Part shown: positions 1 through 64,000 of the stretch, one piece after another
Position numbering within the stretch: position 1 is the first letter of the stretch
Layout: each line of letters begins with the position of its first letter
Origin: Candidatus Bathyarchaeota archaeon
Lineage (GTDB): Archaea; Thermoproteota; Bathyarchaeia; Bathyarchaeales; Bathycorpusculaceae
Assembly: GCA_963702095.1 (NCBI GenBank)
Contig: OY969706.1
Location: 1,312,001-1,376,000, forward strand
Direction: 5' to 3'
DNA length: 64,000 nt
Program-made: the position numbers and the translations under genes
Notes under the pieces: generated by a model
Told to the model about the DNA's origin: nothing
What the model saw: the letters and a program-made list of their open reading frames with translations, nothing else
Databases searched by the model: none

Positions 1-25
1 TAGTTAAATGTTGCCTAAAAAAGGA

Positions 26-1900
26 TTAGAGAGTAGAGGATTTTTTGGGTGCCCTGGCATGGCGTCGCAAGCCATAGACAAGTAAACCTGCGCTAATTAC
101 CCCCGCCAAGATAATCGCCGTCCAGAGCCACCATTGCATCCACAGAGGCTCCGCCGATGCTTGGGCTGTGTTGCTCAGTTTAAGCTCGTCGATGGTGCAT
201 ATTGCGTCATGTCCAATGTAGGTTTCAGTTGGCCGTACAATCGAGCCAGACGGGTTAGCTACTCCAGAGGTAACTTTGACCTCTTGTTCTTTGCCGTCAA
301 CGTAGATGTGCATGCCTGTGGTTAAGCTGCGTGTAAAGACAACGTGAATCCACTGATTAAGGGGAACAACCGCCTGTGTGGTGACTATTTCGTTTAATCC
401 TTCACTGGTCAACACATATCCGCGTAAGGCTCCAACGACTGGGGCGCTGCTGTTTTGTGGGGGCTCCCCGTTGAATGCTAAGCCAAAGGTGCGTGTTGGC
501 AGGGCGTCAGTTGTTCGGAGGGCTTGAATGATGATATTGTTATAGGAAATTGGCTTGTAAGACTGGACATTAATCCATGCGTCGACTGTTACTTCTCCGG
601 TGATTTCAAGACTGGGTGACTCGGGCACCATCACGTATTTGAGTCCATCAAAAGCTAAGGCTTGGCCATATTTGCCATTCACTGTTTGAGGAATGTAGGA
701 GTTGTTGCCACTCATTGAGCCTAAGATGGCGGGGTTGTTGCCGGTTGAGTCAAGGGTTATGCCACTGGAGTCTATGGTATCAAATGACCATGATGCTACC
801 AGCCCGTTGGATGGAACCGGCGGTGTGGGATTAGCTGGAGGCGCATCTCCCGGATTGGAGGTATAAAATTTTGTGGTTAGGGGATAATTATCTTGGGCAC
901 CCGTGTAAACAGGGTAAGGAGTGTTGCCTATGCCTGATTCGCCAATTTCTGAGGCGTTAGGGTATTTGGTGTGGTAGTCGCTCCAGTAGTTACCGCCGCT
1001 TTGAGCGCCATTATCCCAGAACTCGATAGGTACAGATTCATTGACGTAGACAGAGTAGGTGTTGCCTACGAAGTTGTTGTGGTAGAAGGTATTGTTGTGT
1101 GGACCTGACAGCTGAGACGTGATGTAGACGCCCCATTTGTTCTGCGCTATATCGTTGGCTGCTACGATGTTATTTGAGGCGGCCAGCCAAATGCCTGATT
1201 CAGTGTTAGAGGAAAATGTGTTGCCAAATACCACCGAATAAGAAGACCCTAAACCTAGTCCTCTATAATTGTGCTCAACCGTGTTGTTTGTTACGGTGTT
1301 TGAGTAGCCCTGTAGGGCGATTCCTGAAACGGCGTTTCCGACTATGGTGTTGTTTGAGATTGTGTTGTAGGAGCCGCCGTAGAAGCGCATGCCATCTTTA
1401 AGGTTGTTTGCGATTGTGTTTCCAGTGATTTTGAGGTTGGACTGGACTGAGCAGAATATGCCCATGTAGTTGCCTTGGATGATGTTATTTTGAATTGAGC
1501 ATTGGTCCACGTTGATGATGAATCCTGTTGCGTAAAAATTGGAGTTTGTGTAGTTTTGGCTTTCAACAGTGAAGCCTTGGATGTTGGTGTTCTTTGCATT
1601 CAACACAATGACGCCACGGGCCCCCCTGTCAACGCCCCCTGATCCAATTAATACTGTGGTTTTGGCGTCTTGACCTATGATTGATATGGATTTGTTGACT
1701 TGCAGGTTTTCATAGTAAACGCCGCTTTGAACTGCTATAGTATCGCCGTCGGAGGCGTGACTGATCGCTTGGGCTATGGTGGAGTACTCCGTTGGAACAT
1801 TCAAAGTTTTTGAAGCAGAACTAAACTGTAAATTAATCAACCATACCGCTGAAAGTAAGATTGCAACTAACACTATGACTTTTTTGCCATTCGGATTCAT
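26..1900 (-). CDS. Membrane-anchored surface protein: NosD/CASH beta-helix plus LamG-like domain
   Basis: Signal peptide, VPTEYSTIAQAI start, N/I-rich beta-helix repeats, GGNYWSDY motif, LamG-like segment (ASWSFD...WIHVV...IYVDG), C-terminal TM helix with basic tail. Confidence 0.85.
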   Translation of the reverse strand: MNPNGKKVIVLVAILLSAVWLINLQFSSASKTLNVPTEYSTIAQAISHASDGDTIAVQSGVYYENLQVNKSISIIGQDAKTTVLIGSGGVDRGARGVIVLNAKNTNIQGFTVESQNYTNSNFYATGFIINVDQCSIQNNIIQGNYMGIFCSVQSNLKITGNTIANNLKDGMRFYGGSYNTISNNTIVGNAVSGIALQGYSNTVTNNTVEHNYRGLGLGSSYSVVFGNTFSSNTESGIWLAASNNIVAANDIAQNKWGVYITSQLSGPHNNTFYHNNFVGNTYSVYVNESVPIEFWDNGAQSGGNYWSDYHTKYPNASEIGESGIGNTPYPVYTGAQDNYPLTTKFYTSNPGDAPPANPTPPVPSNGLVASWSFDTIDSSGITLDSTGNNPAILGSMSGNNSYIPQTVNGKYGQALAFDGLKYVMVPESPSLEITGEVTVDAWINVQSYKPISYNNIIIQALRTTDALPTRTFGLAFNGEPPQNSSAPVVGALRGYVLTSEGLNEIVTTQAVVPLNQWIHVVFTRSLTTGMHIYVDGKEQEVKVTSGVANPSGSIVRPTETYIGHDAICTIDELKLSNTAQASAEPLWMQWWLWTAIILAGVISAGLLVYGLRRHARAPKKSSTL

Positions 1901-2056
1901 CCAATCACCTGCAACAATAGAGACGTGGTGAGATATTACTCTCCCCCCGAGAACGGAGTGTTCTCCTAACGGAACACAAAAAACTCGTTTTTTAAATGAG
2001 AAGGGATAGCTTTTTGAGTGTCTTCACTCATCTTTGGCACGTAAGGATGTAATGTT

Positions 2057-2188
2057 TTGTCTAAGAAAGCAAAGAAAGCAGAAGGATTAGAACAGCATAA
2101 GAAACTGCAAAGGGAAAAAGACCAGAAACGCAAAGCAAGAAAACAGGTTGCGCTTCCCTCCAAACACCAAGGTAAAGGCAAAAAGTAG
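2057..2188 (+). CDS. Small basic protein, 43 aa (not in ORF track)
   Basis: TTG start after AGGATG; translates to MSKKAKKAEGLEQHKKLQREKDQKRKARKQVALPSKHQGKGKK. Confidence 0.6.
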   Translation: MSKKAKKAEGLEQHKKLQREKDQKRKARKQVALPSKHQGKGKK

Positions 2189-2317
2189 CCTTGCCATTTC
2201 CAGTAAATCATCTCATCCATTTTTTAAGCTAAAAATCGCTTTGTTGCGTTGTTATGCCCTGTTTGAGGAAGGTTTGGGGTCTGTCATTCGTTTTATTCTT
2301 CATCTTTCCCAATCAGA

Positions 2318-2366
2318 CTGGGACGGCGACATCATCCCCCGTCACAATAAGCGACACCTCAACCAA
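2318..2366 (+). repeat. Hairpin direct repeat C, copy 1
   Basis: CTGGGACGGCGACATCATCCCCCGTCACAATAAGCGA (2318-2354) is identical to 3550-3586, with further similarity for ~12 bp; internal GACGG/CCGTC stem. Confidence 0.95.
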
Positions 2367-2391
2367 ATAAACCTTACAAAAGCGTTTCTCC

Positions 2392-2570
2392 CTCTTTGTG
2401 TGGGTGTGGAGTTTTACGGTGCAACACATGGTTGTTTGAGATGGGATTTGCTTTTTGCCAATGCAATGCTTTTCAGCGCCCGTTTCGGTGTGGGAAAATC
2501 GATTTTCACCACACGCCATACATTGCTCAATGCATAACCCGTTGCCATGTGGGTGTGAAAGCATGTTGAG
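2392..2570 (+). repeat. Dispersed repeat family A, copy 1 (diverged)
   Basis: TGTGGGTGTGG...GTTTCGGTGTGG-N15-CCACACGCC...GTGTGAAAGCATG, colinear with copies at 15.6, 30.8 and 39.1 kb. Confidence 0.85.
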
Positions 2571-2703
2571 TAAGCATAAAAATCCACGGGCATTTCGTTT
2601 ATGCTGAAATGTTGGAAGCGAGCAACCACAAGGGTTGCCGCCGACTAAGCACTCAGGATTTAACAAGTAAATTATATAACCAAACAAACAAACTTATTTA
2701 GTT

Positions 2704-3489
2704 ATGGAAAGAATGGGGAAATACCTCTCAATAGTCTTAGTTTTAATCATAGCATCATCTAGTTGTCTTATTGTCAAATCTGCTGATGCTCAATCAATAT
2801 CTAAACCATCTGCGCCAGAGTTTACAGTTAGATATGTTGATTATTCATATGATGTTCCACCAACTTATGGAATAGACCAGTTTACAGGAAAAGAAACAAT
2901 AGTAAAAAATGGCTATCATGTAGAGAATAGGTCTTTTGAATTCACCATAAGAAACCAACCTTATACGCCCTACGAGGATTCACAGGGTAACAATATCCAT
3001 CTTTTCTATAACCTAAGATTCAAAGGGCATTTCGGAGCCGAATGGATGTACTTCCCCTTTCTTGACAATGGACAAGGCGTTCGCAGATTTGCAGCAGGAC
3101 TATATCAGGTATATGACCCAGACCTCGCAGCATCAAATTCTGCCTTTACAATATTATTAGAAAGTATACCCACCCTATTTTATGACCTACAGGATTATGA
3201 CAAAATGCCAAAAATCGGCGATGAGGTTGATTTTCAAGTACAAGCTGCAATAGGATATGTTAGTTATGCAGGGGATGGTTTCTATTCTTTAGCAGGACAA
3301 TCAAGCAGTTGGAGTAACACACAAACAATAAAAATTTCTGCTGTTTCAGCCTCTGTTTCACATTCTCCAAATCCGACGCCAACGCCTTCAGTTCCAGAAT
3401 TTACCCAAGTTGCAGTGATTTCTTTCTTTGTTTCTCTGCCTCTCCTTGCCCTTCTTGTAAAAAAGAGGTTCTTGTCTAAAGATTTATAA
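2704..3489 (+). CDS. Secreted surface protein with PEF-CTERM-like anchor
   Basis: Signal peptide, KPSAPEFTV motif, P/T linker, VPEF + TM helix + KKR tail; AT-rich. Confidence 0.85.
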   Translation: MERMGKYLSIVLVLIIASSSCLIVKSADAQSISKPSAPEFTVRYVDYSYDVPPTYGIDQFTGKETIVKNGYHVENRSFEFTIRNQPYTPYEDSQGNNIHLFYNLRFKGHFGAEWMYFPFLDNGQGVRRFAAGLYQVYDPDLAASNSAFTILLESIPTLFYDLQDYDKMPKIGDEVDFQVQAAIGYVSYAGDGFYSLAGQSSSWSNTQTIKISAVSASVSHSPNPTPTPSVPEFTQVAVISFFVSLPLLALLVKKRFLSKDL

Positions 3490-3549
3490 CTAGAAACGTA
3501 CAATGTAATTTCAGCAATTCGTCTCGAAAAAAATTACTTTGCCCTAAGG

Positions 3550-3598
3550 CTGGGACGGCGACATCATCCCCCGTCACAATAAGCGAATCCTCAACTAA
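3550..3598 (+). repeat. Hairpin direct repeat C, copy 2
   Basis: 37 bp identical to 2318-2354. Confidence 0.95.
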
Positions 3599-3635
3599 AG
3601 AAGGCAAATTCTAACTATGCTTTTTATCTTAAAAG

Positions 3636-3768
3636 CTGCTTTGCTTGTATTTTGTTCCTCAACCAACCTGCAACGCAACGCAGACACAGAAACCAAAACA
3701 GGTGTCGTAGTCAAACCCAAAGGTTGTTGTTGTGTATAGGGGATTTTCGGCAACAACAACTAAAGAAA
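3636..3768 (+). repeat. Dispersed repeat family B, full copy
   Basis: TGCTTG...CAACCAACCTGCA...GTTGTTGTTG-TGTATAGGGG-N7-GCAACAACAAC hairpin, shared with 46.1 and 57.4 kb. Confidence 0.85.
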
Positions 3769-3845
3769 AAAGCAAACGCCCAAACTTGATCCACTGCTTA
3801 AATAAGGGAGTTGCAGTCTTTTTCCCAGGCAAAGAAGGGATAAAC

Positions 3846-4082
3846 ATGAAAGTCGGCGTCTGCGGAATAGCATGCGAAAAATGCCCCAAAATGACCAAAG
3901 GAACCTGCCCCAACGGCTCAGTCGGTTGCGTTGCACGAGAGAACAGGTTCTGCCAAATCTGCAACTGCGCCCAACAAAAAGGCGTCCGATTCTGCTTTGA
4001 ATGCACCGAGTTCCCATGCGAAACCACCAAACAAGGCCCCATAAGCTACGGTTACTGCCAGTACCTTGCCGGTAAACAGTGA
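3846..4082 (+). CDS. Cys-rich DUF3795-like protein
   Basis: MKVGVCGIACEKCP...CQICNCA...FCFECTEFPC; ATG at 3846 is more plausible than 3732, which lies inside repeat B. Confidence 0.8.
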   Translation: MKVGVCGIACEKCPKMTKGTCPNGSVGCVARENRFCQICNCAQQKGVRFCFECTEFPCETTKQGPISYGYCQYLAGKQ

Positions 4083-4130
4083 AAGGGCTAGTTTTAAGTG
4101 ACTGCAACCAAACATATTAGTTGATTATTT

Positions 4131-5057
4131 ATGGCTGCCAAAGAGGTCCTCATAGAAGCCAAAGCCTTAACCAAAAAGTACGGCGAATTCACCGCAGTTG
4201 ACCACATAGACTTCGAAGTGTACAAAGGCGAATGCGTCGGTTTTTTGGGACCCAACGGAGCAGGCAAAACCACCACCGTTCGGATGATGTACTGTTTCTT
4301 GTTGCCCACTTCGGGGGAACTGCGAGTTGCCGGCAAAAGCGTTGGGAAGCAGTGTCGAGAAATCAAAGCCGTAGTCGGGGTTGCGCCTCAAGAGGACAAT
4401 TTGGACCCAGACTTCACAGTTATCAAGAACCTCACGGTTTATGGACGATACTTTGACCTCCCAAAAGAGGAGGTACTCAAACGAGCCGAGGAGCAACTCA
4501 AGTTTTTCCAGTTAGAGGAAAAACGCGATGTACCCATACTGGCGCTTTCCACAGGCATGAAACGCAGACTCATTTTTGCCCGTGCACTCATCAATCAACC
4601 GCAGATTCTGCTCTTAGACGAACCCACCACGGGGCTGGATCCTCAGGCGAGGCATCTGGTGTGGGATGAAGTGCGGCACCTCAAAAAACAGCAGGTAACC
4701 ATCATTTTAACCACGCATTACATGGATGAAGCCCAGATTCTCTGCGACCGCATCCTCATCGTAGACAGGGGCAAAATCATCGAGCAAGGCACACCCACGG
4801 AACTCATCAAGAAACACATCGGCAATGAAGTCCTAGAATTGGACAACGACGAAAAACTGATTCCTCTGCTTAAAGAGGCTTTTCCTTCGGCACGCATAGA
4901 GCGGCTGGGTGACCGCATGCAGGTTTTCACAGACCAACCGCACGGCGTCTTCGAAGATTTCCTGCACGTGCATAAAATGCAGAACGTTTCGATTCGAAAC
5001 GCCAACATCGAAGACGTATTCCTCAAACTGACGGGCAGGGGACTACGGGAAGAATGA
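4131..5057 (+). CDS. ABC-2 exporter ATP-binding subunit (NodI-like)
   Basis: Walker A GPNGAGKTT, signature LSTGMKRR, Walker B LLLDEPT. Confidence 0.9.
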   Translation: MAAKEVLIEAKALTKKYGEFTAVDHIDFEVYKGECVGFLGPNGAGKTTTVRMMYCFLLPTSGELRVAGKSVGKQCREIKAVVGVAPQEDNLDPDFTVIKNLTVYGRYFDLPKEEVLKRAEEQLKFFQLEEKRDVPILALSTGMKRRLIFARALINQPQILLLDEPTTGLDPQARHLVWDEVRHLKKQQVTIILTTHYMDEAQILCDRILIVDRGKIIEQGTPTELIKKHIGNEVLELDNDEKLIPLLKEAFPSARIERLGDRMQVFTDQPHGVFEDFLHVHKMQNVSIRNANIEDVFLKLTGRGLREE

Positions 5058-5905
5058 GCGAACCCCACCTCCGCAGTTCACCAGCCAAATTCTCCATCCC
5101 CAGACTCACCTATCGGGTCTGGAAGGTTTGGCGACGCAACGTCGATGTCTTCTTAAAAACCATCAAAGTCAACTTTTTACCCTCACTGCTTGAGCCAATT
5201 CTCTACTTGGTCGCGTTTGGCTTCGGCTTAGGCGGATTCATCCCCAACATAAACGGAGAATCCTACATCAACTTTATCGCACCCGCTTTGGTGGCAATTG
5301 CCATAATGAACGGCGCATTTTTCGAATGCACCTATGCCTCGTTTGTGCGCATGTATTTCCAGAAAACCTTCGACGCCATAGTCGCCACACCCGTGAGCGT
5401 GGAGGAAGTGGTTGCTGGCGAGTTGCTTTGGGGAGCCACCCGCGCCACCGCAAACGCCACCATCGTGTTGGTAGTAATCGCGATCGCAGGTTTCTTCACG
5501 CCGACGCCGCTGATTACTACGCCGCTGTTTGTGCTGGTGCCGCTAATCGCCTTCTTCAGCGGCTTAATGTTTAGTTCAATGGCTATGTGCTTCACTGCAG
5601 CTGCCCCAAACATTGACTTCTTCAACTACCCCGCTTTCCTTTTCTTAACCCCGATGTTCTTTTTGTGCGGAACCTTCTTCCCGCTTACCTCGCTGCCGGT
5701 TGCCGCGCAGGGTTTAGCCCTCTCGATTTTGCCCCTCACACAAGTTGTTAACTTCGCCCGTGGCGCAGTCACTGCATCGGTGGTGCCGATTCTGGGGTTG
5801 AGCACAACGTCGCTGATACTCTACAGTTTGGTCTGGGTGATTTTGGTCACGGTTTTCTTCTTCATCTTAAGCATTAATTTGATGAAGAAGCGTCTAACAA
5901 GCTAA
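5054..5905 (+). CDS. ABC-2 exporter permease (NodJ-like)
   Basis: About 6 TM helices, LLEPILYL and FFPL motifs, overlaps the ATPase stop. Confidence 0.9.
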   Translation: MSEPHLRSSPAKFSIPRLTYRVWKVWRRNVDVFLKTIKVNFLPSLLEPILYLVAFGFGLGGFIPNINGESYINFIAPALVAIAIMNGAFFECTYASFVRMYFQKTFDAIVATPVSVEEVVAGELLWGATRATANATIVLVVIAIAGFFTPTPLITTPLFVLVPLIAFFSGLMFSSMAMCFTAAAPNIDFFNYPAFLFLTPMFFLCGTFFPLTSLPVAAQGLALSILPLTQVVNFARGAVTASVVPILGLSTTSLILYSLVWVILVTVFFFILSINLMKKRLTS

Positions 5906-6825
5906 ACCACGATGCCTTTGACTTCAGCGGTTATAAGGTAAAACGCGGCTAACCCCTTCCATTTTCCCCATGCCTCCGCGATTGCCCGTGCTTCCGCCGC
6001 CTTAATGGGCACGCCGCCACAGTAGTAGGTAGAAATGACCCGCCGAATACCGAAGTCGTCTGCGGGCAACGCGTCAAGCCGTTGCATGCCACGGAGCATC
6101 GTTAACTCAGCCGTCCAAACGCCGATGCCCTTGATTTCGTCGAGTTCGGCAATTATGGCTTGTGGGTCCTGCTGGTTTTTCATGGCTTCCAAATCCAATT
6201 TGCCCTCCACAATCAACTCCGCTGCGCCGTAGATGTATTCGGCTTTGCGCTGGCTCAAACCGCACTCGCGGATGTCACTTATGCAGGCGGCTCTTATGTT
6301 TTGTGGGGAGGGATAAGCGTAGTAGGTTTGGCCGTTGATTTGTAGTTTGTCGCCGAATTTTTTGCAGAGGCGCTCTTCAAGGGTGTGGGCGACTTTGATG
6401 GAGATTTGCTGTTCCACAATCGAATCCACCAGCGCCTCAAACACAGTGGGGGTAGTGGGGTTTTTGAGTCCGTAGAGTTGCTGGGCGATTTTTGTTATGT
6501 TTGAGTCGCCGTGGATTTGCTTGTAGAAGCTGGTTAGGGGAAAGTTGAGGTTGAAGAGATAAGTTAATGCTTGCTCGGCGTCAGCCTTGTTTTTCGCTGA
6601 TAATGCTTTGCCCAAGTGGATTTCTACGGATAAATTGGGGTGCTCAACAGTTCCCGTCGAAGTCACACTGGCTAAAACAAGTACCTCACCCAACCGCAGC
6701 AGCTGCCGGAACACGCCTTTATGGTAGCTTCGAATTTGGGGGTCGCCGCTTCCAAAAATCTGGCATGTTAAATCAAAATCAAACGGTGCCACCGGGTTTA
6801 AAGTGAAGGTTTCTTTGGAAGCCAT
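5902..6825 (-). CDS. alkA: DNA-3-methyladenine glycosylase, AlkA family (HhH-GPD)
   Basis: IVEQQIS, HhH motif IKGIGVWTAE, LPADDFG. Confidence 0.88.
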   Translation of the reverse strand: MASKETFTLNPVAPFDFDLTCQIFGSGDPQIRSYHKGVFRQLLRLGEVLVLASVTSTGTVEHPNLSVEIHLGKALSAKNKADAEQALTYLFNLNFPLTSFYKQIHGDSNITKIAQQLYGLKNPTTPTVFEALVDSIVEQQISIKVAHTLEERLCKKFGDKLQINGQTYYAYPSPQNIRAACISDIRECGLSQRKAEYIYGAAELIVEGKLDLEAMKNQQDPQAIIAELDEIKGIGVWTAELTMLRGMQRLDALPADDFGIRRVISTYYCGGVPIKAAEARAIAEAWGKWKGLAAFYLITAEVKGIVV

Positions 6826-6917
6826 CCTGTTCAGCCTTGAATACGCATATTTGCCGCTTGTGCCGTATTAAAGATTTTTAACTCCCCGCGCAGTAAGAGC
6901 CCAATAGAGGCTCACAA

Positions 6918-7592
6918 ATGCGCATCGTAATCCGAATCGGCGGCAGCGTAGTCGCCAACCCCATAAACACACAGTTAATGGCAAAGTATGCAGAAGCCAT
7001 CAAGGTTGTTCGTCAAGAGGGACATGAAGTTGTGGTTGTTGTGGGCGGCGGCGCCTTGGCAAGGCAGTTTATCGGTTTAGCTAAGGAGTTGGAGTTGGAT
7101 ATGAATGCGCAGGATGAGGTGGCTATTTCCTGTTCGCGGCTGTTTGCGCAGCTTTTCCTTAAGAAACTTGGCGGAGTTGCCTGTGGCAAAGTGGCGGTGA
7201 CACTTGAAGAGGCGGAGCAGTGCCTAAAAGAGGGCAAAATCGCTGTCATGGGCGGGTTAAAGCCGGGTATCACCACTGACACGGTAGCCACGTTGGTTGC
7301 GGAGCGGGTGCAGGCGGATTTGCTGGTTAAAGGCACCGACCAAAATGGCGTCTACAACAAAGACCCACGCAAACACCTTGATGCAGTGAAACTTGACCGC
7401 TTAACGTTTGAGGAGTTGTCGCAGGTGTTTGAGCAAAACGAGCACAAAGCAGGCATTCACCAAATCATCGACCCTGAAGCCGTCAAGGTGCTCATGCGCA
7501 GCCACGTCAAAACGGTGGTTGTCAGCGGCTTCGAACCCCAAAATATTTTGGCGACGCTTAGAGGCGAGAATGTAGGTACAGTCATAAGCTAA
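6918..7592 (+). CDS. pyrH: UMP kinase, archaeal type
   Basis: IGGSV, VVGGGALAR, PGITTDTVA, GVYNKDP. Confidence 0.93.
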   Translation: MRIVIRIGGSVVANPINTQLMAKYAEAIKVVRQEGHEVVVVVGGGALARQFIGLAKELELDMNAQDEVAISCSRLFAQLFLKKLGGVACGKVAVTLEEAEQCLKEGKIAVMGGLKPGITTDTVATLVAERVQADLLVKGTDQNGVYNKDPRKHLDAVKLDRLTFEELSQVFEQNEHKAGIHQIIDPEAVKVLMRSHVKTVVVSGFEPQNILATLRGENVGTVIS

Positions 7593-7655
7593 GTGTTTGT
7601 TGTTTTCTAGTTTAAGATGAAGGCAGTGTCGCCCTTACTCTTCTCCTTCCTATGA

Positions 7656-7736
7656 GTTTGGCGGGCGGCTGTGTTTTGCTTTCTGCAATGGCAATGGACT
7701 GCTGGTTGGTTATGGCGCATTCCTCAAGCAGAACAG
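7656..7736 (-). repeat. Family B, left half without hairpin
   Basis: Reverse complement CTGCTTGA...CGCCATAACCAACCAGCA...GCAGA...AAAACACA...CCCGCCAAAC aligns without gaps to ~46069-46145. Confidence 0.8.
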
Positions 7737-7870
7737 AACACATTTCGGGCGGTTATCAGCGGCTCGTTTAGTTCCTGTTTGCACTGTTTTTAAGTAAATG
7801 TTAAAGCCCCAACCATCAACATTAAAGTGGAGGCTAGCCGACGTCACCTACCCGCCTTAACAATACTACA

Positions 7871-9154
7871 GTGACTGCTAAGCTATGCAGTTTACTTCTT
7901 ATCCTTCTAGCCGCGTCCTGCTTGGTTCAAAACCCACCCGTCCAAGCTCAAGAAAGCACATGGAACAGAATATACACTGACAGCAAAGGCTCAGGAACCT
8001 GCATAATGGCAACCGATAATGGTAGTTACGCGGTCGCTGGAACCAGCAACGGGCGCTATTTATTGGCTAAGGCTGACTCTTCAGGCAACGTGTTACTATG
8101 GAAAACCTTTCAAACAGGCGAAACCAACTGCGCTGTCCAAACCAGCGATGGCGGCTACGCCTTGGCTGGAAGCGGCGAAGTGAACTTCATAAAAACCAAC
8201 TCCGAAGGCAACGTCGAATGGAGCAAGAACTTCATGAACGGCAACATGACCTACACAATAAGCAGCATAGCCAAAACAGGGGATGACGGGTACATACTTA
8301 CAGGTTTGGTCCCATCCGGCCACAATCCGGGGCTTGATTGGACCGTAAAAACCGACCCTGAGGGAAATATTATTTGGAGCAAAACCTTTGGCAGTTGGAG
8401 TACTGTAACAACCGAAGTGATAGAGGTTGAAGGCGGCTACATTTTGGGGGCAAACTTGAACATCTACAAGCTAGACGAAAACGGCGAGATCGTTTGGAGC
8501 AGACATTCAGGTATCATCTACTCCATCGTTAGCACCGCTGATGGAGGTTACTTAATGGTGGTGTCGGGGGACAGCGGTACCCAGAAAGTCGTTAAAACCG
8601 ATTCCGAGGGCTACAATCAATGGGTCAAAACCTATGCAGTGGAGTCAGCAGTCGATTCCGATGTCGGTGAAGCGGTCCAGACTGAAGATGGAGGATTCAT
8701 CATGTGCGGCACTACCTATCCAGCTTGGGAAGCTGTAGGATGGGTTTTCAAGACTGACTCATCTGGAAACCTGAAATGGAACTCCACATCAACCCCTATT
8801 ATCGGCTACAACAGCAGAATATCCTACATCGCTGAAGTGGGCAACGGTGAATACGTTTTTACTGGATCAGTAGGCCCTGTAATGGATTTGAACGCTAATA
8901 CGAGTTTGTGGCTGGTTAAGATGGCTTCTTCAATCCCAACCGCTGTGAACACCTTGATTTCCGAGTCAGTGAATAATTCGGGTTCGGAGCCAACGCAGAC
9001 TCAGGCGTCTACAACCGTGGGGGCTGATGACGAATTAGCGGCGATTCCTCCTTTTATAGTGGCTGTAATAGTTTCGGTTGTAATTTTTGCGTCGGTTTTG
9101 TCTGCTTTACTTTACAAGAGGAGTTATTTGAGCAGAGGTTCTTTGCCGAACTAG
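7871..9154 (+). CDS. Secreted beta-propeller-like surface protein with C-terminal TM anchor
   Basis: Repeated TxDGGY...KTDSxGNxxWxKT units; the true start may be ACG at 7841 after GGAGG. Confidence 0.85.
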   Translation: MTAKLCSLLLILLAASCLVQNPPVQAQESTWNRIYTDSKGSGTCIMATDNGSYAVAGTSNGRYLLAKADSSGNVLLWKTFQTGETNCAVQTSDGGYALAGSGEVNFIKTNSEGNVEWSKNFMNGNMTYTISSIAKTGDDGYILTGLVPSGHNPGLDWTVKTDPEGNIIWSKTFGSWSTVTTEVIEVEGGYILGANLNIYKLDENGEIVWSRHSGIIYSIVSTADGGYLMVVSGDSGTQKVVKTDSEGYNQWVKTYAVESAVDSDVGEAVQTEDGGFIMCGTTYPAWEAVGWVFKTDSSGNLKWNSTSTPIIGYNSRISYIAEVGNGEYVFTGSVGPVMDLNANTSLWLVKMASSIPTAVNTLISESVNNSGSEPTQTQASTTVGADDELAAIPPFIVAVIVSVVIFASVLSALLYKRSYLSRGSLPN

Positions 9155-9214
9155 ACTTTTTTCTGGTTTTTGGGGCTTTTCATCTGTTTTTAGGTTTAGA
9201 TTTGCATACGCTTA

Positions 9215-9282
9215 AATATCATATGCGATATCATCTGTGATAATCAAATATGATATCAATAACGATATCAAAGGTGATATCA
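9215..9282. promoter_or_regulatory. Array of GATATC palindromes at ~12-bp spacing (probable PadR operator array)
   Basis: Sites at 9215 (AATATC), 9227, 9239 (GATAATC), 9252, 9264 and 9276, directly upstream of the PadR gene. Confidence 0.65.
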
Positions 9283-9284
9283 AA

Positions 9285-9896
9285 ATGAATAATGAAGAAA
9301 AAGAAAATCTCAAAGAATTCCGAGAACAATTGCGAGCCCAAAAACACATCATGTTCCACCGACGCAACTGGCTCCGCCACAACGCAATGGTCCCCAAAGG
9401 ATTCCTCCGCCACCACGTCCTACAAGCCCTCAACGAAAAACCCATGTCAGGCAGCGAACTCATGGAAGAAATAGGCAAAAACACCGGCAGCCACTGGAAA
9501 CCCAGCCCCGGCTCCATCTACCCCATGCTCGCTTGGCTCCAAGACAACCAATACATAAAAGAACTACCCACTGAGAACGGACTCAAACGCTATGAACTTA
9601 CCCAGAACGGCAAGGAACTCCTAGAAGAAGAAACTAAAGTTCGGGAGAAATTCCGCGAAGACGCCGGTTTCATGACGTTCCCCTTCTTTGACCGAAACCA
9701 AAGCAACATACCAAAAGAGAAAGCGATGGAAGTACGACTGACAATGAAACGTCTTCTGCATACATCCTTAAGCATTGGTAAGACACTGCGAGAAAATTAC
9801 TCAGAAAATGACCTAAACGAAGCACTCAAAATTCTCAACGAAGCCTCAGAAAAATTGGAAGCAATAAATAAGAAACTTAAAGGCGAAAAAGCATGA
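9285..9896 (+). CDS. PadR-family transcriptional regulator
   Basis: PKGFLR...PMSGSEL...WKPSPGSIYPML...YELTQNGK; likely ATG at 9285 after AGGTGA. Confidence 0.9.
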   Translation: MNNEEKENLKEFREQLRAQKHIMFHRRNWLRHNAMVPKGFLRHHVLQALNEKPMSGSELMEEIGKNTGSHWKPSPGSIYPMLAWLQDNQYIKELPTENGLKRYELTQNGKELLEEETKVREKFREDAGFMTFPFFDRNQSNIPKEKAMEVRLTMKRLLHTSLSIGKTLRENYSENDLNEALKILNEASEKLEAINKKLKGEKA

Positions 9897-10906
9897 GTCA
9901 ACCCCAAGACGACGATGTCATAACAGTCAAAGGCTTAACCAAAGTTTTCAACAAAACCCTCACTGCAGTCGACCACATCGATTTCAGCGTTAAAAGAGGA
10001 GAAATCTTCGGTTTTCTCGGCCCCAACGGCGCAGGCAAAACCACAACCATCAAAATGCTCATCACCGTGCTGCGGCCTACAATGGGCACAGCCGAAATTT
10101 TGGGCGGTGACATCGCAAAACAAAGCATGGATGTTCGCGGAGCCATCGGTGTCGTCCCCCAAGAATACACTGCAGACGAAGACTTAACCGGCATGGAAAA
10201 CATACTTTTGTGCGCAGACCTCTACGGCATCCCAAGGCAGGTTTCCAAGAAACGTGCCATGGAACTGCTTAACCTCGTTGAATTAGCCGCTTTTAAGGAC
10301 AAGCGGGTGCAAACCTTCTCGGGCGGTATGCGGCGTAGGCTGGAGTTGGCTTGTGGGTTGATTAACCGTCCTAAAGTGCTTTTCCTCGACGAACCCACCT
10401 TGGGCTTGGATGTGCAGACGCGCGCGGCAACCTGGAACTACGTCAAAATGCTAAAGAAAGAATTCGGCATGACCCTTTTCTTAACCACTCACTACCTTGA
10501 AGAAGCCGATGCACTCTGCGACCGCATAGCCATCATTGACCACGGCAAAATCGTGGTTGTGGGTACTCCGGCGGAACTCAAAGACAACTTAGGCGGCGAC
10601 ATAATCACAATGTCTATTCAGAAAAACGATGACATCACCGACTTAATCCGACGAGTTGAACACGTTAAAGAAGTCAAAAAAGAAAACGGCGACTACATCA
10701 TAAAATCATCCAACGGCGAATTAACCGCCCCACTAATCATTGAAGCCATACGCAAAAGCGGCAACGTCGTAACCAAACTCTCCCTAACCAAACCCACCCT
10801 AAACGAAGTCTACATGCAATACACTGGCAAATCCATGCGCGACGCCGAAGAATCCCGTGAGGGAGTTATGTCGCAGCGGATGACAATGAGGAGGGCACAT
10901 GCATGA
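9893..10906 (+). CDS. DrrA-like ABC exporter ATPase
   Basis: GPNGAGKTT, FSGGMRRR, FLDEPTLGLD. Confidence 0.9.
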   Translation: MSQPQDDDVITVKGLTKVFNKTLTAVDHIDFSVKRGEIFGFLGPNGAGKTTTIKMLITVLRPTMGTAEILGGDIAKQSMDVRGAIGVVPQEYTADEDLTGMENILLCADLYGIPRQVSKKRAMELLNLVELAAFKDKRVQTFSGGMRRRLELACGLINRPKVLFLDEPTLGLDVQTRAATWNYVKMLKKEFGMTLFLTTHYLEEADALCDRIAIIDHGKIVVVGTPAELKDNLGGDIITMSIQKNDDITDLIRRVEHVKEVKKENGDYIIKSSNGELTAPLIIEAIRKSGNVVTKLSLTKPTLNEVYMQYTGKSMRDAEESREGVMSQRMTMRRAHA

Positions 10907-11814
10907 GCCAAGAAACAGAAACTCTGTCCAAGAGCAGATTCCACGGCTTGTGGGCTCTTACCAACAGAGAACTCAAGAAGTGGTATCAACAGCCGTTCGT
11001 CTTTATCATGGGCATAATTCAGCCGATTCTCTGGTTGACTCTCCTCGGTAAAGCTATGAACATTGGCAATCTCTTCTCCGCCAGTTCACTGCCGTCTCTG
11101 CCAGCACTCAACCCGCCGCTTACAGGACCTCAGCTTCAAGCCTTAGGCAGTTACTTCTCAAGTTTCCAGGGCACAGTCATGCAGAACACGTTTGGAACCG
11201 CCGATTACTTTTCATTTATGGCGATGAGTATGGTGGCGTTTACTGTTGTATTCACCACTGCATTCGTGGGCATGTCGGTAGTTTGGGATAAACGGTTGGG
11301 CTTCATGAACAAAGTGCTAAGTACACCTGTGTCGCGATCCTCAATTATACTCTCAAAAGTATTTGCAGCAAGCATACGTGCAATCTTCCAATCTGCCATT
11401 GTCACAGTCGTCGCATTCGCCTTAGGACTTAGCTTAGGAGCAAACTTCGGATGGTACAGCGTCTTTGGAGTCTTCGCCATAGTGTTCCTCATTAGCGTCG
11501 GCCTATCATCGCTATTCACTGCCCTCACACTTCGCGCCACAAGAATGGAGATGCCTCAAGCAATCTTTCAGCTAATCACATTGCCACTGATGTTTGCAAG
11601 CAGCGCCTACTTCCCCATCGCGCAAATGCCATCTTGGCTACAAGCCGTAGCCAGCATAAACCCAATCAGCTACACCATTGACGCAGTTAGACGGCTCATG
11701 GTCTTCAGTGATGGCTTTGGACCGCTAGCACTGGACTTAGCCTTCGTCGGCATCTTCGCAGCCGTTGTCACAGCAATCTGCATTGTGCTTTCATGGAAGT
11801 ACCTAAACAAGTAG
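10903..11814 (+). CDS. ABC-2 permease (DrrB-like)
   Basis: TM helices, NPISY motif, in operon with the ATPase. Confidence 0.9.
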   Translation: MSQETETLSKSRFHGLWALTNRELKKWYQQPFVFIMGIIQPILWLTLLGKAMNIGNLFSASSLPSLPALNPPLTGPQLQALGSYFSSFQGTVMQNTFGTADYFSFMAMSMVAFTVVFTTAFVGMSVVWDKRLGFMNKVLSTPVSRSSIILSKVFAASIRAIFQSAIVTVVAFALGLSLGANFGWYSVFGVFAIVFLISVGLSSLFTALTLRATRMEMPQAIFQLITLPLMFASSAYFPIAQMPSWLQAVASINPISYTIDAVRRLMVFSDGFGPLALDLAFVGIFAAVVTAICIVLSWKYLNK

Positions 11815-11906
11815 CGAAAACGGGCTTACTTGCCCTTTTCCTTTTTTAATTTAACTAGTCCTTATATCTAACCTGTTAACCCACTGAAAGGTAGAAGGTA
11901 AAAAAA

Positions 11907-12602
11907 ATGTCAGTAGCACCCATGCCAGTCGTCGAAGCGATAGGCGTAAAAAAAACTTACATGCTGGGCAAAGTTCCAGTTGAAGCGCTTCGCGGAGTCA
12001 GCCTAAGGGTTGAAGTGGGAGATTTCGTCTCCATCCTTGGGCCTTCTGGAAGCGGCAAATCAACTATGCTCAACCTCATCGGTGCATTGGATAAACCCAC
12101 AGGGGGAACCCTGCGCATCGACGGAGTTGACATCAGTAAACTCAACGATAACCAACTTGCGGATTTACGGTTAAAAATCGGGTTTGTTTTCCAATTTTTC
12201 AACCTGATCCCCCGTTTGACTGCACGTGACAACGTGGAATTGTCTATGTCTATAGCGAATATGGGTAAAAGCCAGCGTCGCCAACGTGCCATAGAACTGC
12301 TGGAAACTGTTGGGTTGAAGGATAGAATCAACCATAAACCCGCTGAACTTAGCGGTGGACAACAGCAACGTGTCGCCATTGCACGGGCATTGGCAAACAA
12401 CCCCAAGTTTCTGCTTCTTGACGAACCCACGGGGAACGTGGATTCTAAAACTGCCGCGGAAGTTTTAGCCTTAATCAATAAACTCAACACAGAAGACAAC
12501 GTCAGCATTATCATGGTAACTCATGATGAAAAACTGGCGCATATGGCTAAGAGAACTGTGCAAATGTTTGATGGAGAAATCAAAGAGGAAGTGGTGAACT
12601 AA
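11907..12602 (+). CDS. MacB/LolD-type ABC ATPase
   Basis: [29 protein letters not shown]. Confidence 0.9.
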
Positions 12603-12603
12603 A

Positions 12604-13920
12604 ATGCGGACTACTGATGTTTTCGGTTATTCTTTTAGCGCCATTAAACTCCGCAAACTCCGAGCAGCCCTCACAACTTTGGGCATCATCATCGGCATAG
12701 CCGCCATCGTTGCGTTGCTCTCGATTACTCAGGGCTTGCAGGAGACTATAACCACACAGCTAAACCAGGGATTATCCGCAGACACCTTAATCGTGACGTC
12801 CGGCAGCAGCGCAGGCGGTTTAGGTGCCGGAGCAGGTGACCAAGGAGGCTTCGGTGGTGGAACAGGAATAGGCGGCGGAGGAGGCAGCGCCAACTCTGGG
12901 TTTACCCTATATGCCAATTACACCGACGAAATCAACGCTCTGTCGCCGGACATAGAAACGTCTGTTGCCATAATTAGCCGCGGCGGATACGTTCAAACTG
13001 ATAGTCTCAACCGATCCGCAACCATCTACGGCATAGACTTCGACGCTTACCAAAAGATTTACGGCACAACCTTTGCCGTGCAAACTGGAACCATACCGAC
13101 CAGCCCAGCTGAAAACGACACAATCGTAGGCACACGAATAAACCAGCCGGGACAGAACGGCACATTATACTTCGATTCAGGCGACCACATAAACGTGACG
13201 TGGACAAACGCAACTGTGCTTCCACCAGTGAACGAATCCTACACTGCCAACGTTGTGGGTGTGTTGCAGAAAATCGGCGGTTTCGGATTGGGCGGACCCT
13301 CAGACACAGGTGTCTACATCCCAATCTCCAAAGCCGAGAGCTTCTTTAACACCACACAGTGCGACATGATAGTTGTCAAACTCGCCAACAGTGACAACGC
13401 AACCATAACCAACGTTACAAAACTCATAACTGACCACTTCAGCAACCAAGTTTCAGTCATATCCGCAACCGCAGTCCTAAGCTTACTCACCACAGTGTTC
13501 GGCACCATCCAGTTGTTCCTCGGCGGCATCGCAGCCATTTCACTGCTCGTCGCAGGCATAGGCATCATGAACATCATGATTGTTTCCCTCATCGAGCGCA
13601 CGCGTGAAATCGGCATTCTAAAAGCTCTAGGCATGAAAAGCCGCGCGGTATTAGCCATATTCCTAGGTGAGTCGGTGATCATCGGCGTAATCGGCGCCGT
13701 CATCGGTATCGTGTTAGGCTGGAGCTTAGCCGTCGTTGTCGCCAGAGTTTTGGGCTCAGGCGTTTTCGGCGCAGGCGCATTCCAGATTGTGCCGCTGTTA
13801 ACTCCTGAAGTGCTTGCTGGAGCGTTCGGATTCGGTGTTGGGGTCAGCGTGATCTTTGCGCTTTACCCTGCGTGGCGTGCCTCAAAACTTAAACCTGTAG
13901 ACGCCCTGCGTTATGAGTAA
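12604..13920 (+). CDS. MacB/FtsX-type ABC permease
   Basis: LTTLGIIIGI, ERTREIGILKALG, YPAWRASKLKPVDALRYE. Confidence 0.9.
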   Translation: MRTTDVFGYSFSAIKLRKLRAALTTLGIIIGIAAIVALLSITQGLQETITTQLNQGLSADTLIVTSGSSAGGLGAGAGDQGGFGGGTGIGGGGGSANSGFTLYANYTDEINALSPDIETSVAIISRGGYVQTDSLNRSATIYGIDFDAYQKIYGTTFAVQTGTIPTSPAENDTIVGTRINQPGQNGTLYFDSGDHINVTWTNATVLPPVNESYTANVVGVLQKIGGFGLGGPSDTGVYIPISKAESFFNTTQCDMIVVKLANSDNATITNVTKLITDHFSNQVSVISATAVLSLLTTVFGTIQLFLGGIAAISLLVAGIGIMNIMIVSLIERTREIGILKALGMKSRAVLAIFLGESVIIGVIGAVIGIVLGWSLAVVVARVLGSGVFGAGAFQIVPLLTPEVLAGAFGFGVGVSVIFALYPAWRASKLKPVDALRYE

Positions 13921-14019
13921 GGCGTTTAGCCCTTTTTTCTTTCTTTTTTCATCTATTTTTTGGTCTCCTACCCGCAGAGGCTTTAAGAGTGAAACAACAT
14001 TAAACCCGCAGGTCTAAAT

Positions 14020-14463
14020 TTGCGGCGTCTCTACCCTGACCAACCCATCGTAGGAATCGGCGTAGTCATCGTAGAGAAACAAAGAATCGTCCTCATCAAA
14101 CGGGGCAACGAACCAGCAAAAGGCAAATGGAGTATCCCCGGCGGCTTAATTGAACTCGGAGAATCACCGGAAACAGCCGTCATCCGAGAAGCCAGAGAAG
14201 AAACACTGCTACAAGTAGATAATCCCCGACTCATAGACGTCGTAAATCAAACAGAGTGGGATACGGATGGCAAATTAAGGTACCACTATGTTATAGTCGA
14301 CTATCTCGTCCACGTAGTCAGCGGAGACATTGCGGCGGCAAGCGACGCCGTTGAACTGCACTGGGTGCCCTTCGACGAGGTGGAAAACTACGATTTGACG
14401 GCGTCTTTTCGCCGCTTCTTTAGAAACAATCGGGAAAGGCTGGAAAAGTTAAGCTCATACTGA
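14020..14463 (+). CDS. Nudix hydrolase
   Basis: Nudix box GGLIELGESPETAVIREAREET. Confidence 0.9.
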   Translation: MRRLYPDQPIVGIGVVIVEKQRIVLIKRGNEPAKGKWSIPGGLIELGESPETAVIREAREETLLQVDNPRLIDVVNQTEWDTDGKLRYHYVIVDYLVHVVSGDIAAASDAVELHWVPFDEVENYDLTASFRRFFRNNRERLEKLSSY

Positions 14464-14524
14464 CTCCAACGGTCATCTGATAGCACCAATATGCACAAAA
14501 ACGACCGCTTGCTTACTGTTGGGC

Positions 14525-15598
14525 ATGAGCCGCTTTACCATTAAGTCACCGGGTGTTTATGTTCAGAACCTACGAATTGGACCTCAACCCATCGAAGGCG
14601 TTCCGACAGCGACCGCCGCTTTTTTGGGGGAAACCCAGACGGGACCCACGTCGCCCACGCTGGTCACCAGTTGGCAGCAATACCAAGACGTATTCGGCGG
14701 TTTCTTCGGCATAGACAAGTACCTGCCTTATGCTGTTGAGGGCTTTTTTGGTAACGGCGGCAAACGCTGCTACATCTGCAAAGTAACTTGTGGTGATTTC
14801 GCTGGGGCTTTAGCCAAATTGGAGCCAATCGAAGAAGTATCCCTTCTGTACGCGCCAAACGCACAAGCCACCCCAAACCTCTGCAACATGCTCATTTCTC
14901 ATTGCGAGCGGCTCAAGCGGTTTTGCATCGTCGATTCACTAAAGGGCGAGGCACCATCAGAAGTTACAAAGCCACAGGCATCCGCCCATGCAGCCCTGTA
15001 TTATCCATGGATTTACGTTTTTCATGATGGCCAGAAGTGTTTGGTTCCGCCCGGCGGATACGTTGCAGGTGTTTACGCTCGCACGGATATTGGGCGTGGA
15101 GTCCATAAGGCGCCAGCTAACGAAGTTGTCAACGGCGCGGTAGACGTAGAGTTTGCCATAAGCAAAAGTCAGGGGGACAGTCTAAACCCACTTGGAGTTA
15201 ACTGCATACGCAATCTGGAGGGCAGGGGCATCCTTGTTTGGGGTGACAGAACCCTCTCAAGCGACCCCGAATACAAGTACATTAACGTTGAGCGACTGCT
15301 GATTTACGTTGAGCAATCTATTAAGCGTGGCACCGAATGGGTGGTATTTGAGCCAGATGCAGAGTCAACATGGGCTAAGGTGAAGATGCAAGTGCAGAAT
15401 TTTCTAAATCAGACATGGCAAAGCGGCATGTTGATGGGCACTAAACCGCAGGAAGCCTATTTTGTGAAGTGTGACCGAACCACCATGACCCAAAACGACA
15501 TCGATAACGGACGCCTAAACATACTAGTCGGCGTAGCACCGGTTAAACCCGCAGAGTTCCTCATCGTAAGAGTAAATCAAAAGGCTATGTACCAATAG
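14525..15598 (+). CDS. Contractile phage-tail/eCIS sheath protein (orphan)
   Basis: PGVYV, FFGNGG, AALYYPW, RGVHKAPAN, LNPLGVNCIR, VVFEP, FVKCDRTT, APVKPAEF. Confidence 0.93.
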   Translation: MSRFTIKSPGVYVQNLRIGPQPIEGVPTATAAFLGETQTGPTSPTLVTSWQQYQDVFGGFFGIDKYLPYAVEGFFGNGGKRCYICKVTCGDFAGALAKLEPIEEVSLLYAPNAQATPNLCNMLISHCERLKRFCIVDSLKGEAPSEVTKPQASAHAALYYPWIYVFHDGQKCLVPPGGYVAGVYARTDIGRGVHKAPANEVVNGAVDVEFAISKSQGDSLNPLGVNCIRNLEGRGILVWGDRTLSSDPEYKYINVERLLIYVEQSIKRGTEWVVFEPDAESTWAKVKMQVQNFLNQTWQSGMLMGTKPQEAYFVKCDRTTMTQNDIDNGRLNILVGVAPVKPAEFLIVRVNQKAMYQ

Positions 15599-15619
15599 TT
15601 CTCTCCTTTATCGGTAAGA

Positions 15620-15808
15620 AGAAGCAATCGATACATAGTTTCACATCCACACCGCGTCCGCTTCTGCGTGGAGGCATGTACGGCGTGTGGAGAAAAATGG
15701 ATATCCCACACCGAAACAGAGGCTGAAAACCGTTGCAAACCCAAAAAGCAGTTGCATTCAGTTGCCGTCTTGTGGTGCCCTGTAAACCGCCACACCCACA
15801 TAAAGAGA
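15620..15808 (-). repeat. Dispersed repeat family A, copy 2
   Basis: Gap-free colinear with 30800-30988 (offset 15180). Confidence 0.95.
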
Positions 15809-15866
15809 CAAAGGAACAACTACTTAAACGGGCCAAGGGTAAAAATAAGAAAGTGTCGGCTTGTTC

Positions 15867-16292
15867 TCACGTTTGGGTTTTGATGGTTCGGTAGGCAAAG
15901 TAAATTATCATTATACTCCAAATTGTCGTAATTCCGATTGCAGTGCTGGGGAAGAACACGTAAGTTGCAAACACCCGTTGTGTTACGGTGAGTGCGATGG
16001 CGAGGTATGGTGCCCATTTTAGATTTCTTCGCAGTCCGAAGTATATTATTGCAAATACTGCTGCAGCCACGAGTGCTTCAGAGACGACGATTGTGAATCC
16101 CAACCGGTAAATGCTCCACTGCGTAGCTGGAATCAACCAGATGCCAACAGCTATTAGGTCCAAGATTATGTTTGCCAGAACAAGACGGCTCAGTGCCTTA
16201 TGCGGTTTGGCACCATACTTACGCGCCGCAATTACTACAAGTACAATAGCTAAAACCGTGAAGAAAATAAGCAAGATTTCGTCTAAACGCAC
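15867..16292 (-). CDS. Hypothetical membrane protein
   Basis: 4-5 hydrophobic helices. Confidence 0.7.
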   Translation of the reverse strand: MRLDEILLIFFTVLAIVLVVIAARKYGAKPHKALSRLVLANIILDLIAVGIWLIPATQWSIYRLGFTIVVSEALVAAAVFAIIYFGLRRNLKWAPYLAIALTVTQRVFATYVFFPSTAIGITTIWSIMIIYFAYRTIKTQT

Positions 16293-16414
16293 ATTATACC
16301 CTCTCCCCCTCTAACATCAGCATAGGCTTCTTAAGGTTTTCTGGTTTTTGCTGTCTTTTGATGTTTAAAGGTTTAAAGGCAGTTCTGTTTTATGGTTCAT
16401 TGGCGGTTGTTGCT

Positions 16415-18784
16415 TTGAAACTTGTCTTTTGGCTCCTCGACATTAACCCCAAAGTTGGAGAGGGCACGGTGGATTTGTGGCTCTGGGGCATCGACGAATC
16501 GGGCAACCGAGTGCTCCTAGTAGACCGTAACTTCACCGCTTACTTCTATGTGGTGCTGCGTGGAGGCGCAGACCCCGCCACAGTAACAGCGGCAATTAAG
16601 CAAGCCGTCGGCGACCAAATCGTGGGAACCGAAGCCGTAAGCCGCCGTTTCTTCGGCAAACCCACCGCCGCCATAAAAGTCAGCGTCAAAGACGCAACCC
16701 AAACAGGAAAAATCGCCAAGCAACTCCGAAAACTCGACGGCGTCTCCGACTGCCTCGAAGACGACATCCGAGCCGCCATGCGCTACATGATTGACAACGG
16801 TGTTTTGCCCTGCAGTTGGCATGAAGCAGATGTTGTGGAGGAAGAGAACTCGTTGGGTGTCAGGGCATTCAAGGTTTACTCTTTGCAGTCTACGCCAAAG
16901 GCGCTCGACAAAACCTTGGTGCCGCCGCTTCGGTCCTTAGCGTTCTCAACCATCTGTTATAGCCGTGAAGGCACCCCGAAACCTGACCGCAACCCAATAA
17001 TTTTGATTTCTATGGTGGCAAGCAACGGCGAAGAAAAACAGTTTAGGGTAGGCCAAGACAAGAAAGACAAAGAACCCATCAAAAACTTCTTCCAGTACAT
17101 CAAAGATTTCGACCCCGACGTCATCGCCAGCTACGGCGCAAACACCACCGATTGGAACTACCTCAAAGTCAGAGCACGCAAATACCGACTGAAACTGGAT
17201 TTTGACCGAGCAGCCTTTGAACCACACACCAGCGTCTATGGCCACGTCTCCACCACAGGCATTGTCAACGTTGACTTAGCAGATTTCACCAGCATGTTCC
17301 CTGAAGTCAAGGTTAAGACGTTGGCTAATTTCGCTGATTACCTCGGTGTCGCTGGTGACGGCGGAGTTGTGGAAGAGGTTTTGTTTGCCGATTACTGGGA
17401 TGACCCCCAAAAGCGCCCTGAGTTGGAACGGTTTGCCCAAGACAGCGCCCGCCGAGTCCATGTCATGCTGGATTTGCTGATTGATTTTGCCATGCAACTC
17501 TCAGCTTTGACGAGCCTGCCTCTGGATCATGTAATGACGGCGGCAACGGGTTTTCGGGTAGAGTGGTACTTGATTAAGAGGGCGCAGAAAATCGGTGAAC
17601 TCGTCCCCAGACGCCTTGAGCAACCCTACATTTCCTACACGGGCGGATTGGTGCTTTCCCCTAAGCCAGGCTTGCATGACAACATCGCCGTTTTAGATTT
17701 CAAATCGATGTACCCCAACATCATGATAACTTACAACCTCTCCCCCGACACCTACATCGAACCCGAGCAGCCTGAACCCGAAGGCGGTGTCTACGTCGCA
17801 CCTGAAGTGGGCTACCGCTTCCGCAAGTCCCCGCCTGGATTCTACAAAGATGCCCTAACCAACCTCATCACCATAAGGGGCGTCATACGCCAAAAAATGA
17901 AGACACTTAGCCCCAAAACTGTTGAGTACCAGATTTTGGATGCCCGCCAAAAAGCCGTTAAAATCCTCACCAACGCCGCCTACGGCTACGCTGGCTGGGT
18001 TGGGGCAAGATGGTACATTAAACCCGTCGCTGAAGCCGCTTCCGCATGGGGCAGACACATCATCTCGGCAGCATCGCAGATGGCGCAGAAAGCCGGGGTA
18101 GAAGTGGTTTACGGCGACACAGACAGCTTATTCCTCAACTACGACAAAACCAAAGCCGTGCAACTCCAAGAGGACATTAGGCGAGAGCTCAAGTTGGATG
18201 TAGAAATCGGAGAAGTTTACAGGCGTATTTTCTTCACAGAAGCAAAAAAACGCTATGCGGGTTTACGGCAAGACGGCAGCCTCGACATCGTCGGATTGGA
18301 AGTTATACGGGGCGACTGGGCAGAGGTTGCTAAGCAAGTGCAGCAGCATGTGCTCGAAATCATCCTAAAAGAGCAGTCACCCAAAAACGCCATCAACTAT
18401 GTGCAGTCAGTGGTTACTGGTTTGCACCACAAAAAAGTGCCGCTGCAAGAACTCGTCATCTGGAAAACACTGACTAAACCGCCTGAGCAGTACGCGGTTA
18501 GGGCTCCGCATGTGGAAGCCGCAAAAATGTTGCTCGAGAAGGGCTGGCAACTATCTGCCGGGGACAAAGTCGGCTACATCGTCACCGCCGGGGCGGGGCC
18601 GCTCTACAGCCGCGTGAAGCCCTACGTGTTTGCCAAACAAGAGGACGCCGACATCGACTACTATGTTACAAATCAGGTGTTGCCTGCGGCAGCGCGTATA
18701 CTGGGGTACTTTAACGTCACAGAAAAAATGCTTGAGAAAACAACAAAAGAAGAAAAGACAAAGAGCCTAACAGACTATTTTTAG
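16415..18784 (+). CDS. polB: Family B DNA polymerase (PolB3-like)
   Basis: DFKSMYP, KILTNAAYGY, YGDTDS, KKRY; likely TTG start at 16415 (MKLVFWLLD). Confidence 0.95.
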   Translation: MKLVFWLLDINPKVGEGTVDLWLWGIDESGNRVLLVDRNFTAYFYVVLRGGADPATVTAAIKQAVGDQIVGTEAVSRRFFGKPTAAIKVSVKDATQTGKIAKQLRKLDGVSDCLEDDIRAAMRYMIDNGVLPCSWHEADVVEEENSLGVRAFKVYSLQSTPKALDKTLVPPLRSLAFSTICYSREGTPKPDRNPIILISMVASNGEEKQFRVGQDKKDKEPIKNFFQYIKDFDPDVIASYGANTTDWNYLKVRARKYRLKLDFDRAAFEPHTSVYGHVSTTGIVNVDLADFTSMFPEVKVKTLANFADYLGVAGDGGVVEEVLFADYWDDPQKRPELERFAQDSARRVHVMLDLLIDFAMQLSALTSLPLDHVMTAATGFRVEWYLIKRAQKIGELVPRRLEQPYISYTGGLVLSPKPGLHDNIAVLDFKSMYPNIMITYNLSPDTYIEPEQPEPEGGVYVAPEVGYRFRKSPPGFYKDALTNLITIRGVIRQKMKTLSPKTVEYQILDARQKAVKILTNAAYGYAGWVGARWYIKPVAEAASAWGRHIISAASQMAQKAGVEVVYGDTDSLFLNYDKTKAVQLQEDIRRELKLDVEIGEVYRRIFFTEAKKRYAGLRQDGSLDIVGLEVIRGDWAEVAKQVQQHVLEIILKEQSPKNAINYVQSVVTGLHHKKVPLQELVIWKTLTKPPEQYAVRAPHVEAAKMLLEKGWQLSAGDKVGYIVTAGAGPLYSRVKPYVFAKQEDADIDYYVTNQVLPAAARILGYFNVTEKMLEKTTKEEKTKSLTDYF

Positions 18785-19977
18785 GCTGGGGGAATAGCGT
18801 TTTGGAACGTGATGAGTTCCACGTTCAGTGCTGGTTTGACGGCTTCGGATATGCGTGAAGCTACGATGCGTTTGATGTTTTTGTCGCCTGCAATGTCAAC
18901 GATGCGCTGTGTAATGATTCCGTCGAAGACAACGGTGTCGACGCCTGTGATCTGCTGCAATTTCTCGGCAAGTTGGCTGACTGGGAGACGCTCGATTAAT
19001 TCAAGTTTGTCGTTTAAGAGGACTGCTTCTAATGTGCCGACTAGTGCTTTGGCTGCTTGGGCAACGGTGTCTGGGACTTCGACTTTGGCTCGTTCGGGAA
19101 CCTGAACCTTCTTGGGTGCTGGTGGAGGCGCATGCTGCGGTGGCTGCTGTTTGCCCTCTTTGAGTTCGACAACTGACACTTTGCCTTCGATGGCTTCGTT
19201 GATTTCTTTGCAGTTGCATTCCTCGATTTCTTTGCCCCGTGGAGCGCGACCGATGTATTTGACGTTGGTTACTTGCAAAAGTTCTTTTTGGATTAAGTCG
19301 CCGCCTCGGTCGCCGTCAAGCAGAGCAGTAGCGTTGCGTTCTTTGCTGATTTTCTTTATTGAATCGGGTACTTTGGCACCTTCTAACGCGACGGTGTTGA
19401 AGATGCCGCAGCGCATAAGGTTGATGACATCTGCACGTCCCTCGACGACATAAATGTCTTTGGCGCCTTCCAGTCCTGGGCCTGCTGGGAGGTCTTCGGG
19501 TCCGTATTTTTCTACTTTGCCCATTTTCATGGTGTCGGTGATTTCTTTGTAGACTTCGTCGACGCTGGGCATGGATTCGATGTTCCATCGGTGGAGAATT
19601 TCTTTGGCGCGGTCGATGATGATTTTTCGTCGTGCTTCCCGGATATCTTCGATACGTTCAAGGCTGACTTTGGCGCCGCATGGTCCAACCCGGTTTATGC
19701 TCTCGACGCTGGCTGCGATGAGCGCCGTGGATACGCGGTCGAGGCTGGTGGGTATTGTGATTGAACCGTTTGTTCGGTCGTTTTTAGAGTGGAGGTCGAT
19801 TTCGATTCTGCCGATGCGGCCGGTTTTCTGCAGTTCTCTTAGGTCTAGTTCTGGACCAAAAAGCCCTTCGGTTTGCCCGAAAACTGCGCCGATAACATCC
19901 GGCTTTTCAACTACTCCTTCAATTTCGAATCTAGCGTGTACAACGTACTTTATAGTAAAGGTTTGGGATTGTCCCGT
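18781..19977 (-). CDS. dnaG: Archaeal DnaG-like primase/exosome subunit
   Basis: TOPRIM motifs VVEGRADV and LLDGDRGG; frame stays open 135 codons upstream of the tracked ATG and encodes GVVEKPDVIGAVFGQTEGL...LQKTGRIGRI; apparent start is ACG at 19977. Confidence 0.92.
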   Translation of the reverse strand, partial: TGQSQTFTIKYVVHARFEIEGVVEKPDVIGAVFGQTEGLFGPELDLRELQKTGRIGRIEIDLHSKNDRTNGSITIPTSLDRVSTALIAASVESINRVGPCGAKVSLERIEDIREARRKIIIDRAKEILHRWNIESMPSVDEVYKEITDTMKMGKVEKYGPEDLPAGPGLEGAKDIYVVEGRADVINLMRCGIFNTVALEGAKVPDSIKKISKERNATALLDGDRGGDLIQKELLQVTNVKYIGRAPRGKEIEECNCKEINEAIEGKVSVVELKEGKQQPPQHAPPPAPKKVQVPERAKVEVPDTVAQAAKALVGTLEAVLLNDKLELIERLPVSQLAEKLQQITGVDTVVFDGIITQRIVDIAGDKNIKRIVASRISEAVKPALNVELITFQNAIPPA

Positions 19978-20440
19978 AAGTGTGCAACTCCTGTAAGATA
20001 TTATTTATTTTGATTATGTAAATCGCATTATGCGAGCTATTCTCGCACGGATGAGATTCTAATACTTTATACTGTTTAGAAAATTAGTTGCATGCCCTTT
20101 AATAATACTTGTGGTTTACCCGTCAGGCTTCACAGCAAAAACGCTGCCCCCTAAAAGAGCCTTCCATGAAAATGTAGTCAGCGAGGATATTTTAAAAAGT
20201 AGAGTTTGACAAAGCAGAACCTTAAACTCCATGCGGAAAAATGCACAACAAAATTGGAAGAGAGAGGAGAGACCAAAACCGCATGAAATTTAACACTGCT
20301 TTGCCAAACATTCCGCGAAAAGAAACTTACTCAGAAAAACATAAAAGAATATGTGACTGCACAAAGAAGCCACATTTATAACCTAACGGTTTAACCCTTC
20401 ACCTTAAATAAGAAAACAACTAAAGAAAAGAGCGATATCC

Positions 20441-21247
20441 ATGAGCCTGCGCCTAAACCCAGAATACGACAAAATCCTACCCCGCATGTCCCAAGAAGAA
20501 TTCGCTGAACTCAAAAAATCAATCCAAACCGAAGGCCAACACTACCCCATAATCGTCAACCAAGACCTCGAAGTGCTCGACGGACACCACCGTTTCCGCG
20601 CCTGCACCGAACTAGGCATCGAACCCGACTTCGAAGTTAAACAATTTGAGGACAAACTTATAGAGAAGAAATTTGTCATCGAAGCCAACCTGAGACGGCG
20701 TCACCTAAACAATTTCCAGCTTGTAGAATTAGCAGTCCCCCTGCTGGAGATAGAGAAGGCATTGGCGAAGAAACGGCAGTCCAAAGGCAGCAAAAACGGA
20801 CTCGAAAAGCAAATAGAGGCTGAGTTAGCGTCAGATGACGCTGAGACAGAGTTTGAACCCTTTAAGGGGAAAGCCGCCGAGGTTGTAGCGAAAAAGGCAG
20901 GTGTCTCAACACGAACTTTGGAGAGGGGCAAAAAAATCATCGAAAAAGCCTCCGAAGACGACAAGCAAAAACTCCGCGACGGAAAAACCAGCATCGCCCA
21001 TGTCTACCAAGAGATCGTTCGGGAAGAAAAACCCCAAAAACTTGCCGCGGAAGAGACGCCCAAACAGGAGACCGAAGGGGACCTACAAAATAAGCTGGCG
21101 TTGCTGGCGCTTTTGCAGCGGCTAGAAAAACATGAGTTGTTTTGCCCATCATGTGGTAACATGATGTTTGAATGCAGCAAATGCCACAAAAACCTAAAAG
21201 CACTGCTTAAGAAAGAAATTGAAACAGAAAAAGCAGATGACCTCTAA
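20441..21247 (+). CDS. ParB/Srx-like N-terminal domain protein with HTH and C-terminal Zn finger
   Basis: LKKSIQTEGQHYPIIV...LDGHHRFRAC...ANLRRRHL; CPSC..CSKC. Confidence 0.85.
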   Translation: MSLRLNPEYDKILPRMSQEEFAELKKSIQTEGQHYPIIVNQDLEVLDGHHRFRACTELGIEPDFEVKQFEDKLIEKKFVIEANLRRRHLNNFQLVELAVPLLEIEKALAKKRQSKGSKNGLEKQIEAELASDDAETEFEPFKGKAAEVVAKKAGVSTRTLERGKKIIEKASEDDKQKLRDGKTSIAHVYQEIVREEKPQKLAAEETPKQETEGDLQNKLALLALLQRLEKHELFCPSCGNMMFECSKCHKNLKALLKKEIETEKADDL

Positions 21248-21333
21248 AAAGGCAAAGCTATCGTCAACTTCTTTGTTTTTGAGCGAAAAAATTGATTAGG
21301 CAAGGCGACCTTTGACCCCCAGAACGATTATTC

Positions 21334-21525
21334 ATGAAGGCAATCATTGACCCTACTAAATGCATTTTATGCAAAAGATGCGGTGTAGCCAGGGAATGCC
21401 CGGTTAAAGCTGTTTTCCGCATAGCCGACGATGAACCCGCCTTTATCGACATGAAACTGTGCCATGGCTGCGGACTATGTGCTGCTAAATGCCCCGCCAA
21501 AGCGGTTATAATGAGAGAAAGCTAA
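21334..21525 (+). CDS. 2x[4Fe-4S] ferredoxin-like protein
   Basis: CILCKRC...CP and CHGCGLCAAKCP. Confidence 0.88.
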   Translation: MKAIIDPTKCILCKRCGVARECPVKAVFRIADDEPAFIDMKLCHGCGLCAAKCPAKAVIMRES

Positions 21526-21529
21526 TTTC

Positions 21530-22192
21530 CTACTGGACTTTGTTTTCAACGATTGCCTTGATTAAACGCTGTTCCGCCTTGCGCAGGTGCTCTACGACGG
21601 TGGAGTCGACAAGCCCAAGTTTCTGCGCTAACGACTCGGATGGGATTTTTCTTGGAATGTCGTAGTAACCGTACTTGTACGCTGCAAGAAGAACATCTCT
21701 CTGTTTAGCAGTTAGCTGGCTTAGGGGTGAAATGGGTGAGAAGTTGGCGTCGGCAAGCAAAATAACACGGTAATGTATGCCTATGGCGTCGATTTTTTCC
21801 ATGAATTCTTTTATCTGTTGTTCGTTGCCTAAGAAAGAAAATTTTACTTTGCCGTCTTCTATGCCTAACGGTGGGAAAAGGTAGCCGCCTTCTATGCCGA
21901 TGGAGTTTAGCGCGGCTGAGAGGTTGGGGGAACCGCTGCGGATGAAAAGTATGTAGGCACCGTTCTTTTCTCTTTCAATGACTTGGGCTTCAAGGAGGAG
22001 GCCGCCTGTTAGTAGGTCTTGAATTTTTGAGGTCTGGTCCTTGAATTCTACGCGTGTTATGGCTGCGAATTCTTGGTCGTCTTGGCGTAGGAAGTATAGG
22101 AGTTCGAGCGATTTTATTTGTTTGAGCGGGGGTAATTCGATGCCTGCTTTGAAGAGTTCTTTTTCTGAGATTTCGAGGATTAGTCGTCTCAT
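21530..22192 (-). CDS. Bat-type (HTH_10) transcriptional regulator
   Basis: LTAKQRDVLLAAYKYGYYDIPRK...HLRKAE; likely start MRRLIL at 22192. Confidence 0.88.
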   Translation of the reverse strand: MRRLILEISEKELFKAGIELPPLKQIKSLELLYFLRQDDQEFAAITRVEFKDQTSKIQDLLTGGLLLEAQVIEREKNGAYILFIRSGSPNLSAALNSIGIEGGYLFPPLGIEDGKVKFSFLGNEQQIKEFMEKIDAIGIHYRVILLADANFSPISPLSQLTAKQRDVLLAAYKYGYYDIPRKIPSESLAQKLGLVDSTVVEHLRKAEQRLIKAIVENKVQ

Positions 22193-22315
22193 GGACAAAA
22201 AGACGGTGGAATCACATATATGTGTTTTGAAAGCCGAGTATGCTCGGTACAACCTTAAAGAGGCTGCATGCCATCCATACTGAGAAACAAATCACCTCAT
22301 ATCTACCGATAAAGG

Positions 22316-25300
22316 ATGGTTTTCGCTATGGCACAAGGAAAAGCCAACTCATTCACTAAGCTTGGTCGATTAATCACTAAACGCAAATACGCAATAATCG
22401 CTATTTGGGTAATTCTCTTAGCAGTCATTTTACCTGTAGTGGTAACTGCGTCGAACTTTACTTCTTTAACGATGGATTCATCCACCGACAAAACCGTCGA
22501 ATCTGGCATAGCCAACGATTTAATCAAAGCACAATTCCAAAAAACCGTATCCAACGATTCACTGGTCATCATCATATCCACCGACGACGCGTCATCCCTC
22601 AACACACAAAAGTTCATCAAAGAATTAACCGATGCAATAAACCAGAACTCAAGCATAACTGGTATAGAAAACATAACCGATGTTTACTCTATTTTAATTC
22701 CTGCCCTCAACCAAACCAACGAGGGCGTCTACCTCGCCTACAACGGCGGAAACCTAACCTACACCCTACTCTACAGTGTCCCAATGATTTATTCAAGCGT
22801 CTGGTCCGCCGCTCTTAACCAAGCCCAAACCCAACTTGTCGACGGACTCAACCAAACTAACCAAGGAGTCTACGCGTTACTTGACAACGCAAACATGACC
22901 TACAGCCTTCTCTATTCGGTTCCAGCAGCGTACTCCGGTATATGGGCGGGCGCTTACTCTACGTTGGAAAACGCCAATTTAACCTACAACCTGCTCTACG
23001 GCACACCGGCAATTTATCTGAACGCTTGGCAGCAGGCGATGGCTTCAACCTCAGGCGACGTTGACCAATCCAACGTTATTGCGAATCAAACGACTGCACA
23101 GACCCTCTACGCGGCTGACCCTGACTCATACACCCAGTACACCTCGCAATTACTACAAGTCTTCGACAATGCCTGGACTCAAAGCTTCTTAGACCCCTCA
23201 ACATCGACGTGGACTCCAATGCAGCGCGCATCATTCGCTTCTGACCAAACCAACCAATTATACATCAACACCTTCTTGGCGGGCGACGCTACCGCTCAAG
23301 GATTCGTAACCGCGTTGACCAACACGTTTAGCTTCGAGGATTACTTGAACAACGCCAGCAACCAGACACAGGCAAACATTGCGTTGACCAACTTTGCGGT
23401 TCAACTCTTAAGCTCCACCTCGACAACCGGTATGTCCCAAACAGACTTCATAACTGCACCGCCGGAAATATACAACCTGGACGCCTACACAATTGCAACC
23501 CTCAACGAGTTAGCTTACAACCAAACCGCAGCAATCCTCTCTGAGGCTGACCCAGCATCTTTTGAAGAGTATATTTCGCCGTTGCTCTACGCGTTCAATG
23601 CTTCTTGGGCTACGAGCTTCCAGGACCCCGCCACACAGGTCTTCAACTCTGAACAGCGCGCTTCGCTTGCCGCGAACATGACTAACCAGCAATACATCAA
23701 CACAGCCTTAGCCGGCAACTCCACAATGCAGCATTTCGTGATTGCATTAACCAAATCTTTCTCACTTGACACTTTCCTGTTTAACACTCAAGACGAAAAC
23801 AACGCCCAGCTACGCGACTTCTCCATCGAATACATTGCCAACCAATCTCAAACCTCAACTTCCTTTGTCAACGCGGCATACAACTTGGGCAAAACACCCT
23901 CTGCGGGTGCCTTGCTCAACTTAGCCAACAACGTTATCTGGTACCCTCAAACCTACAACCAAACCAACTTAATATCAACCTTCAACCAAGTTTCCTATGA
24001 CCAAACCAAAAGCATCCTAAAAGACGCCGATGAATCCGCCTTCAACGATTACACCTCACACCTGCTGGACCTGTTCAACGCCAGTTGGAGCCAAAGAGTC
24101 CCCAACCAGTCCACATCCTCAAACGCGTGGATTAACCAGACTGCCTCCGCCGCCGCTGACGCCGCAAACACACCCTTCATTAACACTTACCTAAACGAAA
24201 GCAGAGACTTCTCCCTCCAAATTGCCTCTGCCCTTACACTTCAAGACTTCCTAAAAGCCAACACAACTTACACAAACGCAAAAATCCACGACATAACCCT
24301 CAACTACGTTGCAAACGAGTCGGGCTTATCCAAAGAATTAGTCGCAGGCATCTACAACATGGGGGAAAACGCAACTGACAGTGCCCTGCAAACCTTGGCT
24401 TCAGGCATCGTCTCTAACCCAGACGCCTACAACGTAGGAGAAGAATTCAATACCCTGTTAACTTCGTTTGTTTCTCCCTCAAAAGACGTAACACTCATAA
24501 GCATCAGCTTCAGCGCTTCAGGCGACGACAACCTATTAGCCATCCGAAGCATAATCGCAGATAAGATGGCTCAGCACCCAGCAGACATCAACTCTGCAGA
24601 AGTCACAGGCAATGACGCTTTAGACTACGATTTCCGCCAATCCACCTACGGCGACCTAGAAATCATCCTGCCCATTACAATTGTGTTGTTGCTTGTCGCA
24701 ACCGGTTTGTTCTTCCGCTCACTAGTAACGCCTCTTATTACTTTGGGCACAATCGGCGTGGCACTTGGCGTTTCCCAAATTTTCCCCTACTTAGTAGGCA
24801 CCTACATCAACCAAGTTGACTACACCGTGACAACCGTGCTTATGACGGTGCTAATAGGGGTGGGAACCGACTACAGCATATTCATTATTGCACGTCACAG
24901 GGAAGAAAGAATCAACAAGCTGCCCGTTTTTGAAGCTATAAAGAAATCCATCACTTGGGCAGGCGAAAGCATAGTAACCAGCGGCGCCACCGTCATCATC
25001 TCCTTCCTTGCGCTTGCCGGAACCTCGATGGTTCTGCTTCAAACCATGGGGTTAATCGTGGGCTTAGGCATCATCGTTACGTTGCTTGCTTCGTTGACGT
25101 TTGCACCCGCGATAGTTGCCATACTTGGGGACCGCATTTTCTGGCCTAACTCAGGTGAACGGTTCCAACGTTACGCTGCGGGTGTCTTGGAGAAAAACAA
25201 GCGTAGAGGCGGCTACTTTGCCAGAAGCGGTGCATTCAGCGTTAAACATGGTAAAGTCATCATACTCATAGCGGTGTTGGTTACGGTTCCAGCGTTCTAC

Positions 25301-26407
25301 GTGTATGCGACGACGACACCTAACTTTAACCTCTTAGGCAGTGCTTCAAACAGTTTAGAATCCGTTTCTGCCTCAACCACCCTGACGGATTCGTTTGGCG
25401 GAGGCAGATTGATGCCGACATACGTTGTGGTGACGTTTTCGCAGCCGCTAATAGACAACGGCACCTTTAACATAGCAGAAATGGGGCCGCTTCAGAGCAT
25501 TTCCTCTGACATAGCAGGCGGGGCAGGTATCCAAGAGGTAACTGGACCCACGATGCCCTATGGGAAACCCGTAGATTACCAAACCGTCACAAACGAATCC
25601 GACCCCTCAATTTACAGTGGTATGGTAAGCGCAATTGGCGCAGACAACCAATCTGCCTTAATCACGGTCAAATTCACTATCGACCCCTACTCTACTGAGG
25701 CAATGAATTATGCCCAAGACATACGAAGTAGCCTCCACGCAAACTATGACAGTGCAGCAAACATAACAGGCATCTATGTAGGCGGAACCACAGGTGAGAC
25801 CCTTGACACAAGAATGACCTTCGAGAATCAGTTCAACCAAATACTGCCCATAGTCGCAGTTGGAGTCGCCCTCGTCTTATTCGCCGTGCTTGGCTCGTTG
25901 ATTCTGCCTGTCTTCGCTGTCATCTCAGTGCTCATGAGCATCGTTTGGACGCTTGCCGTCACCCAAATTGTATTCCAAGCTGCCTTCAACTACGGTTTGC
26001 TCTTCATAACCCCGCTGATCCTCTTCGTGCTGCTGCTCGGGTTAGGCATGGACTACAACATATTCATCTTAACCCGCATACGTGAAGAAGCCTCTAAAGG
26101 TCAGCACCTAAACGATGCCATCGTACATGCTATCCAGCAGACAGGCGGCATCATCACTGCTGCAGCTATCATCTTGGCGGGTTCACTGGGCGCATTGACG
26201 TTGTCAAGCAACATGATGCTCAAGGAAATGGGTTTTGCCTTCGCCTTTAGCATCCTCATCGATGCATTGGTAGTGCGAACCTACCTTGTGCCCGCGGTAA
26301 TGTCAACCTTTGGCAAATGGAACTGGTACAACCCCATCAAACGCCTGCAACGCATAAAAGATTTCGACGACAACAAAGCCCCCGCTACAACAGAAAAAAC
26401 ACAGTAA
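22316..26407 (+). CDS. MMPL/RND-family transporter with large repeated extracellular insert
   Basis: GVGTDYSIFIIARHREE and GLGMDYNIFILTRIREE; TM1 followed by a ~730-aa extracytoplasmic region. Confidence 0.92.
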   Translation: MVFAMAQGKANSFTKLGRLITKRKYAIIAIWVILLAVILPVVVTASNFTSLTMDSSTDKTVESGIANDLIKAQFQKTVSNDSLVIIISTDDASSLNTQKFIKELTDAINQNSSITGIENITDVYSILIPALNQTNEGVYLAYNGGNLTYTLLYSVPMIYSSVWSAALNQAQTQLVDGLNQTNQGVYALLDNANMTYSLLYSVPAAYSGIWAGAYSTLENANLTYNLLYGTPAIYLNAWQQAMASTSGDVDQSNVIANQTTAQTLYAADPDSYTQYTSQLLQVFDNAWTQSFLDPSTSTWTPMQRASFASDQTNQLYINTFLAGDATAQGFVTALTNTFSFEDYLNNASNQTQANIALTNFAVQLLSSTSTTGMSQTDFITAPPEIYNLDAYTIATLNELAYNQTAAILSEADPASFEEYISPLLYAFNASWATSFQDPATQVFNSEQRASLAANMTNQQYINTALAGNSTMQHFVIALTKSFSLDTFLFNTQDENNAQLRDFSIEYIANQSQTSTSFVNAAYNLGKTPSAGALLNLANNVIWYPQTYNQTNLISTFNQVSYDQTKSILKDADESAFNDYTSHLLDLFNASWSQRVPNQSTSSNAWINQTASAAADAANTPFINTYLNESRDFSLQIASALTLQDFLKANTTYTNAKIHDITLNYVANESGLSKELVAGIYNMGENATDSALQTLASGIVSNPDAYNVGEEFNTLLTSFVSPSKDVTLISISFSASGDDNLLAIRSIIADKMAQHPADINSAEVTGNDALDYDFRQSTYGDLEIILPITIVLLLVATGLFFRSLVTPLITLGTIGVALGVSQIFPYLVGTYINQVDYTVTTVLMTVLIGVGTDYSIFIIARHREERINKLPVFEAIKKSITWAGESIVTSGATVIISFLALAGTSMVLLQTMGLIVGLGIIVTLLASLTFAPAIVAILGDRIFWPNSGERFQRYAAGVLEKNKRRGGYFARSGAFSVKHGKVIILIAVLVTVPAFYVYATTTPNFNLLGSASNSLESVSASTTLTDSFGGGRLMPTYVVVTFSQPLIDNGTFNIAEMGPLQSISSDIAGGAGIQEVTGPTMPYGKPVDYQTVTNESDPSIYSGMVSAIGADNQSALITVKFTIDPYSTEAMNYAQDIRSSLHANYDSAANITGIYVGGTTGETLDTRMTFENQFNQILPIVAVGVALVLFAVLGSLILPVFAVISVLMSIVWTLAVTQIVFQAAFNYGLLFITPLILFVLLLGLGMDYNIFILTRIREEASKGQHLNDAIVHAIQQTGGIITAAAIILAGSLGALTLSSNMMLKEMGFAFAFSILIDALVVRTYLVPAVMSTFGKWNWYNPIKRLQRIKDFDDNKAPATTEKTQ

Positions 26408-26506
26408 GCAACTATGGGAACCACTGTGTTACCCAACAATCTTTTTATAACCCATTTTACCCATTCCGTAAAACTTTGTTAAAAAACAGAGTCTGATGAA
26501 CAATTT

Positions 26507-28192
26507 ATGGTACAGTACAAGTGGGTAGCACTCTCCAACACAACCCTTGGCATGCTCATGGCATCCATCGACATGACCATTGTTTTAATTGCGTTGCCAT
26601 CGATTTTCCGCGGCATAAACATTGACCCCTTCACAAGCTTCCAGTACCTGCTCTGGGTCATGTTCGGCTACAGCATCGTAACCGCCGTTTTGCTGGTAAC
26701 GTTTGGCAGGTTATCGGACATTTTTGGCAGAGTTAAACTCTACAATTTAGGCTTTCTCATATTCACCATCGGCTCCATATTGCTGGCTGTGACGCCCAGC
26801 ACCGGCGACGCAGGCGCACTCGAGCTGATCATCTTCCGTATCATCCAAGGCGTAGGCGCAGCGTTCCTCTTCTCTAACAGCGGCGCAATAATCACCGATG
26901 CGTTTCCAGAAAACGAACGCGGCAAAGCTTTAGGCATCAACCAAATCGCTTTCCTGGCGGGCTCACTGATTGGGCTGGTGCTGGGCGGAGTCTTAGCCGT
27001 GTATGATTGGCGTCTTGTCTTCCTAGTCAGTGTCCCAGTAGGTATCATCGGCACCGTCTGGTCGTATTGGAAACTAAAAGAACAGCATGTCGCTCGCAAG
27101 AAACAGAAACTCGACGTCTGGGGCAACATATGCTTTGGCGGCGGCTTAACTCTAATCTTAATAGCCATCACCTACGGCTTAACCCCCTACGGCACTTCCC
27201 CGATGGGATGGGGCAACCCCTTCGTTGTTGCCTCGTTTGCAATCGGCACAGCCCTATTGGTTGCGTTTCCATTCATCGAACGCAGAGTAGAAGACCCCAT
27301 GTTTCGACTTGACCTCTTCAAAAACAAAAGCTTCGCCGCTGGCAACATCGCAACCTTCCTGAGCTCCATGTCCAGAGGAGGAGTCATGATCATGCTGGTC
27401 GTGCTGCTGCAGGGCATTTGGCTGCCGCTTCATGGCTTTAGCTACGAAGACGCGCCTTTCTGGGCTGGCATCTTCATGATTCCCATGTCCATCGGCATCG
27501 CAATCACCGGCCCAATTAGCGGTTGGCTCAGCGACAAACATGGAGCCCGCCTCTTTGCCACAGTCGGCATGATAATCACAGGCATAACCTTCCTAGTATT
27601 CACTTTGCTACCCGCCAACTTTGAGTACTTCCCATTTGCTTTGATACTGCTCATAATGGGCATAGGCAACGGCATCTTCATGTCACCCAACATGGCCTCC
27701 GTCATGAACAGCTGCCCCGCAGAACATCGAGGCGCCGCATCAGGCATGCGATCCACATTGCAGAATTGCGGCCAAACAATCAGCCAAGCCATATTCTTCA
27801 GCATAATCATCATCTCGCTAAACGCAACCTTGCCCGCCGCACTTTCAGCCTCAGTTGCAAGCGCCGGCGCTTCACCAGCCATAGCCGCAGCCTTCAGCCA
27901 AACCCCCGCTTCAGGCGCACTCTTCGCAGCTTTCCTAGGATACAACCCCATCGGCACAATGCTTCAAGCCATGGGTCCACTGGCAGCTGGGTTGCCGTCG
28001 GCTTCCAGAGCTATTTTGGAGGGGCAAACTTTCTTCCCCAACGCCATCGCAGACCCATTCATGTCTGCGTTAACAATCGCCTTCATCATCGCCGCAGTGC
28101 TTTGCTTCTTAGCCGCAATCTGCTCAGCGCTAAGGGGAAGCAGCAAAACACCCCAAAAAGCATCTGCCCAACCACAAATAAGTGAATGCTGA
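26507..28192 (+). CDS. MFS transporter, DHA2-like
   Basis: GRLSDIFGR, RIIQGVG, ERGKALG; about 14 TM helices. Confidence 0.92.
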   Translation: MVQYKWVALSNTTLGMLMASIDMTIVLIALPSIFRGINIDPFTSFQYLLWVMFGYSIVTAVLLVTFGRLSDIFGRVKLYNLGFLIFTIGSILLAVTPSTGDAGALELIIFRIIQGVGAAFLFSNSGAIITDAFPENERGKALGINQIAFLAGSLIGLVLGGVLAVYDWRLVFLVSVPVGIIGTVWSYWKLKEQHVARKKQKLDVWGNICFGGGLTLILIAITYGLTPYGTSPMGWGNPFVVASFAIGTALLVAFPFIERRVEDPMFRLDLFKNKSFAAGNIATFLSSMSRGGVMIMLVVLLQGIWLPLHGFSYEDAPFWAGIFMIPMSIGIAITGPISGWLSDKHGARLFATVGMIITGITFLVFTLLPANFEYFPFALILLIMGIGNGIFMSPNMASVMNSCPAEHRGAASGMRSTLQNCGQTISQAIFFSIIIISLNATLPAALSASVASAGASPAIAAAFSQTPASGALFAAFLGYNPIGTMLQAMGPLAAGLPSASRAILEGQTFFPNAIADPFMSALTIAFIIAAVLCFLAAICSALRGSSKTPQKASAQPQISEC

Positions 28193-28195
28193 TCA

Positions 28196-30650
28196 CTACG
28201 TTTGCTTCTTCTTAATTACCCCTGCCAAAACCAAAGCCGTGGAAGCCACAATCAAAAGCAGCACCAAGACAAACGAAAACTCAGGCACTGTCGGCGTAGA
28301 TGACGGCTGGGTAATCGGTATATCCGTTGGGGTATTGACGGGTTGGGCTGGTGTCGGAGAAGATGTTGTGGTCGAAGTTGTCGGCGAAGTGGAGGCGTGT
28401 GGGTTTTGGGTTGCTTGGGGCAGTTGTAGAGTAACGGTGCAGCTGTATGGGACAGAAACAACGCCTGCGGTATCTTTGAATTCCACCGAAACCGTTTTGG
28501 CGCCATCGCCATCGGTCAGCATCCACTCTTTGAAGGGTGAGTAGGGCTCCCAACCTGTCCAGTCGCCGTCTTCGTTGGCAAATCGCATATTTGCCACTCC
28601 TGAAAGGGAATCCTCTGCGAAGAGGGATAGGCTGATTTGCCGTGTCTGGGTTTCTGTGACGCTGGGCGTTATTGAGCCTGTGGGAGCGGTCTTGTCCAGT
28701 TTAATGTTGGTTACGTTGACGCGGGGGAGTTTATAGAAGGTTTGTATCAGGGAGGTTCCAGAGGCTCCAATACGTCAAAGTGTTATCTGCGCCTTCGATG
28801 GTTATGGTGGGTTGCCCGTTTGCGGTCACGTTTTGGATGTCTTCGCCGTTTATTTGATAAAACGTCTCGTTTACCGCTGAGTCAGGCGCCAAGTTTATCG
28901 TGAAGTCGTCTGTATGCCACTGGTCTTGGCAGTCGTTGGCTACGATTGGCAATCGTGATAGGTTAACGGCAAAGTTGGCTGCTCCATCGTTTATCGTTAA
29001 GGTGTGTTTCCCCGCTGTTGTGATTGGAACAGTGATTGCAGTGTTAAAGCTGCCTGTGGCATCGACTGATGTGCTGGCGACGTTTACTCCATCCCAGAGC
29101 AGAGAAACCAAACCACTGCTTGGGTTGAACCATTGCCCCCTAATAGGCAAGTTATCACCGCTCTGCACCAACACTCCACTCGACAAATCAGTGCCGTTAC
29201 CGAACACCCCCTCTGCGGACACATTACCAAGCTGCGCTAAACCCCTACGGTATTCGACATAAGGCACAGTGGTGTTGTAGGCATATCCGTTGCTGTTGTC
29301 CACCGCACGAAAGACTATGTTATCGAAGAGTTGTGGGTTGTCGCCTGATGTGTTGTTTTGTAAAAGGTCGAGAGCATTCAGGCTGTAAGTAAAGTTTCCA
29401 GCGGTGGTTGCAATGTTGTTTGCTATAGTTGCCCATGACGAGGTAACTGGGTTGGCATAAGAGAGGTTCACTGAATCGCCCAAGAAACCTGAGCCGTTAA
29501 GTGTTATTGGTGTTCCCGCTGACCCCGAAGTAGGGGAAACGTAAAAGGATACTCCGAAATTAAATGTTAAGGGGCTGCCTAAACCTGTAACGCAGTCATA
29601 TCCTTGTGCGGCAGTGTATGCTCCGTTTGACCCGGAAACTATATCTCGGAAGTAGCTGGAATAGGTTGATGTTGCTTTCTGGTAAAGATTATTATTTATA
29701 GCAGAACACGCCAAGGCATGGATGGCAGCCCATTGAGGAGCACCAGCACTTGTGCCACCAATAGGATACCATAGGCCATCATAATAGACCGCCACCCCTG
29801 CACCAGCGTTGTAAGAGATATCAGGAACATAGCGTTTAGAGCCCGTTAACCCATAATCTCTCTGGTAATCAGGTATGGGTTCATACGCGCTAACGCCTCC
29901 ACCGCTGCCACTCCAACCTGTTTCTGAAACCGAGCCGTCACCATTAAAACTAAGCACCGTTCCTCCAACCGACACTACATTGGGCGAAACTGCCGGGTAA
30001 GTTATGCCTGCTCCGTCGTCTCCTGAAGAAGCGAAGAAAACAATACCTGGCTGGTCAAAATGATAATCCCACATTGCCTCATATGAAGGTTCATCTCCGA
30101 TAGTCCCCCAACTCATCGAAACCGCAACTACGTCTGGCTGACTTGTAGCGTAATCAATTGCTTGAAAAAGCGAGTTTGTATCAGCGCCTTTTGCTGTTAC
30201 CAATAGTATAGTTGCCTGAGGTGCGATGGCATGTGCCCACTCCACATCAAGACATGTCTCTTGAGGCCAGCTACTGCTTGGCGCTGTCGTTACTCCAGCC
30301 ATTTTGTGAACAATGAATTTGCCTGTACTATTATCTGGTAAACCATACTGATTACAGAAAACGGTATAATCGTCTAGAATTGTTGGCGTATCATAAGCGA
30401 CAATAATTGCTATTGTGCACCCGGCACCTCCTATTGAAGGCAGATTGTAGGCAGTTCTTATTTGGTTTGGAGAGTAGCCTTGGGGCGTAGAAGACCCGAT
30501 CAGAGGCGAAAAATGCATTGGGTGCACTAGCAAAATGTCTTGGGATGGCTCGGGCATTTCTTGTGAAGCCAGAGGCAGGGTTATAGAAATCAGTAAGAAT
30601 ATGATTGCTATGGCTGATATGGTTGGCTTGGCCGGGTTCACTATAATCAT
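28196..30650 (-). pseudogene. Secreted S53 (sedolisin/kumamolisin-like) peptidase with Ig-like domains and PEF-CTERM-like anchor, frameshifted near 28731
   Basis: ETCLDVEW, ASSGDDG, GGTSAGAP, YDCVTGLGSP; after NLL-stop another frame continues KLPRVNVTNIKLDKTAP...VPEF-TM-KKK. Confidence 0.8.
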
Positions 30651-30799
30651 TGTCCTGTTATGGTTGATTTGCCATGCCCAAATAACTGTTAGCTCTTACC
30701 TATGTAAAATGGCGTCAGCATTCTTTTATGCCTTATGAATTCCTAAGCTGTACTCTAAAAATCGCTTTACCGCTAATTAGTTTGTGATTAGTGTGAGGA

Positions 30800-30995
30800 A
30801 AAACCAGTCGATACATGCCCCCACATACACATCCAGTCCGCTTCAACATAGAGGCATGCTGGGCGTGTGGAGAAAAACTCTTATGCCACACCGAAACAGA
30901 CGCCAAAAACCGTTGCAAACCAAAAAAGCAAACGCCATCACTTGCGGTCTTGCGGCACCCCCTAAACCGCCACACCCACATAAAGAAAGAAAAAG
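30800..30995 (-). repeat. Dispersed repeat family A, copy 3
   Basis: Begins in the T-tract right after the asnS stop; colinear with the other copies. Confidence 0.95.
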
Positions 30996-30999
30996 GGTG

Positions 31000-32283
31000 T
31001 TAGGGGTAGAATCGTCTTGTGGTTCTTGGGAACGGTATGGCGTCGATGATGTTGTCTAAGTCAAGCATCCATACCAGCAGCCGCTCCACCCCCATGCCGA
31101 AGCCCACATGCGGCACCGACCCGTAGCGTCTTAGGTCTATGTACCACTCGTAGTCTTCCGGTTTTAAGCCCTGCTCTTTCATGCGGGCGATGAGGATGTC
31201 TTTGTTGTCTTCTCTTGAGCCGCCAGTGCTGATTTCACCTATGCGGGGCACCATCATGTCAACCGACATTGCGACTTCGGGGTGTTCTTTGTAGGTTTTA
31301 CAGTAGAAGGCTTTAATCGCGGTTGGGTAATCGTAGACAAAGAAAGGCTTGCCGAAGTCTTCCGCCAAAACTTTTTCGTCTTCATAGCCGAGGTCCGCTC
31401 CCCAATCCAATGCGGGGTTTTTGGGTTTGAGGCGTTCGATGGCTTCTTTGTAGGTTATGCGTGGAAAGGGTGCTTTGACGGCTTTTAGTTTCTCTATGTC
31501 TGCGCCGAGTTCTTTGAATTCCATCACGCATCGGGCGGCAACGGTTTGGCAGATGTACTCCATTAAGCCCTCTTCGAATCTCATAAGGTCGCCCATATCC
31601 GCAAATGCCCATTCGCCCTCCATATGCCAGTACTCAGTTAAATGCCGAATTGTGCGGCTCTTCTCAGCCCGGAAAGACGGAGCAATACAGTAGACTTTTT
31701 CAAGTGAGAACATGAGGATTTCAAGGTAGAGTTGGCTGCTCTGGGTTAAGTATAGTTCTTGGTCAAAGTATTTCAGCGCAAACAGTGTGCTGCCGCCTTC
31801 AACCGCCGCAGAAATAAACATCGGCGGAGAAACTTCGATGAACGCCTGTTGTTCAAAGTATTCACGGGCAGCCTGCAAGGTTTCTGCGCGTACCTTCATA
31901 ACAAGGTTCATTTTTCGGCTACGCAGCCAAAGATGACGCATATCACGGATAAATTCCTCGCTTTTATCCTTGCTGATGGGGAAATTCTCGGCTAAGCCTA
32001 CGATTTTTAGGTTTTCTGCGCTGACTTCGAAACCGCCGGGTGCCCTTGTGTCAGCGTGGACGGTGCCTTCTAGAGACAGCGAGGATTCGATTGTGAGTTT
32101 CCCAGCTTCGCTCCAGCACGGATTGTCTTTTTTTATTGTGGATTGGATTACGCCTGTGGAGTCGCGGATTAGGATGAAGATGAGTGATTTGCCTTCACGT
32201 TTGCGGTAGACCCAGCCGCGAACGGTTGCTTTTTGGTCTGTGCATTTGCCTGCCAATATTTCGCTTATTTTTACGAGCGTCAT
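31000..32283 (-). CDS. asnS: Asparagine--tRNA ligase
   Basis: OB-fold, YLTQSSQLYLE, FRAEKSRTIRHLTEYW, PHVGFGMGVER. Confidence 0.9.
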   Translation of the reverse strand: MTLVKISEILAGKCTDQKATVRGWVYRKREGKSLIFILIRDSTGVIQSTIKKDNPCWSEAGKLTIESSLSLEGTVHADTRAPGGFEVSAENLKIVGLAENFPISKDKSEEFIRDMRHLWLRSRKMNLVMKVRAETLQAAREYFEQQAFIEVSPPMFISAAVEGGSTLFALKYFDQELYLTQSSQLYLEILMFSLEKVYCIAPSFRAEKSRTIRHLTEYWHMEGEWAFADMGDLMRFEEGLMEYICQTVAARCVMEFKELGADIEKLKAVKAPFPRITYKEAIERLKPKNPALDWGADLGYEDEKVLAEDFGKPFFVYDYPTAIKAFYCKTYKEHPEVAMSVDMMVPRIGEISTGGSREDNKDILIARMKEQGLKPEDYEWYIDLRRYGSVPHVGFGMGVERLLVWMLDLDNIIDAIPFPRTTRRFYP

Positions 32284-32359
32284 CGCGGATCAACTGTTTG
32301 CAGTATATCTTGTTTCCGAACCTAAATGCATATCGATTAGGACCGCTGCAGATTTGCCG

Positions 32360-33601
32360 CTAAAGCTCTCTTATCTTTGGCTCAGATACCCGCCAAAACA
32401 CAAAGAGGGAGAGCGGAATCATAGCAGAAGCAAACAGCAGAAAAGGCAAAGACGGTGACACATACACATAGACAAAACCCACAACAAGCTGCAGAGCCGC
32501 CTGCATCAAAAACATGAAAAATTGCATGCACCCCGTAACGGTTCCACGCAAGTTCCGCGGCACCAAATCGCCCATGAGAACTAGGTAGCTGTTTAGCTGC
32601 AGCAAGTTACCTAAACCAAAGAAGAAGAAGGCAAGCAGCAGCATGTTGAAATCAGCATTGACAAATATAACCATGCCAGGTATAAACAGCAGATAGCCCA
32701 AAATCAAAAAGCGTTTTCTACCCAGCCTATCCATGCTGAAACCTGCAATAATTGCGGGTAAGGCGATGCTGAGGTAGCGGAAAGCCATAACCAGTGCCCA
32801 CTGTTCCAAGGTGACATTTAGGATTTCGGTGGCGTAGACGACAAAGTAGGTTTGGCAACTAACTACTAACCCATTGACGAGGATGACTGAGAGAAAAAGG
32901 TTAAACGCCGATTTTGGAACTTTGCGCCACACGAATATGCCTTCTTTGACGGCTTGGGGGTACTCACGTAGTATGCTGCGCAAAGAGGGCTTCTGAGCGG
33001 CGGTTGGGGGCAGGGTTTCTTTGAGTCTAAGGCGCAGTACTGCGATAGTGAAGTAGGCTATGGCGGTTAAGGTATAGGCGATACGCATGCCTAAATCAAA
33101 GTTGAAAGTGAAAACAAGGTACTGGGCGATCAGGGGTGCGGGCAGCAAAACAAGGGTGGTGATGACTGATTGGAAGCTAAAGCCTGCGCCGCGATTCTCA
33201 GGCGGGAGCGAGTCCATGACCATAGCCATCAAGGCGGGACCATAGATTGAGCAGATGTTTTGGATAAGCAATCCTATGAGTATGAAGGGCCATGATGGCG
33301 CCAAAATAAAGAACAAGCTGCCAATTGTCATCCCAAAGGTCATAGAGACAATGAGCCATCTCCTACCATGTTTGTCAGCTAAGTAGCCACCGGGAAACTG
33401 AACCAGTGCAACGGCTATGGACCCCGCAAAACCCATAACGGAGAGGAGCAGTTGGCTGGCGCCCAGATTCAGATAGAAGAGGCTGGCGTAGGTTTCTGGG
33501 ATAGGCATCGCAGAAAACATGATAACCCAGCTGATGGTTATGAGTAGGAAGTTGCCCCGTAGAACCGCTTGGTCTCCCCTGAAAAGCGCCCTTAACCCCA
33601 T
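32360..33601 (-). CDS. MFS transporter
   Basis: GYLADKHGRR, DRLGRK; about 12 TM helices. Confidence 0.9.
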   Translation of the reverse strand: MGLRALFRGDQAVLRGNFLLITISWVIMFSAMPIPETYASLFYLNLGASQLLLSVMGFAGSIAVALVQFPGGYLADKHGRRWLIVSMTFGMTIGSLFFILAPSWPFILIGLLIQNICSIYGPALMAMVMDSLPPENRGAGFSFQSVITTLVLLPAPLIAQYLVFTFNFDLGMRIAYTLTAIAYFTIAVLRLRLKETLPPTAAQKPSLRSILREYPQAVKEGIFVWRKVPKSAFNLFLSVILVNGLVVSCQTYFVVYATEILNVTLEQWALVMAFRYLSIALPAIIAGFSMDRLGRKRFLILGYLLFIPGMVIFVNADFNMLLLAFFFFGLGNLLQLNSYLVLMGDLVPRNLRGTVTGCMQFFMFLMQAALQLVVGFVYVYVSPSLPFLLFASAMIPLSLFVFWRVSEPKIREL

Positions 33602-33729
33602 TGCAGATAAACTCAGGGCAGAATTATTTAAACAGAGTTTGTACAGAGCGGTTTCTGTGACATTGGATTATCTTTTTATCCCACAATTCTTAAATCGCCC
33701 CTGCAATGAGGTAAAGTAGACTAACGAAG

Positions 33730-35100
33730 ATGGCAAGCAAAACCGAAGGGCAATCTAAGCTTAAAGCATTAGGAATTTCAGCCGTAGCAATCTTTAGCGT
33801 TGTAATAGTTGAAGTCACCATTGGCTCAATCGTTAACAGTTTAGCCATCATCAGCGACGGCTTACATGCCCTGCTAGACGCGCTTTCATGTGTTATGCTG
33901 TTTTTTGCTGTCCGCGCCTCAATGAAGCCCCCAGACGAAGAGCACACGTATGGGCATGAGAAATTCGAAACCATAGGCGGCCTCTTAGGAGGTGTAGTGT
34001 TGATTGGGGTGGCGCTTTTAATCTTCTATGAAGCAGCGCTCCGACTGTTCTCTGGCGCTCAAATTGCCGGAGACTTTGAGTACGTCGGTTTCATCGCCAT
34101 CGCCTACGCGCTTTCTATTGCAGCCCTAAGAGTCACAGTATTTCGTCAAGCTGAGCATATGGAAAGTCAATCGATGAAAGCTGGACTCTACGATGCCATC
34201 GCCGACTTAAGCTCCACTTTGATTGCATTGCTGGGTTTTGGCTTAGCACTTTTAGGCATCAGCTATGCTGACTCTGTTGCATCCATCTTTTTGGGGGCAA
34301 TGCTGACCTATTTGAGTATTAAATTGGTCAAAAGCAGCGTGCTTGAGTTAAGCGACACCGCCTCAAAGGAAACTGTGGCTAAGGCTCGAAAGGCAATTTC
34401 CGCCTGTGAGGGCGTTGTGAAAATGGAGACCTTGAAGGTTCGCAAAGTCGGCTCCAAAGTGTTTATCGATGCCTCGGTTCAAGTCCCAAACGCACTGAGC
34501 TTAGAAGATGCCCACGCTCTGTCATCAAAAATCGAGAACTGCCTAAAAGACGCCTTGGGCAATGTTGATGCAACAATCCATGTAGAACCCTCAGACATAG
34601 AAGAAAAAATGAAAAACTTAGTCCAGAAGTTGGCAACCGTCGACGGCGTCAAAGAAGTGCATGAAATCTCTCCCAACTATGTTGGAGGCAAACTCTACAT
34701 AACTCTGCATGCGTACGCTGACCCAGATATATCGGTTGAAGAAGCTCACCGACTCGCTGATCTTATCGAACGCAGAGTGTACGCTGGAATTAAGCCGCTT
34801 GAAAACGTCACGGTTCACATTGAACCGGCAGGCGTCGCCATTCCTCTTGATCAAGAAAACGAGGCTGAGCTTCAAAGAATCGTCTATCAAGCAGCTGAAG
34901 CCGTCCGCCTGAAACTGCAAATCAGAAGAATCGTTACCTACGCGGCAAGCGGGAAACGATATATCAACATTGACTGCTGCTTCACCAAGCAAGTACCCAT
35001 CAAAGAAGCTCATCGCATGGCTTCCCAGTTGGAGAAGGAAGTTAAGGAGCGGTGTGCCAGCGCGGTCGTCACAGTACACATTGAACCTTTCTGCCAATAA
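33730..35100 (+). CDS. Cation diffusion facilitator with three C-terminal ZT-dimer domains
   Basis: SLAIISDGLH, PPDEEHTYGHEKFE; three AH...H(V/I)EP units. Confidence 0.92.
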   Translation: MASKTEGQSKLKALGISAVAIFSVVIVEVTIGSIVNSLAIISDGLHALLDALSCVMLFFAVRASMKPPDEEHTYGHEKFETIGGLLGGVVLIGVALLIFYEAALRLFSGAQIAGDFEYVGFIAIAYALSIAALRVTVFRQAEHMESQSMKAGLYDAIADLSSTLIALLGFGLALLGISYADSVASIFLGAMLTYLSIKLVKSSVLELSDTASKETVAKARKAISACEGVVKMETLKVRKVGSKVFIDASVQVPNALSLEDAHALSSKIENCLKDALGNVDATIHVEPSDIEEKMKNLVQKLATVDGVKEVHEISPNYVGGKLYITLHAYADPDISVEEAHRLADLIERRVYAGIKPLENVTVHIEPAGVAIPLDQENEAELQRIVYQAAEAVRLKLQIRRIVTYAASGKRYINIDCCFTKQVPIKEAHRMASQLEKEVKERCASAVVTVHIEPFCQ

Positions 35101-35111
35101 GGCGCCCAAAA

Positions 35112-35408
35112 TTAGAGTTTCATGATTTGTGCGTGGGGAACGCCTTCTATTTTGAGCACTGCGTCCGGATGTACATATCCCTCCGCGATAGCCTTCCCAA
35201 CGCACATTTCACCCACCAGATTCACGATGGTTGAGTTGCCGATTAACCCGATGGCTTCCTCAACAGTGGCTTTTCGGCCCTTGTAGAACTCGTCTTTTAT
35301 GTGGAAAACAATTTTGCCTTCACGTAGCGTCTTCCCTAACAAGTCGCAGTCGCATACCGCTAAGACAACGTTTCCGCCAACTTTTTTGACGTTAAGGTAA
35401 ACATCCAA
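35112..35408 (-). CDS. DUF424 family protein
   Basis: LAVCDCDLLGK...EFYKG...TIVNLVG...GVPHAQ. Confidence 0.85.
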   Translation of the reverse strand: MDVYLNVKKVGGNVVLAVCDCDLLGKTLREGKIVFHIKDEFYKGRKATVEEAIGLIGNSTIVNLVGEMCVGKAIAEGYVHPDAVLKIEGVPHAQIMKL

Positions 35409-35420
35409 AGCCGGATTCGC

Positions 35421-35831
35421 CTATAACTGTTTAACTGAAGACCGCGCGCCGCAAGCATTACAAACCAAAAACGTGAGGCGTTTTTCCTTCAGGATTTTTG
35501 TATCTGGACGCTTACATACTGGGCATATAACATAGCTTTCCTGGTACCTTTGCAGTAGGCGTTCAAAACTGTCCGTTCGAAATTTGCCTTGGAATATGGC
35601 GCGGGACTCATGGAATGTCGCTGCAGTTGCCATTTCGCGAGTCAAAAACTTCAGCAGATGCTGAGGATCGCGGTCGAGGGCGTCAGCAATTTCTTTAAAG
35701 TTAGAGATTACTGTGCGCATGCCGACGGTTTGAAGCATGATTCGGGGCATTTCCAAGCGCTCTTTTTTTGTTGAAACCTCGGGCATTTGCTCGCAGGCAC
35801 GTTTAAGCAGATCATCGTAGTTGAAGGTCAT
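35421..35831 (-). CDS. Translation initiation factor aIF-2 beta
   Basis: YDDLLKRA, NFKEIADAL, CPVCKRPDT...CNACGA. Confidence 0.95.
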   Translation of the reverse strand: MTFNYDDLLKRACEQMPEVSTKKERLEMPRIMLQTVGMRTVISNFKEIADALDRDPQHLLKFLTREMATAATFHESRAIFQGKFRTDSFERLLQRYQESYVICPVCKRPDTKILKEKRLTFLVCNACGARSSVKQL

Positions 35832-35981
35832 GTTTCCACTTCACCCAATCAAGGTCACCGCCTATATTTAAAATTACTATGAGCACCATACCCTTATGAT
35901 GGTTTTACACTTATTTTTTAGTAACTCATATAAATTCGAAAGTCACTTCGGTATGCATTATCTCCACTAGAAGGCTAACAT

Positions 35982-36950
35982 TTGACAGAGAAACAAACGC
36001 CCAGTCAAATAACAAACATCAATACCCAGATTGACAAACTCAAGGAGCAATCCCGAGAAGCAAACGCTCAGATAAAAAAATTCGTCGAGAAAAGAGATGA
36101 GCTCCACGAGAAGGTTCGAAAAACCCGCGAGGAAGTCAACCAACTTAAAGTTGAACGGGATGCTCTCAACCAGAAAGTCAAGGAACTAAAGCAGCAACGA
36201 GACGCGATCAGGGTTAATGTTACGCCAATTATGGATGAAGTGAAGGGTATCAACGATAAAATCGAAGGGTTAAAAAAGAATCTGCCAAAAGTTAGCCAAC
36301 GAGAACTCAAAAAGGAACATGACGCTATCGAATGGAAAATCTCCACTACCTCTCTTGACCTCCAAGAAGAAAAACACCTCATAGAACAAGTTAAAGAAAT
36401 CGAAATCCAACTTAGCGGTTACAAAAAAATCGATAATCAACGCAAGAAATTAAAGGACCTCTATGAACACAAAAAAACATTCGATGCACAAGCAGACGTT
36501 TACCATAAGGAATTAACCGATTTAGCCAAGAAAAGCCAAGACCTCCACGCTGTCATGATGGAGAAACTTGATGCTATGAAGAAAGACCGCGCGGAAGCCG
36601 ACGCCCTGCATCAATCGTTTGTTAACGCCAAAGAACAGAACAACGGCGTTTACGAGCAAATCCGACTGTTAATCGCTCAATCCACAGGCATCAGGGCATC
36701 CATGCGCGACCAGTATCAAACTTACCGCAGAGAAGACGAAGCCAGACGTAAAGATTTTGACGAAAAACGTAAACAACAAGACGATAAACGCAAACAGGAA
36801 CAAGCGGAACGTGCAGTCAAAGAAGCCGCGATTAAAGAAAAAATCGGTTCAGAAGCACGCGAAAAACTAAACCGCGGGGAAAAAGTCAACTGGGAAGAAT
36901 TCGCATTGATGCTTGGCGACGAAGATGACGAGGCGGAAACGCAAGCTTAA
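35982..36950 (+). CDS. Archaeal coiled-coil protein (COG1340-like)
   Basis: Heptad repeats, IEWKISTTSLDLQEEK, KLNRGEK. Confidence 0.8.
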   Translation: MTEKQTPSQITNINTQIDKLKEQSREANAQIKKFVEKRDELHEKVRKTREEVNQLKVERDALNQKVKELKQQRDAIRVNVTPIMDEVKGINDKIEGLKKNLPKVSQRELKKEHDAIEWKISTTSLDLQEEKHLIEQVKEIEIQLSGYKKIDNQRKKLKDLYEHKKTFDAQADVYHKELTDLAKKSQDLHAVMMEKLDAMKKDRAEADALHQSFVNAKEQNNGVYEQIRLLIAQSTGIRASMRDQYQTYRREDEARRKDFDEKRKQQDDKRKQEQAERAVKEAAIKEKIGSEAREKLNRGEKVNWEEFALMLGDEDDEAETQA

Positions 36951-36985
36951 AGTGATGTTGCTGCAATATTGAGATAGCGATTTCG

Positions 36986-38218
36986 ATGGCTAAACGGGAA
37001 ACGCAACAGCAGACGCAAAAGCGTATCCTCATTTTATGTGTTGACAGAGATGGCGATCTCGAGACTAAAGCAGCCATTAAAACGCCGCTTCTGGGCAGAA
37101 CCGCCAACCTAGACGGCGCAGTCGCCCTTGCACTAAAAGATCCCGAGGAACCCGACGCCAACGCCATGTTCGAAGCCGTCCGACTCTACGACCGCTTACA
37201 CGACGAGAAGACACCTGATGAAGTCTTTGAAGTCGCCACTGTATCAGGCACCGACATAGGTGGTGTAAGCGCCGACCGAAAACTCGTGGCGGAACTAAAC
37301 AGCCTCCAAGAATCGTTTGGTGCCAACGAAGTGATCTTGGTCAGCGACGGCTACTCTGACGAAGCCGTTTTGCCGCTGGTTGAGTCCCGTGTACCTGTCT
37401 CATCCGTGCGCCGCATCGTCATCAAACACAGTGAATCCATCGAGGAAACCGCTGCGGTCTTCACCAAATATGTCCGCCTCTTGGTGGATAATCCCCGATA
37501 TGCCCGCGTGGCATTGGGATTACCTGGTATATTGGTGCTTATCTTCGGTGTTCTTTGGGGCATCAACTACTTCATTCCGGGCGCCATATTCTGGTACGGC
37601 ATCGCAATCCTCATTGTGATTGGCGGGTTTCTGCTGCTTAAAGGCTTCGGCGTAGACCGCGCCACCAAAAACTTTTATCATTGGGCAAGAGACTATGATC
37701 CGCCAGCTCTCCCAATCCAAATATCCAACTATACCATCATCGCAGGTATTCTCTGCATTGCTGTGAGTGTTTATTTGGGTGTAGCAAACGTTATAAAAAA
37801 CGTGCCTTCACCGGTGGATGTAGCCGGCTGGTTAAGTGCCGCGCCCAGAATCGCCACCTTCTTCATCAAAGGCCTCGACGTCTTACTCATAGTAGGCATA
37901 TGCATCGTTCTGTTAGGCAGAAGTGTACGCCTCTACTTCGAAAGAGATTCTCGCTTGCTCCGCAACGTCGCCTTGATCGTATCGGTTGTGTGGGCTCTTT
38001 GGATACTAGAGGGAACCGCAAACATCATCTACAGTATCTTTAACCCCGCAAACGCTGGAGTACCAGTTGTAGGCTTCGAGAACCCAGACTTCGCCAACTT
38101 CATATTTACCATAGTGGTCGGTATCTTAATCGGCATAGCTTCGGTGTTACTAATTCACATCGTTAACCGTTCAACCAAGGGCTTCTTTAAGAGAGAAGAA
38201 AAAACTGAGGAACTCTAA
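36986..38218 (+). CDS. DUF373 family membrane protein
   Basis: LILCVDRDGD, DPEEPDANA, VSDGYSDE. Confidence 0.88.
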   Translation: MAKRETQQQTQKRILILCVDRDGDLETKAAIKTPLLGRTANLDGAVALALKDPEEPDANAMFEAVRLYDRLHDEKTPDEVFEVATVSGTDIGGVSADRKLVAELNSLQESFGANEVILVSDGYSDEAVLPLVESRVPVSSVRRIVIKHSESIEETAAVFTKYVRLLVDNPRYARVALGLPGILVLIFGVLWGINYFIPGAIFWYGIAILIVIGGFLLLKGFGVDRATKNFYHWARDYDPPALPIQISNYTIIAGILCIAVSVYLGVANVIKNVPSPVDVAGWLSAAPRIATFFIKGLDVLLIVGICIVLLGRSVRLYFERDSRLLRNVALIVSVVWALWILEGTANIIYSIFNPANAGVPVVGFENPDFANFIFTIVVGILIGIASVLLIHIVNRSTKGFFKREEKTEEL

Positions 38219-38314
38219 CCCGTCTTGGGTTCGGAACTTAGGTGAGTAAGCTTTAATTGAAACCCCAAAGGTTAACCTCTACAATAGACGTCGTGCATAT
38301 GCGAGGACCATTCA

Positions 38315-39109
38315 ATGCTTGAGAAAATGCTTTCTTTTATCGGCGCTTACAGGCTTTATGAGAAATGGCTGTGGCAGCAGGTTAAGAACGGCGTAAAACC
38401 AGAGCATATCGCCATAATCTTAGACGGCAACAGAAGATGGGCAAACCAGCAGGAAACGCATCCGTTTTTGATGGGCGATAAATGGGGTCACAGCGACGGC
38501 GCCGACACGGTTGAGCAACTGCTGGATTGGTGCCACCTACTCGACGTGAAATACGTGACGCTCTACACTTTCTCAACAGAGAACTTTTCTAGGCACTCTG
38601 ATGAAGTTACCAAAATTATGCAGATTGCTGAGGAGCGGTTCCATAAACTCTTAAAAGACGAACGCATTCACCGAGACAAAATCCATGTTAAAGTCATAGG
38701 CAGAGTAAACCTCTTGCCGCAGAGCCTCCAAGACGTGATTGCGGAGCTTGAAGCGGCAACTGCAACCTATGACTGTTACTTCTGGAACTTTGCCTTCGCT
38801 TATGGCGGCAGAGCAGAAATAGTGGACGCCGCAAAAACCATCGCTAAAAAAGTACAGAACAAAGAAATAGAAATCGACGACATCACAGAGAGCACCTTTG
38901 AAAAATACCTCTACACATCACACATGAACAAGGACCCGGACATGATCATTCGCACCTCAGGCGAAGAACGCCTCAGCGGCTTTCTACTCTGGCAAGCAGC
39001 TTACAGTGAACTGCTGTTTTTAGACGTGTATTGGCCTGACTTCCGCCTAATCGACCTGCTAAGGGCAATCAGGGTTTTCCAGCATCGTAAACGCCGATTC
39101 GGCGCATAA
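38315..39109 (+). CDS. uppS: cis-Prenyltransferase (polyprenyl diphosphate synthase)
   Basis: HIAIILDGNRRW, FSTENF, IRTSGEERLSGFLLWQ, RRFG. Confidence 0.95.
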   Translation: MLEKMLSFIGAYRLYEKWLWQQVKNGVKPEHIAIILDGNRRWANQQETHPFLMGDKWGHSDGADTVEQLLDWCHLLDVKYVTLYTFSTENFSRHSDEVTKIMQIAEERFHKLLKDERIHRDKIHVKVIGRVNLLPQSLQDVIAELEAATATYDCYFWNFAFAYGGRAEIVDAAKTIAKKVQNKEIEIDDITESTFEKYLYTSHMNKDPDMIIRTSGEERLSGFLLWQAAYSELLFLDVYWPDFRLIDLLRAIRVFQHRKRRFGA

Positions 39110-39113
39110 ACAA

Positions 39114-39300
39114 TTTTTCTTTCTTTATGTGGGTGTGGCGGTTTACGGGGTGCCACAAGACGGCTTGGGAAAAGTTGCATTCAACCATTGCAACGTTTTT
39201 TGGCGTCTGTTTTGGTGTAGAATACGTATTTTTCTCCACACCCTGTACATGGCTCTATGCAGGGGCAAGCCAGTGTGGATGTGAAAGCATGTATCTTTTG
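39114..39300 (+). repeat. Dispersed repeat family A, copy 4
   Basis: TTTATGTGGGTGTGGCGGTTTA...GATGTGAAAGCATGTATC right after the uppS stop. Confidence 0.93.
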
Positions 39301-39478
39301 CTTTTTCTACGAGAATTATCGAGAAAGCAATGAACACCTAACGAGACCATCGCAAAGAATCTTCGAGAGGAGGATTGTGATTGTTGGTTACATGATACAG
39401 CCACAAAGCAGTTTATAGTCCATCTACCGATTCTTAGACTGGCTATCCAACCTTTTTTGTTCATAGAGGAAAACCGCA

Positions 39479-39706
39479 ATGAACACTTTTCTAGATTCAG
39501 TTCCTGATAAAATCAAAATCTCTTTCTTTGAGTATCAGCGTAAGGAATGGGAGAAAGTCCTTGAAACATCAGCCGAAGGTCAAAACAGTGAAAACCAGCC
39601 GGAGAGCCAACTGCACTGGGAAAACATCAGCAACTACGCACAGGCGCGAATAGAAGAAATTGATAGGCAACTGCAGCAACTAAAACTCAACATTGCACCA
39701 CGCTAA
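39479..39706 (+). CDS. Small hypothetical protein
   Basis: 75-aa helical-looking ORF with ATG after GAGG. Confidence 0.6.
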   Translation: MNTFLDSVPDKIKISFFEYQRKEWEKVLETSAEGQNSENQPESQLHWENISNYAQARIEEIDRQLQQLKLNIAPR

Positions 39707-39741
39707 ACCATACCTCACCCATACGTTGCCTGAAGCATTAG

Positions 39742-40374
39742 CTAACTATTTTTTTTAGCAATACATATGAAATAGTTTTGGTCGTCCCTTTCGAAGGTAA
39801 CTGTTAATCCGTTTTCCTCCATGATTTGTTTGAGGTTTTTCATGCTGGGTAAGAAGTCGTTGCTGATTTCTACGCCCCCGTTTAGGTGGACTCCGTTGAT
39901 TTTTTTTGCTGAGTCTGAATGCGCCACGGCTAAGCGTCCACCCCGCTTTAGCGCCTTTGATAATATTTTGATGGCAGAGGGCTTATCGATGAAATGGGGA
40001 AAACAGGAATAGCACACTACCAAGTCGAATTCTTGGTCGTATTTTAGGTTGTAAACATCGGCGACCAAAAATTTGGTTTTCGGATGCTTCTTTTGTGGGT
40101 ATTTTGAGCGGGCTTCTTGGATCATTTTTTCGGAATAATCTATTGCAACGACACTTCCATTCGTCAGGTACTTTTCGTAGAATGGTATCATGACTCCGGT
40201 GCCGGTGCCGATGTCTAGTATCTTGTCGCCGCCTTGGATTTTTAGCAACTCGGTGATGTATTGCACTTTTTTGGGGTCATGAATTGTGATTTGGTCCCAC
40301 ACTTTGGCTTTTTCGTTGAAGAAGTCTTTTTGTTTCGGATTTATTTTTGCTGAACTTATTTGGTTTGCCTCCAT
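39742..40374 (-). CDS. Class I SAM-dependent methyltransferase
   Basis: ILDIGTGTG, IDYSEKM, FDLVVCYSCFPHF. Confidence 0.9.
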   Translation of the reverse strand: MEANQISSAKINPKQKDFFNEKAKVWDQITIHDPKKVQYITELLKIQGGDKILDIGTGTGVMIPFYEKYLTNGSVVAIDYSEKMIQEARSKYPQKKHPKTKFLVADVYNLKYDQEFDLVVCYSCFPHFIDKPSAIKILSKALKRGGRLAVAHSDSAKKINGVHLNGGVEISNDFLPSMKNLKQIMEENGLTVTFERDDQNYFICIAKKNS

Positions 40375-40375
40375 T

Positions 40376-41131
40376 TTATAGGGGAATTACTACGGGTATA
40401 CCTCGCACGTTCTCTACGTAGGCGTCGATGTTGTATACTGCTTTTATGTTTTCAGGGGTAATGACCTCATGGTCTCCGACTGCGTAAACCATCCCTTTTT
40501 TCATGAGGATGAATTTGTCTGAGTGACGGATAGCTAAGTTGAGGTCATGAATAACCATGATTGCCGCCATATGGTTCTTTTTAACGATGTTTCGGATTAA
40601 GTGCATGATCATGTGTTGGTTGGAGAGGTCAAGGTTGCTTGTGGGCTCGTCAAGCAGAATTATTCGGGGTTGTTGAACCAGCACTCTGGCTATTTGTACC
40701 AACTGGTATTCGCCCCCGCTTATCTCATCAACATATTTTAGTGATAGTTCATCCAAACCCAGCAGATGAAGGACCCTTCCAACTAACCGCACGTCTTTTT
40801 GGGTGATATCCCAATCAAAATGCGGCCGCCTACCCAACAACACAGAATCAAACACCGTAGACTTGGAGGTCTCGCTTCTTTGCGCCACGTACCCAATATT
40901 TTTGGCGATGTCCCTTTTGCTCATCTGGTGAAGGTTCACCCCCTCCATGCACACTGCGCCAGCGTTTGGAGTGAGTACCTTGCTTATGCACTTGATCAGG
41001 GTGGTCTTTCCGACGCCGTTGGGTCCCAAGATGGCGAGTACGTCGTCTTTCTCTACGTTAAAGGAGACGCCGTTTAAGACGCGCTTGCTATGGTAGGAGA
41101 AGCAGATGCCGTCTACGGTTAAGAACGTCAT
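40376..41131 (-). CDS. FecE/BtuD-type ABC ATPase
   Basis: GPNGVGKTT, ISGGEYQ, DEPTSNLD, HDLNLA. Confidence 0.92.
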   Translation of the reverse strand: MTFLTVDGICFSYHSKRVLNGVSFNVEKDDVLAILGPNGVGKTTLIKCISKVLTPNAGAVCMEGVNLHQMSKRDIAKNIGYVAQRSETSKSTVFDSVLLGRRPHFDWDITQKDVRLVGRVLHLLGLDELSLKYVDEISGGEYQLVQIARVLVQQPRIILLDEPTSNLDLSNQHMIMHLIRNIVKKNHMAAIMVIHDLNLAIRHSDKFILMKKGMVYAVGDHEVITPENIKAVYNIDAYVENVRGIPVVIPL

Positions 41132-42252
41132 TTCCGGTATCTCCTGATGAGCAGGTAAATGAATAGGGGTCCTCCGAGCATCGAGGTGATTATGCCTACG
41201 GGTATGACGGCTGGGTAGAGAATAACTTGGCCGACCCCGTCGGCTATAATTAAGATGATTGCGCCGAGGATAACGGATAAGGGGATGAGGTAGCGGTGGT
41301 CACTGCCAATTATCATCCGTGCGATGTGGGGTCCAAGCAAACCGATGAATGCGATGATGCCGAAGAAGGAGACAATAACTGCGGACAAAACTGAGGTTAG
41401 TAGCATGCCTATGATTCTTTCTCGCTCCGTGTTGACGCCTAACCCTTTTGCTGTGTCTTCTCCTGCATCGAGGGCGTTATAGTCCCATCTCTTATAGAAG
41501 AAGTAAAGGACCACGGGCAGAAACACCAAGAGAATCAGGGAGTTCCAGGACCAAGTTGCTTTGCCCAAGTCACCGAAAGTCCAAGATACAATATTGCCTA
41601 ACTGGGAGTCGGTGGCTATGTACTGCATGAAGGATAACCCTGCAGTGAACATGACGCTGATAGCTACCCCTGCAAGTATCATTGTTTCTGCGCTGACACG
41701 GGTGACTTTGGTAAGAAGCAGTATGGAGCCGGTTGCCAGTAGAGAGAACAAAAACGCGCAGACCGTCGTAATGTAGGGGTTGTTGATGGAGACTATGTTG
41801 GTTAGGCTGCTGCCCGCACCTAGAAAGATTATGGCGAAGGAGGCGCCGAAGGCTGAAGCGCTAGAAATACCCAAGGTGAAAGGAGACGCAAGAGGATTGC
41901 GCAGTATGCACTGCATTACCACTCCTGCGACGGCTAAGCCTGCACCAGCTGCTAAAGCACCCACAATTCTGACCATGCGAATGTTCCAGATGGTGCCGCC
42001 CATTCCAGAAGTGTCAAAGGTGAAAAGGTACTTTATGACGTCGACAAACGAGATTTTAATCGGGCCATTCTGGGCGGCAATGATTACACAAACAACCAGC
42101 ACAAGGACGCCGACTAAGAGGAGCAGGCGTTTTCGTTTTACGAAGCCTTTGTAAACCTTTGAAATTTGGTTGCTTTCTTCTTCGTCGTCTTCGTATATGT
42201 TGAAAGCTTCTTTTTCGTCTGGATGATGATGGGTAATCTGTTGCTTTGCCGT
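41128..42252 (-). CDS. FecCD/BtuC-type ABC permease
   Basis: LRNPLASPFTLG, FIGLLGPH, IPVGIITS; the tracked start at 42102 falls inside TM1, and the frame is open to ACG at 42252. Confidence 0.88.
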   Translation of the reverse strand, partial: TAKQQITHHHPDEKEAFNIYEDDEEESNQISKVYKGFVKRKRLLLLVGVLVLVVCVIIAAQNGPIKISFVDVIKYLFTFDTSGMGGTIWNIRMVRIVGALAAGAGLAVAGVVMQCILRNPLASPFTLGISSASAFGASFAIIFLGAGSSLTNIVSINNPYITTVCAFLFSLLATGSILLLTKVTRVSAETMILAGVAISVMFTAGLSFMQYIATDSQLGNIVSWTFGDLGKATWSWNSLILLVFLPVVLYFFYKRWDYNALDAGEDTAKGLGVNTERERIIGMLLTSVLSAVIVSFFGIIAFIGLLGPHIARMIIGSDHRYLIPLSVILGAIILIIADGVGQVILYPAVIPVGIITSMLGGPLFIYLLIRRYRK

Positions 42253-42313
42253 TCCTTTTACACCGCCAATAAAGAAAAAAGATTGGAAGAAGAGGTTTAT
42301 TAACGAATCACAG

Positions 42314-43408
42314 TTACAGCGTCACTTTGCTACATCCACTGCCTGTCTGTGCAGCTGCGATGTCTTGGTAGGTCATGGTGGTTCCTGGATAGAATAACTG
42401 TATGATTTGGTTGGCTTTGTCTTCGAAGTTCCAAGAGTACAAGTTCCCATTTATTACGGAAGCAACGTAGTATACGTTGACTATCTGGTTATCCCAGTTT
42501 GTTCCATAGCACTTGTAGACCATGGTCGAGTAGATGTTGCCGTCTTTGATTGCTGAAACGTCCTCTAATCCGGTGTTGTCATGTATGTAGCCGTTAATGG
42601 AGTCAACGGAACTGCTTAAGCCTATGCTGTCTATGAATATGTAGTCTGGGTTTGCGGCGATTAGAGTTTCCAATGTGATGGTGTATGGTTGACCGTTGAC
42701 CGCCGGCTGAATAGCATTTGGAACATTAGAGTAGTCGAAGGGCAGGTAGTTACCAGAGCCTTTGAGGAATGATGCTCCACCATAATAGAACATGCCAGAG
42801 GCATATGCACTTTTAGTGTTTTCAGTTGTTGCCGTGGATGTGATATCGTTAATCATGTTGGCGACGCCTTCGTTTAGTTTTGTGGCTCTTGCTTGTTCCC
42901 CAAATAGAGTGCCCAGTGAGGTTATTTGGTCGTAGAAGCCTTGTCCGAATTCTACGTTTGCGTTTATGACGTAGACGGGGATGCTGGTTTGGGTTTGGAG
43001 GGTGTCTGCGGTTGCTGTGTCTTCGGCTGTGGAGGTGATGATGAGGCTTGGGTTTAGGTTTAATATGGCTTCAGGGGTTGTGGCTACTTCGGGGAGAGAA
43101 GCGAATTTGGCTTTGTTAATGAGGTAGTATGTTTGGTCGTCTAGGGTGTTGAAGGTGCCAGCGGGCTCGACGGCTTGGACTTTGTTGGCTGCATCAAAGT
43201 ATGATACTAACCGCAGTGAGCATGCGCCTATGCAGTATATTGAGTCTATCTTCTCGGGGATGTTGACTGTTCTGCCTAGGGCGTCGGTGACTGTGGTTGC
43301 TGTGGGTTCAGGGTTTGCTGGGTTTTGGGTGAGAACGTAAACGGCGCCGACGGCGGCGACTATGATTATTACTATTGCCACGAGGGCGAATAATTTGTTT
43401 TTTCCCAT
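42314..43408 (-). CDS. Metal-chelate ABC substrate-binding protein
   Basis: N-terminal anchor, VTDALGRTVNIP, ANPDYIFI; ATG at 43408. Confidence 0.9.
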   Translation of the reverse strand: MGKNKLFALVAIVIIIVAAVGAVYVLTQNPANPEPTATTVTDALGRTVNIPEKIDSIYCIGACSLRLVSYFDAANKVQAVEPAGTFNTLDDQTYYLINKAKFASLPEVATTPEAILNLNPSLIITSTAEDTATADTLQTQTSIPVYVINANVEFGQGFYDQITSLGTLFGEQARATKLNEGVANMINDITSTATTENTKSAYASGMFYYGGASFLKGSGNYLPFDYSNVPNAIQPAVNGQPYTITLETLIAANPDYIFIDSIGLSSSVDSINGYIHDNTGLEDVSAIKDGNIYSTMVYKCYGTNWDNQIVNVYYVASVINGNLYSWNFEDKANQIIQLFYPGTTMTYQDIAAAQTGSGCSKVTL

Positions 43409-43433
43409 TTGTGCACGTCCAATTAGTGATTTC

Positions 43434-43461
43434 GTATTACTTTTTATCAATTTAGTAACAC
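43434..43461. promoter_or_regulatory. NikR-like operator GTATTAC-N14-GTAACAC
   Basis: 28-bp imperfect palindrome with AT-rich spacer, 25 bp upstream of the metal ABC operon. Confidence 0.55.
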
Positions 43462-43583
43462 AACTACTTGCACTAATAAATTTTTCTGGACGCAAAAAAC
43501 AAATCAACACAACTTAAACATCAAAACATCCCCTACAAGCCTACAGCCAACCTAAAACTGTAAAGCAAAAAGTAAATGAAAAG

Positions 43584-43658
43584 TGGGCCGAACCGGATTC
43601 GGACCGGCGACCTTCTGCACGTCAAGCAGATGTCCTAACCAGGCTAGACGACCGGCCC
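43584..43658 (-). tRNA. tRNA-Val(GAC)
   Basis: Cloverleaf; anticodon arm TCTGC-TTGACGT-GCAGA; T-loop TCCGAAT. Confidence 0.95.
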
Positions 43659-43827
43659 ACACTTTTTCGCATAGTCGTCTACTGCGCCACCCTATTTAGG
43701 CGCTTCGCCTCTTATGCGTTGCAATATTCATTTTACAGCAACTATTAAACCATTACGTTTTTGTTTTCTACGATAGAAGTTTTAAGCATCTTATGACATA
43801 ACAGTACCCACCCCCAGGTACAGGGCT

Positions 43828-45078
43828 ATGGCAGCAAACGACGAAATCACCAAGCTACTGGTTGAGTTCATAAACAAAAACTCCAACGTTGCAGACGTGC
43901 AATGGGACAGGCGCATGAGCCCACGTTTACTCTTTAACCCTTACTCCGAAAAATATGAGGAACGCCGCATCGCTGCCCACTACTTCCTCCTAGCCGCATC
44001 TATCCTCGACGACACAGTGGTCGGGTACCCAGAAAACGCCCGTATGCTCCTGGTTTATCTGCATACGGCGTTCGGTAACGTCTTGTTTGACATAAAAAAA
44101 GCCCACCTCTTCGAAGAGGAAATCGTCAAAGCGGATTTCTATCACGATTTGGGTCCCAACAAGAAAGCCGCTTCTGAAAACCTTGCAGCTGTAAATCTAT
44201 TTGTAAAAAACAAGGCAGAACGCAATTTGTTGAAATACTCGCAGAAATTCACCAACCCCAAAGACTTCATCGAAGATTTAGCCCAAAATATCCCCGCGTT
44301 AGCCGGGCCGCATAGGGATAGGGCTTGGATTTACATGCGGTGGATGGTGCGTCCACTGCCTGATCTGCAAATCTATGATCACCTCTTGCCCGAAGACCTC
44401 TATGTACCCTTGACCAAGGAGAACGCTAACGTCGCTGCGAGTCTAGGCATAATTCAAACTGCGTCGCCTTCGCTTTGGCGTGATGAGCAAACCGCTGCAC
44501 AGGCTAGGCAGAGGCTAACCGACTATGCCAAGCGACTTTTCCCTATGGATCCAGCGGAAATCGATTATCCCTTCTTTCTTTTAGGCCGATGGCTTAAACA
44601 GAAAAGCCTCAATCGCTATACACTTAAAACCGCCTTGGATTTTTTGGAGCGGATGCAGAAGATCACTGGGCAGTCGCAGGCTTACTATCAGAAGATGAGC
44701 CGTTACAAAAGCGGTTGGGAAAAGAAAACCGCGCTGACGCTGCTGCGAATGCATATTCCCTATGGCTATGAAACCATCAGTTTCCCGTTACCCAACGAAG
44801 TCTACACGCCAGATTTCATTTTGGAAAAGACATTGGCAGGCAGAAAAATTATCCTTGAACCCCACTTCGAAATGACCAAAAAACAAGCCCGCAAATACGC
44901 CCTATTCAAACGAACCTACGGCCACCAATTCCTCCTAATCCTACTCCTAAAAAACGACCTAATCCCCCTCTACCACCAACGAAAAATCCTAACCGACGAC
45001 GTCTGCGACGACGTATGGCCCATCGAATTCATCCACCTACTAGCCGAAAAAATACGACGCGGAACATACGGACAATAA
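43828..45078 (+). CDS. DUF2400/TIGR02757-like HhH-GPD domain fused to a T7 endonuclease I-like PD-(D/E)XK domain
   Basis: YMRWMVRP..DL...LYVPL...FPMDPAEIDYPFFLLG followed by YKSGWE...YGYE...YTPDFIL...ILEPH. Confidence 0.75.
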   Translation: MAANDEITKLLVEFINKNSNVADVQWDRRMSPRLLFNPYSEKYEERRIAAHYFLLAASILDDTVVGYPENARMLLVYLHTAFGNVLFDIKKAHLFEEEIVKADFYHDLGPNKKAASENLAAVNLFVKNKAERNLLKYSQKFTNPKDFIEDLAQNIPALAGPHRDRAWIYMRWMVRPLPDLQIYDHLLPEDLYVPLTKENANVAASLGIIQTASPSLWRDEQTAAQARQRLTDYAKRLFPMDPAEIDYPFFLLGRWLKQKSLNRYTLKTALDFLERMQKITGQSQAYYQKMSRYKSGWEKKTALTLLRMHIPYGYETISFPLPNEVYTPDFILEKTLAGRKIILEPHFEMTKKQARKYALFKRTYGHQFLLILLLKNDLIPLYHQRKILTDDVCDDVWPIEFIHLLAEKIRRGTYGQ

Positions 45079-45125
45079 ACCAACCCGCAACCCAAACAAT
45101 AACCCAACACCAAAACAAACACGGC
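45077..45125 (+). repeat. Family B, short left-half fragment
   Basis: AACCAACCCGCAACCCAA...CAAAACA resembles ~46090-46135. Confidence 0.5.
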
Positions 45126-45129
45126 AGCT

Positions 45130-45402
45130 ATGAGCAAATAACAAACGTTATCACCTATACCGTCTTGTCGACGCAACAGAAGACGACTCAAGAGAACAGA
45201 CGGCTATTGGGTTAATCCGCTGAGTCCTAATACGCCAAAGATTATAGCGCTATACCAGCAAGGCTTAGGTCAAGCGGATATTTGCAAAAGCTTAGGCATG
45301 GATTCTGAGTCCTATCGCCCACACGTTTCTAAAGTTCTTGGTAGAGCAAGAGCCAGAGGTATCATCAAATACCTACCTTGGCTTGAGAGATTACTGATCT
45401 GA
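45130..45402 (+). pseudogene. HTH protein remnant (SorC/DeoR-like HTH)
   Basis: MSK-stop, then an open frame containing IIALYQQGLGQADICKSLG...VSKVLGRARARGII. Confidence 0.5.
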
Positions 45403-45579
45403 TAGGAAATAATATGCCCCTCATGGAGTGTATAGGATTAAGTACGCATAACCTCAAGTTTACTCTTTTCCCATGCTTTTACTATTCGAAAACGTGAAAA
45501 TGCGGTAGAAGATTCGCTCTCAAAAAAACCCGATGCTCCACCTTTTGGTTTGAGCCTAAAAAAAGTAATCTTGGGGTTT

Positions 45580-45783
45580 CTATAGGTGAGATTGAGACGT
45601 TTTGGTTTCTCTGTCCCTATACTGTTCTATGCGAAATAGTTTTTCCTCTTGCGATAGTTCGACTACAATGTCACTTTCATCCAATAGCTTTGGAGGTAAC
45701 TTATCTCTTAATATAGAAATAACCAATTGAACATTTTTATCTTTCACAAATTGTGCTACCTGCAAAAGTTGGTTATCGTGCAT
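45580..45783 (-). pseudogene. C-terminal fragment of a DUF2326-like (ABC three-component/Lamassu-type ATPase) protein
   Basis: MHDNQL...VQLVISILRDKLP...ELSQEEKLFRIE resembles DUF2326 C-termini as recalled; AT-rich. Confidence 0.55.
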
Positions 45784-45818
45784 GCCCTTTTGGCAACCCG
45801 ACACGCAACGAGGGCAAG
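45782..45818 (-). repeat. 37-bp perfect inverted copy of 46356-46392
   Basis: Reverse complement equals CTTGCCCTCGTTGCGTGTCGGGTTGCCAAAAGGGCAT. Confidence 0.95.
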
Positions 45819-46061
45819 ACCTTTTTTGCCACCCCTTACTTTATTACTTATCAGCCTGCCATCTCTACACCCTTCTAGTCTAATACCTGCCATTTTTTAG
45901 CCCCCATTCTTTGTTTACCATTTATAGTTTTAAGGTTTGCTAGGCACACAGGTGACGGTTTTTCACAAGTTGGAGCTTAGAAAAATTGCGCTATGTTGGG
46001 TGACACAGACTTCAAAGAGCCGGAGGGGAGCTCGGCAAAGCAACAAACCCACACCGCCCTA

Positions 46062-46200
46062 CCCTCAACTGCTTGAAAAAACCGCCACAACCAACCAGCA
46101 ACCCAACACAAACGCAGACACAAAAACACAACGCCCCGCCAAACCCGCTGCTTGTTGTTGTGTATAGGGGGTTTTTAGCAACAACACACTGATAAAAAAA
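46062..46200 (+). repeat. Dispersed repeat family B, full copy
   Basis: CAACCAACCAGCA...TTGTTGTTG-TGTATAGGGGG-TTTTTA-GCAACAACA. Confidence 0.88.
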
Positions 46201-46257
46201 CCTCATAGTGGCTGCCACTGTATATATGGGTCTTGTGTTGTTGTTGTTTGATTTGCG

Positions 46258-46623
46258 ATGCCCACTGAGAATTTTAAAGCTTACATTGTTGCCTTGATTT
46301 TGGATGGCAAACCCGAAGATGCGCTAGAGTTGCTATCAAAAGAATACAACGTCACCTTGCCCTCGTTGCGTGTCGGGTTGCCAAAAGGGCATAAAACAAC
46401 CGCATACGGATGCTACAGCGCAAAAACACAGTCAATCACCGTACTCAACAGCGACATACTCATCAACCCCTTTGTTATTCTCCACGAATTCTACCATCAC
46501 CTGCGGAGCAAAGCGGTGGATCGGGTGCATCGAGGCACCGAAGGCAACGCAGACAAATTCGCCATGGATTACCTGCAGCAATATCAACTTGCTGTGTTGA
46601 GGGCTCAGTTGGGCAGTCAATAA
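46258..46623 (+). CDS. Small zincin-like HExxH protein
   Basis: AYGCY...VILHEFYHH...EGNADKFA. Confidence 0.8.
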   Translation: MPTENFKAYIVALILDGKPEDALELLSKEYNVTLPSLRVGLPKGHKTTAYGCYSAKTQSITVLNSDILINPFVILHEFYHHLRSKAVDRVHRGTEGNADKFAMDYLQQYQLAVLRAQLGSQ

Positions 46624-47042
46624 TAGTCTTCGTCGTTGCATTCAATGGGCTCAGTAATTTCAATGGGTAGATTGTCGCCGTTTGAATCGTAGGCGGCTAT
46701 ACAATTTTTTCCTTCGTAGGGGTAACCGACGATTAAAAGAACCCGCCCAAAAAAGTAGTTTAGATCTACATGGCTTGGTCTATTGTTGCCCGAAGGATGC
46801 GAATGAACGGTTCCCACAAGTGAGAAGTCGCCTACGAACATGTAAGGGTTGAAGTGGACTTCGCCTTCTCCGTGGACTGCAAACGGTGCCAATACCAAGT
46901 CGGTTACTGCTATGATGTTTTTTATTTTTTTGCCCCTCAGAAGTAGAAAGCTTTCACGTGGGTAAAGTTCTTTGGCGCCTGCGTAGATGGCGTCTAATAT
47001 GTTGCTTGGGATCTGCACGGTTACGGTGGAAGTCATATACAC
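46617..47042 (-). CDS. JAMM/MPN+ metalloisopeptidase
   Basis: YPRE...GTVHSHPSGNNRPSHVD. Confidence 0.92.
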   Translation of the reverse strand: MYMTSTVTVQIPSNILDAIYAGAKELYPRESFLLLRGKKIKNIIAVTDLVLAPFAVHGEGEVHFNPYMFVGDFSLVGTVHSHPSGNNRPSHVDLNYFFGRVLLIVGYPYEGKNCIAAYDSNGDNLPIEITEPIECNDEDYY

Positions 47043-47157
47043 AACGGTTAGGGTTGTGGGTTAAGAACTTTGCCTAATCTCTTAGGTACTTGGAGTTTCT
47101 CTGCTTGAATTAGGTAGACATTTAAGATACAATGGATTAAAATGTTGATTTGTCGGT

Positions 47158-47242
47158 GCCGGGATGGCAGAGTGGTTAACGCGCGGGCCTTGAGAGCCCG
47201 TGGACCTTCCGGTCCGCATGGGTTCGAATCCCATTCCCGGCG
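47158..47242 (+). tRNA. tRNA-Ser(TGA)
   Basis: Anticodon arm CGGGC-CTTGAGA-GCCCG, long variable arm, GTTCGAATC, G discriminator. Confidence 0.95.
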
Positions 47243-47375
47243 CCTTCATAGAAACTGTTTTCTGCTTTCCAGTTTTCCGCAAAGCTGTAATTTTTTGTTT
47301 GCTTAGATCTTCTAGAGAGCGTAAAATATAAGCAAAACTAAGAGCCAGAGTTATTCGATTGAAAAGAATTTTCAC

Positions 47376-47744
47376 TTAGAGCATTAAGAATTTTCTTACG
47401 AAATCCGTCATTTGTTTATTGAATTCCTTCATCATGTCAACAACAACTTCTTGGCCTAAGGGTGTTAGTTTGTATACTGTTTTTCTTCCATCGTTTTCCC
47501 CCTCTATGAGTCCCTTGCGTTCTACAGTATACAGTGTTGCATAGACCGTTCCGGGGCTGAGTACTCCTCCAAACTTGCTGTTGACAAAAGCGGTGATGTC
47601 ATATCCACTTAGGTTTCCCTGTTTCTTCATTTCGATTAGAATGAGTATGTCGAGGAAGTTTTTGATTACCCGTGTTTCTATATCTTTTGGGGAATATCCG
47701 CTGAGGTGTCTTGCCGATTTTGGATTATCTGTTGTCTCGTTCAT
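47376..47744 (-). CDS. PadR-like winged-helix regulator
   Basis: LSGYDI...LSPGTVYATL...VYKLTPLG. Confidence 0.88.
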   Translation of the reverse strand: MNETTDNPKSARHLSGYSPKDIETRVIKNFLDILILIEMKKQGNLSGYDITAFVNSKFGGVLSPGTVYATLYTVERKGLIEGENDGRKTVYKLTPLGQEVVVDMMKEFNKQMTDFVRKFLML

Positions 47745-48022
47745 CGTCAGTCGCCTGAACCTTCTTTAGCTATGACCTTTGTGGACTTTTAAGATTATTG
47801 TGTTCAACATGTTTTATGTAAAAAAGTTAATTTATCTATGAATATAGCTTAATTATAGCGATAACCCCCTTCAGGTTTCGAGTATCTTTTTAAATGCTTA
47901 GTTTAATGGATTAACAGTGGTTTCTGGGCTTTTGCCAATAAAAAAGTCCAATATTTCTCAAATTTGCGAAAACAAAACCAATCAAAAGAAATCCATAGAC
48001 TCGGTGCTTAAGCCCAAACCAG

Positions 48023-50098
48023 TTAACCTTGCTCCTTGAGGTACTCCAACATCTTTTCAAGTTGATTAGTAGGCGGCATGCAGGTTTGGTTTCGGCATAC
48101 ATACGCTGTGGCTTTTCCCTCGCTTTTCTCGTAGCCGCCGGGCACTCCTTTAGGCGATTCAGAGGCTAATTTCACCGTTAAATTCGGCAGATAATTCCTC
48201 CGCAAAGCCACCAGCAATTCTTGAGTGTCTTTGTCTGCCACGCTGCCGACCAAAACTACGCTAAAAGAGGGCCCTAACACAAAGTCCAGCCCCGTTAACA
48301 TGAAGGTATGCCCCATCGGGTAACCCTTAATTTCCTCGGAAAACGCTGCCAACAATTTATTCGCGTATCCCTCAGAGGATACGTCGCCTGTCAACCATGA
48401 CAGCCACAGCAGATCATGGAGCGCCATCGAGTTCCCTGAAGGCGTTGCGCCGTCGTAGGCTTGTTTTATGCGTGGAACCGTTTCGTCGCTTGTTTGGGCG
48501 GTGAGGAAGAAACCTCCGTTTTTGTTGTCCCAGAACTCTGCAAGCATGGTTTTAGCTAATTCAACGCCTGCCTCTAAGTATTTCTCGCCAAAATCTGCTT
48601 CGTAGAGCTCCAGCAGACCAAAAACAAAACAGGCATAATCGTCCAAAAAGCCCAAAACAGCCCGTTCACCCTTAACAAAACGATGATAAATCTTACCTTC
48701 TTCAGTCCGCAAGTTGCCTAATATGAAATCTGCCGCTTTCTGAGCTGCAACAAGATACTTCGGTTCCCCCAAAACCTGACTTGCCCTCGCCAACGCCCCA
48801 ATCATCAAGCCGTTCCAGTCAACCAACACCTTGTCGTCTTTGGCGGGATGAACCCGTTTTTTCCTCGCCGCAAAAAGTAGATGCGTGACCTTGCCCAGTT
48901 TAGCGATGACTTGGTCGACGGTCAAATTTGAATCCGTAGCCATCTGCTCAATAGGCACCGCAAGATGCAGGATGTTTTTGCCCATTCTGCCTTCGGATGG
49001 TTCATAGTAGTTGCCTTCTGCTCTGACGCCGTAGATTTTAATGGCGAATTCGCTTAGGTCGGCCGGTAGGGCTTGTTTGATTTCTTCTTGTGTCCAGAGG
49101 TAGAATTTGCCTTCTTCGCCTTCGCTGTCAGCGTCTTCAGCAGAGTAGAAGCCGCCTTCCGCCTCAACCATGTCTCTTAGCACATAGTCAAGCGTCTCTT
49201 TTGCGGAAATCCTGAATTTCGGCGCTTTGGACTGCTGGTAAGCTTCAAGATAAGCAAGGGCAAGGAGGGCTTGGTCGTAGAGCATTTTTTCGAAATGCGG
49301 AACCAGCCACCTTGAGTCTGTGCTGTACCTGTGGAATCCTAAGCCGATTTGGTCGAAAATGCCGCCTAAACGCATGTTGCGCAGCGTGCCCTCAACCATG
49401 CTCCATGCAGCAGGCTGCTTTGTACGTTTGTAGTATCGTAGTAGAAACAGGAGGTTGTGAGGTGAGGGGAACTTCGGCGACGACCCAAACCCTCCGTTCT
49501 CATGATCAAAAGCTAAATAGAGCTGGTCAAAAGCTTCGTCAAGCACATCTTTATCCAAAATCAGCGGTTCGCGGATTCGTTGGGCGGTGATTTGTTCGGT
49601 TACTTCTTTGCCCGTAGCTTCTAATTCGGTTCGGCGGCTCTTCCATATTTGCTCGATTTGAGGTACAAGGCTTAGCATGCCAAATGTTCCGTAACGGTCG
49701 TCTTTGGGTATATAGCTAGCCACGAAAAAAGGGTGTTTCTGCGGGGTCATTATCACGTTGAGGGGCCAGCCACAGCTTCTGCCCATTGCCTGGCAAACCG
49801 CCATGTAAGTGGCGTCTAAATCTGGCCGTTCCTCACGATCCACTTTGATACAGACAAAAGCCTTGTTCATGAGGGCTGCTACGTCTTGGTCTTCAAAGCA
49901 TTCCTTCTCCATGACGTGGCACCAGTGACAGGTAGAGTAACCTATGGAGACAAAAACAGGTTTATCTTCAGCCTGCGCCCGCTGGAAGGCTTCGTCGCCC
50001 CAAGGATACCAATCAACAGGGTTGTAGGCGTGCTGAAGCAGGTAGGGGCTTTTTTCAGTGATTAACCTGTTAGGTTTCGGTTTCTCAGAATTATGCAT
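48023..50098 (-). CDS. YyaL/SPATA20-family thioredoxin-domain protein
   Basis: [36 protein letters not shown]. Confidence 0.95.
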
Positions 50099-50153
50099 AA
50101 AGTCATCAATAACAGATGCATCTACTGCTTATTAGCTCTTAAAAAAGAAATGA

Positions 50154-50594
50154 TTAGTATTTTACGCTTAAGTAGAACAGCACCAGCAGCGCAGCCATCT
50201 CGAAGAGGTCAGGCAGAAAAGCGAAGGGTCCCAAACCAAAGAGGTTGAAGCCTGCGATTCCGATTACAAACGGACTCCATGTCACGTCTTTTATGAGTAA
50301 GAAAGAAGCGAAGAGCAAAAGTCCAACGGTAAATTCAGATCGGGTTTTGAGGTAGATGCTTATGTAGCTGCCGATTAACACGCAGATTAACACGATGTTT
50401 ACGGTGGAGAATATGGTTCTTGCCCAGTAATACAGTTCTAAATCAGCTGGGTTAGGTATATATTGTCTAGGCACAAAGGGATACCCAACGGTTCTTCTAG
50501 CCTCCGCTTGATACATCGCGAGTAGTACTGCTGCAACAGCAGATAACACTATCAAAACTATAAGCAACACGAAGATGATTTGTTTTTTATTCAT
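50154..50594 (-). CDS. Hypothetical membrane protein
   Basis: About 4 TM helices; downstream of the ArsR-type gene. Confidence 0.75.
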   Translation of the reverse strand: MNKKQIIFVLLIVLIVLSAVAAVLLAMYQAEARRTVGYPFVPRQYIPNPADLELYYWARTIFSTVNIVLICVLIGSYISIYLKTRSEFTVGLLLFASFLLIKDVTWSPFVIGIAGFNLFGLGPFAFLPDLFEMAALLVLFYLSVKY

Positions 50595-50625
50595 TTAGTT
50601 CTCCCTCTTGCCTCTTCTCCTTTTT

Positions 50626-50928
50626 CTACTTTTTCCCGATTTTATTCGCAATCTCCTCAAACAGGACGTAGTTGTCTTCCATGACCTGCGATAGAAAGTA
50701 CGTTGCACCATACCTGTCTCCGATTGAAGTGATGATTTTGTTCTTCTCCAAAACCTCTAAGTGGTGACGCATCGTTTTGTAATCCATCTGCAGCAACGTA
50801 GCCAGCTGATTTGCGTTTTGCGGTGTTTCCTTGAGTGATTTGATGATTTTTGCACGGGTAGGTCCGCCTCTTGTGCCAGCGATTAACCAGCCTAAGAGGT
50901 ATTTTAGTGAACGTGCATTTGCAGACAC
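50626..50928 (-). CDS. ArsR-family winged-helix regulator
   Basis: LIAGTRGGPTR...PQNANQLA...DYKTMRHHLEVL; likely GTG at 50928. Confidence 0.88.
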   Translation of the reverse strand: MSANARSLKYLLGWLIAGTRGGPTRAKIIKSLKETPQNANQLATLLQMDYKTMRHHLEVLEKNKIITSIGDRYGATYFLSQVMEDNYVLFEEIANKIGKK

Positions 50929-51162
50929 TCTATTACCGCTCCGTGCAACAATCTCTTCTGGACTGTTTGTTCTGTTAACGTTATAAATGTGCGCTTTCGT
51001 CGTGAAGAAAAAAACTTTTGGCAATAATTAGGCTCTATTCCGAGTATAACCTGAAAAATTCTGCGCTGGCTTCTTGGAGTTAGCGGTTGCTGATTAGGGT
51101 GAAATTTGGGTACAATTCTGAAAAATCATTTAATAACCGCTCAGCCTCAACCCCCGATAGGA

Positions 51163-51244
51163 CAGCCAAGAAGGGATTTGGAAAACTCGAAACTGGCCGA
51201 AAGCCCAAACTGCCCAAAAACCCCTTCATTTCCCTTCTTGGTTG
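51163..51244 (+). promoter_or_regulatory. Structured 5' leader candidate
   Basis: Perfect 11-bp stem CCAAGAAGGGA (51166) / TCCCTTCTTGG (51231) enclosing GGC-CGAAA-GCC. Confidence 0.45.
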
Positions 51245-51267
51245 CCCCTTCCAAATAAGGTGTTAAC

Positions 51268-52736
51268 ATGGGAATACTCAACAGAGCGGTACGGAACATT
51301 TCAAGACGAAAAATACGCGCTTTACTAGTAATCATCGCCTTAGGTTTCTCTATGGCTATTATGATTTCAATACCCGCTGGTGTAATGGCTAATCAGCAAG
51401 AAGCCACCAACCTAGCCTCAAATTTAGGCAATACCATAACTGAAACTGGCCAATCGATCAACCAGACGTTGTCTCAGCTGGATTTGAGTTTGGCATCTGA
51501 ATTCTCAGGTTTCGGCTTCCAACGACCCAACTCAACTTCTTCCTCAGGTCAAATTGGTGGTCCATCCTCAGGTGGACAAGGGGGAGGCGACTTTGTTTTT
51601 GACCCCAGCCAATTCGGAGGCGGCATGGGTGGCGGTCAAGGACAATTCGGAGGCGGCGTGCTGGGAGGCGGACAAGTCAGCCCCATGAACGAAAGCCTAT
51701 ACAACGACATCAACAGCACCATCTCGGGCATAGCAGCTGTAGAACCTATCCTCACGGCTTCAGAAGGAAGCAACGAAACCATATCCTTTATGGGTCGAAG
51801 CTTCACCCGTCAACTCACAGAATACACAATCGAGGGTATTCCGTTAACTTCAGACTTAGTCAACAACTACGATATCCTCCCAACAAACATTACGGAAGGA
51901 CAGAATCTGGCGGCAGGCGACAGCGGAGTTGTTCTGTTAAGCGAAAATAACTCCCAATACTTCGATGCAGGCGTCGGCGACACAATATCAATTCTGGGTC
52001 AGGATTTCCAGGTGATCGGCATTCATGGAACCACCTCTACCTCAGATGGATTAGTGCTCTACATGAACCTCTCTGACGCTCAAGCCATCACAAACAACAC
52101 CGGCTACATCACAAGCATACGCGTCTTCGCCACCAACGCCGACGTAGTGACTTCACTTGCAACCAAGATAAGCTCAATGCATTCAGAACTAAGCGTCACA
52201 ACAGGTCAAGAACGATTAAACCAGCTCCAAGCCATACAATCCACCTACACGGCTGCCTTAGAAAACGCACAAGCATCAATCGATAGCACCCAAACCACCG
52301 CAACCATAGAAATCGCCATCGTCGTTGCAGCAACAAGCCTAATAGTGCTCTTCGTTATGCTTTTCACCGTTCGAGAACGCACCAAAGAAATCGGCACCCT
52401 CAAAGCCATCGGTTTCAGCAACGGCACTGTCATGGGTCAATTCCTACTCGAAGGCATCATGCTTGCTGCAATCGCAGGCTTGGTGGGTATTGCAATCGGT
52501 GTGTTTGCGGCTCCGCAAATCGCGTCTTTGGTGTTATCCTCATCAAGCGCAAGCAGTGTAGCCCAAGGCGTAGCTGCCACCCGATTCTTAGGTGGTTCAA
52601 CCGTTAGCGCCACTTTAACCCCGACACTTATCCTGCGGGTTTCGGCGCAGCCATAGCGCTTGGAGCAGTAGGTAGCCTATACCCCGCGTGGAGAGCGTCA
52701 AAGATTAGACCGGCTGAGGCGATGAGATATGAGTAA
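51268..52736 (+). CDS. MacB/FtsX-type permease with frameshift near 52634
   Basis: ERTKEIGTLKAIG; the canonical end GSLYPAWRASKIRPAEAMRYE lies in another frame ending at 52736. Confidence 0.85.
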
Positions 52737-53539
52737 ACCAGTACTAGAAAATCGAGAACCTAAACAAAACATACATGCTGGGCAAACGCCCCGTACAGGC
52801 ATTAACCAATCTGACCATTAAAGTTAACAAAGGCGAATTCATTGCAATCATGGGTCCCAGTGGATCAGGCAAGACCACACTGCTAAACATCATCGGCTGC
52901 ATCGATAAACCAACAAGCGGCAAAGTCCTCTTAGACGACATAGACGTAGCAGGCATGCCTGAGAACCAACTCTACAAGGTACGCCGTAACAAGATGGGCT
53001 TCATATTCCAATCCTTCAATCTGCTACCGTACTTAAGCGCCATAGAAAACGTTGAGTTACCCATGGAAGGCAAAATAGGCAACAAGGTGGAACGCAGGAA
53101 ACGTGCAAGCGAACTGATTAAGATAGTTGGCCTTGCAGGCAGAGAGAACCATCGTCCCCCGCGCCTTAGCCAAGGTGAACAACAGCGTGTTGCCATTGCA
53201 CGGGCATTAGCCAACGACCCCGCAATTATCCTTGCAGACGAACCCACAGGCAACTTGGATAGCAAAAACAAAACTGAAATCATCAAGCTGTTGGCAAACC
53301 TTAACTTGACTCAGGGTACAACAATAATCATGGTTACCCACGATAGCCAAGCTGCTAACCATACTGAACGTATGTTGCTGCTTAAAGATGGTAAAATATC
53401 GAAGGAAAAACAGGGATTGCATTTAGCCAAGAAACAAAATAAATGTCCTCACTGCGGAGCCGAAATAAAAGTCACCGACGACGTCTGTTCTCAATGCAAG
53501 AACCCGCTGTTTGAAACAGACGAGTTCTCGAGTTCTTAG
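52729..53539 (+). CDS. LolD-type ABC ATPase with C-terminal zinc ribbon; extra A near 52750
   Basis: MSKPVLE/IENLNKTYMLG split by a 1-nt shift; GPSGSGKTT, DEPTGN, CPHC..CSQC. Confidence 0.85.
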
Positions 53540-53550
53540 AGGCAAATTCA

Positions 53551-54831
53551 ATGGAGCAACCGCAACAGGAAGCTGAATCCAAACAACCCATAATTATACA
53601 GCAAACTCAGCCACCCCAAGAACCTCAACCACACCCCCCAACATATTCCCCCATTCCGCCTCCTCCACCGAAAAAACACCGCCGATTTTCGACGTTGGCT
53701 ATCCTTGGGTTAGTGTTGATTGCTTTGCTCGCAGGAGGCTTCATTGGGTATGCAGTGACATACTCAGAGTTTAATTCTAAATTGCTGGATTTACAATCAC
53801 AAATAGGTCTCTCCAGCGGCGCACCCAGTGGCGTCCAAACTTATGTGCTTAACGATAACGTTTCGCTTGCAAGCCTCTACCAACACGTGAAGTCGTCGGT
53901 AGTTGTAGTTCAAGATTTGGTGCCCGTGACCAGCTTTTTTGGTGGACGAGGCTACAGTGGCCAACAGGGTTCTGGGTTCATAGCTGAAGTCAACAATCAA
54001 AAGGTTATAGTGACCAACAACCACGTCATCGAAGGTGCGATCAACATTACAGTGACCTTTGCAAACGGCGACAGTTACCCCGCAGAAGTTCTGGGACACG
54101 ATGCAAAAGCTGACCTTGCAGTACTGAGCACCCAAATGCCCAGCGATGCTCCAGCTCTAAGCCTGGTAAGTTCCGCAACACTTAGCGTCGGCGACCCCGT
54201 CGTAGCTGTAGGTTCCCCCTATGGACTCTCAGGAACATTAACGACCGGCGTCGTCAGTGCATTGGGCAGAACCATCGTTGAAGACTCCAGTACCAACCAA
54301 AACGGGCAAAGCATTCCAGATATGATTCAAACAAGCACCGCCATAAACCCCGGCAACTCAGGTGGACCCCTACTTAACTATGCGGGCGAAGCGGTCGGCA
54401 TAACAACTGCCGGCATCAGCGACTCTGAAAGCTTAGGCTTCGCCATACCTTCCTCAACCATAATCCGCGAGTTGCCCACGCTTGTTTCCTCTGGCTCCTA
54501 TGACCAGCACCCATCTATAAATGCAGCCGGCACTGACATGACCTACTCCATTGCACAAGCCATGGGCGCAAGCGTCACTTACGGCTTCCTAGTGGAGAGC
54601 GTTTCAGTGCAGAACGGTTTGCATGGCGGCAACGTCCAGAAAGTCGTTGGGAGTTCAACAGTCATTCTAGGCGGCGACATCATTGTTGCGGTGAACAATC
54701 AACGTGTAACCAACACTGACAGCTTGTTATCTTACCTTGAGCAGCATGCGCTTCCGGGACAAACAGTGTCGTTTACGGTGGTGCGTGATGGACAGCAGCA
54801 GGATGTTTCGGTGACGATAGGTAAAGCCTAA
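53551..54831 (+). CDS. htrA: HtrA/DegP-like membrane serine protease with PDZ domain
   Basis: TNNHV, DLAV, GNSGGPL, GDIIVAV. Confidence 0.92.
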   Translation: MEQPQQEAESKQPIIIQQTQPPQEPQPHPPTYSPIPPPPPKKHRRFSTLAILGLVLIALLAGGFIGYAVTYSEFNSKLLDLQSQIGLSSGAPSGVQTYVLNDNVSLASLYQHVKSSVVVVQDLVPVTSFFGGRGYSGQQGSGFIAEVNNQKVIVTNNHVIEGAINITVTFANGDSYPAEVLGHDAKADLAVLSTQMPSDAPALSLVSSATLSVGDPVVAVGSPYGLSGTLTTGVVSALGRTIVEDSSTNQNGQSIPDMIQTSTAINPGNSGGPLLNYAGEAVGITTAGISDSESLGFAIPSSTIIRELPTLVSSGSYDQHPSINAAGTDMTYSIAQAMGASVTYGFLVESVSVQNGLHGGNVQKVVGSSTVILGGDIIVAVNNQRVTNTDSLLSYLEQHALPGQTVSFTVVRDGQQQDVSVTIGKA

Positions 54832-54864
54832 GCTCCACCCTTTTATCCATTTATTTACTCCTTT

Positions 54865-55128
54865 TTATGGGGTGGCTGTGACTTCTTGTACTTCAGTGAT
54901 GGACGCAATCGGTATATCAAGTTGCTCCTGTAACACTTCGAGCACTGCATCCTCATTGGGGCCCTCGATGACGAAGGCAACGCGTCCTTCTCCTCCACAG
55001 CAGTAGCATGATTTGGCTTCGATGTCTTTGAATTTGCCTCTGGCAAGCATTTTTGCTGCTCCTTCGGCGCATGTTTTGGGGTCTTTCCCTGAGCGAAGGA
55101 TGGCTGAATCAACTAAATATCTTGGCAT
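54865..55128 (-). CDS. Small DUF4242/DUF3303-like protein
   Basis: MPRYLV...AFVIEGPNEDAV...ITEV pattern, CYCC motif. Confidence 0.6.
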   Translation of the reverse strand: MPRYLVDSAILRSGKDPKTCAEGAAKMLARGKFKDIEAKSCYCCGGEGRVAFVIEGPNEDAVLEVLQEQLDIPIASITEVQEVTATP

Positions 55129-55163
55129 AAAATTCCCTTACATATTTAGGGTGTTCTTGCTTA

Positions 55164-55403
55164 ATGCTTCTTGTTGTAGGATTTGTGCAGTCACATATTA
55201 TTATATCCAGTGTTTGGTGGAGGTATGGTAAGGTGGTAGATTTGGCACAGGCATTGTTTAAATGTCCCTTCTGTGATGCTCCAGCTTGGCGTACCCGTTT
55301 GATGTTTTGGAAACATATGCATGAATGCATCCGCAAAAACAGTGGGTATAATCCAACTGTCGGTGTTGATTCAGAGAAAATGGCTGTTGTAGCCAGCCCA
55401 TAG
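55164..55403 (+). CDS. Small Zn-finger protein (start uncertain)
   Basis: FKCPFC...FWKHMHEC. Confidence 0.5.
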   Translation: MLLVVGFVQSHIIISSVWWRYGKVVDLAQALFKCPFCDAPAWRTRLMFWKHMHECIRKNSGYNPTVGVDSEKMAVVASP

Positions 55404-55510
55404 CTAATTTTTTTAGGTTATTCCCTTTACCGCATATTTCCTTTTTGACAAATTTTAAACAGAGTTAACTGTATTTAAGATCTGATAATAAAAAATAAAA
55501 GATTTAGTGC

Positions 55511-55819
55511 TTAAACAACGGTTAGAGTCAAAGTTGATTTGATGCTGTTGATGTTTCTTATCCGTTTAAGCACATCTTCACGTATGTGATCAAATGAGTT
55601 GCCGCTGACTTTAGCCACAATATCATATGCGCCCCTTGCAAGGTACACTTCGTCGACTTCATCGATTTTACGCAGGTCTTCTATGGCAGCAAGACTTGAC
55701 TCCGACTCAGCCGTTATAAAAACAAAAGCGCTACGCCTAATCCGTTGAGCAGCCGGCTCATCCACTGAAGCGGTTACTTCTGCTCCAATCTGTTCAAAAA
55801 CATTCTCCAAAAAATTCAA
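55511..55819 (-). CDS. Lrp/AsnC ligand-binding domain protein
   Basis: AFVFI...GAYDIVAKV...IKSTLTL. Confidence 0.85.
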   Translation of the reverse strand: MNFLENVFEQIGAEVTASVDEPAAQRIRRSAFVFITAESESSLAAIEDLRKIDEVDEVYLARGAYDIVAKVSGNSFDHIREDVLKRIRNINSIKSTLTLTVV

Positions 55820-55943
55820 CTTCCTTTTAATAGATTATTCTCTTGGAATATCTATTAAAGCTGCGTTGCTGTCTTGCGGCAACAACAAAACGTTATAAGC
55901 AGAGAAACGGGTGCTGCAAGAAACCAGAGAAAGAAGGGGATGG

Positions 55944-56486
55944 TTACCCATTGGTTGTTTTCATATCAATTAGCGAAAACACTTCGTATTTGTCGCCTAA
56001 GAGTTTGCGTCCGCCCAAATAGTTCAGCTCGATTAGGAATCCTAATCCTGCGACTTTACCGCCTAGTTTTTCGACTAATTCTATGTTGGCTTTTACTGTT
56101 CCGCCTGTTGCCAATAAGTCATCTATGATTAACACGTTTTGGCCTTTTGAAATGGCGTCTTCATGGATTTGGATGGTGTCTTTGCTGTATTCGGTTTGGT
56201 AGGTGTAGTCGAGGCATTTGTAGGGTAATTTACCTTTTTTGCGGATTGGGACAAAACCAACGCCTAACTCGTAAGCCAACGGTGCGCCGACGATGAATCC
56301 GCGGGCTTCGTTGGAGACGATAACGTCGATTTTTTTGCCTCTATAGTGGTCTGCGAGTTGCTTTATGGTTTCTTTGTAGCATACGGGGTCTTTTAGGAGG
56401 GTTGTTATGTCCCAGAATACTACGCCTTTGAATTCGGGGATTCTACGGACTTTGCTTTTCAAATCGATTTTGTCGGTTTTATTCAT
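55944..56486 (-). CDS. apt: Adenine phosphoribosyltransferase
   Basis: FWDITTLL, EARGFI, IRKKGKLP, IIDDLLATGGT; ATG at 56486 after AGGAG. Confidence 0.95.
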   Translation of the reverse strand: MNKTDKIDLKSKVRRIPEFKGVVFWDITTLLKDPVCYKETIKQLADHYRGKKIDVIVSNEARGFIVGAPLAYELGVGFVPIRKKGKLPYKCLDYTYQTEYSKDTIQIHEDAISKGQNVLIIDDLLATGGTVKANIELVEKLGGKVAGLGFLIELNYLGGRKLLGDKYEVFSLIDMKTTNG

Positions 56487-56500
56487 GTCAATTTCTCCTG

Positions 56501-57292
56501 TTAAGCAAATGCGCCGGTTAAGGCGTGGCTGCATTGGCAACTGCATTCGCTGGGGGTTTTGGCGATGGTTTCAGCGATTATGCGTTTAACGTTGTCGATG
56601 CCTGTTTTCATGGTGTTAACGATGTCGTCAACGCATACTGCGTGGTCTTTCCAGCAGTCATAGTCGGTGACCGTGGATATGTTTGAATAACAGATTTCCG
56701 CTTCCCGTGCCAAAACAACTTCGGGAACCATCGTCATGCCGATGATGTCTGCACCCCATTTCTGGTACATGCGGGATTCAGCTTTTGTTGAGAACCGTGG
56801 TCCCTCGATGCAGACGTATGTGCCTGTTGGGTGGTTTTTGATTTTTAGGCTGTTGGCTACGTCGATTATGGTTTGGTGGAGTTGTGGGCACATGGGTTCA
56901 GCGACGGATATGTGGCATACTTTGCCTTCTGAGAGGGTGTAGAATGATTGTTCTCTTTTGGTTGTGCGGTCGATGAATTGGTCGGCGAAGACTATGTCGC
57001 CTGGCTGGTAATCCTCGCGCAGTGACCCAACGGTTGAAGCTGCCAGAATGCGTTTTACGCCCAAGCGTTTGAGCGCCCAGATGTTGGCTCTTACGTTGAT
57101 GTCTGTGGGGCGTATGGTGTGCAGTTTTCCATGTCGTGGCAGAAACGCCACGGTTTTGCCGCCTAGTTCGCCGACTGTGATGGCGTCGGAGGGTTTCCCG
57201 TAGGGTGACTCTAAAGTGATTTCCTGTATGTTTTTGAGAAGTTTGGGGTCGTAGAGACCTGTTCCGCCGATTACTCCAAATTCAACTTGCAT
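56501..57292 (-). CDS. mtaP: S-methyl-5'-thioadenosine phosphorylase
   Basis: GVIGGTG, FLPRHG, EGPRFSTKAES, GMT, TDYDCW. Confidence 0.93.
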   Translation of the reverse strand: MQVEFGVIGGTGLYDPKLLKNIQEITLESPYGKPSDAITVGELGGKTVAFLPRHGKLHTIRPTDINVRANIWALKRLGVKRILAASTVGSLREDYQPGDIVFADQFIDRTTKREQSFYTLSEGKVCHISVAEPMCPQLHQTIIDVANSLKIKNHPTGTYVCIEGPRFSTKAESRMYQKWGADIIGMTMVPEVVLAREAEICYSNISTVTDYDCWKDHAVCVDDIVNTMKTGIDNVKRIIAETIAKTPSECSCQCSHALTGAFA

Positions 57293-57391
57293 AGCTTTAA
57301 CTGCAAGCGCTGGGTTTATAAAAATAGCGACTCTGAGCCGACGTTTGCTGCTCTGCCGCTACCTCCCCTCCCATATTTACCGATGGATCAA

Positions 57392-57527
57392 ATTTTTCTA
57401 TAGTTGTTGTTGCAGAAGACCCCCTATACACAACAACAACCCGCCGAATGTAGGGTGCAATGCTTTTTGGGGTAGGCGTCGGATTTGAAATGCTGGTTGG
57501 TTGTAGAGCAAACTACAAGCAGAACAG
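57392..57527 (-). repeat. Dispersed repeat family B, full copy
   Basis: Reverse complement CTGTTCTGCTTG...CAACCAACCAGCA...GTTGTTGTTG-TGTATAGGGGG-TCTTCT-GCAACAACAAC. Confidence 0.88.
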
Positions 57528-57556
57528 TATGGTTTGTCTTTCGGCAGCTATGAGCA

Positions 57557-58522
57557 CTACGAGAAAGGGGGTACTGTTTGTCGAAGGGTTAGCTGGCTTG
57601 ATGAATTACTCTGCTTTGATTTGCCTAAGGGCATACGGCTCCTTTCGTAAGTAGCTATTGCTAATGCTGCAATTACCGCTGCCAAAACTGTGATAACAAC
57701 AACAAAAATCAAAGATGAAAAAGGCTCTGACGGCGCTTCAATAATGAAATTGACTGTTTGAGATACACCCATAACACCCGCTGTATCGTTAGCGTAAACT
57801 GCTAAAGTGTGATTTCCAAACGTTAACCCCGTCAACGATGAATTTCCCGTAAAGGTAACGTTGTCCTGGTTGTCTAAACTGTAACCTACCCAAGAAACAG
57901 GCACATCAGTTGTAAAGTTAAGTGACAAGTCCTTTGAAGAATAGCTTATGTTTTCAGGAGAAAAAACCTTAATCACAGGCGCCCGCACCGTAAAATTGAG
58001 GGTAGCTTGCGCAACCTCAACCTCATCACGTGGTGGATTGTTTATCATCCTTGCGATCCATTTTCCATAAACAGTTATACTGTGATCTCCAACTGGTAAC
58101 AGAGGCAAAACAACTGACCCGTTCATGTTTACCTGCCAATAGTGAGGATCAATTTCCGCCAGCTCTATATGCATAGTGTAGTTTACTGATCCATCAATGC
58201 TGTATGTTATAAGTATCTCGATGTTACCCACCTTAAACACACGGCCATTGATGCTGAGCATTCTTGAGGGAAGGGTGTAACTAACTTCAAAACTGCCGCC
58301 GCCAAAACCACCTCGAAATATGCCTTTTGCCGTAATTGACGTGGAACCAGTCGGTGATAAAGCTGACTGCATCGGTCCTGATGAATTTGTAAGCTCCGGA
58401 TATAGGGAAGAGGATTTTTGTGGGATAGGCGGCTGTTCAGGAAAAAAAGATCCAGCATCAGTCGAGGATACTGAGGATATAACGAGAATCATCAAAAGTG
58501 CTAATGTTATCTTTCCTCTCAA
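57557..58522 (-). CDS. Secreted Ig-like surface protein with EPF-TM anchor
   Basis: Signal peptide, YSLDNQDNVT...GNHTLAVYANDTAG, SEPF + TM helix. Confidence 0.82.
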   Translation of the reverse strand: MRGKITLALLMILVISSVSSTDAGSFFPEQPPIPQKSSSLYPELTNSSGPMQSALSPTGSTSITAKGIFRGGFGGGSFEVSYTLPSRMLSINGRVFKVGNIEILITYSIDGSVNYTMHIELAEIDPHYWQVNMNGSVVLPLLPVGDHSITVYGKWIARMINNPPRDEVEVAQATLNFTVRAPVIKVFSPENISYSSKDLSLNFTTDVPVSWVGYSLDNQDNVTFTGNSSLTGLTFGNHTLAVYANDTAGVMGVSQTVNFIIEAPSEPFSSLIFVVVITVLAAVIAALAIATYERSRMPLGKSKQSNSSSQLTLRQTVPPFS

Positions 58523-58860
58523 TTCTTATCCTCTCATGTTGTGACTTTCATTGATTCTTAGGAATAGTTTCTTTTAGTTCTATTCAGAGAACGAAACGTT
58601 CCAAAGCTGGAACACCGCATGATGAAGAACGCTGTTTAAGGTAAGTCAAGGTTTGAGAAAGTGTAAAAATCGCCCTTTTCCTACGCTTTTAATCGGTGAT
58701 TTGAGCGATTTTTATTCAATTCTGCCTCGGTGTGAATATGAAAGAATAGAGTCTTTCTTTGGGATCAACAAATGGCAATGAACCAGCAAACCAGCCCACA
58801 ACCCCAGAGACAGGTTACTTATAAAAGCAAAACCTTAGCTAAGATACTTACCGATATAGA

Positions 58861-59247
58861 ATGCGCATAAAGGTTTCAAAAAACAAGATAGCTTCACTGA
58901 TTTATGCTACCGCTTTATTGGTTACATTAATTGCCGGTTTCGTTCTATACTTTTCGAACAACCTCCACTATATTTTCTGGGTATCCTCTGCCTTTGTCGC
59001 CGTTTATCTACTGTTTGTGGCGTTTTTTTCAGAGCAATATTCGCCTTACTTTAGGAAGCATGCTTCAACCTACCGGGTAATTTTAGTTGTTGCTTTTGCA
59101 TTCTTAGTAATAGCCTTGCTCATTAGACCTACTTTCTATCTTGCGATTACTCTTATTGGACTGCTCGTATTTGACGTAACTCTTGGCATGATTCTAATTG
59201 TCGTATGGGACCAAAACAATTTAAAGAAAAAACAGACAGGACTCTAA
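58861..59247 (+). CDS. Hypothetical membrane protein
   Basis: About 4 TM helices, AT-rich. Confidence 0.65.
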   Translation: MRIKVSKNKIASLIYATALLVTLIAGFVLYFSNNLHYIFWVSSAFVAVYLLFVAFFSEQYSPYFRKHASTYRVILVVAFAFLVIALLIRPTFYLAITLIGLLVFDVTLGMILIVVWDQNNLKKKQTGL

Positions 59248-59792
59248 AGCTGTGCTTTTGCCGCGTCAGTATAGATGTTTAAGTCACGCTCTGAGAAGAG
59301 CACAAACGTGACCAACTCAAGCTTATCCTCTTTTTCCAAGAAGTCCTTCACTGCCCCAAGTGCCACCACCGCAGCCTCATCCGTCGGGTACCCATAAGCG
59401 CCCGTGCTGATCGATGGAAACGCAACAGACTTCAAACCGTTTGCAACCGCCAGTTTTAGGCTGTTCCAATATGCCCTCCGCAGCAGCTTCGATTCGTCGT
59501 AGAGTCCTCCCCGCCAAATCGGCCCAACCGTGTGGATTACATGTTTGGCTTTGAGGTTGCCTCCGGTTGTGATGACGGCGTTTCCCGTTGGCAATCCGTC
59601 GGGCCATTCTTTGGCACGTATGCGTTTGCATTCTTCGAGGATTTTTGGGCCGCCTCTGCTGTGGATAGCTCCGTCAACGCCTCCACCCCCAAGCAGTGTC
59701 GAGTTTGCCGCGTTTATGATGGCGTCGGCTTCTTGATCGGTTATGTCGCCTTTGACTAGTTGCAGGGTTGCGTTTCCAATTTTATATTCCAT
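59244..59792 (-). CDS. Macrodomain protein (YmdB-like O-acetyl-ADP-ribose deacetylase)
   Basis: GDIT, INAAN...GGGGVDGAIH, IHTVGP, AFPSISTGAYGYP. Confidence 0.95.
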   Translation of the reverse strand: MEYKIGNATLQLVKGDITDQEADAIINAANSTLLGGGGVDGAIHSRGGPKILEECKRIRAKEWPDGLPTGNAVITTGGNLKAKHVIHTVGPIWRGGLYDESKLLRRAYWNSLKLAVANGLKSVAFPSISTGAYGYPTDEAAVVALGAVKDFLEKEDKLELVTFVLFSERDLNIYTDAAKAQL

Positions 59793-59822
59793 AAAACAGA
59801 CTACGGCGTTCCCGCTATTATA

Positions 59823-60455
59823 CTATGTCAACAGCGACCAGAGGGCTGAACCCATAAAGAACAAGCCAAAACCGATGAAAACTGCCGCACAGAAAAGCGT
59901 GATACTCATTCGGATTTGGTCGTTCCAGAACCGCTGGGACTTAAAAATCAAGAACGCTGCAGCAGTGTACACCGCAAGATCGACTGACCAATGGACCCCC
60001 GCGAAGATGGAGAAGCCCAATAGCCCAAACAGCTTTGCGTTCAATATTAGCGTGGTGCCGATGGTTAACCACCAGAGGATGAACCCTGCGTTGGCTGCTG
60101 TTGTGTACGCCCCTGCTACAACCGATTCGCGTTTGGCGCTGGATGAGACATTTTCTGGTTTGTGGCGGCTGCGGAAGGTCTGTACGCCCATAAACACCAT
60201 CAGGGCACCGCCGACTAACCCCACGGCAACCTGCACAACTGGGGGTATCTCGAATTCGCTTAGTACAAAGAAAATCAGAAACATCAACGGAAACTCAACA
60301 ATCCCGTGCCCGACGGCGATGAGCGCCCCTGAAACCTTGCTTGTAGCCGCTTTTTTAATTGTCACAGCGAACAGCGGCCCGGGCATAAGAACGCCTGAGA
60401 GTGAAATCAGCAGAACCGAAGCCAAGAACACATAGAAGTCAGTGATGTACGCCAA
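59823..60455 (-). CDS. LysE-family translocator
   Basis: SGVLMPGP, GHGIVE, NAGFILWW. Confidence 0.88.
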   Translation of the reverse strand: MAYITDFYVFLASVLLISLSGVLMPGPLFAVTIKKAATSKVSGALIAVGHGIVEFPLMFLIFFVLSEFEIPPVVQVAVGLVGGALMVFMGVQTFRSRHKPENVSSSAKRESVVAGAYTTAANAGFILWWLTIGTTLILNAKLFGLLGFSIFAGVHWSVDLAVYTAAAFLIFKSQRFWNDQIRMSITLFCAAVFIGFGLFFMGSALWSLLT

Positions 60456-60528
60456 ACGTCAATCTCCGCCATCGTTTAACCATTTTCTGCAGGCACGGCT
60501 ATAAGGGTTTCACGTCTCGGCAGGCGCA

Positions 60529-61107
60529 TTATTCAAATACGTTCTTGGCTGGTTCGCGTTTCTGTTTTGTGAGCAGCCTCTTTTGCATCTCCACGATATC
60601 CGCGCTGTCCTTCGCGGTCACGTAATTGTCCAGCAACATTTGGTTTAACTCAAAAAACGTGTGCCCCCACGGAAAAATCTCCAAAACCTTCTCGGCTTCT
60701 TCTTTGAAGCCTGCAATGTAGAGGGCTGCAGCGATGGCTTCAGCCGTTGTCAACTTTGTAAGCTTGCCAAAATTAACGGGGTTACCCGCAATGAGGATCG
60801 GTAAGCATCGGCTAGTTCCCCGTACATGTTCACCCATCACCTTCTGAGCATGTTCCCAACTGCAATCCAGCGCAGCCAACCCAAACTGTTCAAGCCGCTC
60901 GTGGTCAGCGGGGGAAAAAGCGATTTCGCCAAAGGGATTGAGCACTATGGCTCGATTTGGCAAAAATTTTACTTTCGTAACGATTCTTGCAAGTCCCCGT
61001 CGCTTCAACCTTAAAGCAGTGTTCTTTTTTGGGTCATCTTGGGCTGCATGGTAAATGGTGATTCGGACAGGCAGGTTCTGCTCGGGCCTTTCTGGTTCAG
61101 TGTCCAT
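60529..61107 (-). CDS. tsr3: rRNA aminocarboxypropyltransferase Tsr3
   Basis: DDPKKNT, ALDCSW, LPILIAGNPVNFG, EAIAAAL, FPWGHTF. Confidence 0.92.
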   Translation of the reverse strand: MDTEPERPEQNLPVRITIYHAAQDDPKKNTALRLKRRGLARIVTKVKFLPNRAIVLNPFGEIAFSPADHERLEQFGLAALDCSWEHAQKVMGEHVRGTSRCLPILIAGNPVNFGKLTKLTTAEAIAAALYIAGFKEEAEKVLEIFPWGHTFFELNQMLLDNYVTAKDSADIVEMQKRLLTKQKREPAKNVFE

Positions 61108-62635
61108 GTTTCTGCACCTTCAAATGGCTCATCGGATCCTCCAGCAACCTTGGAATCCAATCGATGATGTCGGTGGCAACCACGTGGTAGCCGATTTCAC
61201 CCGCTACAAAGTCGCCTGCCGCACCGTTAACGAAGGCGCCCGCTACCGCCGCTTCGAAGGGGTCAACATGCTGAGCCATCAAACCGCCCACGATGCCGCT
61301 TAAGACGTCGCCTGTGCCCCCGACGGTCATGCCCGGGTTGCCGGTGAAATTCAACTTCGAGTGCGTTGGGCTGCAGATGATGTCGACTTTGCCCTTTACC
61401 AGTATGGTTGCGTTGAGTTTTTTGGCGGTTTTCTGTATCATCGCCACTCTCTCCGGCTGGTTTTCTGGGAGGGTTTCTCCTGTGAGTATGGCGTATTCGC
61501 CTGCATGAGGCGTCAAAACCAACGGCGTCTTTAGGGGACGCTTGAACTTCGCAAACGCCTTGAGTCCATCCGCATCAAGCAGCAGTGGTTTCCCTGCCTT
61601 CTCAACTTCTTCAACGCAGAGTTTGACGAACTCTTGGGTTTCAGATGCTAAACCCATGCCGGGTCCCATCGCAACCGCGTCCACCATATCCAAAAACGGT
61701 TTCAGCGCCGCCATGTCTGCTGGGTTGAGGTTCTTGCCCTCCAGCTTCACAGTGATCAAGTCAGGTGACATTGATGAAATCTCATAAGCGTTCTTCTCAG
61801 GGGCAGCCAAATAAACGAGGTCAACGCCTGTGCGCATAGCCGCCAACGACACCAGCGTGGGCGCTCCAGAGTAGACTTCGCTGCCGCCTATAACCAGTAG
61901 GCGCCCGAAATCGCCTTTGTGCCCCGTGGGACTGCGCGGTTTAGCCGCAAGCAACACGTCGCCGGGACCAGCGTACTGCTCCATCACTTGGGGCAAACCG
62001 ATGTCGCCAACTACTAATTCACCGACGTACTTCTTGGCATTCTCCAAACCGCTCTTAGCCTTATGGAACGTTACTGTCAAATCGGCTTTAACTGCGGTGC
62101 CCAACACATCGCCCGTGTCCGAATCGATGCCTGTGGGCACATCGACGGCAAGCTTGAATCCGTCCATGCCGTTTATGGCGTCGACTACTTGGGCAATGGG
62201 TGCTTTGAGTTGGCCCTTAGTGCCCGTTCCCAACAATGCGTCAATGGCTATGTCAGCTTCGACTATGGGAATGATTGAGCTGTCAGTAACTTCAACGATG
62301 GGAACTTTACCCTGAAGTGATTGGAGTATCTGGTAGTTTTTGAGGGCAGCTTCGTGGCTAATGTCGCGTCCTCTGCCCACCAACACAACTGAGACTTCAA
62401 ACCCCGCCGACAACAGGTGCCTTGCCGCAACAAAGCCGTCTCCGCCGTTGCCGCCTACCCCGCAAAAGATCGCAGCCTTCTTGGTTTTGGGGTAGCGTGT
62501 GATTACTTCTTGGGCGACGTTTCTGCCTGCTAACTCCATGAGCTGCAGCAGGTTGACTCCGAAGTATTCTGCGTTGACTTCTAGGGCGCGCATTTCGCGG
62601 CTGGATATGGTTTGGGCTTGGTTTTTGGGCTGCAT
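61097..62635 (-). CDS. nnr: Bifunctional NAD(P)HX epimerase/dehydratase
   Basis: LMELAG, GGNGGDG, DVPTG, HKGDFG, LTPHAGE, GGTGDVLSG. Confidence 0.95.
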   Translation of the reverse strand: MQPKNQAQTISSREMRALEVNAEYFGVNLLQLMELAGRNVAQEVITRYPKTKKAAIFCGVGGNGGDGFVAARHLLSAGFEVSVVLVGRGRDISHEAALKNYQILQSLQGKVPIVEVTDSSIIPIVEADIAIDALLGTGTKGQLKAPIAQVVDAINGMDGFKLAVDVPTGIDSDTGDVLGTAVKADLTVTFHKAKSGLENAKKYVGELVVGDIGLPQVMEQYAGPGDVLLAAKPRSPTGHKGDFGRLLVIGGSEVYSGAPTLVSLAAMRTGVDLVYLAAPEKNAYEISSMSPDLITVKLEGKNLNPADMAALKPFLDMVDAVAMGPGMGLASETQEFVKLCVEEVEKAGKPLLLDADGLKAFAKFKRPLKTPLVLTPHAGEYAILTGETLPENQPERVAMIQKTAKKLNATILVKGKVDIICSPTHSKLNFTGNPGMTVGGTGDVLSGIVGGLMAQHVDPFEAAVAGAFVNGAAGDFVAGEIGYHVVATDIIDWIPRLLEDPMSHLKVQKHGH

Positions 62636-63528
62636 AGCTAACGCCTCTTAACTATTGTTTTCTTTGGGAGATAAGCCTATCCTTGAGCTGTATACAAAAG
62701 CATCTCCCAACACAGTTTTTTAGCCCCAAACTTTTTCCAAACCACTGCAAGTGCCTGAAATCGCTAATTTTTTCGAAAACAGGCGAAGCTTATATAATCA
62801 TGCAGTCGCCTTTGCCACTGTTGGTGTCAAGGCAAGCTCAGAGGCGTTAGTCCCGCTGGTGAAATTCGTCTCGCCGAGAATTGGCAGTGTTAAAAGGTTT
62901 CATACCATGTGTCATACCGCTGCTTTTCTCTTAAAAGCCCTTGACAACAGCCCGTCTTTCACCGTTAAGTCTACGCTGCCCCTTTCCCCAGAGAAAAAGC
63001 AGCCTTTAGGCTCAGTTTGGAGGGTTGATTCCAACTATGGTCTCTGAAAATCGCTTCTGAGGTTCGTCCCGCAAGCGTTTTTGCCGCTATGTCTGCCCAA
63101 ACATATCGCGTTTTTGGCAAAGTTTCACTTTTAACCTAAGGCAAGACTCCGAAAAAATGTCGAACGTTCCATTTTTACATTAAACAGTTAAAAAAAACAA
63201 AGTTGTTCTGCAAGAAAATCATGTATTGGAGCAATTTATCCATGGGGGGCGCTAATTTGAGGCTACGTTAAACGAAATACAGTGGCAGCAGTGGCAAGCA
63301 CGGGAATTCTGCTGTTTCTATGGAATGCGGGGGAAAGGTTATTTTTGCGTCTGCACGTAGAGTTGCCATGGGTGCGGGGGTGTTTGGCGTTAACGCTTGT
63401 GCAGGCGATTTGCAGGAAAAACTGTGTTTTGGTGATGCTTTTGTATACGGCTGTGGTATGCGGCAGGACAGTTGAGGGCAAAAAGCCGTTTCTTGCCGTG
63501 ACAATGCCAAATTCGTGGAGGCAAGAGT

Positions 63529-64000
63529 TTGAGTTTTGAGCGTAACCTGTTAATTTCAGTGCTAAAAAAAACCAAAGAAGGCAGCGGTTTAATTAAAGAT
63601 GTCAATACAGGCGCCAAGCTCCCCCAAGAGGTTTGTATGCGTTTGCTGCAAAAAATGCAAAACGAAAACCTCCTATTTCTCAGAGGTGACGCAATCGAAG
63701 CTGACACCGAAAGCCGCCTCAAAATCGCAGTAAAAGCAGCGTCTTTGGGCGGGGACATCCAAGAAATCAGCAACCACCTCTGCTGGCAAGAATTCGAAGA
63801 AATCGCCGCCGTCGCCCTAAAAACCAACGGCTACACCGTAACAAACAACGTACGTTTCAAGCAGGGCGATCGGCGATGGGAAATTGATGTTGTCGGATGC
63901 AGAAAACCGCTTGTAGTGTGCATTGATTGCAAGCATTGGCAGCACTCAATCGCGCAGTCCGCACTTAGAAAAATTGTTGAGGCACAGGTTGAGCGTACCG
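63529..64000 (+). CDS. Mrr-like restriction-endonuclease-fold protein (runs off the window)
   Basis: TTG after GGAGG; WQEFEEI...EIDVVG...IDCKHW. Confidence 0.8.
   Translation, partial: MSFERNLLISVLKKTKEGSGLIKDVNTGAKLPQEVCMRLLQKMQNENLLFLRGDAIEADTESRLKIAVKAASLGGDIQEISNHLCWQEFEEIAAVALKTNGYTVTNNVRFKQGDRRWEIDVVGCRKPLVVCIDCKHWQHSIAQSALRKIVEAQVERT

Follow-up and report, generated by a model that had tools for sequence, protein, structure and literature searches.

Prokaryotic MITEs, including archaeal ones from Sulfolobus and haloarchaea, are short, non-coding, multi-copy, intergenic and structured elements associated with rearrangements. Integron attC sites, such as the VCRs of Vibrio, are structured repeats of ~60-140 nt that stand beside single promoterless genes; they carry conserved RYYYAAC/GTTRRRY core sites, and their strand-specific folding matters. 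tRNA and tmRNA genes serve as polar integration sites for genomic islands, the far end of which keeps a partial direct repeat of the target. REPs are palindromes of 20-40 nt, with a cognate RAYT gene for each family. REP elements and the RAYT (Y1 HUH) transposases are the subject of Nunvar et al. (2010, PMC2817692). For Neisseria, the part of Bentley et al. (2007, PMC1797815) drawn upon describes intergenic mosaic elements (dRS3/RS arrays), Correia elements and “minimal mobile elements”. In these genomes 20-bp inverted repeats flank RS units of 50-150 bp, often in long arrays, and it is proposed that the repeats favour the exchange of genes next to them, perhaps by way of a site-specific recombinase acting on the repeat; a phage recombinase targeting dRS3 is known.

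The window analysed here is a 64,000-nt stretch of the 2.94-Mb genome G000 of a Bathyarchaeota archaeon, in which three repeat families, A, B and C, had been proposed to mark accessory genes. Bathyarchaeia are a widespread uncultured group, and a literature search found no paper on interspersed repeats in them. The genome was compared with its closest relative, G007, with G046, the relative used for core and accessory labels, and with G005. A and B proved to be genuine families present at the places originally given for them. Family A (~192 nt) has 114 nhmmer matches in the genome, 95 of them near full length, and family B (~134 nt) has 179, of which 147 are near full length. A de novo census of intergenic DNA recovered them as the only two large families (B 168 segments, A 98, followed by small families of 22, 10 and 5 copies), and together they make up ~1.7% of the genome. 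The third proposed family was rejected: “C”, with two full copies in the genome (91% identical) and three weak partial matches, is a local two-copy duplication. The features of the window are as follows, the strand of A copies being the orientation that tolerates G-U pairs.

2315..2370, + strand: “C” copy 1, its sequence kept in G007 and G005 at 85-86%
2384..2578, + strand: family A copy, 3' end towards the low-GC VPEF gene (2704-3489)
3547..3602, + strand: “C” copy 2, 91% identical to copy 1 and in direct repeat with it
3638..3773, - strand: family B copy, conserved in G007, 3' end towards the variable VPEF segment
about 7593..7741, + strand: family B copy of the GAAG/CTTC hairpin subfamily (earlier a “B half”), 3' end towards the 427-aa gene (7871-9154)
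14601..16249, no strand: segment missing from G007, with the tail-sheath-like gene, an A copy and a 141-aa ORF
15614..15813, - strand: family A copy, 3' end towards the stop of the tail-sheath-like gene (14525-15598)
30792..30994, - strand: family A copy, 3' end towards the start of the 639-aa gene (28731-30650); reciprocal-exchange site
39113..39311, + strand: family A copy, directly after the prenyltransferase gene (38315-39109)
46067..46201, - strand: family B copy, within a segment missing from G007 (45082-46286)
57386..57526, + strand: family B copy, also in G007
57527..58812, no strand: G000-specific segment with a 321-aa gene lacking a Pfam match; begins at the 3' end of B

The two “C” copies bracket the first A copy and the VPEF gene, and in G007 this A is missing at the same locus beyond about its first 18 nt. 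The A copy at 15614..15813 falls within the segment missing from G007, the tail-sheath-like gene of which is present in G005. At the site of the A copy at 39113..39311, G007 carries B instead, with identical polarity. Homology between G000 and G007 stops right after the 3' end (...GAACAG|) of the B copy at 57386..57526, where G000 has 1.28 kb with the 321-aa gene, for which no DNA match at E<=1e-30 was found in the four relatives searched. All the adjacencies to variable genes listed in the original prediction hold, save that only one B and no separate half was found in the tRNA-Val island. The core run at 31-39 kb is indeed free of elements (none between 31001 and 39111), and A does point at a gene start in three of the four window cases. 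Several genes taken to be accessory (tail-sheath-like, S53-like) are conserved in G046 by best reciprocal hit.

Genome-wide, the copies are almost all intergenic (mean coding overlap 7% for A and 2% for B), and the 293 elements are spread over ~269 separate spacers. Each of the four possible layouts of the flanking genes occurs about equally often (A 29/20/34/31, B 43/43/43/50), and no orientation bias of A or B towards neighbouring genes was seen. Only about half of the copies turn the relevant end to a gene start (59/112 for A, 88/179 for B), on which grounds the idea of portable promoters was dropped. A supposed special link to surface proteins likewise found no support, the genes on the variable side of the elements resembling accessory genes in general.

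The families are modular. A 130-nt extension module has 41 matches, 33 of them abutting A; A-B tandems occur at no fewer than 10 loci in one common order and orientation; and the three units, which often follow one another as extension module, A and B, form the regular mosaic by which REP/BIME systems are recognised. High-frequency variants in the stems preserve G-U pairing on one strand; on the other they would be A-C. In the G-U-tolerant orientation both A and B start with a T-run at the 5' end. B carries a subterminal hairpin 7 nt from its 3' end. Among 135 copies the B hairpin is of the GTTGTTG/CAACAAC type in 51, GAAG/CTTC in 60 and other in 24, and the two subfamilies differ by 4-5 pairs flipped from U-A to A-U. 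A subset of B copies is flanked, as judged by eye, by an inverted “CAGTGGATCAAA” motif. The ends of A carry CACAYCCACA motifs as direct, not inverted, repeats; neither terminal inverted repeats nor, with no empty site available for comparison, a target-site duplication was found for A, so that its status as a strict MITE is unproven. Flank information content is ~0 beyond both ends of A.

Copies of A share a mean pairwise identity of 71% and those of B one of 62%, and the four A copies of the window have a mean column identity of 68%. A occurs in 8 and B in 3 of the 24 sampled species of the genus, G046 having no full B, and neither was found in 16 sampled genomes from the other 15 genera of the order. 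Orthologous copies in G000 and G007 are 72.6% identical, compared with 79.5% for other intergenic DNA nearby and 88% for coding DNA; the copies thus evolve no more slowly than other intergenic DNA, with no sign of purifying selection. Some B copies from different species are 90-100% identical over the 50-nt hairpin module, against ~73% for whole orthologous copies, which hints at constraint or conversion on that module. RNAalifold over 23 copies from three species gave only -9.5 kcal/mol (covariation term -0.5), and compensatory change was found in 2 of 24 pairs, the B hairpin flips being the exception. Rfam returned no match to A or B even at E<=5, and neither is tRNA-like. Conserved RNA genes were rejected as an identity for A and B on the Rfam result and the divergence of orthologs, which is at least as fast as that of nearby intergenic DNA.

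Core and accessory labels were assigned by best reciprocal hit against a single comparison genome, G046. Elements occupy 42 of 1046 syntenic core-core spacers (4.0%), 106 of 400 synteny breaks (26.5%) and 103 of 651 core/accessory borders (15.8%). With residual spacer length and orientation type as strata, the Cochran-Mantel-Haenszel odds ratio is 3.1 for breaks (p=1e-7) and 1.9 for borders (p=0.004). The enrichment at variable DNA that had been put forward as a check is therefore recovered with spacer length controlled, about three-fold at breaks and two-fold at borders against one relative. The broader claim, that repeats mark most accessory-gene insertions, fails: only 21 of 95 clean accessory islands have A or B and 74 have no element, and within the window an element is likewise missing from 7 of the 13 variable spacers that are 120 nt or longer. 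Among 14 colinear indels against G007, 8 have no element nearby, and two lie at the 5' end of an element.

One fixed end of A and B is turned to variable DNA (36:12 for A, 52:15 for B), irrespective of gene strand. This polarity is robust to gene-call stringency and recurs, more weakly, for A copies of a second species; elements at the borders of clean islands point in 20 times and out 4 times. Spacing is symmetric in syntenic spacers, whereas at breaks and borders there is extra DNA on the 3' side of the element only. The 5'-side neighbour gene has an ortholog in 85% of cases, against 75% of all robust genes, and lies close to the element, ~63 nt from a stop. At 12 sites an A of G046 is matched by an element in the facing G000 spacer (7 B, 5 A), and at 11 of these 12 the shared gene is on the 5' side of the element. 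Genes of one surface-protein family end 14-25 nt away from the 3' end of an A or a B copy. Of the non-trivial homologous flank pairs, 29 are on the 3' side (7 clusters, 23 elements) and 2 on the 5' side. Three duplicated blocks, given here in genome coordinates, end exactly at the element's 5' terminus and reach a variable length 3'-ward.

1918540-1919094 / 2225632-2226187: duplicated block pair with its end at the element 5' terminus
930523-931075 / 2864734-2865279: duplicated block pair with its end at the element 5' terminus
432031-432436 / 2050703-2050299: duplicated block pair with its end at the element 5' terminus

A further duplicated block, of 2.9 kb (197822-200718 / 988056-990947), ends at the 3' terminus of a partial B and has its cargo on the other side.

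Comparison with G007 revealed one reciprocal A x A exchange, in which the arrangements X-A-Y and U-A-V of G000 correspond to X-A-V and U-A-Y; the copies concerned lie at 30792-30994 of the window and 1848055-1848239 of the genome. Six comparisons of G000 with G007 show homology running out within about 35 nt of the 3' terminus of the element, a pattern that looks more site-specific than general recombination. Homology breaks fall at the 3' end in seven cases, one of them off the terminus, and at the 5' end in two (p=0.18). B is present in both genomes where G000-specific single-gene segments begin 0-25 nt past its 3' end (window 57527, genome 1918680), and G007 has B without cargo at two loci. 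At 16 B-bordered clean islands G046 has neither B nor the island. The proposal that the elements act as recombination sites is thus borne out in part, by the A x A exchange, the polarity and the enrichment at breaks and borders. No simple presence or absence of an element was seen in the ~210 kb compared with G007, and there is no sign of current mobility of A or B.

A search for mobility enzymes in G000 found no IS elements, no multi-copy long repeats, no long autonomous copies of A or B, no split copies holding an ORF and no partner transposase, nor, in G000 alone, a related autonomous IS sharing the element ends. The Y1 transposase domain (PF01797; control positive in 6 of 14 known genomes) and TnpB (PF07282) are both absent, and IS200/IS605-derived elements (PATE) and TnpB guide RNAs were accordingly rejected as identities, although hairpins are present. 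The Y2 search is uninformative, its control having matched nowhere. Tyrosine recombinases (PF00589) gave seven matches, five over the Pfam cut-off; by coordinates, no recombinase consistently adjoins the elements, and no PF00589 match adjoins an array because no arrays exist.

We lean somewhat towards reading A and B as two lineage-restricted, old and decayed, non-autonomous MITE/BIME/NIME-like repeats whose present role is mainly to supply portable homology and fragile or permissive sites. The families would have spread in an ancestor of a subclade of the genus, probably via a single-stranded, hairpin-bearing intermediate of one defined strand. Ectopic recombination between copies has rearranged the chromosome in the single exchange observed, and elements together with one-sided blocks of DNA have been duplicated or replaced at several loci; both processes would lead the elements to collect at synteny breaks and along the margins of variable segments. 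No polarity is expected from simple homologous recombination between copies; the observed polarity is strong, which counts against this explanation, and the facing of one end to variable DNA is not explained by the repeat and recombination model alone.

In a second reading A and B would be polar landing pads, the 3' terminal hairpin being an attachment site at which a recombinase encoded elsewhere inserts or exchanges DNA; this corresponds to the distributed integron first proposed and resembles integration at tRNA gene 3' ends. This reading is unlikely, for all that it fits the independence of polarity from gene strand, the confinement of extra DNA to the 3' side, the inward-pointing border elements, the G000-specific segments starting just past a B shared with G007, the occupation of a given gene end by A or B, depending on the species, with unchanged polarity, and the five tyrosine recombinase matches. 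Within 6 kb of the elements, short direct repeats of their 3' terminal 32 nt are in no excess downstream (mean score 10.93 vs 10.94 upstream, n=165), and orphan terminal motifs outside annotated copies amount to no strong B 3'-terminal motif and two for A. Most clean islands and most G007 indels lie away from elements, with two indels at the opposite end, the 7:2 ratio of breaks is slight, and a consistent neighbouring recombinase is missing. Alternatively, A and B may be the constant end of longer mobilisable blocks that vary at the other end, the element arriving with its 3'-side DNA; IS91/ISCR or Helitron read-through and 3' transduction are the analogues. The blocks that end exactly at the 5' terminus, the excess of flank pairs on the 3' side, the surface-protein gene family ending beside A or B, the joint lack of B and island in G046 and the subterminal hairpin of B all agree with this, but an HUH Y1 transposase is absent, the Y2 search is silent, long autonomous copies are missing, G007 has B without cargo, the 2.9-kb block carries its cargo on the opposite side, and ordinary segmental duplication of paralogous genes could account for many of the flank homologies. 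We regard it, too, as improbable.

Selection beside particular genes on functional non-coding elements (small RNA genes, terminators, insulators or portable promoters) seems very unlikely. Kept hairpins with wobble-tolerant variation on one strand, the T-run, the close and unusually conserved 5'-side neighbour and the B hairpin module highly conserved across species speak for it; the Rfam result, the weak consensus fold with little compensatory change, the divergence of orthologs, the indifference to gene starts or ends and the absence of the families from most species of the genus argue against it. It is intriguing to hypothesize, if only as a doubtful proposition, that A and B are the fixed hairpin-bearing end of a gene-shuffling system so far undescribed in archaea, which would gain, swap or copy DNA segments, in many cases one surface-protein gene each, specifically at the 3' terminus of the repeats. 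The enzyme might then, in an equally tentative extension, be either no longer encoded in G000 or not yet recognisable, with the elements as polar landing pads or one-ended mobilisation origins rather than passive repeats. A and B mark a quarter of G000 synteny breaks and, at ~1.7% of the genome, are useful markers of genome plasticity and of assembly breaks in Bathyarchaeia.

Set against the described systems, A and B do not behave like integron cassettes, and the integron-like organisation originally pictured found no support: the elements are dispersed singly, with no fixed orientation to an ORF and no end repeat at the far side of islands. With attC sites they share the build of a structured repeat beside single promoterless genes and the importance of strand-specific folding, but they have no arrays, no apparent adjacent integrase with attI and, as judged by eye, no RYYYAAC/GTTRRRY core sites at their termini. 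They resemble tRNA and tmRNA integration sites in having variable DNA 3' of a structured element, whatever the strands of the island genes, but far-end repeats are not enriched. Like REP/BIME elements they exceed 100 copies per genome and are extragenic, hairpin-forming, mosaic-combining and lineage-specific, whereas at 134-192 nt they are 4-5 times longer and PF01797 is absent from G000. With MITEs they share being short, non-coding, multi-copy, intergenic, structured and rearrangement-associated; in contrast, neither terminal inverted repeats nor target duplications were found for A, G000 has no related IS, and the copies are old. The Neisseria repeats, in the part of that work considered here (PMC1797815), are likewise abundant, modular, non-coding and intergenic, tied to variable genes, many of them for surface proteins, with alternative gene sets at syntenic sites. 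A and B differ in being single elements of 134-192 nt or short mosaics of extension module, A and B, in an archaeon, with no known recombinase and with a one-sided polarity that this part of the Neisseria account does not describe. If the polarity reflects a site-specific process, A and B would represent in archaea what has been proposed for Neisseria, an exchange of genes mediated by repeats.

The two dispersed intergenic repeat families, A and B, were recovered at the places in the window at which the original prediction had put them, and the core run of 31-39 kb was indeed free of both (no A or B found by profile search in window 31001-39111).

Repeat elements of the window (repeat search)
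Window 2.4, 15.6, 30.8 and 39.1 kb: copies of A, ~195 nt each
Window 3.7, 46.1 and 57.4 kb, with a variant at 7.6-7.7 kb: copies of B, ~135 nt
Window 2315-2370 and 3547-3602: C, a 56-nt direct repeat, 91% identical

Mean column identity in alignments of the window copies is 68% for the four A and 61% for the four B. Pfam assigns housekeeping and transporter genes of ordinary kinds over the window and gives no match for the 261-aa VPEF, 427-aa, 639-aa and 321-aa proteins or a 75-aa ORF. The exception among the genes held to be accessory is a lone tail-sheath-like gene (14525-15598; Phage_sheath_1 and Phage_sheath_1C), whose surroundings contain no other tail genes, and which a further relative (G005) possesses and the closest relative (G007) lacks at this locus.

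The window corresponds to bases 1312001-1376000 of a genome of 2.94 Mb on one contig. Across this whole genome, profile searches returned 114 matches to A with a 192-nt model and 179 to B with a 134-nt model, of which 95 and 147, respectively, are near full length. Mean coding overlap is 7% for A and 2% for B, so the elements are almost wholly intergenic, and the four flanking-gene arrangements are used at similar rates (29/20/34/31 for A, 43/43/43/50 for B). An all-against-all comparison of intergenic DNA yielded 340 repeated segments covering 51.9 kb, nearly all of them B (168) or A (98), together with smaller families of 22, 10 and 5 copies (~163, ~57 and ~117 nt, respectively; for example genome 100460-100581 and 364097-364245). 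A 130-nt extension module, with 41 matches, directly abuts the 3' end of A in 33 of them (e.g., genome 471410-471536 and 363857-363984) and is absent from all four A copies of the window, while A-B tandems occur in one fixed order and orientation at no fewer than 10 loci. By eye, some B copies lie between the two arms of an inverted motif (...CCCTTATCAGTGGATCAAA / TTTGATCCACTGATAAGGG...), which suggests that a larger palindromic unit may surround B.

The association of the elements with variable DNA was assessed on 2911 genes called by a simple home-made codon-usage caller, 1772 of which (median 74% amino-acid identity) were labelled core by best reciprocal match to a whole genome of the same genus in three contigs (G046), the single reference on which these labels rest. 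Restricted to robust genes, the set comprises 2400 spacers, 269 of them with an element.

Spacers containing an element, by class of neighbouring genes
Core-core, neighbours adjacent in the reference too: 42 of 1046 (4.0%)
Core-core, synteny broken: 106 of 400 (26.5%)
Core/accessory border: 103 of 651 (15.8%)
Accessory/accessory: 18 of 303 (5.9%)

When spacers are stratified by gene orientation type and by the length that remains after subtraction of the element, and compared with syntenic spacers, synteny breaks (OR 3.1, p=1e-7) and core/accessory borders (OR 1.9, p=0.004) remain enriched, with an OR of 0.55 (p=0.08) for accessory/accessory spacers; long spacers between core genes therefore do not contain elements just as often. 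Among window spacers of 120 nt or more, an element is present in 6 of the 13 variable and 1 of the 11 syntenic ones. Thus the idea that the elements mark accessory insertions holds as an enrichment at breaks and borders, but not in the strong form that most insertions are so marked: of the 95 clean islands, meaning stretches of accessory genes flanked by core genes that adjoin in the reference, only 21 have an element, and 6 of 14 colinear indels relative to the closest relative touch one while 8 do not. The statistical link of the elements to variable DNA is real and polar, and the observation from which it started was largely right.

Polarity is seen at core/accessory borders, where the 3' end of the element (the end at profile position 1, named for the orientation that tolerates wobble pairs) is directed toward the accessory gene in 36 of 48 cases for A (p=7e-4) and 52 of 67 for B (p=6e-6); the strictest gene set is still asymmetric, at 22:11 and 33:10. 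Over all copies, neighbours with an ortholog make up 65% on the 3' side and 85% on the 5' side, the value for all robust genes being 75%. Elements at the borders of clean islands point inward in 20 cases and outward in 4, and all eight copies of the window point toward the gene taken to be accessory. In syntenic spacers the gaps on the two sides of an element are alike (starts lie ~155 nt away, stops 52-66 nt), and at breaks and borders they become longer on the 3' side only (264-387 nt and 129-169 nt). Gene strand is irrelevant to the polarity, which is the same next to gene starts and gene stops; this argues against the proposed role as portable promoters. In the reference genome, whose full set is 36 copies of A and a single weak fragment of B, A shows the same direction weakly (14:5 for robust genes, p=0.064; 16:5 by a separate count). 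At the 12 sites where an A of the reference has a counterpart at the same gene end in the present genome, that counterpart is B in seven and A in five, and in 11 it has the gene on its 5' side.

Comparison at the nucleotide level covered ~210 kb of sequence of the closest relative, whose core genes are 84-89% identical to those of the window, and 27 elements, so that the breakpoint counts are small.

Homology between the genome and its closest relative at 27 elements
Continues through both element ends: 6 of 27
Stops on the 3' side: 7 of 27 (offsets -33 to +24 nt; one, at -165, is really at the 5' end)
Stops on the 5' side: 2 of 27
Element within unaligned DNA: 12 of 27

Two segments begin at a B shared with this relative: a 1.28-kb segment with the 321-aa gene (window 57527-58812) directly after its terminal ...GAACAG, and a 1.5-kb segment (genome 1918680-1920183) whose one gene, of 421 aa, has atypical codon usage, and which is flanked by an imperfect 10-nt direct repeat. 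Rearrangement at the elements is also directly visible. One contig of the relative joins genome 1851175-1848233 to window 30859-26568 via an A remnant, another joins window 35964-31001 to genome 1847761-1847281 via B and a partial A, and the present genome has A copies at both exchange points (window 30792-30994 and genome 1848055-1848239); the joins are a reciprocal exchange at two A copies. At 39.1 kb, the same gene end has A in the present genome and B in the relative, where the DNA past B stems from a region beside another B of the present genome. Within the genome itself, homologous flank pairs number 29 non-trivial ones on the 3' side (7 clusters, 23 elements) versus 2 on the 5' side; pairs at 100% identity, in which the flanks of neighbouring elements overlap, were left out. 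Three duplicated blocks have the 5' terminus of an element as their exact boundary. The largest cluster is a surface-protein gene family whose C-terminal anchor (...FFKRRR stop) ends at a distance of 14-25 nt from an A or B 3' terminus. The left half of B does not encode the C-terminus of such proteins, as B sits past the stop codon and is oriented at random relative to genes.

Other variable places in the window deserve mention. A perfect 37-nt inverted repeat (45782-45818 / 46356-46392) has one arm inside a conserved 121-aa gene (46258-46623) and the other in a segment (45082-46286) that is missing from the closest relative and in which a small HTH-like ORF (~45190-45405) and a copy of B also lie. 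Opposite window 43490-43583, the relative has ~3.2 kb of extra DNA between the binding-protein gene and tRNA-Val (contig C9, 12456-15669), so the tRNA-Val flank is variable there too.

At the VPEF locus, the low-GC gene and its A sit between the copies of C, with B just outside. The closest relative retains C (85% identical), B and seemingly ~18 nt of the 5' end of A, and has between C and B 2.7 kb of other DNA with ORFs of 209 and 336 aa and no informative Pfam match; the locus is therefore a slot with replaceable content between the start of A and the 3' end of B. The postulated third family did not survive the profile search, which found two copies of C plus three weak fragments genome-wide: C is a conserved non-coding stretch that has been duplicated locally. 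The stretch that holds its first copy (window 2273-2379) is 85-86% identical in both the closest and the further relative, the adjacent coding DNA being ~73% identical in the latter, and may be a conserved non-coding element or itself an attachment site.

Rfam gave no match for the window at gathering thresholds, nor for single A and B copies at E<=5. TnpB (PF07282) and Y1 transposase (PF01797) are absent from the genome, although the control searches detected them in 8 and 6, respectively, of 14 known genomes; the Y2 profile (PF04986) matched none of the control genomes. The genome has no multi-copy long repeats of the IS kind, and autonomous copies can be set aside, no split A or B halves enclosing an ORF. 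The termini of A are direct rather than inverted motifs, which counts against a strict MITE, and the flanks beyond both ends have no information content and so give no sign of terminal inverted repeats or target duplications. The 3-kb "B ... partial B" arrangement resembled an integrated element but contains two secreted-protein genes and, judging by eye from the translations, no recombinase; three such pairs have equal spacing and only two are homologous. Two loci (genome 197822-200718 / 988056-990947) share a 2.9-kb block that carries two secreted-protein genes, is 87% identical between them and has fragmented ORFs in the second copy; it begins exactly at the terminus of a partial B, and a full B lies ~160 nt off at both loci.

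The polarity keeps alive a site-specific gain of DNA at element ends, with the element serving as a landing pad or being mobilised from one end, and the two mechanisms jointly carry about a third of the weight in our judgement. Against them, local alignments for 165 elements showed no excess of repeats of the last 32 nt of each element (3' end) in the 6 kb downstream (mean score 10.93, vs 10.94 upstream), so the 17/22 similarity to it where the 321-aa gene segment ends on the right is taken as noise and not as an att repeat. A PWM scan found almost no strong orphan terminal motifs (>=18 bits; none for B and two for A), the majority of islands and indels have no element, and the seven tyrosine recombinase matches do not, by coordinates, consistently adjoin elements. 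The lack of far-end repeats and the scarcity of orphan motifs also speak against the distributed integron first envisaged, which, like the promoter role, is not supported.

Alignments of 93 A and 135 B copies show a favoured strand, the reverse of the profile orientation, on which frequent stem variants are G-U where the opposite strand would give A-C (single pairs: G-C 62 / G-U 22 / A-C 1; U-A 52 / U-G 39 / C-A 2). In 37 predicted A pairs, 92% of cells are canonical on this strand, versus 30-65% with partners slid; low-frequency stem variants display only a mild asymmetry in a tally (~41 G-U-type vs 26 A-C-type). The main B hairpin is GTTGTTG/CAACAAC in 51 of the 135 copies, GAAG/CTTC in 60 and other in 24, the two named subfamilies differing by four to five pairs flipped from U-A to A-U. 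RNAalifold on 23 A copies of three species gave no more than -9.5 kcal/mol, the covariation term being -0.5 and 2 of 24 pairs showing compensatory change. Orthologous elements are 72.6% identical between the genome and its closest relative (1378 columns), adjacent other intergenic DNA 79.5% and coding DNA 88%; paralogous copies average 71% for A and 62% for B. Constraint would thus have acted on master copies, possibly through a single-stranded folded intermediate during spreading, and inserted copies would then decay neutrally. An oddity is the 50-nt B hairpin module (window 57393-57444 and many contigs of both relatives), 90-100% identical between some copies of the three genomes, as against ~73% for whole orthologous copies. 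Among 24 sampled species of the genus, A occurs in 8 and B in 3 (one by a single weak match), and neither was found in 16 sampled genomes from the 15 other genera of the order.

Taken together, A and B are best regarded as old mosaic repeats, interspersed through the genome, that both promote and mark rearrangement. Their closest published parallel is the system of repeats between genes in Neisseria, for which a role in the exchange of neighbouring genes has been proposed (PMC1797815).

Follow-up and report, generated by a model that had tools for sequence, protein, structure and literature searches.

The REP elements and BIMEs of Enterobacteria and Pseudomonas are intergenic sequences present in hundreds of copies, in which palindromic modules are arranged in mosaics and which are associated with RAYT transposases. 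Each REP unit is an imperfect palindrome of 20-40 nt with a conserved head tetranucleotide, and gyrase and IHF are known to bind BIMEs. MITEs are non-autonomous, multi-copy elements of 100-300 bp with subfamilies and truncated copies, and PATEs are non-autonomous derivatives of IS200/IS605. The intergenic mosaic elements of Neisseria are bounded by inverted repeats of the dRS3 type, and Correia elements carry terminal inverted repeats with a TA duplication. Bathyarchaeia belong to the uncultured archaea that are most abundant in soils, peat and sediments; to our knowledge, almost nothing is known of their non-coding DNA or mobile elements. MITEs also occur in archaea, namely in Sulfolobus and haloarchaea. 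A review of the subject is available (PMC10969869).

Here, we analyze a repeat, family A, in a 64,000-nucleotide stretch of a Candidatus Bathyarchaeota genome, referred to below as the window. With a probability of roughly 0.58, we interpret family A as a non-coding, non-autonomous dispersed repeat of the REP/BIME/MITE kind within a Bathyarchaeia lineage.

Copies, extent and genome-wide abundance

The window contains four copies of family A, all located where the initial annotation had placed them, with a mean column identity of 76% across their alignment. Their coordinates, like those of the other features in Table 1, identify the positions discussed below; those of the family A copies were converted from nhmmer and model matches and are approximate. 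The genome-wide nhmmer collection proposed by the initial annotation established that the four copies belong to a real family. A profile built from them produced 113 matches at E<1e-3 in the 2,937,366-bp genome, 95 of which are near full length, and a rebuilt family A profile also produced 113 matches, at E<1e-5, with 93 full-length copies. The host is a soil-type archaeon, its genome represented by a single contig of 2.94 Mb. This recurrence far exceeds chance, and the median pairwise identity among copies is 70%.

Near-identical pairs match over a stretch that begins with the T/C tract and ends ~15-20 nt beyond the last CATGTATC; this defines a unit of ~190-200 bp instead of the ~172 bp first estimated. 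The pyrimidine tract, previously regarded as preceding flank, belongs to the element and travels with its copies: near-identical pairs share it, and it is missing at empty uppS sites and at one G000 site. On the other hand, the empty asnS site of G023 holds a T/C tract that closely resembles the 5' tract of the element and ends in the same CTTTA, which is easier to reconcile with a target site or a remnant than with a tract that invariably belongs to the element.

A sister family, C/D, accounts for 180 matches in the same genome, 166 of them full length. In total, 289 short-repeat regions cover 46,166 bp, and 183 of these regions are not family A; the two related families represent ~290 copies and ~1.6% of the genomic DNA.

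Table 1. Positions in the window of family A and C/D copies, of the parts of copy A4, and of two neighboring genes
Feature	Position	Strand	Remarks
Family A copy A1	2385..2580	+	3' end is the 'CATGTTGAGT...A-run' variant
Family A copy A2	15620..15813	-	Between convergent ORFs 14519-15598 (+) and 15867-16292 (-)
Family A copy A3	30800..30994	-	Begins right behind the asnS stop, in asnS orientation
Family A copy A4	39114..39308	+	Begins 5 nt past the uppS stop, in uppS orientation
5' T/C-rich tract ending CTTTA (A4)	39114..39127	+	In nearly all copies; counted as element
Terminal direct repeat, 5' copy, ATGTGGGTGTGG (A4)	39127..39138	+	
Dyad 1, TGTGGC..GCCACA, variable loop (A4)	39134..39157	+	Stem kept as sequence
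Central T-rich module, TTGC-T-run-GCAACG-T-run-GCGTCTG (A4)	39170..39209	+	Common to C/D; junction of the A/C-D chimera
Dyad GGTGTRG..loop..CTCCACAC (A4)	39213..39241	+	
Terminal direct repeat, 3' copy, GTGTGGATGTGAA, then GCATGTATC (A4)	39273..39295	+	
C/D copy	3636..3770	-	
C/D copy	7603..7737	+	
C/D copy	46068..46199	-	
C/D copy	57393..57527	+	
asnS (asparagine--tRNA ligase)	31000..32283	-	Upstream of A3; NCBIfam TIGR00457, 425 bits
uppS (polyprenyl diphosphate synthase)	38315..39109	+	Upstream of A4; NCBIfam TIGR00055, 258 bits

Internal architecture and mosaic structure

The dyads described by the initial annotation are present in family A, in the forms TGTGGC..GCCACA, TGC-N11-GCA, GTGTGG..CCACAC and CATGG..CCATG, but they are conserved as sequence blocks and not through compensatory change. 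Across 93 copies with an overall identity of 70%, numerous columns reach an invariance of 97% or more; the TGTGG/CCACA words, the T-runs and the CATG dyads hardly change, and the intervening stretches are free to vary within a fixed length. TGTGG-type words occupy fixed positions, five as direct and two as inverted words, and both ends of the element bear an ATGTGGRTGTG-type direct repeat. Past GCATGTATC, the copies diverge into alternative tails. The strongest periods of the conservation profile are ~24.6, 21.5 and 10.1 nt, a GGYRCC hexamer shows a two-state TG/CA swap, and the + strand contains several runs of at least five T. In an orthologous G000/G007 pair, the near-invariant blocks are retained, in contrast to the variable blocks and the neighboring spacer, which differ.

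A protein-binding platform would fit these sequence-conserved TGTGG/CCACA blocks. One version of this idea is a host-maintained DNA platform whose TGTGG/CCACA array is bound by a putative chromatin, topoisomerase or partition-type protein; selection would keep the element at gene ends, and its multiplication would be secondary. The arrangement of five direct and two inverted words with fixed-length variable spacers and the periods of the conservation profile speak for such a role, together with the TG/CA swap, which is expected of a symmetric duplex site. The gene-independent orientation and the reoccupation of gene ends described below point in the same direction, and we return to this reading with the distribution among relatives.

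Families A and C/D form one superfamily. They have a central module in common, and their shared plan comprises a T/C-rich 5' tract, an interchangeable first palindrome, the shared T-rich center and a GTGG..CCAC palindrome. Where the two families adjoin, C/D lies upstream of a co-directional A copy in 10 of 11 cases, and in the one chimera found, C/D positions 2-97 are fused to A positions 92-200. A third of the A copies are followed by ~60 extra nt, termed module B, which is preceded by A in 33 of its 40 matches. Truncated, internally deleted and chimeric family A copies also occur, as does a 'solo' junction; recombination among copies yields arrays, chimeras and internal deletions.

Coding capacity and RNA structure

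Family A could be read as a multi-copy gene for a small protein, encoded either by a ~60-codon + strand ORF starting at the ATG of the element or by a ~80-codon - strand ORF with a hydrophobic N-terminus and a start in module B. The long-form consensus is indeed open in one frame per strand, and its conserved ends coincide with an ATG and a TAA. However, no conserved ORF was found on either strand. ORFs from the element ATG vary between 1 and 119 codons among 91 copies, with frequent frameshifts, and single-base indels occur between copies. Many copies close the minus-strand frame ending at the conserved TAA no more than 5 codons from the stop; across 91 copies, this frame stays open for at least 60 codons in 26%, less than the other two frames (36% and 48%). 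Nor does the variability follow codon periodicity, as period-3 power ranks 61 of 87. Broken ORFs, absent periodicity and indels refute the small-protein gene, and its probability is practically nil.

The initial annotation also considered a structured non-coding RNA, an idea that found no support in the structural analyses: judging from the aligned copies, family A appears to show no sign of being folded RNA. The Rfam comparison that it had suggested returned no match to family A (Rfam 15), only two tRNAs being recognized in the window; the best sub-threshold E-values of two copies, 0.94 and 0.67, are far below gathering scores. RNAalifold applied to 51 sequences gave -2.6 kcal/mol with a covariation term of -0.56, and 1 of 14 pairs showed a double change. 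A mutual-information scan was negative for an RNA stem, its top pairs being mostly not base pairs, and the variable stem pair of C/D pairs at chance level (0.63 observed, 0.61 expected). Mismatches in the dyad 1 stem are of the G-T as well as the A-C type, so that neither strand is favored. Folding z-scores are weak, at -1.3 (+) and -2.0 (-). The mean MFE of 31 copies is -56 (+) versus -37 (-) kcal/mol, and RNAalifold with ribosum gives -42 (+) versus -31 (-), but the G/T-rich composition is by itself sufficient to account for the lower values of the + strand.

These results bear on another alternative, in which family A is a family of small RNA genes that have multiplied in the genome as 'mobile sRNA genes', every one equipped with an archaeal promoter and oligo-T terminators. 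An A/T box would directly precede the T/C tract, and transcripts would begin close to the first palindrome and end at internal or 3' T-runs. Read by eye, many copies show a weak, A/T-rich GGGnAAATyG-type box immediately before the T/C tract, and the multiple + strand T-runs, the blocks retained in orthologous copies and the + strand fold, more stable in absolute terms, agree with this view, as do the gene-independent orientation and the copies in divergent spacers reported in the following section. The absent covariation, the modest z-scores and the composition effect, the two types of stem mismatch and the missing Rfam match count against it, and the promoter box itself is a by-eye reading. 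We consider small RNA genes an unlikely, though still credible, explanation. The strong conservation of the blocks in old copies is just as compatible with a host function, as RNA or as DNA, as with selfish spread.

Gene context and orientation

Gene context was assigned from our own crude ORF calls, inside which 24 of the 166 full-length C/D copies landed, leaving 142 classified. The adjacency of two window copies to asnS and uppS, in the orientation of these genes, was confirmed: matches to TIGR00457 and TIGR00055 identify both genes, and the elements begin ~5-20 nt from their stops. Across the genome, the median distance from a gene 3' end is 56 nt to the 5' end of family A and 161 nt to its 3' end. 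Convergent spacers are over-represented, with 29 of 95 A and 44 of 142 classified C/D copies versus 19% of all spacers, and divergent spacers also hold copies (16/95 A and 30/142 classified C/D). In tandem-gene contexts, 28 family A copies are co-oriented and 22 anti-oriented, the corresponding values for C/D being 30 and 38; the orientation of both families is independent of the neighboring genes. The earlier suggestion that the element targets terminators is therefore accurate in that its 5' end lies near gene 3' ends, but not further, since the T-tract travels with the element and tandem orientation is unbiased.

Search for a mobilizing enzyme and transposon hallmarks

As the initial annotation had noted, there are no clear terminal inverted repeats: an inverted-repeat scan of two window copies and their flanks revealed only internal dyads and copy-specific pairs, and the ends of the element form a direct repeat. 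Target-site duplication is absent, the longest word shared by the flanks of the same copy averaging 5.96 nt versus 5.92 +/- 0.10 for mismatched flanks (93 copies). The Pfam families Y1_Tnp (PF01797), OrfB_IS605 (PF01385), TnpB zinc-ribbon (PF07282), RVT_1 and DEDD_Tnp_IS110 have 0 matches in the genome; of 14 genomes used as a positive control, 6 to 8 gave matches in the searches for the first three (PF01797: 6/14). A self-comparison found no high-copy IS in the genome, with 46 HSPs of at least 400 bp, a count that lists each duplicated stretch from both sides. No longer element with family A ends was found in this genome either, as the 20 partial matches never pair left and right within kilobases. 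Tyrosine recombinases, with 7 matches, 5 of them above the cut-off, were the only mobilizing-type enzymes to turn up in the genome, and no link between them and the repeats was shown.

Elements with neither TIR nor TSD are expected under the hypothesis of a PATE-type derivative of IS200/IS605, in which a Y1 HUH transposase would recognize subterminal hairpins, mobilize the element in single-stranded form and insert it 3' of a short target. The palindrome ~7-10 nt inside the 5' end, the position of the A, C/D and module B junctions, each behind a T-rich ...TA, and the CTTTA at the end of one empty site are consistent with it. Against it stand the 0 matches to the three IS200/IS605-related families despite their positive controls, the lack of a longer element with these ends, the empty uppS sites without a T/C tract, and the ends themselves, which are direct repeats and not matching hairpins. 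A PATE-type origin is, in our assessment, highly improbable.

If family A is a dispersed repeat of the REP/BIME/MITE kind, as we favor, its invariant blocks would be putative recognition sites for a trans-acting protein, either a copying enzyme or a host DNA-binding protein. New copies would arise through a cut- or copy-and-paste or a conversion-type process that leaves no target duplication, and the element would not primarily be a folded RNA.

Gain, loss and spread among relatives

Among 80 related genomes, 6 have a repeat on the 3' side of uppS, A in 3 and C/D in 3, always in uppS orientation and starting no more than ~30 nt from the stop, and most of the others have two tightly convergent genes in its place. 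When empty uppS loci were aligned, 10 of 15 reached the conserved end of the convergent gene ~10-15 nt after the stop, without a T/C tract. The uppS-linked copies of relatives are not the closest kin of A4: one ranks 11 of 19, and the other is absent from 66 matches. A and C/D substitute for each other at four orthologous gene ends, and in copy-rich relatives the same gene ends are repeatedly occupied by either family. G007, the closest relative examined, has a C/D copy between the flank and the orthologous A copy, and G000 lacks that C/D copy. The comparison of filled and empty sites advocated by the initial annotation thus reveals sites that differ between species, but the compared relatives yielded no clean filled/empty pair of alleles in which both junctions could be aligned; synteny often breaks at the elements, even relative to the closest relative.

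Of the 4186 copy pairs, whose median identity is 70%, five are at least 90% identical (94-99%), and both near-identical pairs with correctly registered flanks (2 of the five) lie in unrelated flanks. For comparison, genes of different species in the genus are 64-71% identical. Within the genus, family A was detected in 55 of 120 genomes, the other 65 giving no match. At the order level, it was found in 7 of 151 genomes (G000 included): 6 of the 35 further genomes from the same taxonomic family contain it, compared with 0 of 115 from 11 other families. Copies are gained and lost between species in intergenic DNA, mostly beside gene 3' ends, and the distribution is patchy within one genus.

Presence or absence at orthologous sites, truncated and chimeric copies, pairs with 94-99% identity and patchiness make the non-autonomous mobile element, one of the initial proposals, the best-supported reading. 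The same distribution weighs against the host-maintained DNA platform, as 65 of 120 genomes of the genus do without the family, truncated and chimeric copies are common, and only 6 of 80 uppS ends are occupied, which means that no individual site is essential. No protein partner was identified for such a platform, and we rate it as improbable.

Significance and comparison with known systems

Because these repeats mark synteny breaks and come and go at gene ends, A and C/D probably influence how genomes rearrange and how 3' ends are regulated in this lineage, and short-read assemblies of the lineage will break at them. The lack of inverted ends, of target duplication and of an HUH, DDE, DEDD or RT gene makes these families a concrete place to seek an archaeal recombinase or sRNA class, that is, a candidate lead to an unrecognized recombinase or an unrecognized class of small RNA genes. 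A bolder proposal, which we regard as speculative and rather improbable, is that the superfamily of A and C/D represents a new type of archaeal mobile element without inverted ends, target duplication or known transposase. In one variant, an unrecognized recombinase would read the TGTGG direct repeats and the junction formed by the T/C tract and ...TA; in the other, self-contained promoter-plus-sRNA genes would copy themselves beside gene ends, which would imply ~290 small RNA genes per genome under selection.

Among described systems, family A resembles REP/BIMEs in being non-coding, intergenic, mosaic and lineage-restricted, and in its location at gene 3' ends, in convergent spacers and at points of rearrangement. 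It differs from them in its unit of ~190-200 bp with several blocks and no 20-40-nt palindrome with a fixed head, in its archaeal host, in ends composed of direct repeats plus a T/C tract, and in that no RAYT/Y1 gene was found in the genome (PF01797). With MITEs, it shares the size class, the non-autonomous, multi-copy and non-coding nature, presence/absence polymorphism, subfamilies and truncated copies; unlike them, it has neither TIR nor TSD, and this genome has no parent IS bearing the same ends. Similarly to PATEs, family A combines the lack of TIR and TSD with palindromes near its ends and a strand-asymmetric sequence, whereas the genome has no TnpA(Y1)/TnpB matches, the element terminates in direct repeats, and a fixed target in the flanks was not demonstrated. 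Compared with the mosaic and Correia elements of Neisseria, its sequences are unrelated, belong to another domain of life, and have neither dRS3-type inverted repeats nor a Correia-type TIR, but both form ordered intergenic arrays of different modules and chimeras through shared segments. The underlying principle, that of dispersed mosaic intergenic repeats, is already familiar.

Copies and organization of family A

The four look-alike stretches of the window (A1 to A4) are genuine copies of one family, as the initial annotation had proposed, with a mean column identity of 76% over ~190 aligned columns. A profile built from them recovered 113 matches at E<1e-3 across the whole genome of the window (G000; one contig of 2,937,366 bp, 46.8% G+C, on which the window occupies 1,312,001-1,376,000), 95 of which were near full length, and the profile rebuilt from those matches returned 113 at E<1e-5, comprising 93 full-length and 20 partial copies. 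The near-constant length despite divergence, noted at the outset for the window copies, was also borne out: among 92 aligned copies, the median pairwise identity is 70% (5-95% range, 61-78%) and the length is almost unchanged.

Conservation begins within a pyrimidine-rich stretch (the T/C tract) ending in CTTTA, which is followed by ATGTGGGTGTGG, a TGTGGC..GCCACA dyad and a T-rich central module (TTGC, T-run, GCAACG, T-run, GCGTCTG). A GTGTGG..CCACAC dyad, a CATGG..CCATG dyad, a second GTGTGGATGTGA and a terminal GCATGTATC complete the element. Near-invariant blocks are interleaved with blocks that vary freely in sequence while keeping a fixed length, and variability along the element peaks at periods of ~24.6, 21.5 and 10.1 nt, with no peak at 3 nt. 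The termini are direct repeats rather than inverted ones; the reported absence of clear terminal inverted repeats held in the two window copies examined.

Beyond GCATGT, copies carry alternative tails, one of which leads to module B, an additional ~60 nt beginning with TTAGCG. This module has 40 matches in the genome, 33 of them directly 3' of an A copy in the same orientation and seven without an adjacent A; it follows one third of the A copies, and its full form is present at none of the four window copies.

Three further features were observed among the copies. Columns 43-44 of alignment A2 (window 39150-39151 in copy A4) switch jointly between TG and CA, converting GGTGCC to its own reverse complement, GGCACC (a GGYRCC site), as would be expected of a symmetric duplex site rather than of an RNA stem. 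At two “solo” junctions (G000 1722343, minus strand, and 1511559, plus strand), the 3' tail directly joins the 5' T/C tract and direct repeat, the product that recombination between the two terminal direct repeats should leave. A recurring stretch (..GTTGCTCTGCCG..CCTCTCCCCT..) lies ~25-40 nt before some 15 A copies in G000, for instance before positions 380727, 968890, 1971124 and 2891206, and in one case inside 85%-identical sequence collinear with the related genome G007; this stretch could represent another repeat or the conserved gene 3' end of a paralogous family.

A sister family and mosaic elements

A sensitive self-comparison of the genome delimited 289 short-repeat regions totaling 46,166 bp. 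Of these, 183 are not family A, and most of them belong to a sister family, C/D, with 180 genome matches, 166 of them full length at ~135 bp each. Its elements start with a T-run ending in CTA, carry a first palindrome in two versions that are unrelated in sequence, continue into a central module common to both families (GGCGGYTG, T-run, ..CTGCGTCTG) and end with a TTGTGG..CCACAA dyad. In 10 of the 11 places where A and C/D lie less than 150 nt apart, the C/D copy stands immediately before A, and the two are oriented alike. One chimera joins C/D model positions 2-97 to A positions 92-200 within the common module.

Repeat copies in the window, near-identical pairs in the genome and gene ends at which the two families replace each other
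Feature	Location	Strand	Remark
A1	window ~2385-2580	+	
A2	window 15620-15813	-	
A3	window 30800-30994	-	
A4	window 39114-39308	+	
C/D copy	window 3636-3770	-	
C/D copy	window 7603-7737	+	
C/D copy	window 46068-46199	-	
C/D copy	window 57393-57527	+	
Near-identical inverted A pair	G000 571936-572130 / 579609-579804	- / +	7.5 kb apart, 5' ends inward
Near-identical inverted A pair	G000 1628909-1629079 / 1632371-1632541	- / +	3.3 kb apart, 5' ends inward
A/C-D replacement	uppS		G000 vs G007
A/C-D replacement	asnS		G000 vs G007
A/C-D replacement	gene end		A in G014, C/D in G000
A/C-D replacement	one further site		G007 vs G000

Genomic setting and distribution

Gene context was taken from crude ORF calls with repeats masked. 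Among the 95 full A copies, 29 occupy convergent spacers, a type that makes up 19% of all spacers, 50 occupy tandem spacers (28 in the orientation of the genes and 22 against it) and 16 occupy divergent ones. The 5' end of the element is the one nearer to gene 3' ends: its median distance is 56 nt (n=57), versus 161 nt for the element's 3' end (n=51), and it is the nearer end in 21 of the 29 convergent copies. In the window, A3 directly follows asnS and A4 directly follows uppS, each oriented as its gene, which confirms the placement noted at the outset. Genome-wide, TCTCTTTA is present 165 times against 114 expected; A copies account for ~55 of these sites, and the word is hence no terminator motif of general use. 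C/D copies lack an orientation bias toward genes (30 co-oriented, 38 anti-oriented, 44 convergent, 30 divergent, with 24 of the 166 copies inside crude ORF calls).

Among neighboring genes in the window, A1 is adjoined by a 624-aa ORF (26-1900, minus strand) with NosD-like parallel beta-helix repeats, and no NCBIfam match was obtained for the large ORFs at 28731-30650 (minus), 14519-15598 (plus) and 2704-3489 (plus).

Using a sequence-only model from 51 copies, we detected family A in 55 of 120 genomes of the genus (E<=0.001), many with at least 20 matches, nearly all full length. At the order level, 151 genomes were sampled, and 7 of them, including G000, match at E<=1e-5. The six others belong to the family of G000, which is represented by 35 further genomes (5 of 12 from the genus and 1 of 6 from one other genus), and the element was not found in the 115 genomes searched from 11 other families. 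The host is archaeal: G000 encodes a TFIIB-type factor, and the public sequences closest to the window's uppS carry the labels Bathyarchaeia or Bathyarchaeota, with Bathycorpusculum more distant.

Coding, RNA and transposon readings

Protein coding was considered and rejected: the consensus is open in one frame per strand, but individual copies are broken. Plus-strand ORFs from the ATG of the element scatter from 1 to 119 codons, and the minus-strand frame ending at a conserved TAA stays open for at least 60 codons in 26% of 91 copies, below the other two frames. The variability of the element is without codon (3-base) periodicity.

The structured non-coding RNA that the initial annotation had envisaged found no support, as there is no Rfam match, no covariation, and folding z-scores are weak. 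At gathering scores, Rfam detected only two tRNAs in the window and no A copy; below threshold, the best E-value, on two A copies, was 0.67. RNAalifold on 51 copies from several genomes gave -2.6 kcal/mol and 14 pairs, one of them with a double change. The mutual-information scan returned mostly non-pairing partners, and both it and the all-column helix scan are uninformative, since a G/T-rich sequence with repeated TGTGG words can self-pair in many registers. Single-copy z-scores average -1.3 on the plus and -2.0 on the minus strand (31 of 92 copies, mononucleotide shuffles), and the stems show mismatches of the G-T as well as the A-C type, which favors neither strand. An apparent compensatory change in the C/D 3' hairpin (TTGTGG/CCACAA versus TTGAGG/CCTCAA) failed on counting, the variable position being paired at 0.63 versus 0.61, the chance level.

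These data also bear on the main rival reading, in which family A would be a set of small RNA genes, each driven by a promoter of its own. Such genes would accord with an orientation independent of neighboring genes, with the conservation of sequence blocks and with an A/T box that we judged by eye to lie upstream of A, but the lack of covariation speaks against them.

Searches for the hallmarks of a classical transposon were likewise negative. There is no target-site duplication, the shared flank word measuring 5.96 nt versus 5.92 +/- 0.10 for mismatched flanks, and genome searches for Y1_Tnp, OrfB_IS605, the TnpB zinc ribbon, RVT_1 and DEDD_Tnp_IS110 gave zero matches each. Genome self-BLAST revealed no multi-copy IS. 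Tyrosine recombinases yielded seven matches, five over the cut-off, with no link to the repeats shown. Judged from these searches, family A is not a classical transposon derivative.

Gain, loss and turnover between genomes

At the uppS 3' end, 6 of 80 related genomes carry an element within ~30 nt of the stop (three A and three C/D), all oriented as uppS. In 10 of 15 aligned empty loci, the conserved end of a convergent gene lies within ~10-15 nt after the stop, without a T/C tract; the element, tract included, is therefore extra DNA. The window's uppS copy does not have its nearest relatives among the A copies linked to uppS in other genomes, which speaks for recurrent gain or fast replacement and not for a single inherited copy. 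At four orthologous gene ends (see table), A and C/D substitute for each other, and downstream of asnS the related genome G014 has an inverted A copy.

In another relative, G023, the empty asnS end carries a T/C tract that terminates in CTTTA and closely resembles that of the element; it is either left over from an element or hints at target preference. This site at first made the tract look like flanking sequence, a view countered by the uppS alignment, by one G007/G000 junction and by near-identical pairs. Together, these comparisons argue that the tract belongs to the element; the G023 asnS case, however, runs the other way.

G007 is the closest relative examined, with flanks 83-90% identical to those of G000. 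Synteny-based empty sites are limited, with gene identity at 64-71% for most genus members and several G007 comparisons non-collinear. Several A copies occupy the same place in both genomes; one full G007 copy is an internal-deletion form in G000, and one C/D copy stands in G007, but not in G000, between a gene and a common A copy. The two flanks of a G007 copy often map to separate sites in G000, beside other repeats, so that synteny breaks at the elements. In a G000/G007 orthologous A pair, the conserved blocks are retained while the variable blocks and neighboring spacer have diverged, which points to resident copies being under constraint or undergoing conversion.

Within G000, 5 of 4186 A pairs are 94-99% identical. 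For two with correctly registered flanks, identity runs from the T/C tract to 6-20 nt beyond CATGTATC, and the sequences on either side are unrelated. Such pairs result from recent copying or conversion and mark the limits of the repeat unit. A composite transposon was ruled out for the inverted pairs, which enclose ordinary genes only (TFIIB, SUI1, TrmB and a PQQ-repeat protein; a CbbQ-type AAA protein and VWA). Separately, G007 contigs C4 and C100 each end with an A copy in the same orientation, and their flanks are 26 nt apart in G000 (~912058-912084), which implies a larger insertion in G007 bounded by two direct A copies; its content spans a contig gap.

Nature of the element and comparison with known repeats

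Family A is multi-copy, non-coding, intergenic, gained and lost between species, mosaic, recombining and located at rearrangements. The weight of evidence favors a dispersed repeat of the REP/BIME/MITE kind that is non-autonomous and specific to this lineage. Its near-invariant TGTGG/CCACA blocks, held at fixed spacing and retained in old and orthologous copies, are most simply viewed as putative recognition sites for a protein, which would be either the mover or a host DNA-binding factor. In the accessible parts of the literature on Bathyarchaeia intergenic repeats and archaeal MITEs, we found no description of A or C/D elements, and the two families present dispersed mosaic repeats in a new lineage.

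The defining features of the known classes set family A apart from each of them. MITEs are defined by terminal inverted repeats, target-site duplications and a parent IS, REP/BIME elements by a short palindromic unit and a RAYT, and IS200/IS605-derived PATEs by Y1/TnpB, and family A shows none of these in G000. Consequently, it would work like these repeats without being a member of any of their classes.

Follow-up and report, generated by a model that had tools for sequence, protein, structure and literature searches.

The closest described relatives of the gene considered here belong to contractile injection systems (CIS), which have been treated as all-or-nothing machines, with genome surveys counting full-core loci only. 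Afp2 of the Serratia anti-feeding prophage and Pvc2 of the Photorhabdus virulence cassette are sheath proteins whose genes adjoin a tube gene, in operons of some 16 to 20 genes that also encode sheath paralogues, baseplate, spike, cap and ATPase. Extended phage-tail sheaths are built on the baseplate, starting from a gp25-like protein and with the tube as template; the N- and C-terminal arms of sheath proteins link the subunits, and sheath protein alone forms polysheaths of the contracted type. A phage example is gp053 of FV3, a sheath that on its own forms long, stable tubes, as its description in PMC6357053 has it. In the archaea, the account given in PMC11566945 presents the CIS of Halogeometricum borinquense, whose sheath is PDB entry 9EZM, as a working machine that mediates contact-dependent antagonism. 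The type VI genes hcp, vgrG and PAAR also occur in orphan islands, often independently of full systems, according to the part of PMC13098142 that deals with them. One-domain sheath homologues in Bathyarchaeota assemblies are mentioned, and in the relevant part of the paper simply mentioned, by Evseev et al. (PMC9230969). Our literature search found no paper on an orphan sheath in archaea or on a conserved orphan sheath in baseplate-less genomes, and none that pairs Bathyarchaeia with a tail sheath.

The gene that we describe here comes from the genome of a Candidatus Bathyarchaeota archaeon (G000, the source genome) and lies in a stretch of 64,000 nucleotides that was analysed as a whole and is called the window (assembly GCA_963702095.1, contig OY969706.1, positions 1,312,001 to 1,376,000); feature coordinates are those of the window unless a contig is named. 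An earlier note had taken it for an orphan sheath and had offered four readings: one part of a split CIS, a domesticated self-polymerising protein, a dominant-negative anti-viral decoy, or a relic moved by a neighbouring repeat. We find that the conservation pattern of this orphan sheath is striking, and that the gene is probably kept for a use other than injection.

The gene occupies 14525..15598 on the forward strand. It forms part of a single open frame (14519..15598) that would encode 359 amino acids from a TTG start and encodes 357 from the ATG at 14525; the ATG is favoured because the orthologues share an MSR start. The product matches Pfam Phage_sheath_1 (8.5e-20; 71.7 bits against a cut-off of 31.4) and Phage_sheath_1C (1.2e-16; 61.1 bits against a cut-off of 26.9), and the tail sheath families of PHROGs (2.2e-56); judged by its two Pfam domains, the protein is a member of the contractile sheath family. 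Its top sequence match in the PDB is 9ezm_A (3.6e-106), to which it aligns in two blocks, residues 7-93 on positions 5-90 and residues 95-353 on positions 308-570 of a chain of 574. Pvc2 (residues 7-352 on chain positions 6-350; 3.9e-57) and Afp2 (5e-46) are both matched over their full length in the PDB sequence search, and we therefore regard the protein as a compact sheath of Afp2/Pvc2 architecture that keeps both terminal arms and has no insertion domain. Among 21 sequences, G10 in the N-terminal PGVY stretch and K341, P342 and A343 of the C-terminal KPAEF are nearly invariant, and E344 and F345 are invariant. An AF2 monomer model built from 21 sequences was of low quality, with a pLDDT of 64 overall and of less than 50 at residues 185-277.

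Upstream of the sheath gene stands a Nudix hydrolase gene (14020..14463, forward strand; Pfam NUDIX, 7.4e-22), a conserved neighbour that serves as context only; an orthologue of it was recovered with the fetched locus in 14 of the 17 compact-sheath genomes. Just 3' of the sheath gene is a copy of a dispersed repeat of about 190 bp, the family A element (15611..15820, forward strand; 106 blastn hits in the genome). It is followed by a membrane-like ORF of 141 aa on the reverse strand (15867..16292), again context, which has no Pfam or PADLOC match and whose orthologue adjoins the sheath gene in the relative G063. The ORF and the Pfam, PDB and blastn matches agree with the earlier description of an intact sheath of 357 aa between a Nudix gene and a family A element. 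The statement that, apart from the sheath gene, the window is free of phage genes, including those for tube, baseplate and spike, also stands, since no such family besides the sheath was found among its 61 ORFs of at least 90 aa. Pfam searches covered 58 of these, 54 at E <= 1e-5 and four (the sheath, the Nudix protein, a MacB permease and the 141-aa ORF) at E <= 0.01; three ABC-transporter ORFs (9893-10903, 10903-11811 and 11907-12599) were named from homology and not by Pfam search. The genes of the window encode ABC and MacB transporters, the Nudix protein, a family B DNA polymerase, a Toprim protein, aspartyl-tRNA synthetase, eIF2-beta and similar housekeeping functions.

A consensus of the repeat built from 72 long copies, read by eye, showed no terminal inverted repeats that stood out; the copy beside the sheath gene matched no Rfam family (a 17-bit chance match only), and single-strand folding of it gave no fold signal (z-scores -0.03 and 0.87). 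The element was considered as a 3'-end or terminator element and rejected, its copies having no orientation bias to genes (32 vs 37; 27 vs 42). One copy lies 3' of the sheath gene and another 3' of the tube operon described below, in the same relative orientation. In nine relatives a three-gene cassette (products of 181 aa, 356 aa and a HerA-like protein; HerA/mad8-like) adjoins the sheath gene; it is absent from the source genome and was rejected as a sheath partner there.

The sheath query matched 14 of the 61 relatives' genomes, all 14 in the same genus, and, elsewhere in the order, none of 24 genomes representing 11 further families. Matches to Phage_sheath_1C occur in 27 of the 61 genus genomes, the source genome included. 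Loci were fetched for 25 of the 27, again including the source genome; those left out were G080, with a weak match of 24 bits adjoining gp25 and Baseplate_J, and G032, in which the sheath copy is broken by stop codons. Among the 27 aligned sheath ORFs, from 61 sampled species of the genus, 17 are compact orthologues, 60-68% identical to the window protein (489-838 bits). All 17 loci have flanking genes in common, either with the window or with each other, and occupy the same chromosomal place. Without counting the Nudix gene, this sharing extends to the DNA polymerase and its neighbour in G034, the 141-aa membrane ORF in G063, and in G084 an ABC pair that is seen in four other genomes.

In a sheath tree of 42 rows, from which six second-sheath paralogues of the outgroups had been dropped, the 17 orthologues form one clade (SH-aLRT 100, stem 0.38). 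This clade is sister to the G071/G062:C9-type sheaths and sits inside a large eCIS clade that includes the long sheaths of G071, G029:C11 and G062:C9 together with sheaths from haloarchaea, Streptomyces and Methanosarcina, so that its nearest kin are eCIS sheaths and not viral ones. When compared with 21 canonical sheaths the orphan clade has a single clade-defining replacement, E200Q, and at that position the source genome itself keeps E. The sheath evolves at an omega of 0.126 over the 17 orthologues (GY+F3X4+G4), a rough value at a tree length of 18.8 substitutions per codon with saturated synonymous sites; dS between the source-genome sheath and every orthologue is saturated, and the omega values describe the clade and not the source-genome branch by itself. 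The ten closest pairs of orthologues give omega values of 0.09-0.17 at dS 1.0-1.6, and the Nudix neighbour, as a control, gives 0.070. The phylogeny and dN/dS of orphan sheaths, to which the earlier note had looked for a decision, thus reveal one clade of 17 with an omega of about 0.13 and not near 1. The sheath gene is vertically inherited and under purifying selection in 17 species.

These data bear directly on the reading in which the gene is a fragment carried in by element A. The position of one repeat copy just 3' of the sheath gene and of another 3' of the tube operon, in matching orientation, is what such transport might leave behind. The locus, however, keeps its synteny across 17 species whose sheath proteins are 60-68% identical to that of the window, the 106 hits of the element lack any orientation link to genes, and its consensus has no evident terminal inverted repeats. 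We reject transport by the repeat as an origin for the gene, which we find scarcely credible.

The earlier note had also drawn attention to altered versions of usually conserved motifs. They are present in the protein, which reads WGDRTL, NVERLL and FEPD where the other 16 orthologues read GARTL, V(R/K/Q/C)RL and FEPN, but they are not a mark of the family. All three replacements are private to the source genome among the 17 orthologues, and one of them falls at a position that varies between orthologues in any case. Over the 72 columns at which the 17 do not otherwise differ, the source-genome protein has 4 singleton changes, in a range of 0-7 over all the orthologues; the motif changes are therefore no sign of an unusual protein and represent ordinary divergence. 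Its end branch in the sheath tree is ordinary too (0.29, against a median of 0.22).

The genome is a single contig of 2,937,366 bases with no N, the ends of which show no overlap, and its marker completeness is 90%. Among sequencing runs, no RNA run was found to contain the stretch, and just two DNA runs were, each with a small share. In the whole 2.94 Mb there is one sheath match only. A search of the genome for tube, gp25, baseplate J and VgrG-like genes recovered a tube gene and its initiator and detected none of the others. The sole tube match lies at G000:C1:594177-594674 on the minus strand (PF06841, 1.2e-41; TIGR02241, 6.9e-42), on the same contig as the sheath gene (at about 1,326,525) and some 730 kb from it, and the sheath-tube adjacency of eCIS loci is absent here. 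Directly 3' of the tube gene is an ORF of 256 aa, making a two-gene operon. Its product matches Pfam CIS_tube (4.4e-6; 27.0 bits at a cut-off of 27) and a profile of eCIS homologues from the genus (1.3e-23). The six best Foldseek matches of its AF2 model (pLDDT 69) in the PDB are the '7' proteins of PVC, Anabaena, Streptomyces and AFP, and the next among the top nine are baseplate-initiators of cyanophage A-1(L) and Algoriphagus 7aeb_M; these nine have E values of 6.5e-7 to 3.6e-5 and TM scores of 0.35 to 0.47. On this model, the 256-aa protein is a tube initiator of the Afp7 type, and its tail is disordered and rich in Ser and Ala. The combination of tube and tube initiator (Afp1- and Afp7-like) that is expected of an eCIS locus is present in this genome. 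A membrane ORF upstream of the tube gene was considered as a further partner and rejected, being tube-adjacent only in G007 and G015.

The remaining parts of an injection machine were not detected. Whole-genome Pfam scans of the source genome found none of GPW_gp25, Baseplate_J, Phage_GPD, Pvc16_N, Phage_base_V, eCIS_core and T4_baseplate at E <= 0.1. When 38 proteins from the CIS loci of relatives were searched against it by tblastn, the matches were confined to the sheath, the tube, the initiator, generic AAA and PKD proteins and one partial match at about 746 kb, given by a query protein of 1062 aa (37% over 193 aa); no counterpart of the eCIS_core proteins from G029 and G017 came up in this search. 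Fifteen profile HMMs of genus eCIS families, run against 34,373 six-frame ORFs, recovered just the sheath, the tube, the initiator and AAA proteins, the spike-family profile (f9) matching nothing. The AAA matches were rejected as a CIS ATPase: they are Cdc48 and an MIT-AAA (Vps4-like) protein. As controls, the same scans found gp25 in 7, Baseplate_J in 6 and Pvc16_N in 27 of the 61 genus genomes, with gp25 and Baseplate_J in none of the 17 sheath carriers. Because four defining parts (baseplate, spike, cap and ATPase) were searched for and not found, we do not place the set in the eCIS class. Shared synteny, a single clade and the lack of gp25 and Baseplate_J in the 17 genomes mean, furthermore, that the sheath gene is neither a recent operon copy nor a recent arrival, and these scans of the genome detected no complete operon from which it could have been copied.

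The split CIS of the earlier note was therefore half right: a tube and an Afp7-like initiator do exist some 730 kb away, but Pfam, tblastn and the genus profiles all failed to reveal a baseplate, spike, cap or ATPase, and the parts found do not add up to a complete system. It could be argued that a working CIS is nonetheless present in scattered form, its baseplate, spike and cap being encoded elsewhere, too divergent to detect, and assembling with the parts already identified into a contractile injector. Those three, sheath, tube and initiator, are indeed true CIS parts, present and selected, and in relatives with the second type of tube described below the tube gene adjoins a cap-like Pvc16_N gene. 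The whole-genome CIS_tube scan missed the initiator that hmmscan scores at 27 bits; weak matches therefore escape this kind of scan, very divergent baseplate genes could be missed as well, and marker completeness is 90%. On the other side, nothing further came from searches with seven Pfam families, with 38 individual proteins or with the 15 profiles built from the genus, and the scans that left all 17 sheath carriers blank do detect gp25 and Baseplate_J in the members of the genus with full operons. We consider a scattered, working machine improbable.

In the genus, the tube comes in two forms of unlinked pair. Tube matches were found in 27 of the 61 genus genomes. In the type A unlinked pair, a tube 76-95% identical to that of the source genome is accompanied by an initiator-like gene (G000, G001, G002, G007, G010, G012, G014, G015, G065, G069 and G084); in the type B unlinked pair, a tube about 30% identical to it is accompanied by a Pvc16_N protein of about 195 aa (G008, G030, G063, G066, G076, G078, G079 and G081). 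Fourteen of the 17 genomes with the orphan sheath have an unlinked pair, seven of each type, and no tube match was found in the other three (G005, G034 and G068); in G034 a fragment of Pvc16_N lies where a contig ends. At least two genomes, G007 and G015, carry a tube pair and no sheath. The type A tube is conserved at an omega of 0.090 (mean identity 83%) and the initiator-like gene at 0.205. Type A tubes group with those of G029:C2/G017-type operons, and type B tubes with the tube of the G071 operon, the sheath of which belongs, like the orphan sheaths, to the large eCIS clade. The sheath and the tube of the source genome thus fall into different tree groups and therefore come from different CIS lineages, and their mutual fit is conjectural; a complex prediction from the sheath and tube alignments scored 0.00 in both of two runs and speaks neither for nor against it. 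Mixed modules are found side by side elsewhere, as in G062:C6, where a compact sheath of the large clade has an A-like tube and a CIS_tube-AAA fusion as neighbours.

The sister species G007 has the genome closest to that of the source, with tube neighbours 77-96% identical to their counterparts and a dS of about 0.5. Its sheath region aligns at 85-86% with the window up to position 14601 and again from 16249, with 16 bases in between, so that a deletion of 1.65 kb (window positions of about 14602-16248) has removed the remainder of the sheath gene, the neighbouring copy of element A and the greater part of the 141-aa ORF. The first 100 or so nucleotides of the sheath gene remain, and a 2-bp deletion there brings a stop codon into frame. 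The tube of G007 has been retained at 95% identity with a dN/dS of 0.067, against 0.050 for the neighbouring acetyl-CoA synthetase, and the initiator has been retained with a dN/dS of 0.256. A lineage that has lost the sheath and kept a constrained tube indicates that the sheath is dispensable, and that the role of the tube pair is independent of this sheath. The loss weakens any reading in which sheath and tube form one obligate machine in two pieces and adds to the case against a scattered CIS.

The copy in the source genome could be on the same path to loss. The gene, once useful to the clade, would then be a decaying relic, constraint having lapsed in the lineage of the source genome and G007 and the surviving frame being intact by chance. 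The deletion and frameshift in G007 fit such a history, as do the broken copy of G032 and the acidic character of the three motif replacements, which fall at well-conserved positions in the source genome alone. Yet the frame is intact over 357 codons and its product matches Pvc2 from end to end, the number of singleton changes and the length of the end branch are ordinary, and one of the motif positions is variable among the orthologues anyway. On balance we think decay in this lineage unlikely.

The earlier note had also considered a dominant-negative anti-viral decoy. In such a reading, which may be widened to an anti-CIS decoy, free sheath subunits would co-polymerise with the sheath of an invading myovirus-like virus, or of a neighbour's CIS, and so poison its assembly. 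An orphan structural subunit with intact polymerisation arms is what such a decoy might look like, and the HerA/mad8-like cassette next to the gene in nine relatives suggests that the site may be defence-island-like. Nevertheless, the low omega and the nearly unchanged canonical core, with one clade-defining change, show no sign of an arms race, neither the sheath, the tube, the initiator nor the 141-aa neighbour has a PADLOC match at E <= 0.01, the cassette is absent from the source genome, and the closest relatives are not viral. A decoy function is unsupported by these data and we regard it as very unlikely.

Of the four readings first proposed, the domesticated self-polymerising protein fits best: vertical inheritance in 17 species, an omega of about 0.13 and the conservation of core and arms all stand behind it, the polymerisation itself being a prediction. 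We therefore favour, at a probability of roughly one half, the view that the gene belongs to a domesticated CIS remnant without a baseplate, in which the sheath is probably self-polymerising and not an injector. It would be a selected eCIS remnant, the single sheath gene of a genome from which baseplate, spike, cap and ATPase have disappeared or in which they were never present. Without a baseplate or a sheath initiator of the gp25 type, the sheath would be unable to build the extended, triggerable form, and from the failure to detect either part we infer that it cannot fire. Most likely it would self-polymerise through its conserved arms into a static helical tube of the contracted type, a polysheath, and this may occur beside or around tubes nucleated by the initiator. 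The resulting polymer would have a structural or scaffolding role and not one in injection. A more far-reaching possibility, which we put forward tentatively and hold to be somewhat doubtful, is that the genus has turned CIS parts into a baseplate-less cellular polymer system, with the sheath at one fixed site and the tube with an initiator or cap at another, kept by selection through many speciations in genomes that lack trigger, spike and ATPase; this would be the first exaptation of sheath and tube as a non-injecting filament or scaffold.

What makes the case of general interest is that an intact and constrained sheath gene occupies one site in 17 species in whose genomes a baseplate was not detected, with a tube gene elsewhere that is constrained like a housekeeping enzyme. 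If the proteins assemble, sheath and tube would have a cellular use apart from injection, and would provide a minimal natural set of sheath, tube and initiator to be studied and engineered. Should they fail to assemble, the genus still presents a graded series, from full operons through modules of two or three genes to single genes, that shows how a CIS decays.

Afp2 and Pvc2 (PDB 6rao_C and 6j0b_A) are likewise short, at 354-355 aa against 357, have the same Pfam domains, are matched from end to end and resemble the sheath of the source genome in that it, too, is without an insertion domain; the difference is that this sheath stands alone in a genome where no baseplate was detected. The haloarchaeal sheath 9EZM is the best sequence match, comes from an archaeal host and falls with other haloarchaeal sequences in the same large sheath clade, but at 574 aa it includes an inserted domain of about 215 residues that the compact sheath is without. 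Within the genus, the full eCIS operons (G029:C2, G017:C51, G006 and G071:C7) have a tube 58-69% identical to that of the source genome, share its initiator family (profile match 1.3e-23) and encode sheaths whose cores can be aligned with the compact protein. Those sheaths are 566-817 aa long against 357, and their loci add T4_baseplate-like, Pvc16_N, AAA ATPase, eCIS_core and Phage_base_V genes, and also gp25 and Baseplate_J.

The type VI orphan islands are similar in that structural CIS genes lie away from a main cluster. They consist of hcp, vgrG and PAAR genes, no orphan sheath being described in the part of PMC13098142 that concerns them, whereas in the source genome it is a sheath that stands apart and no baseplate was detected genome-wide. 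The polysheaths of FV3 gp053, in the description of PMC6357053, show a sheath forming tubes without baseplate or tube, as we propose for the compact sheath. The tubes of that viral protein are a by-product of in-vitro work or overexpression; in the archaeon, by analogy, the same kind of polymer may have become a selected function of the cell.

The genome that carries the orphan sheath gene also encodes a tube protein, at a distance from it. Outside the window, on the minus strand of the same single contig (G000:C1:593400-594674, corresponding to 688-1962 of fetched locus L002), a two-gene operon specifies a 165-aa tube protein together with a 256-aa Afp7-like tube initiator whose Ser/Ala-rich tail is disordered. 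The tube has a dN/dS of 0.067 between this genome and its closest sister species, G007, and the constraint on it is equal to that on its housekeeping neighbours.

In many relatives the 3' flank of the sheath gene is formed by DinB and fasciclin genes. In the genome studied here they are located upstream of the sheath, at a distance of about 27 kb (G000:C1:1298737-1299745, about 12 kb ahead of the window start), and this lineage has therefore undergone a rearrangement of the sheath's 3' flank. The sequence that follows the sheath gene includes a copy (window 15611-15820) of element A, a dispersed repeat of about 190 bp that occurs at 105 further places in the genome; its copies are 67-91% identical, with 48 on the plus and 58 on the minus strand, and at least 40 are present in the G007 genome. 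Element A matched no Rfam family, gave no folding signal and showed no orientation bias relative to genes, and terminal inverted repeats were not noticed when its consensus was inspected by reading. The sister species has undergone a clean deletion of about 1.65 kb (at G007:C5:52100-52400, in L173, corresponding to window positions of about 14602-16248). The element A copy has been lost in it, as has the greater part of both the sheath gene and the membrane-like 141-aa ORF; what remains of the sheath gene is a 5' stub with a frameshift.

Relatives in the genus also carry reduced CIS modules. Two of these (L068:13983-16998 in G062:C6 and L070:14968-16720 in G067:C4) have an AAA ATPase fused with an initiator-like CIS_tube domain and adjoining a tube, and the G062:C6 module is additionally adjoined by a compact sheath; in G012:C13 a bare sheath-tube pair has large PQQ/Ig-repeat proteins on either side. 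The otherwise full eCIS locus of G062:C9 has a gp25 match divided between two frames (45524-45794) and an AAA ATPase in three pieces of 126-255 aa, and this operon may be decaying. Lone Pvc16_N-like genes, with open frames of 171-314 aa, occur in 11 genomes of the genus that have no sheath or tube match (G004, G009, G013, G016, G020, G028, G031, G035, G061, G064 and G072) and are CIS-derived orphan genes of a second sort within this genus.

In nine relatives the sheath gene is adjoined by a three-gene cassette (L027:10453-13487, with equivalents in L026, L028, L030, L073, L075, L078, L079 and L081) that is absent from G000; where the fetched locus includes the Nudix gene, the cassette lies between Nudix and sheath. 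It is 67-97% identical across species, while the Nudix proteins of the same species are only about 70% identical. The cassette encodes proteins of 181 aa and 356 aa together with a HerA-like ATPase, which matches the PADLOC mad8 and HerA models. This gene set may be a mobile or a defence cassette.
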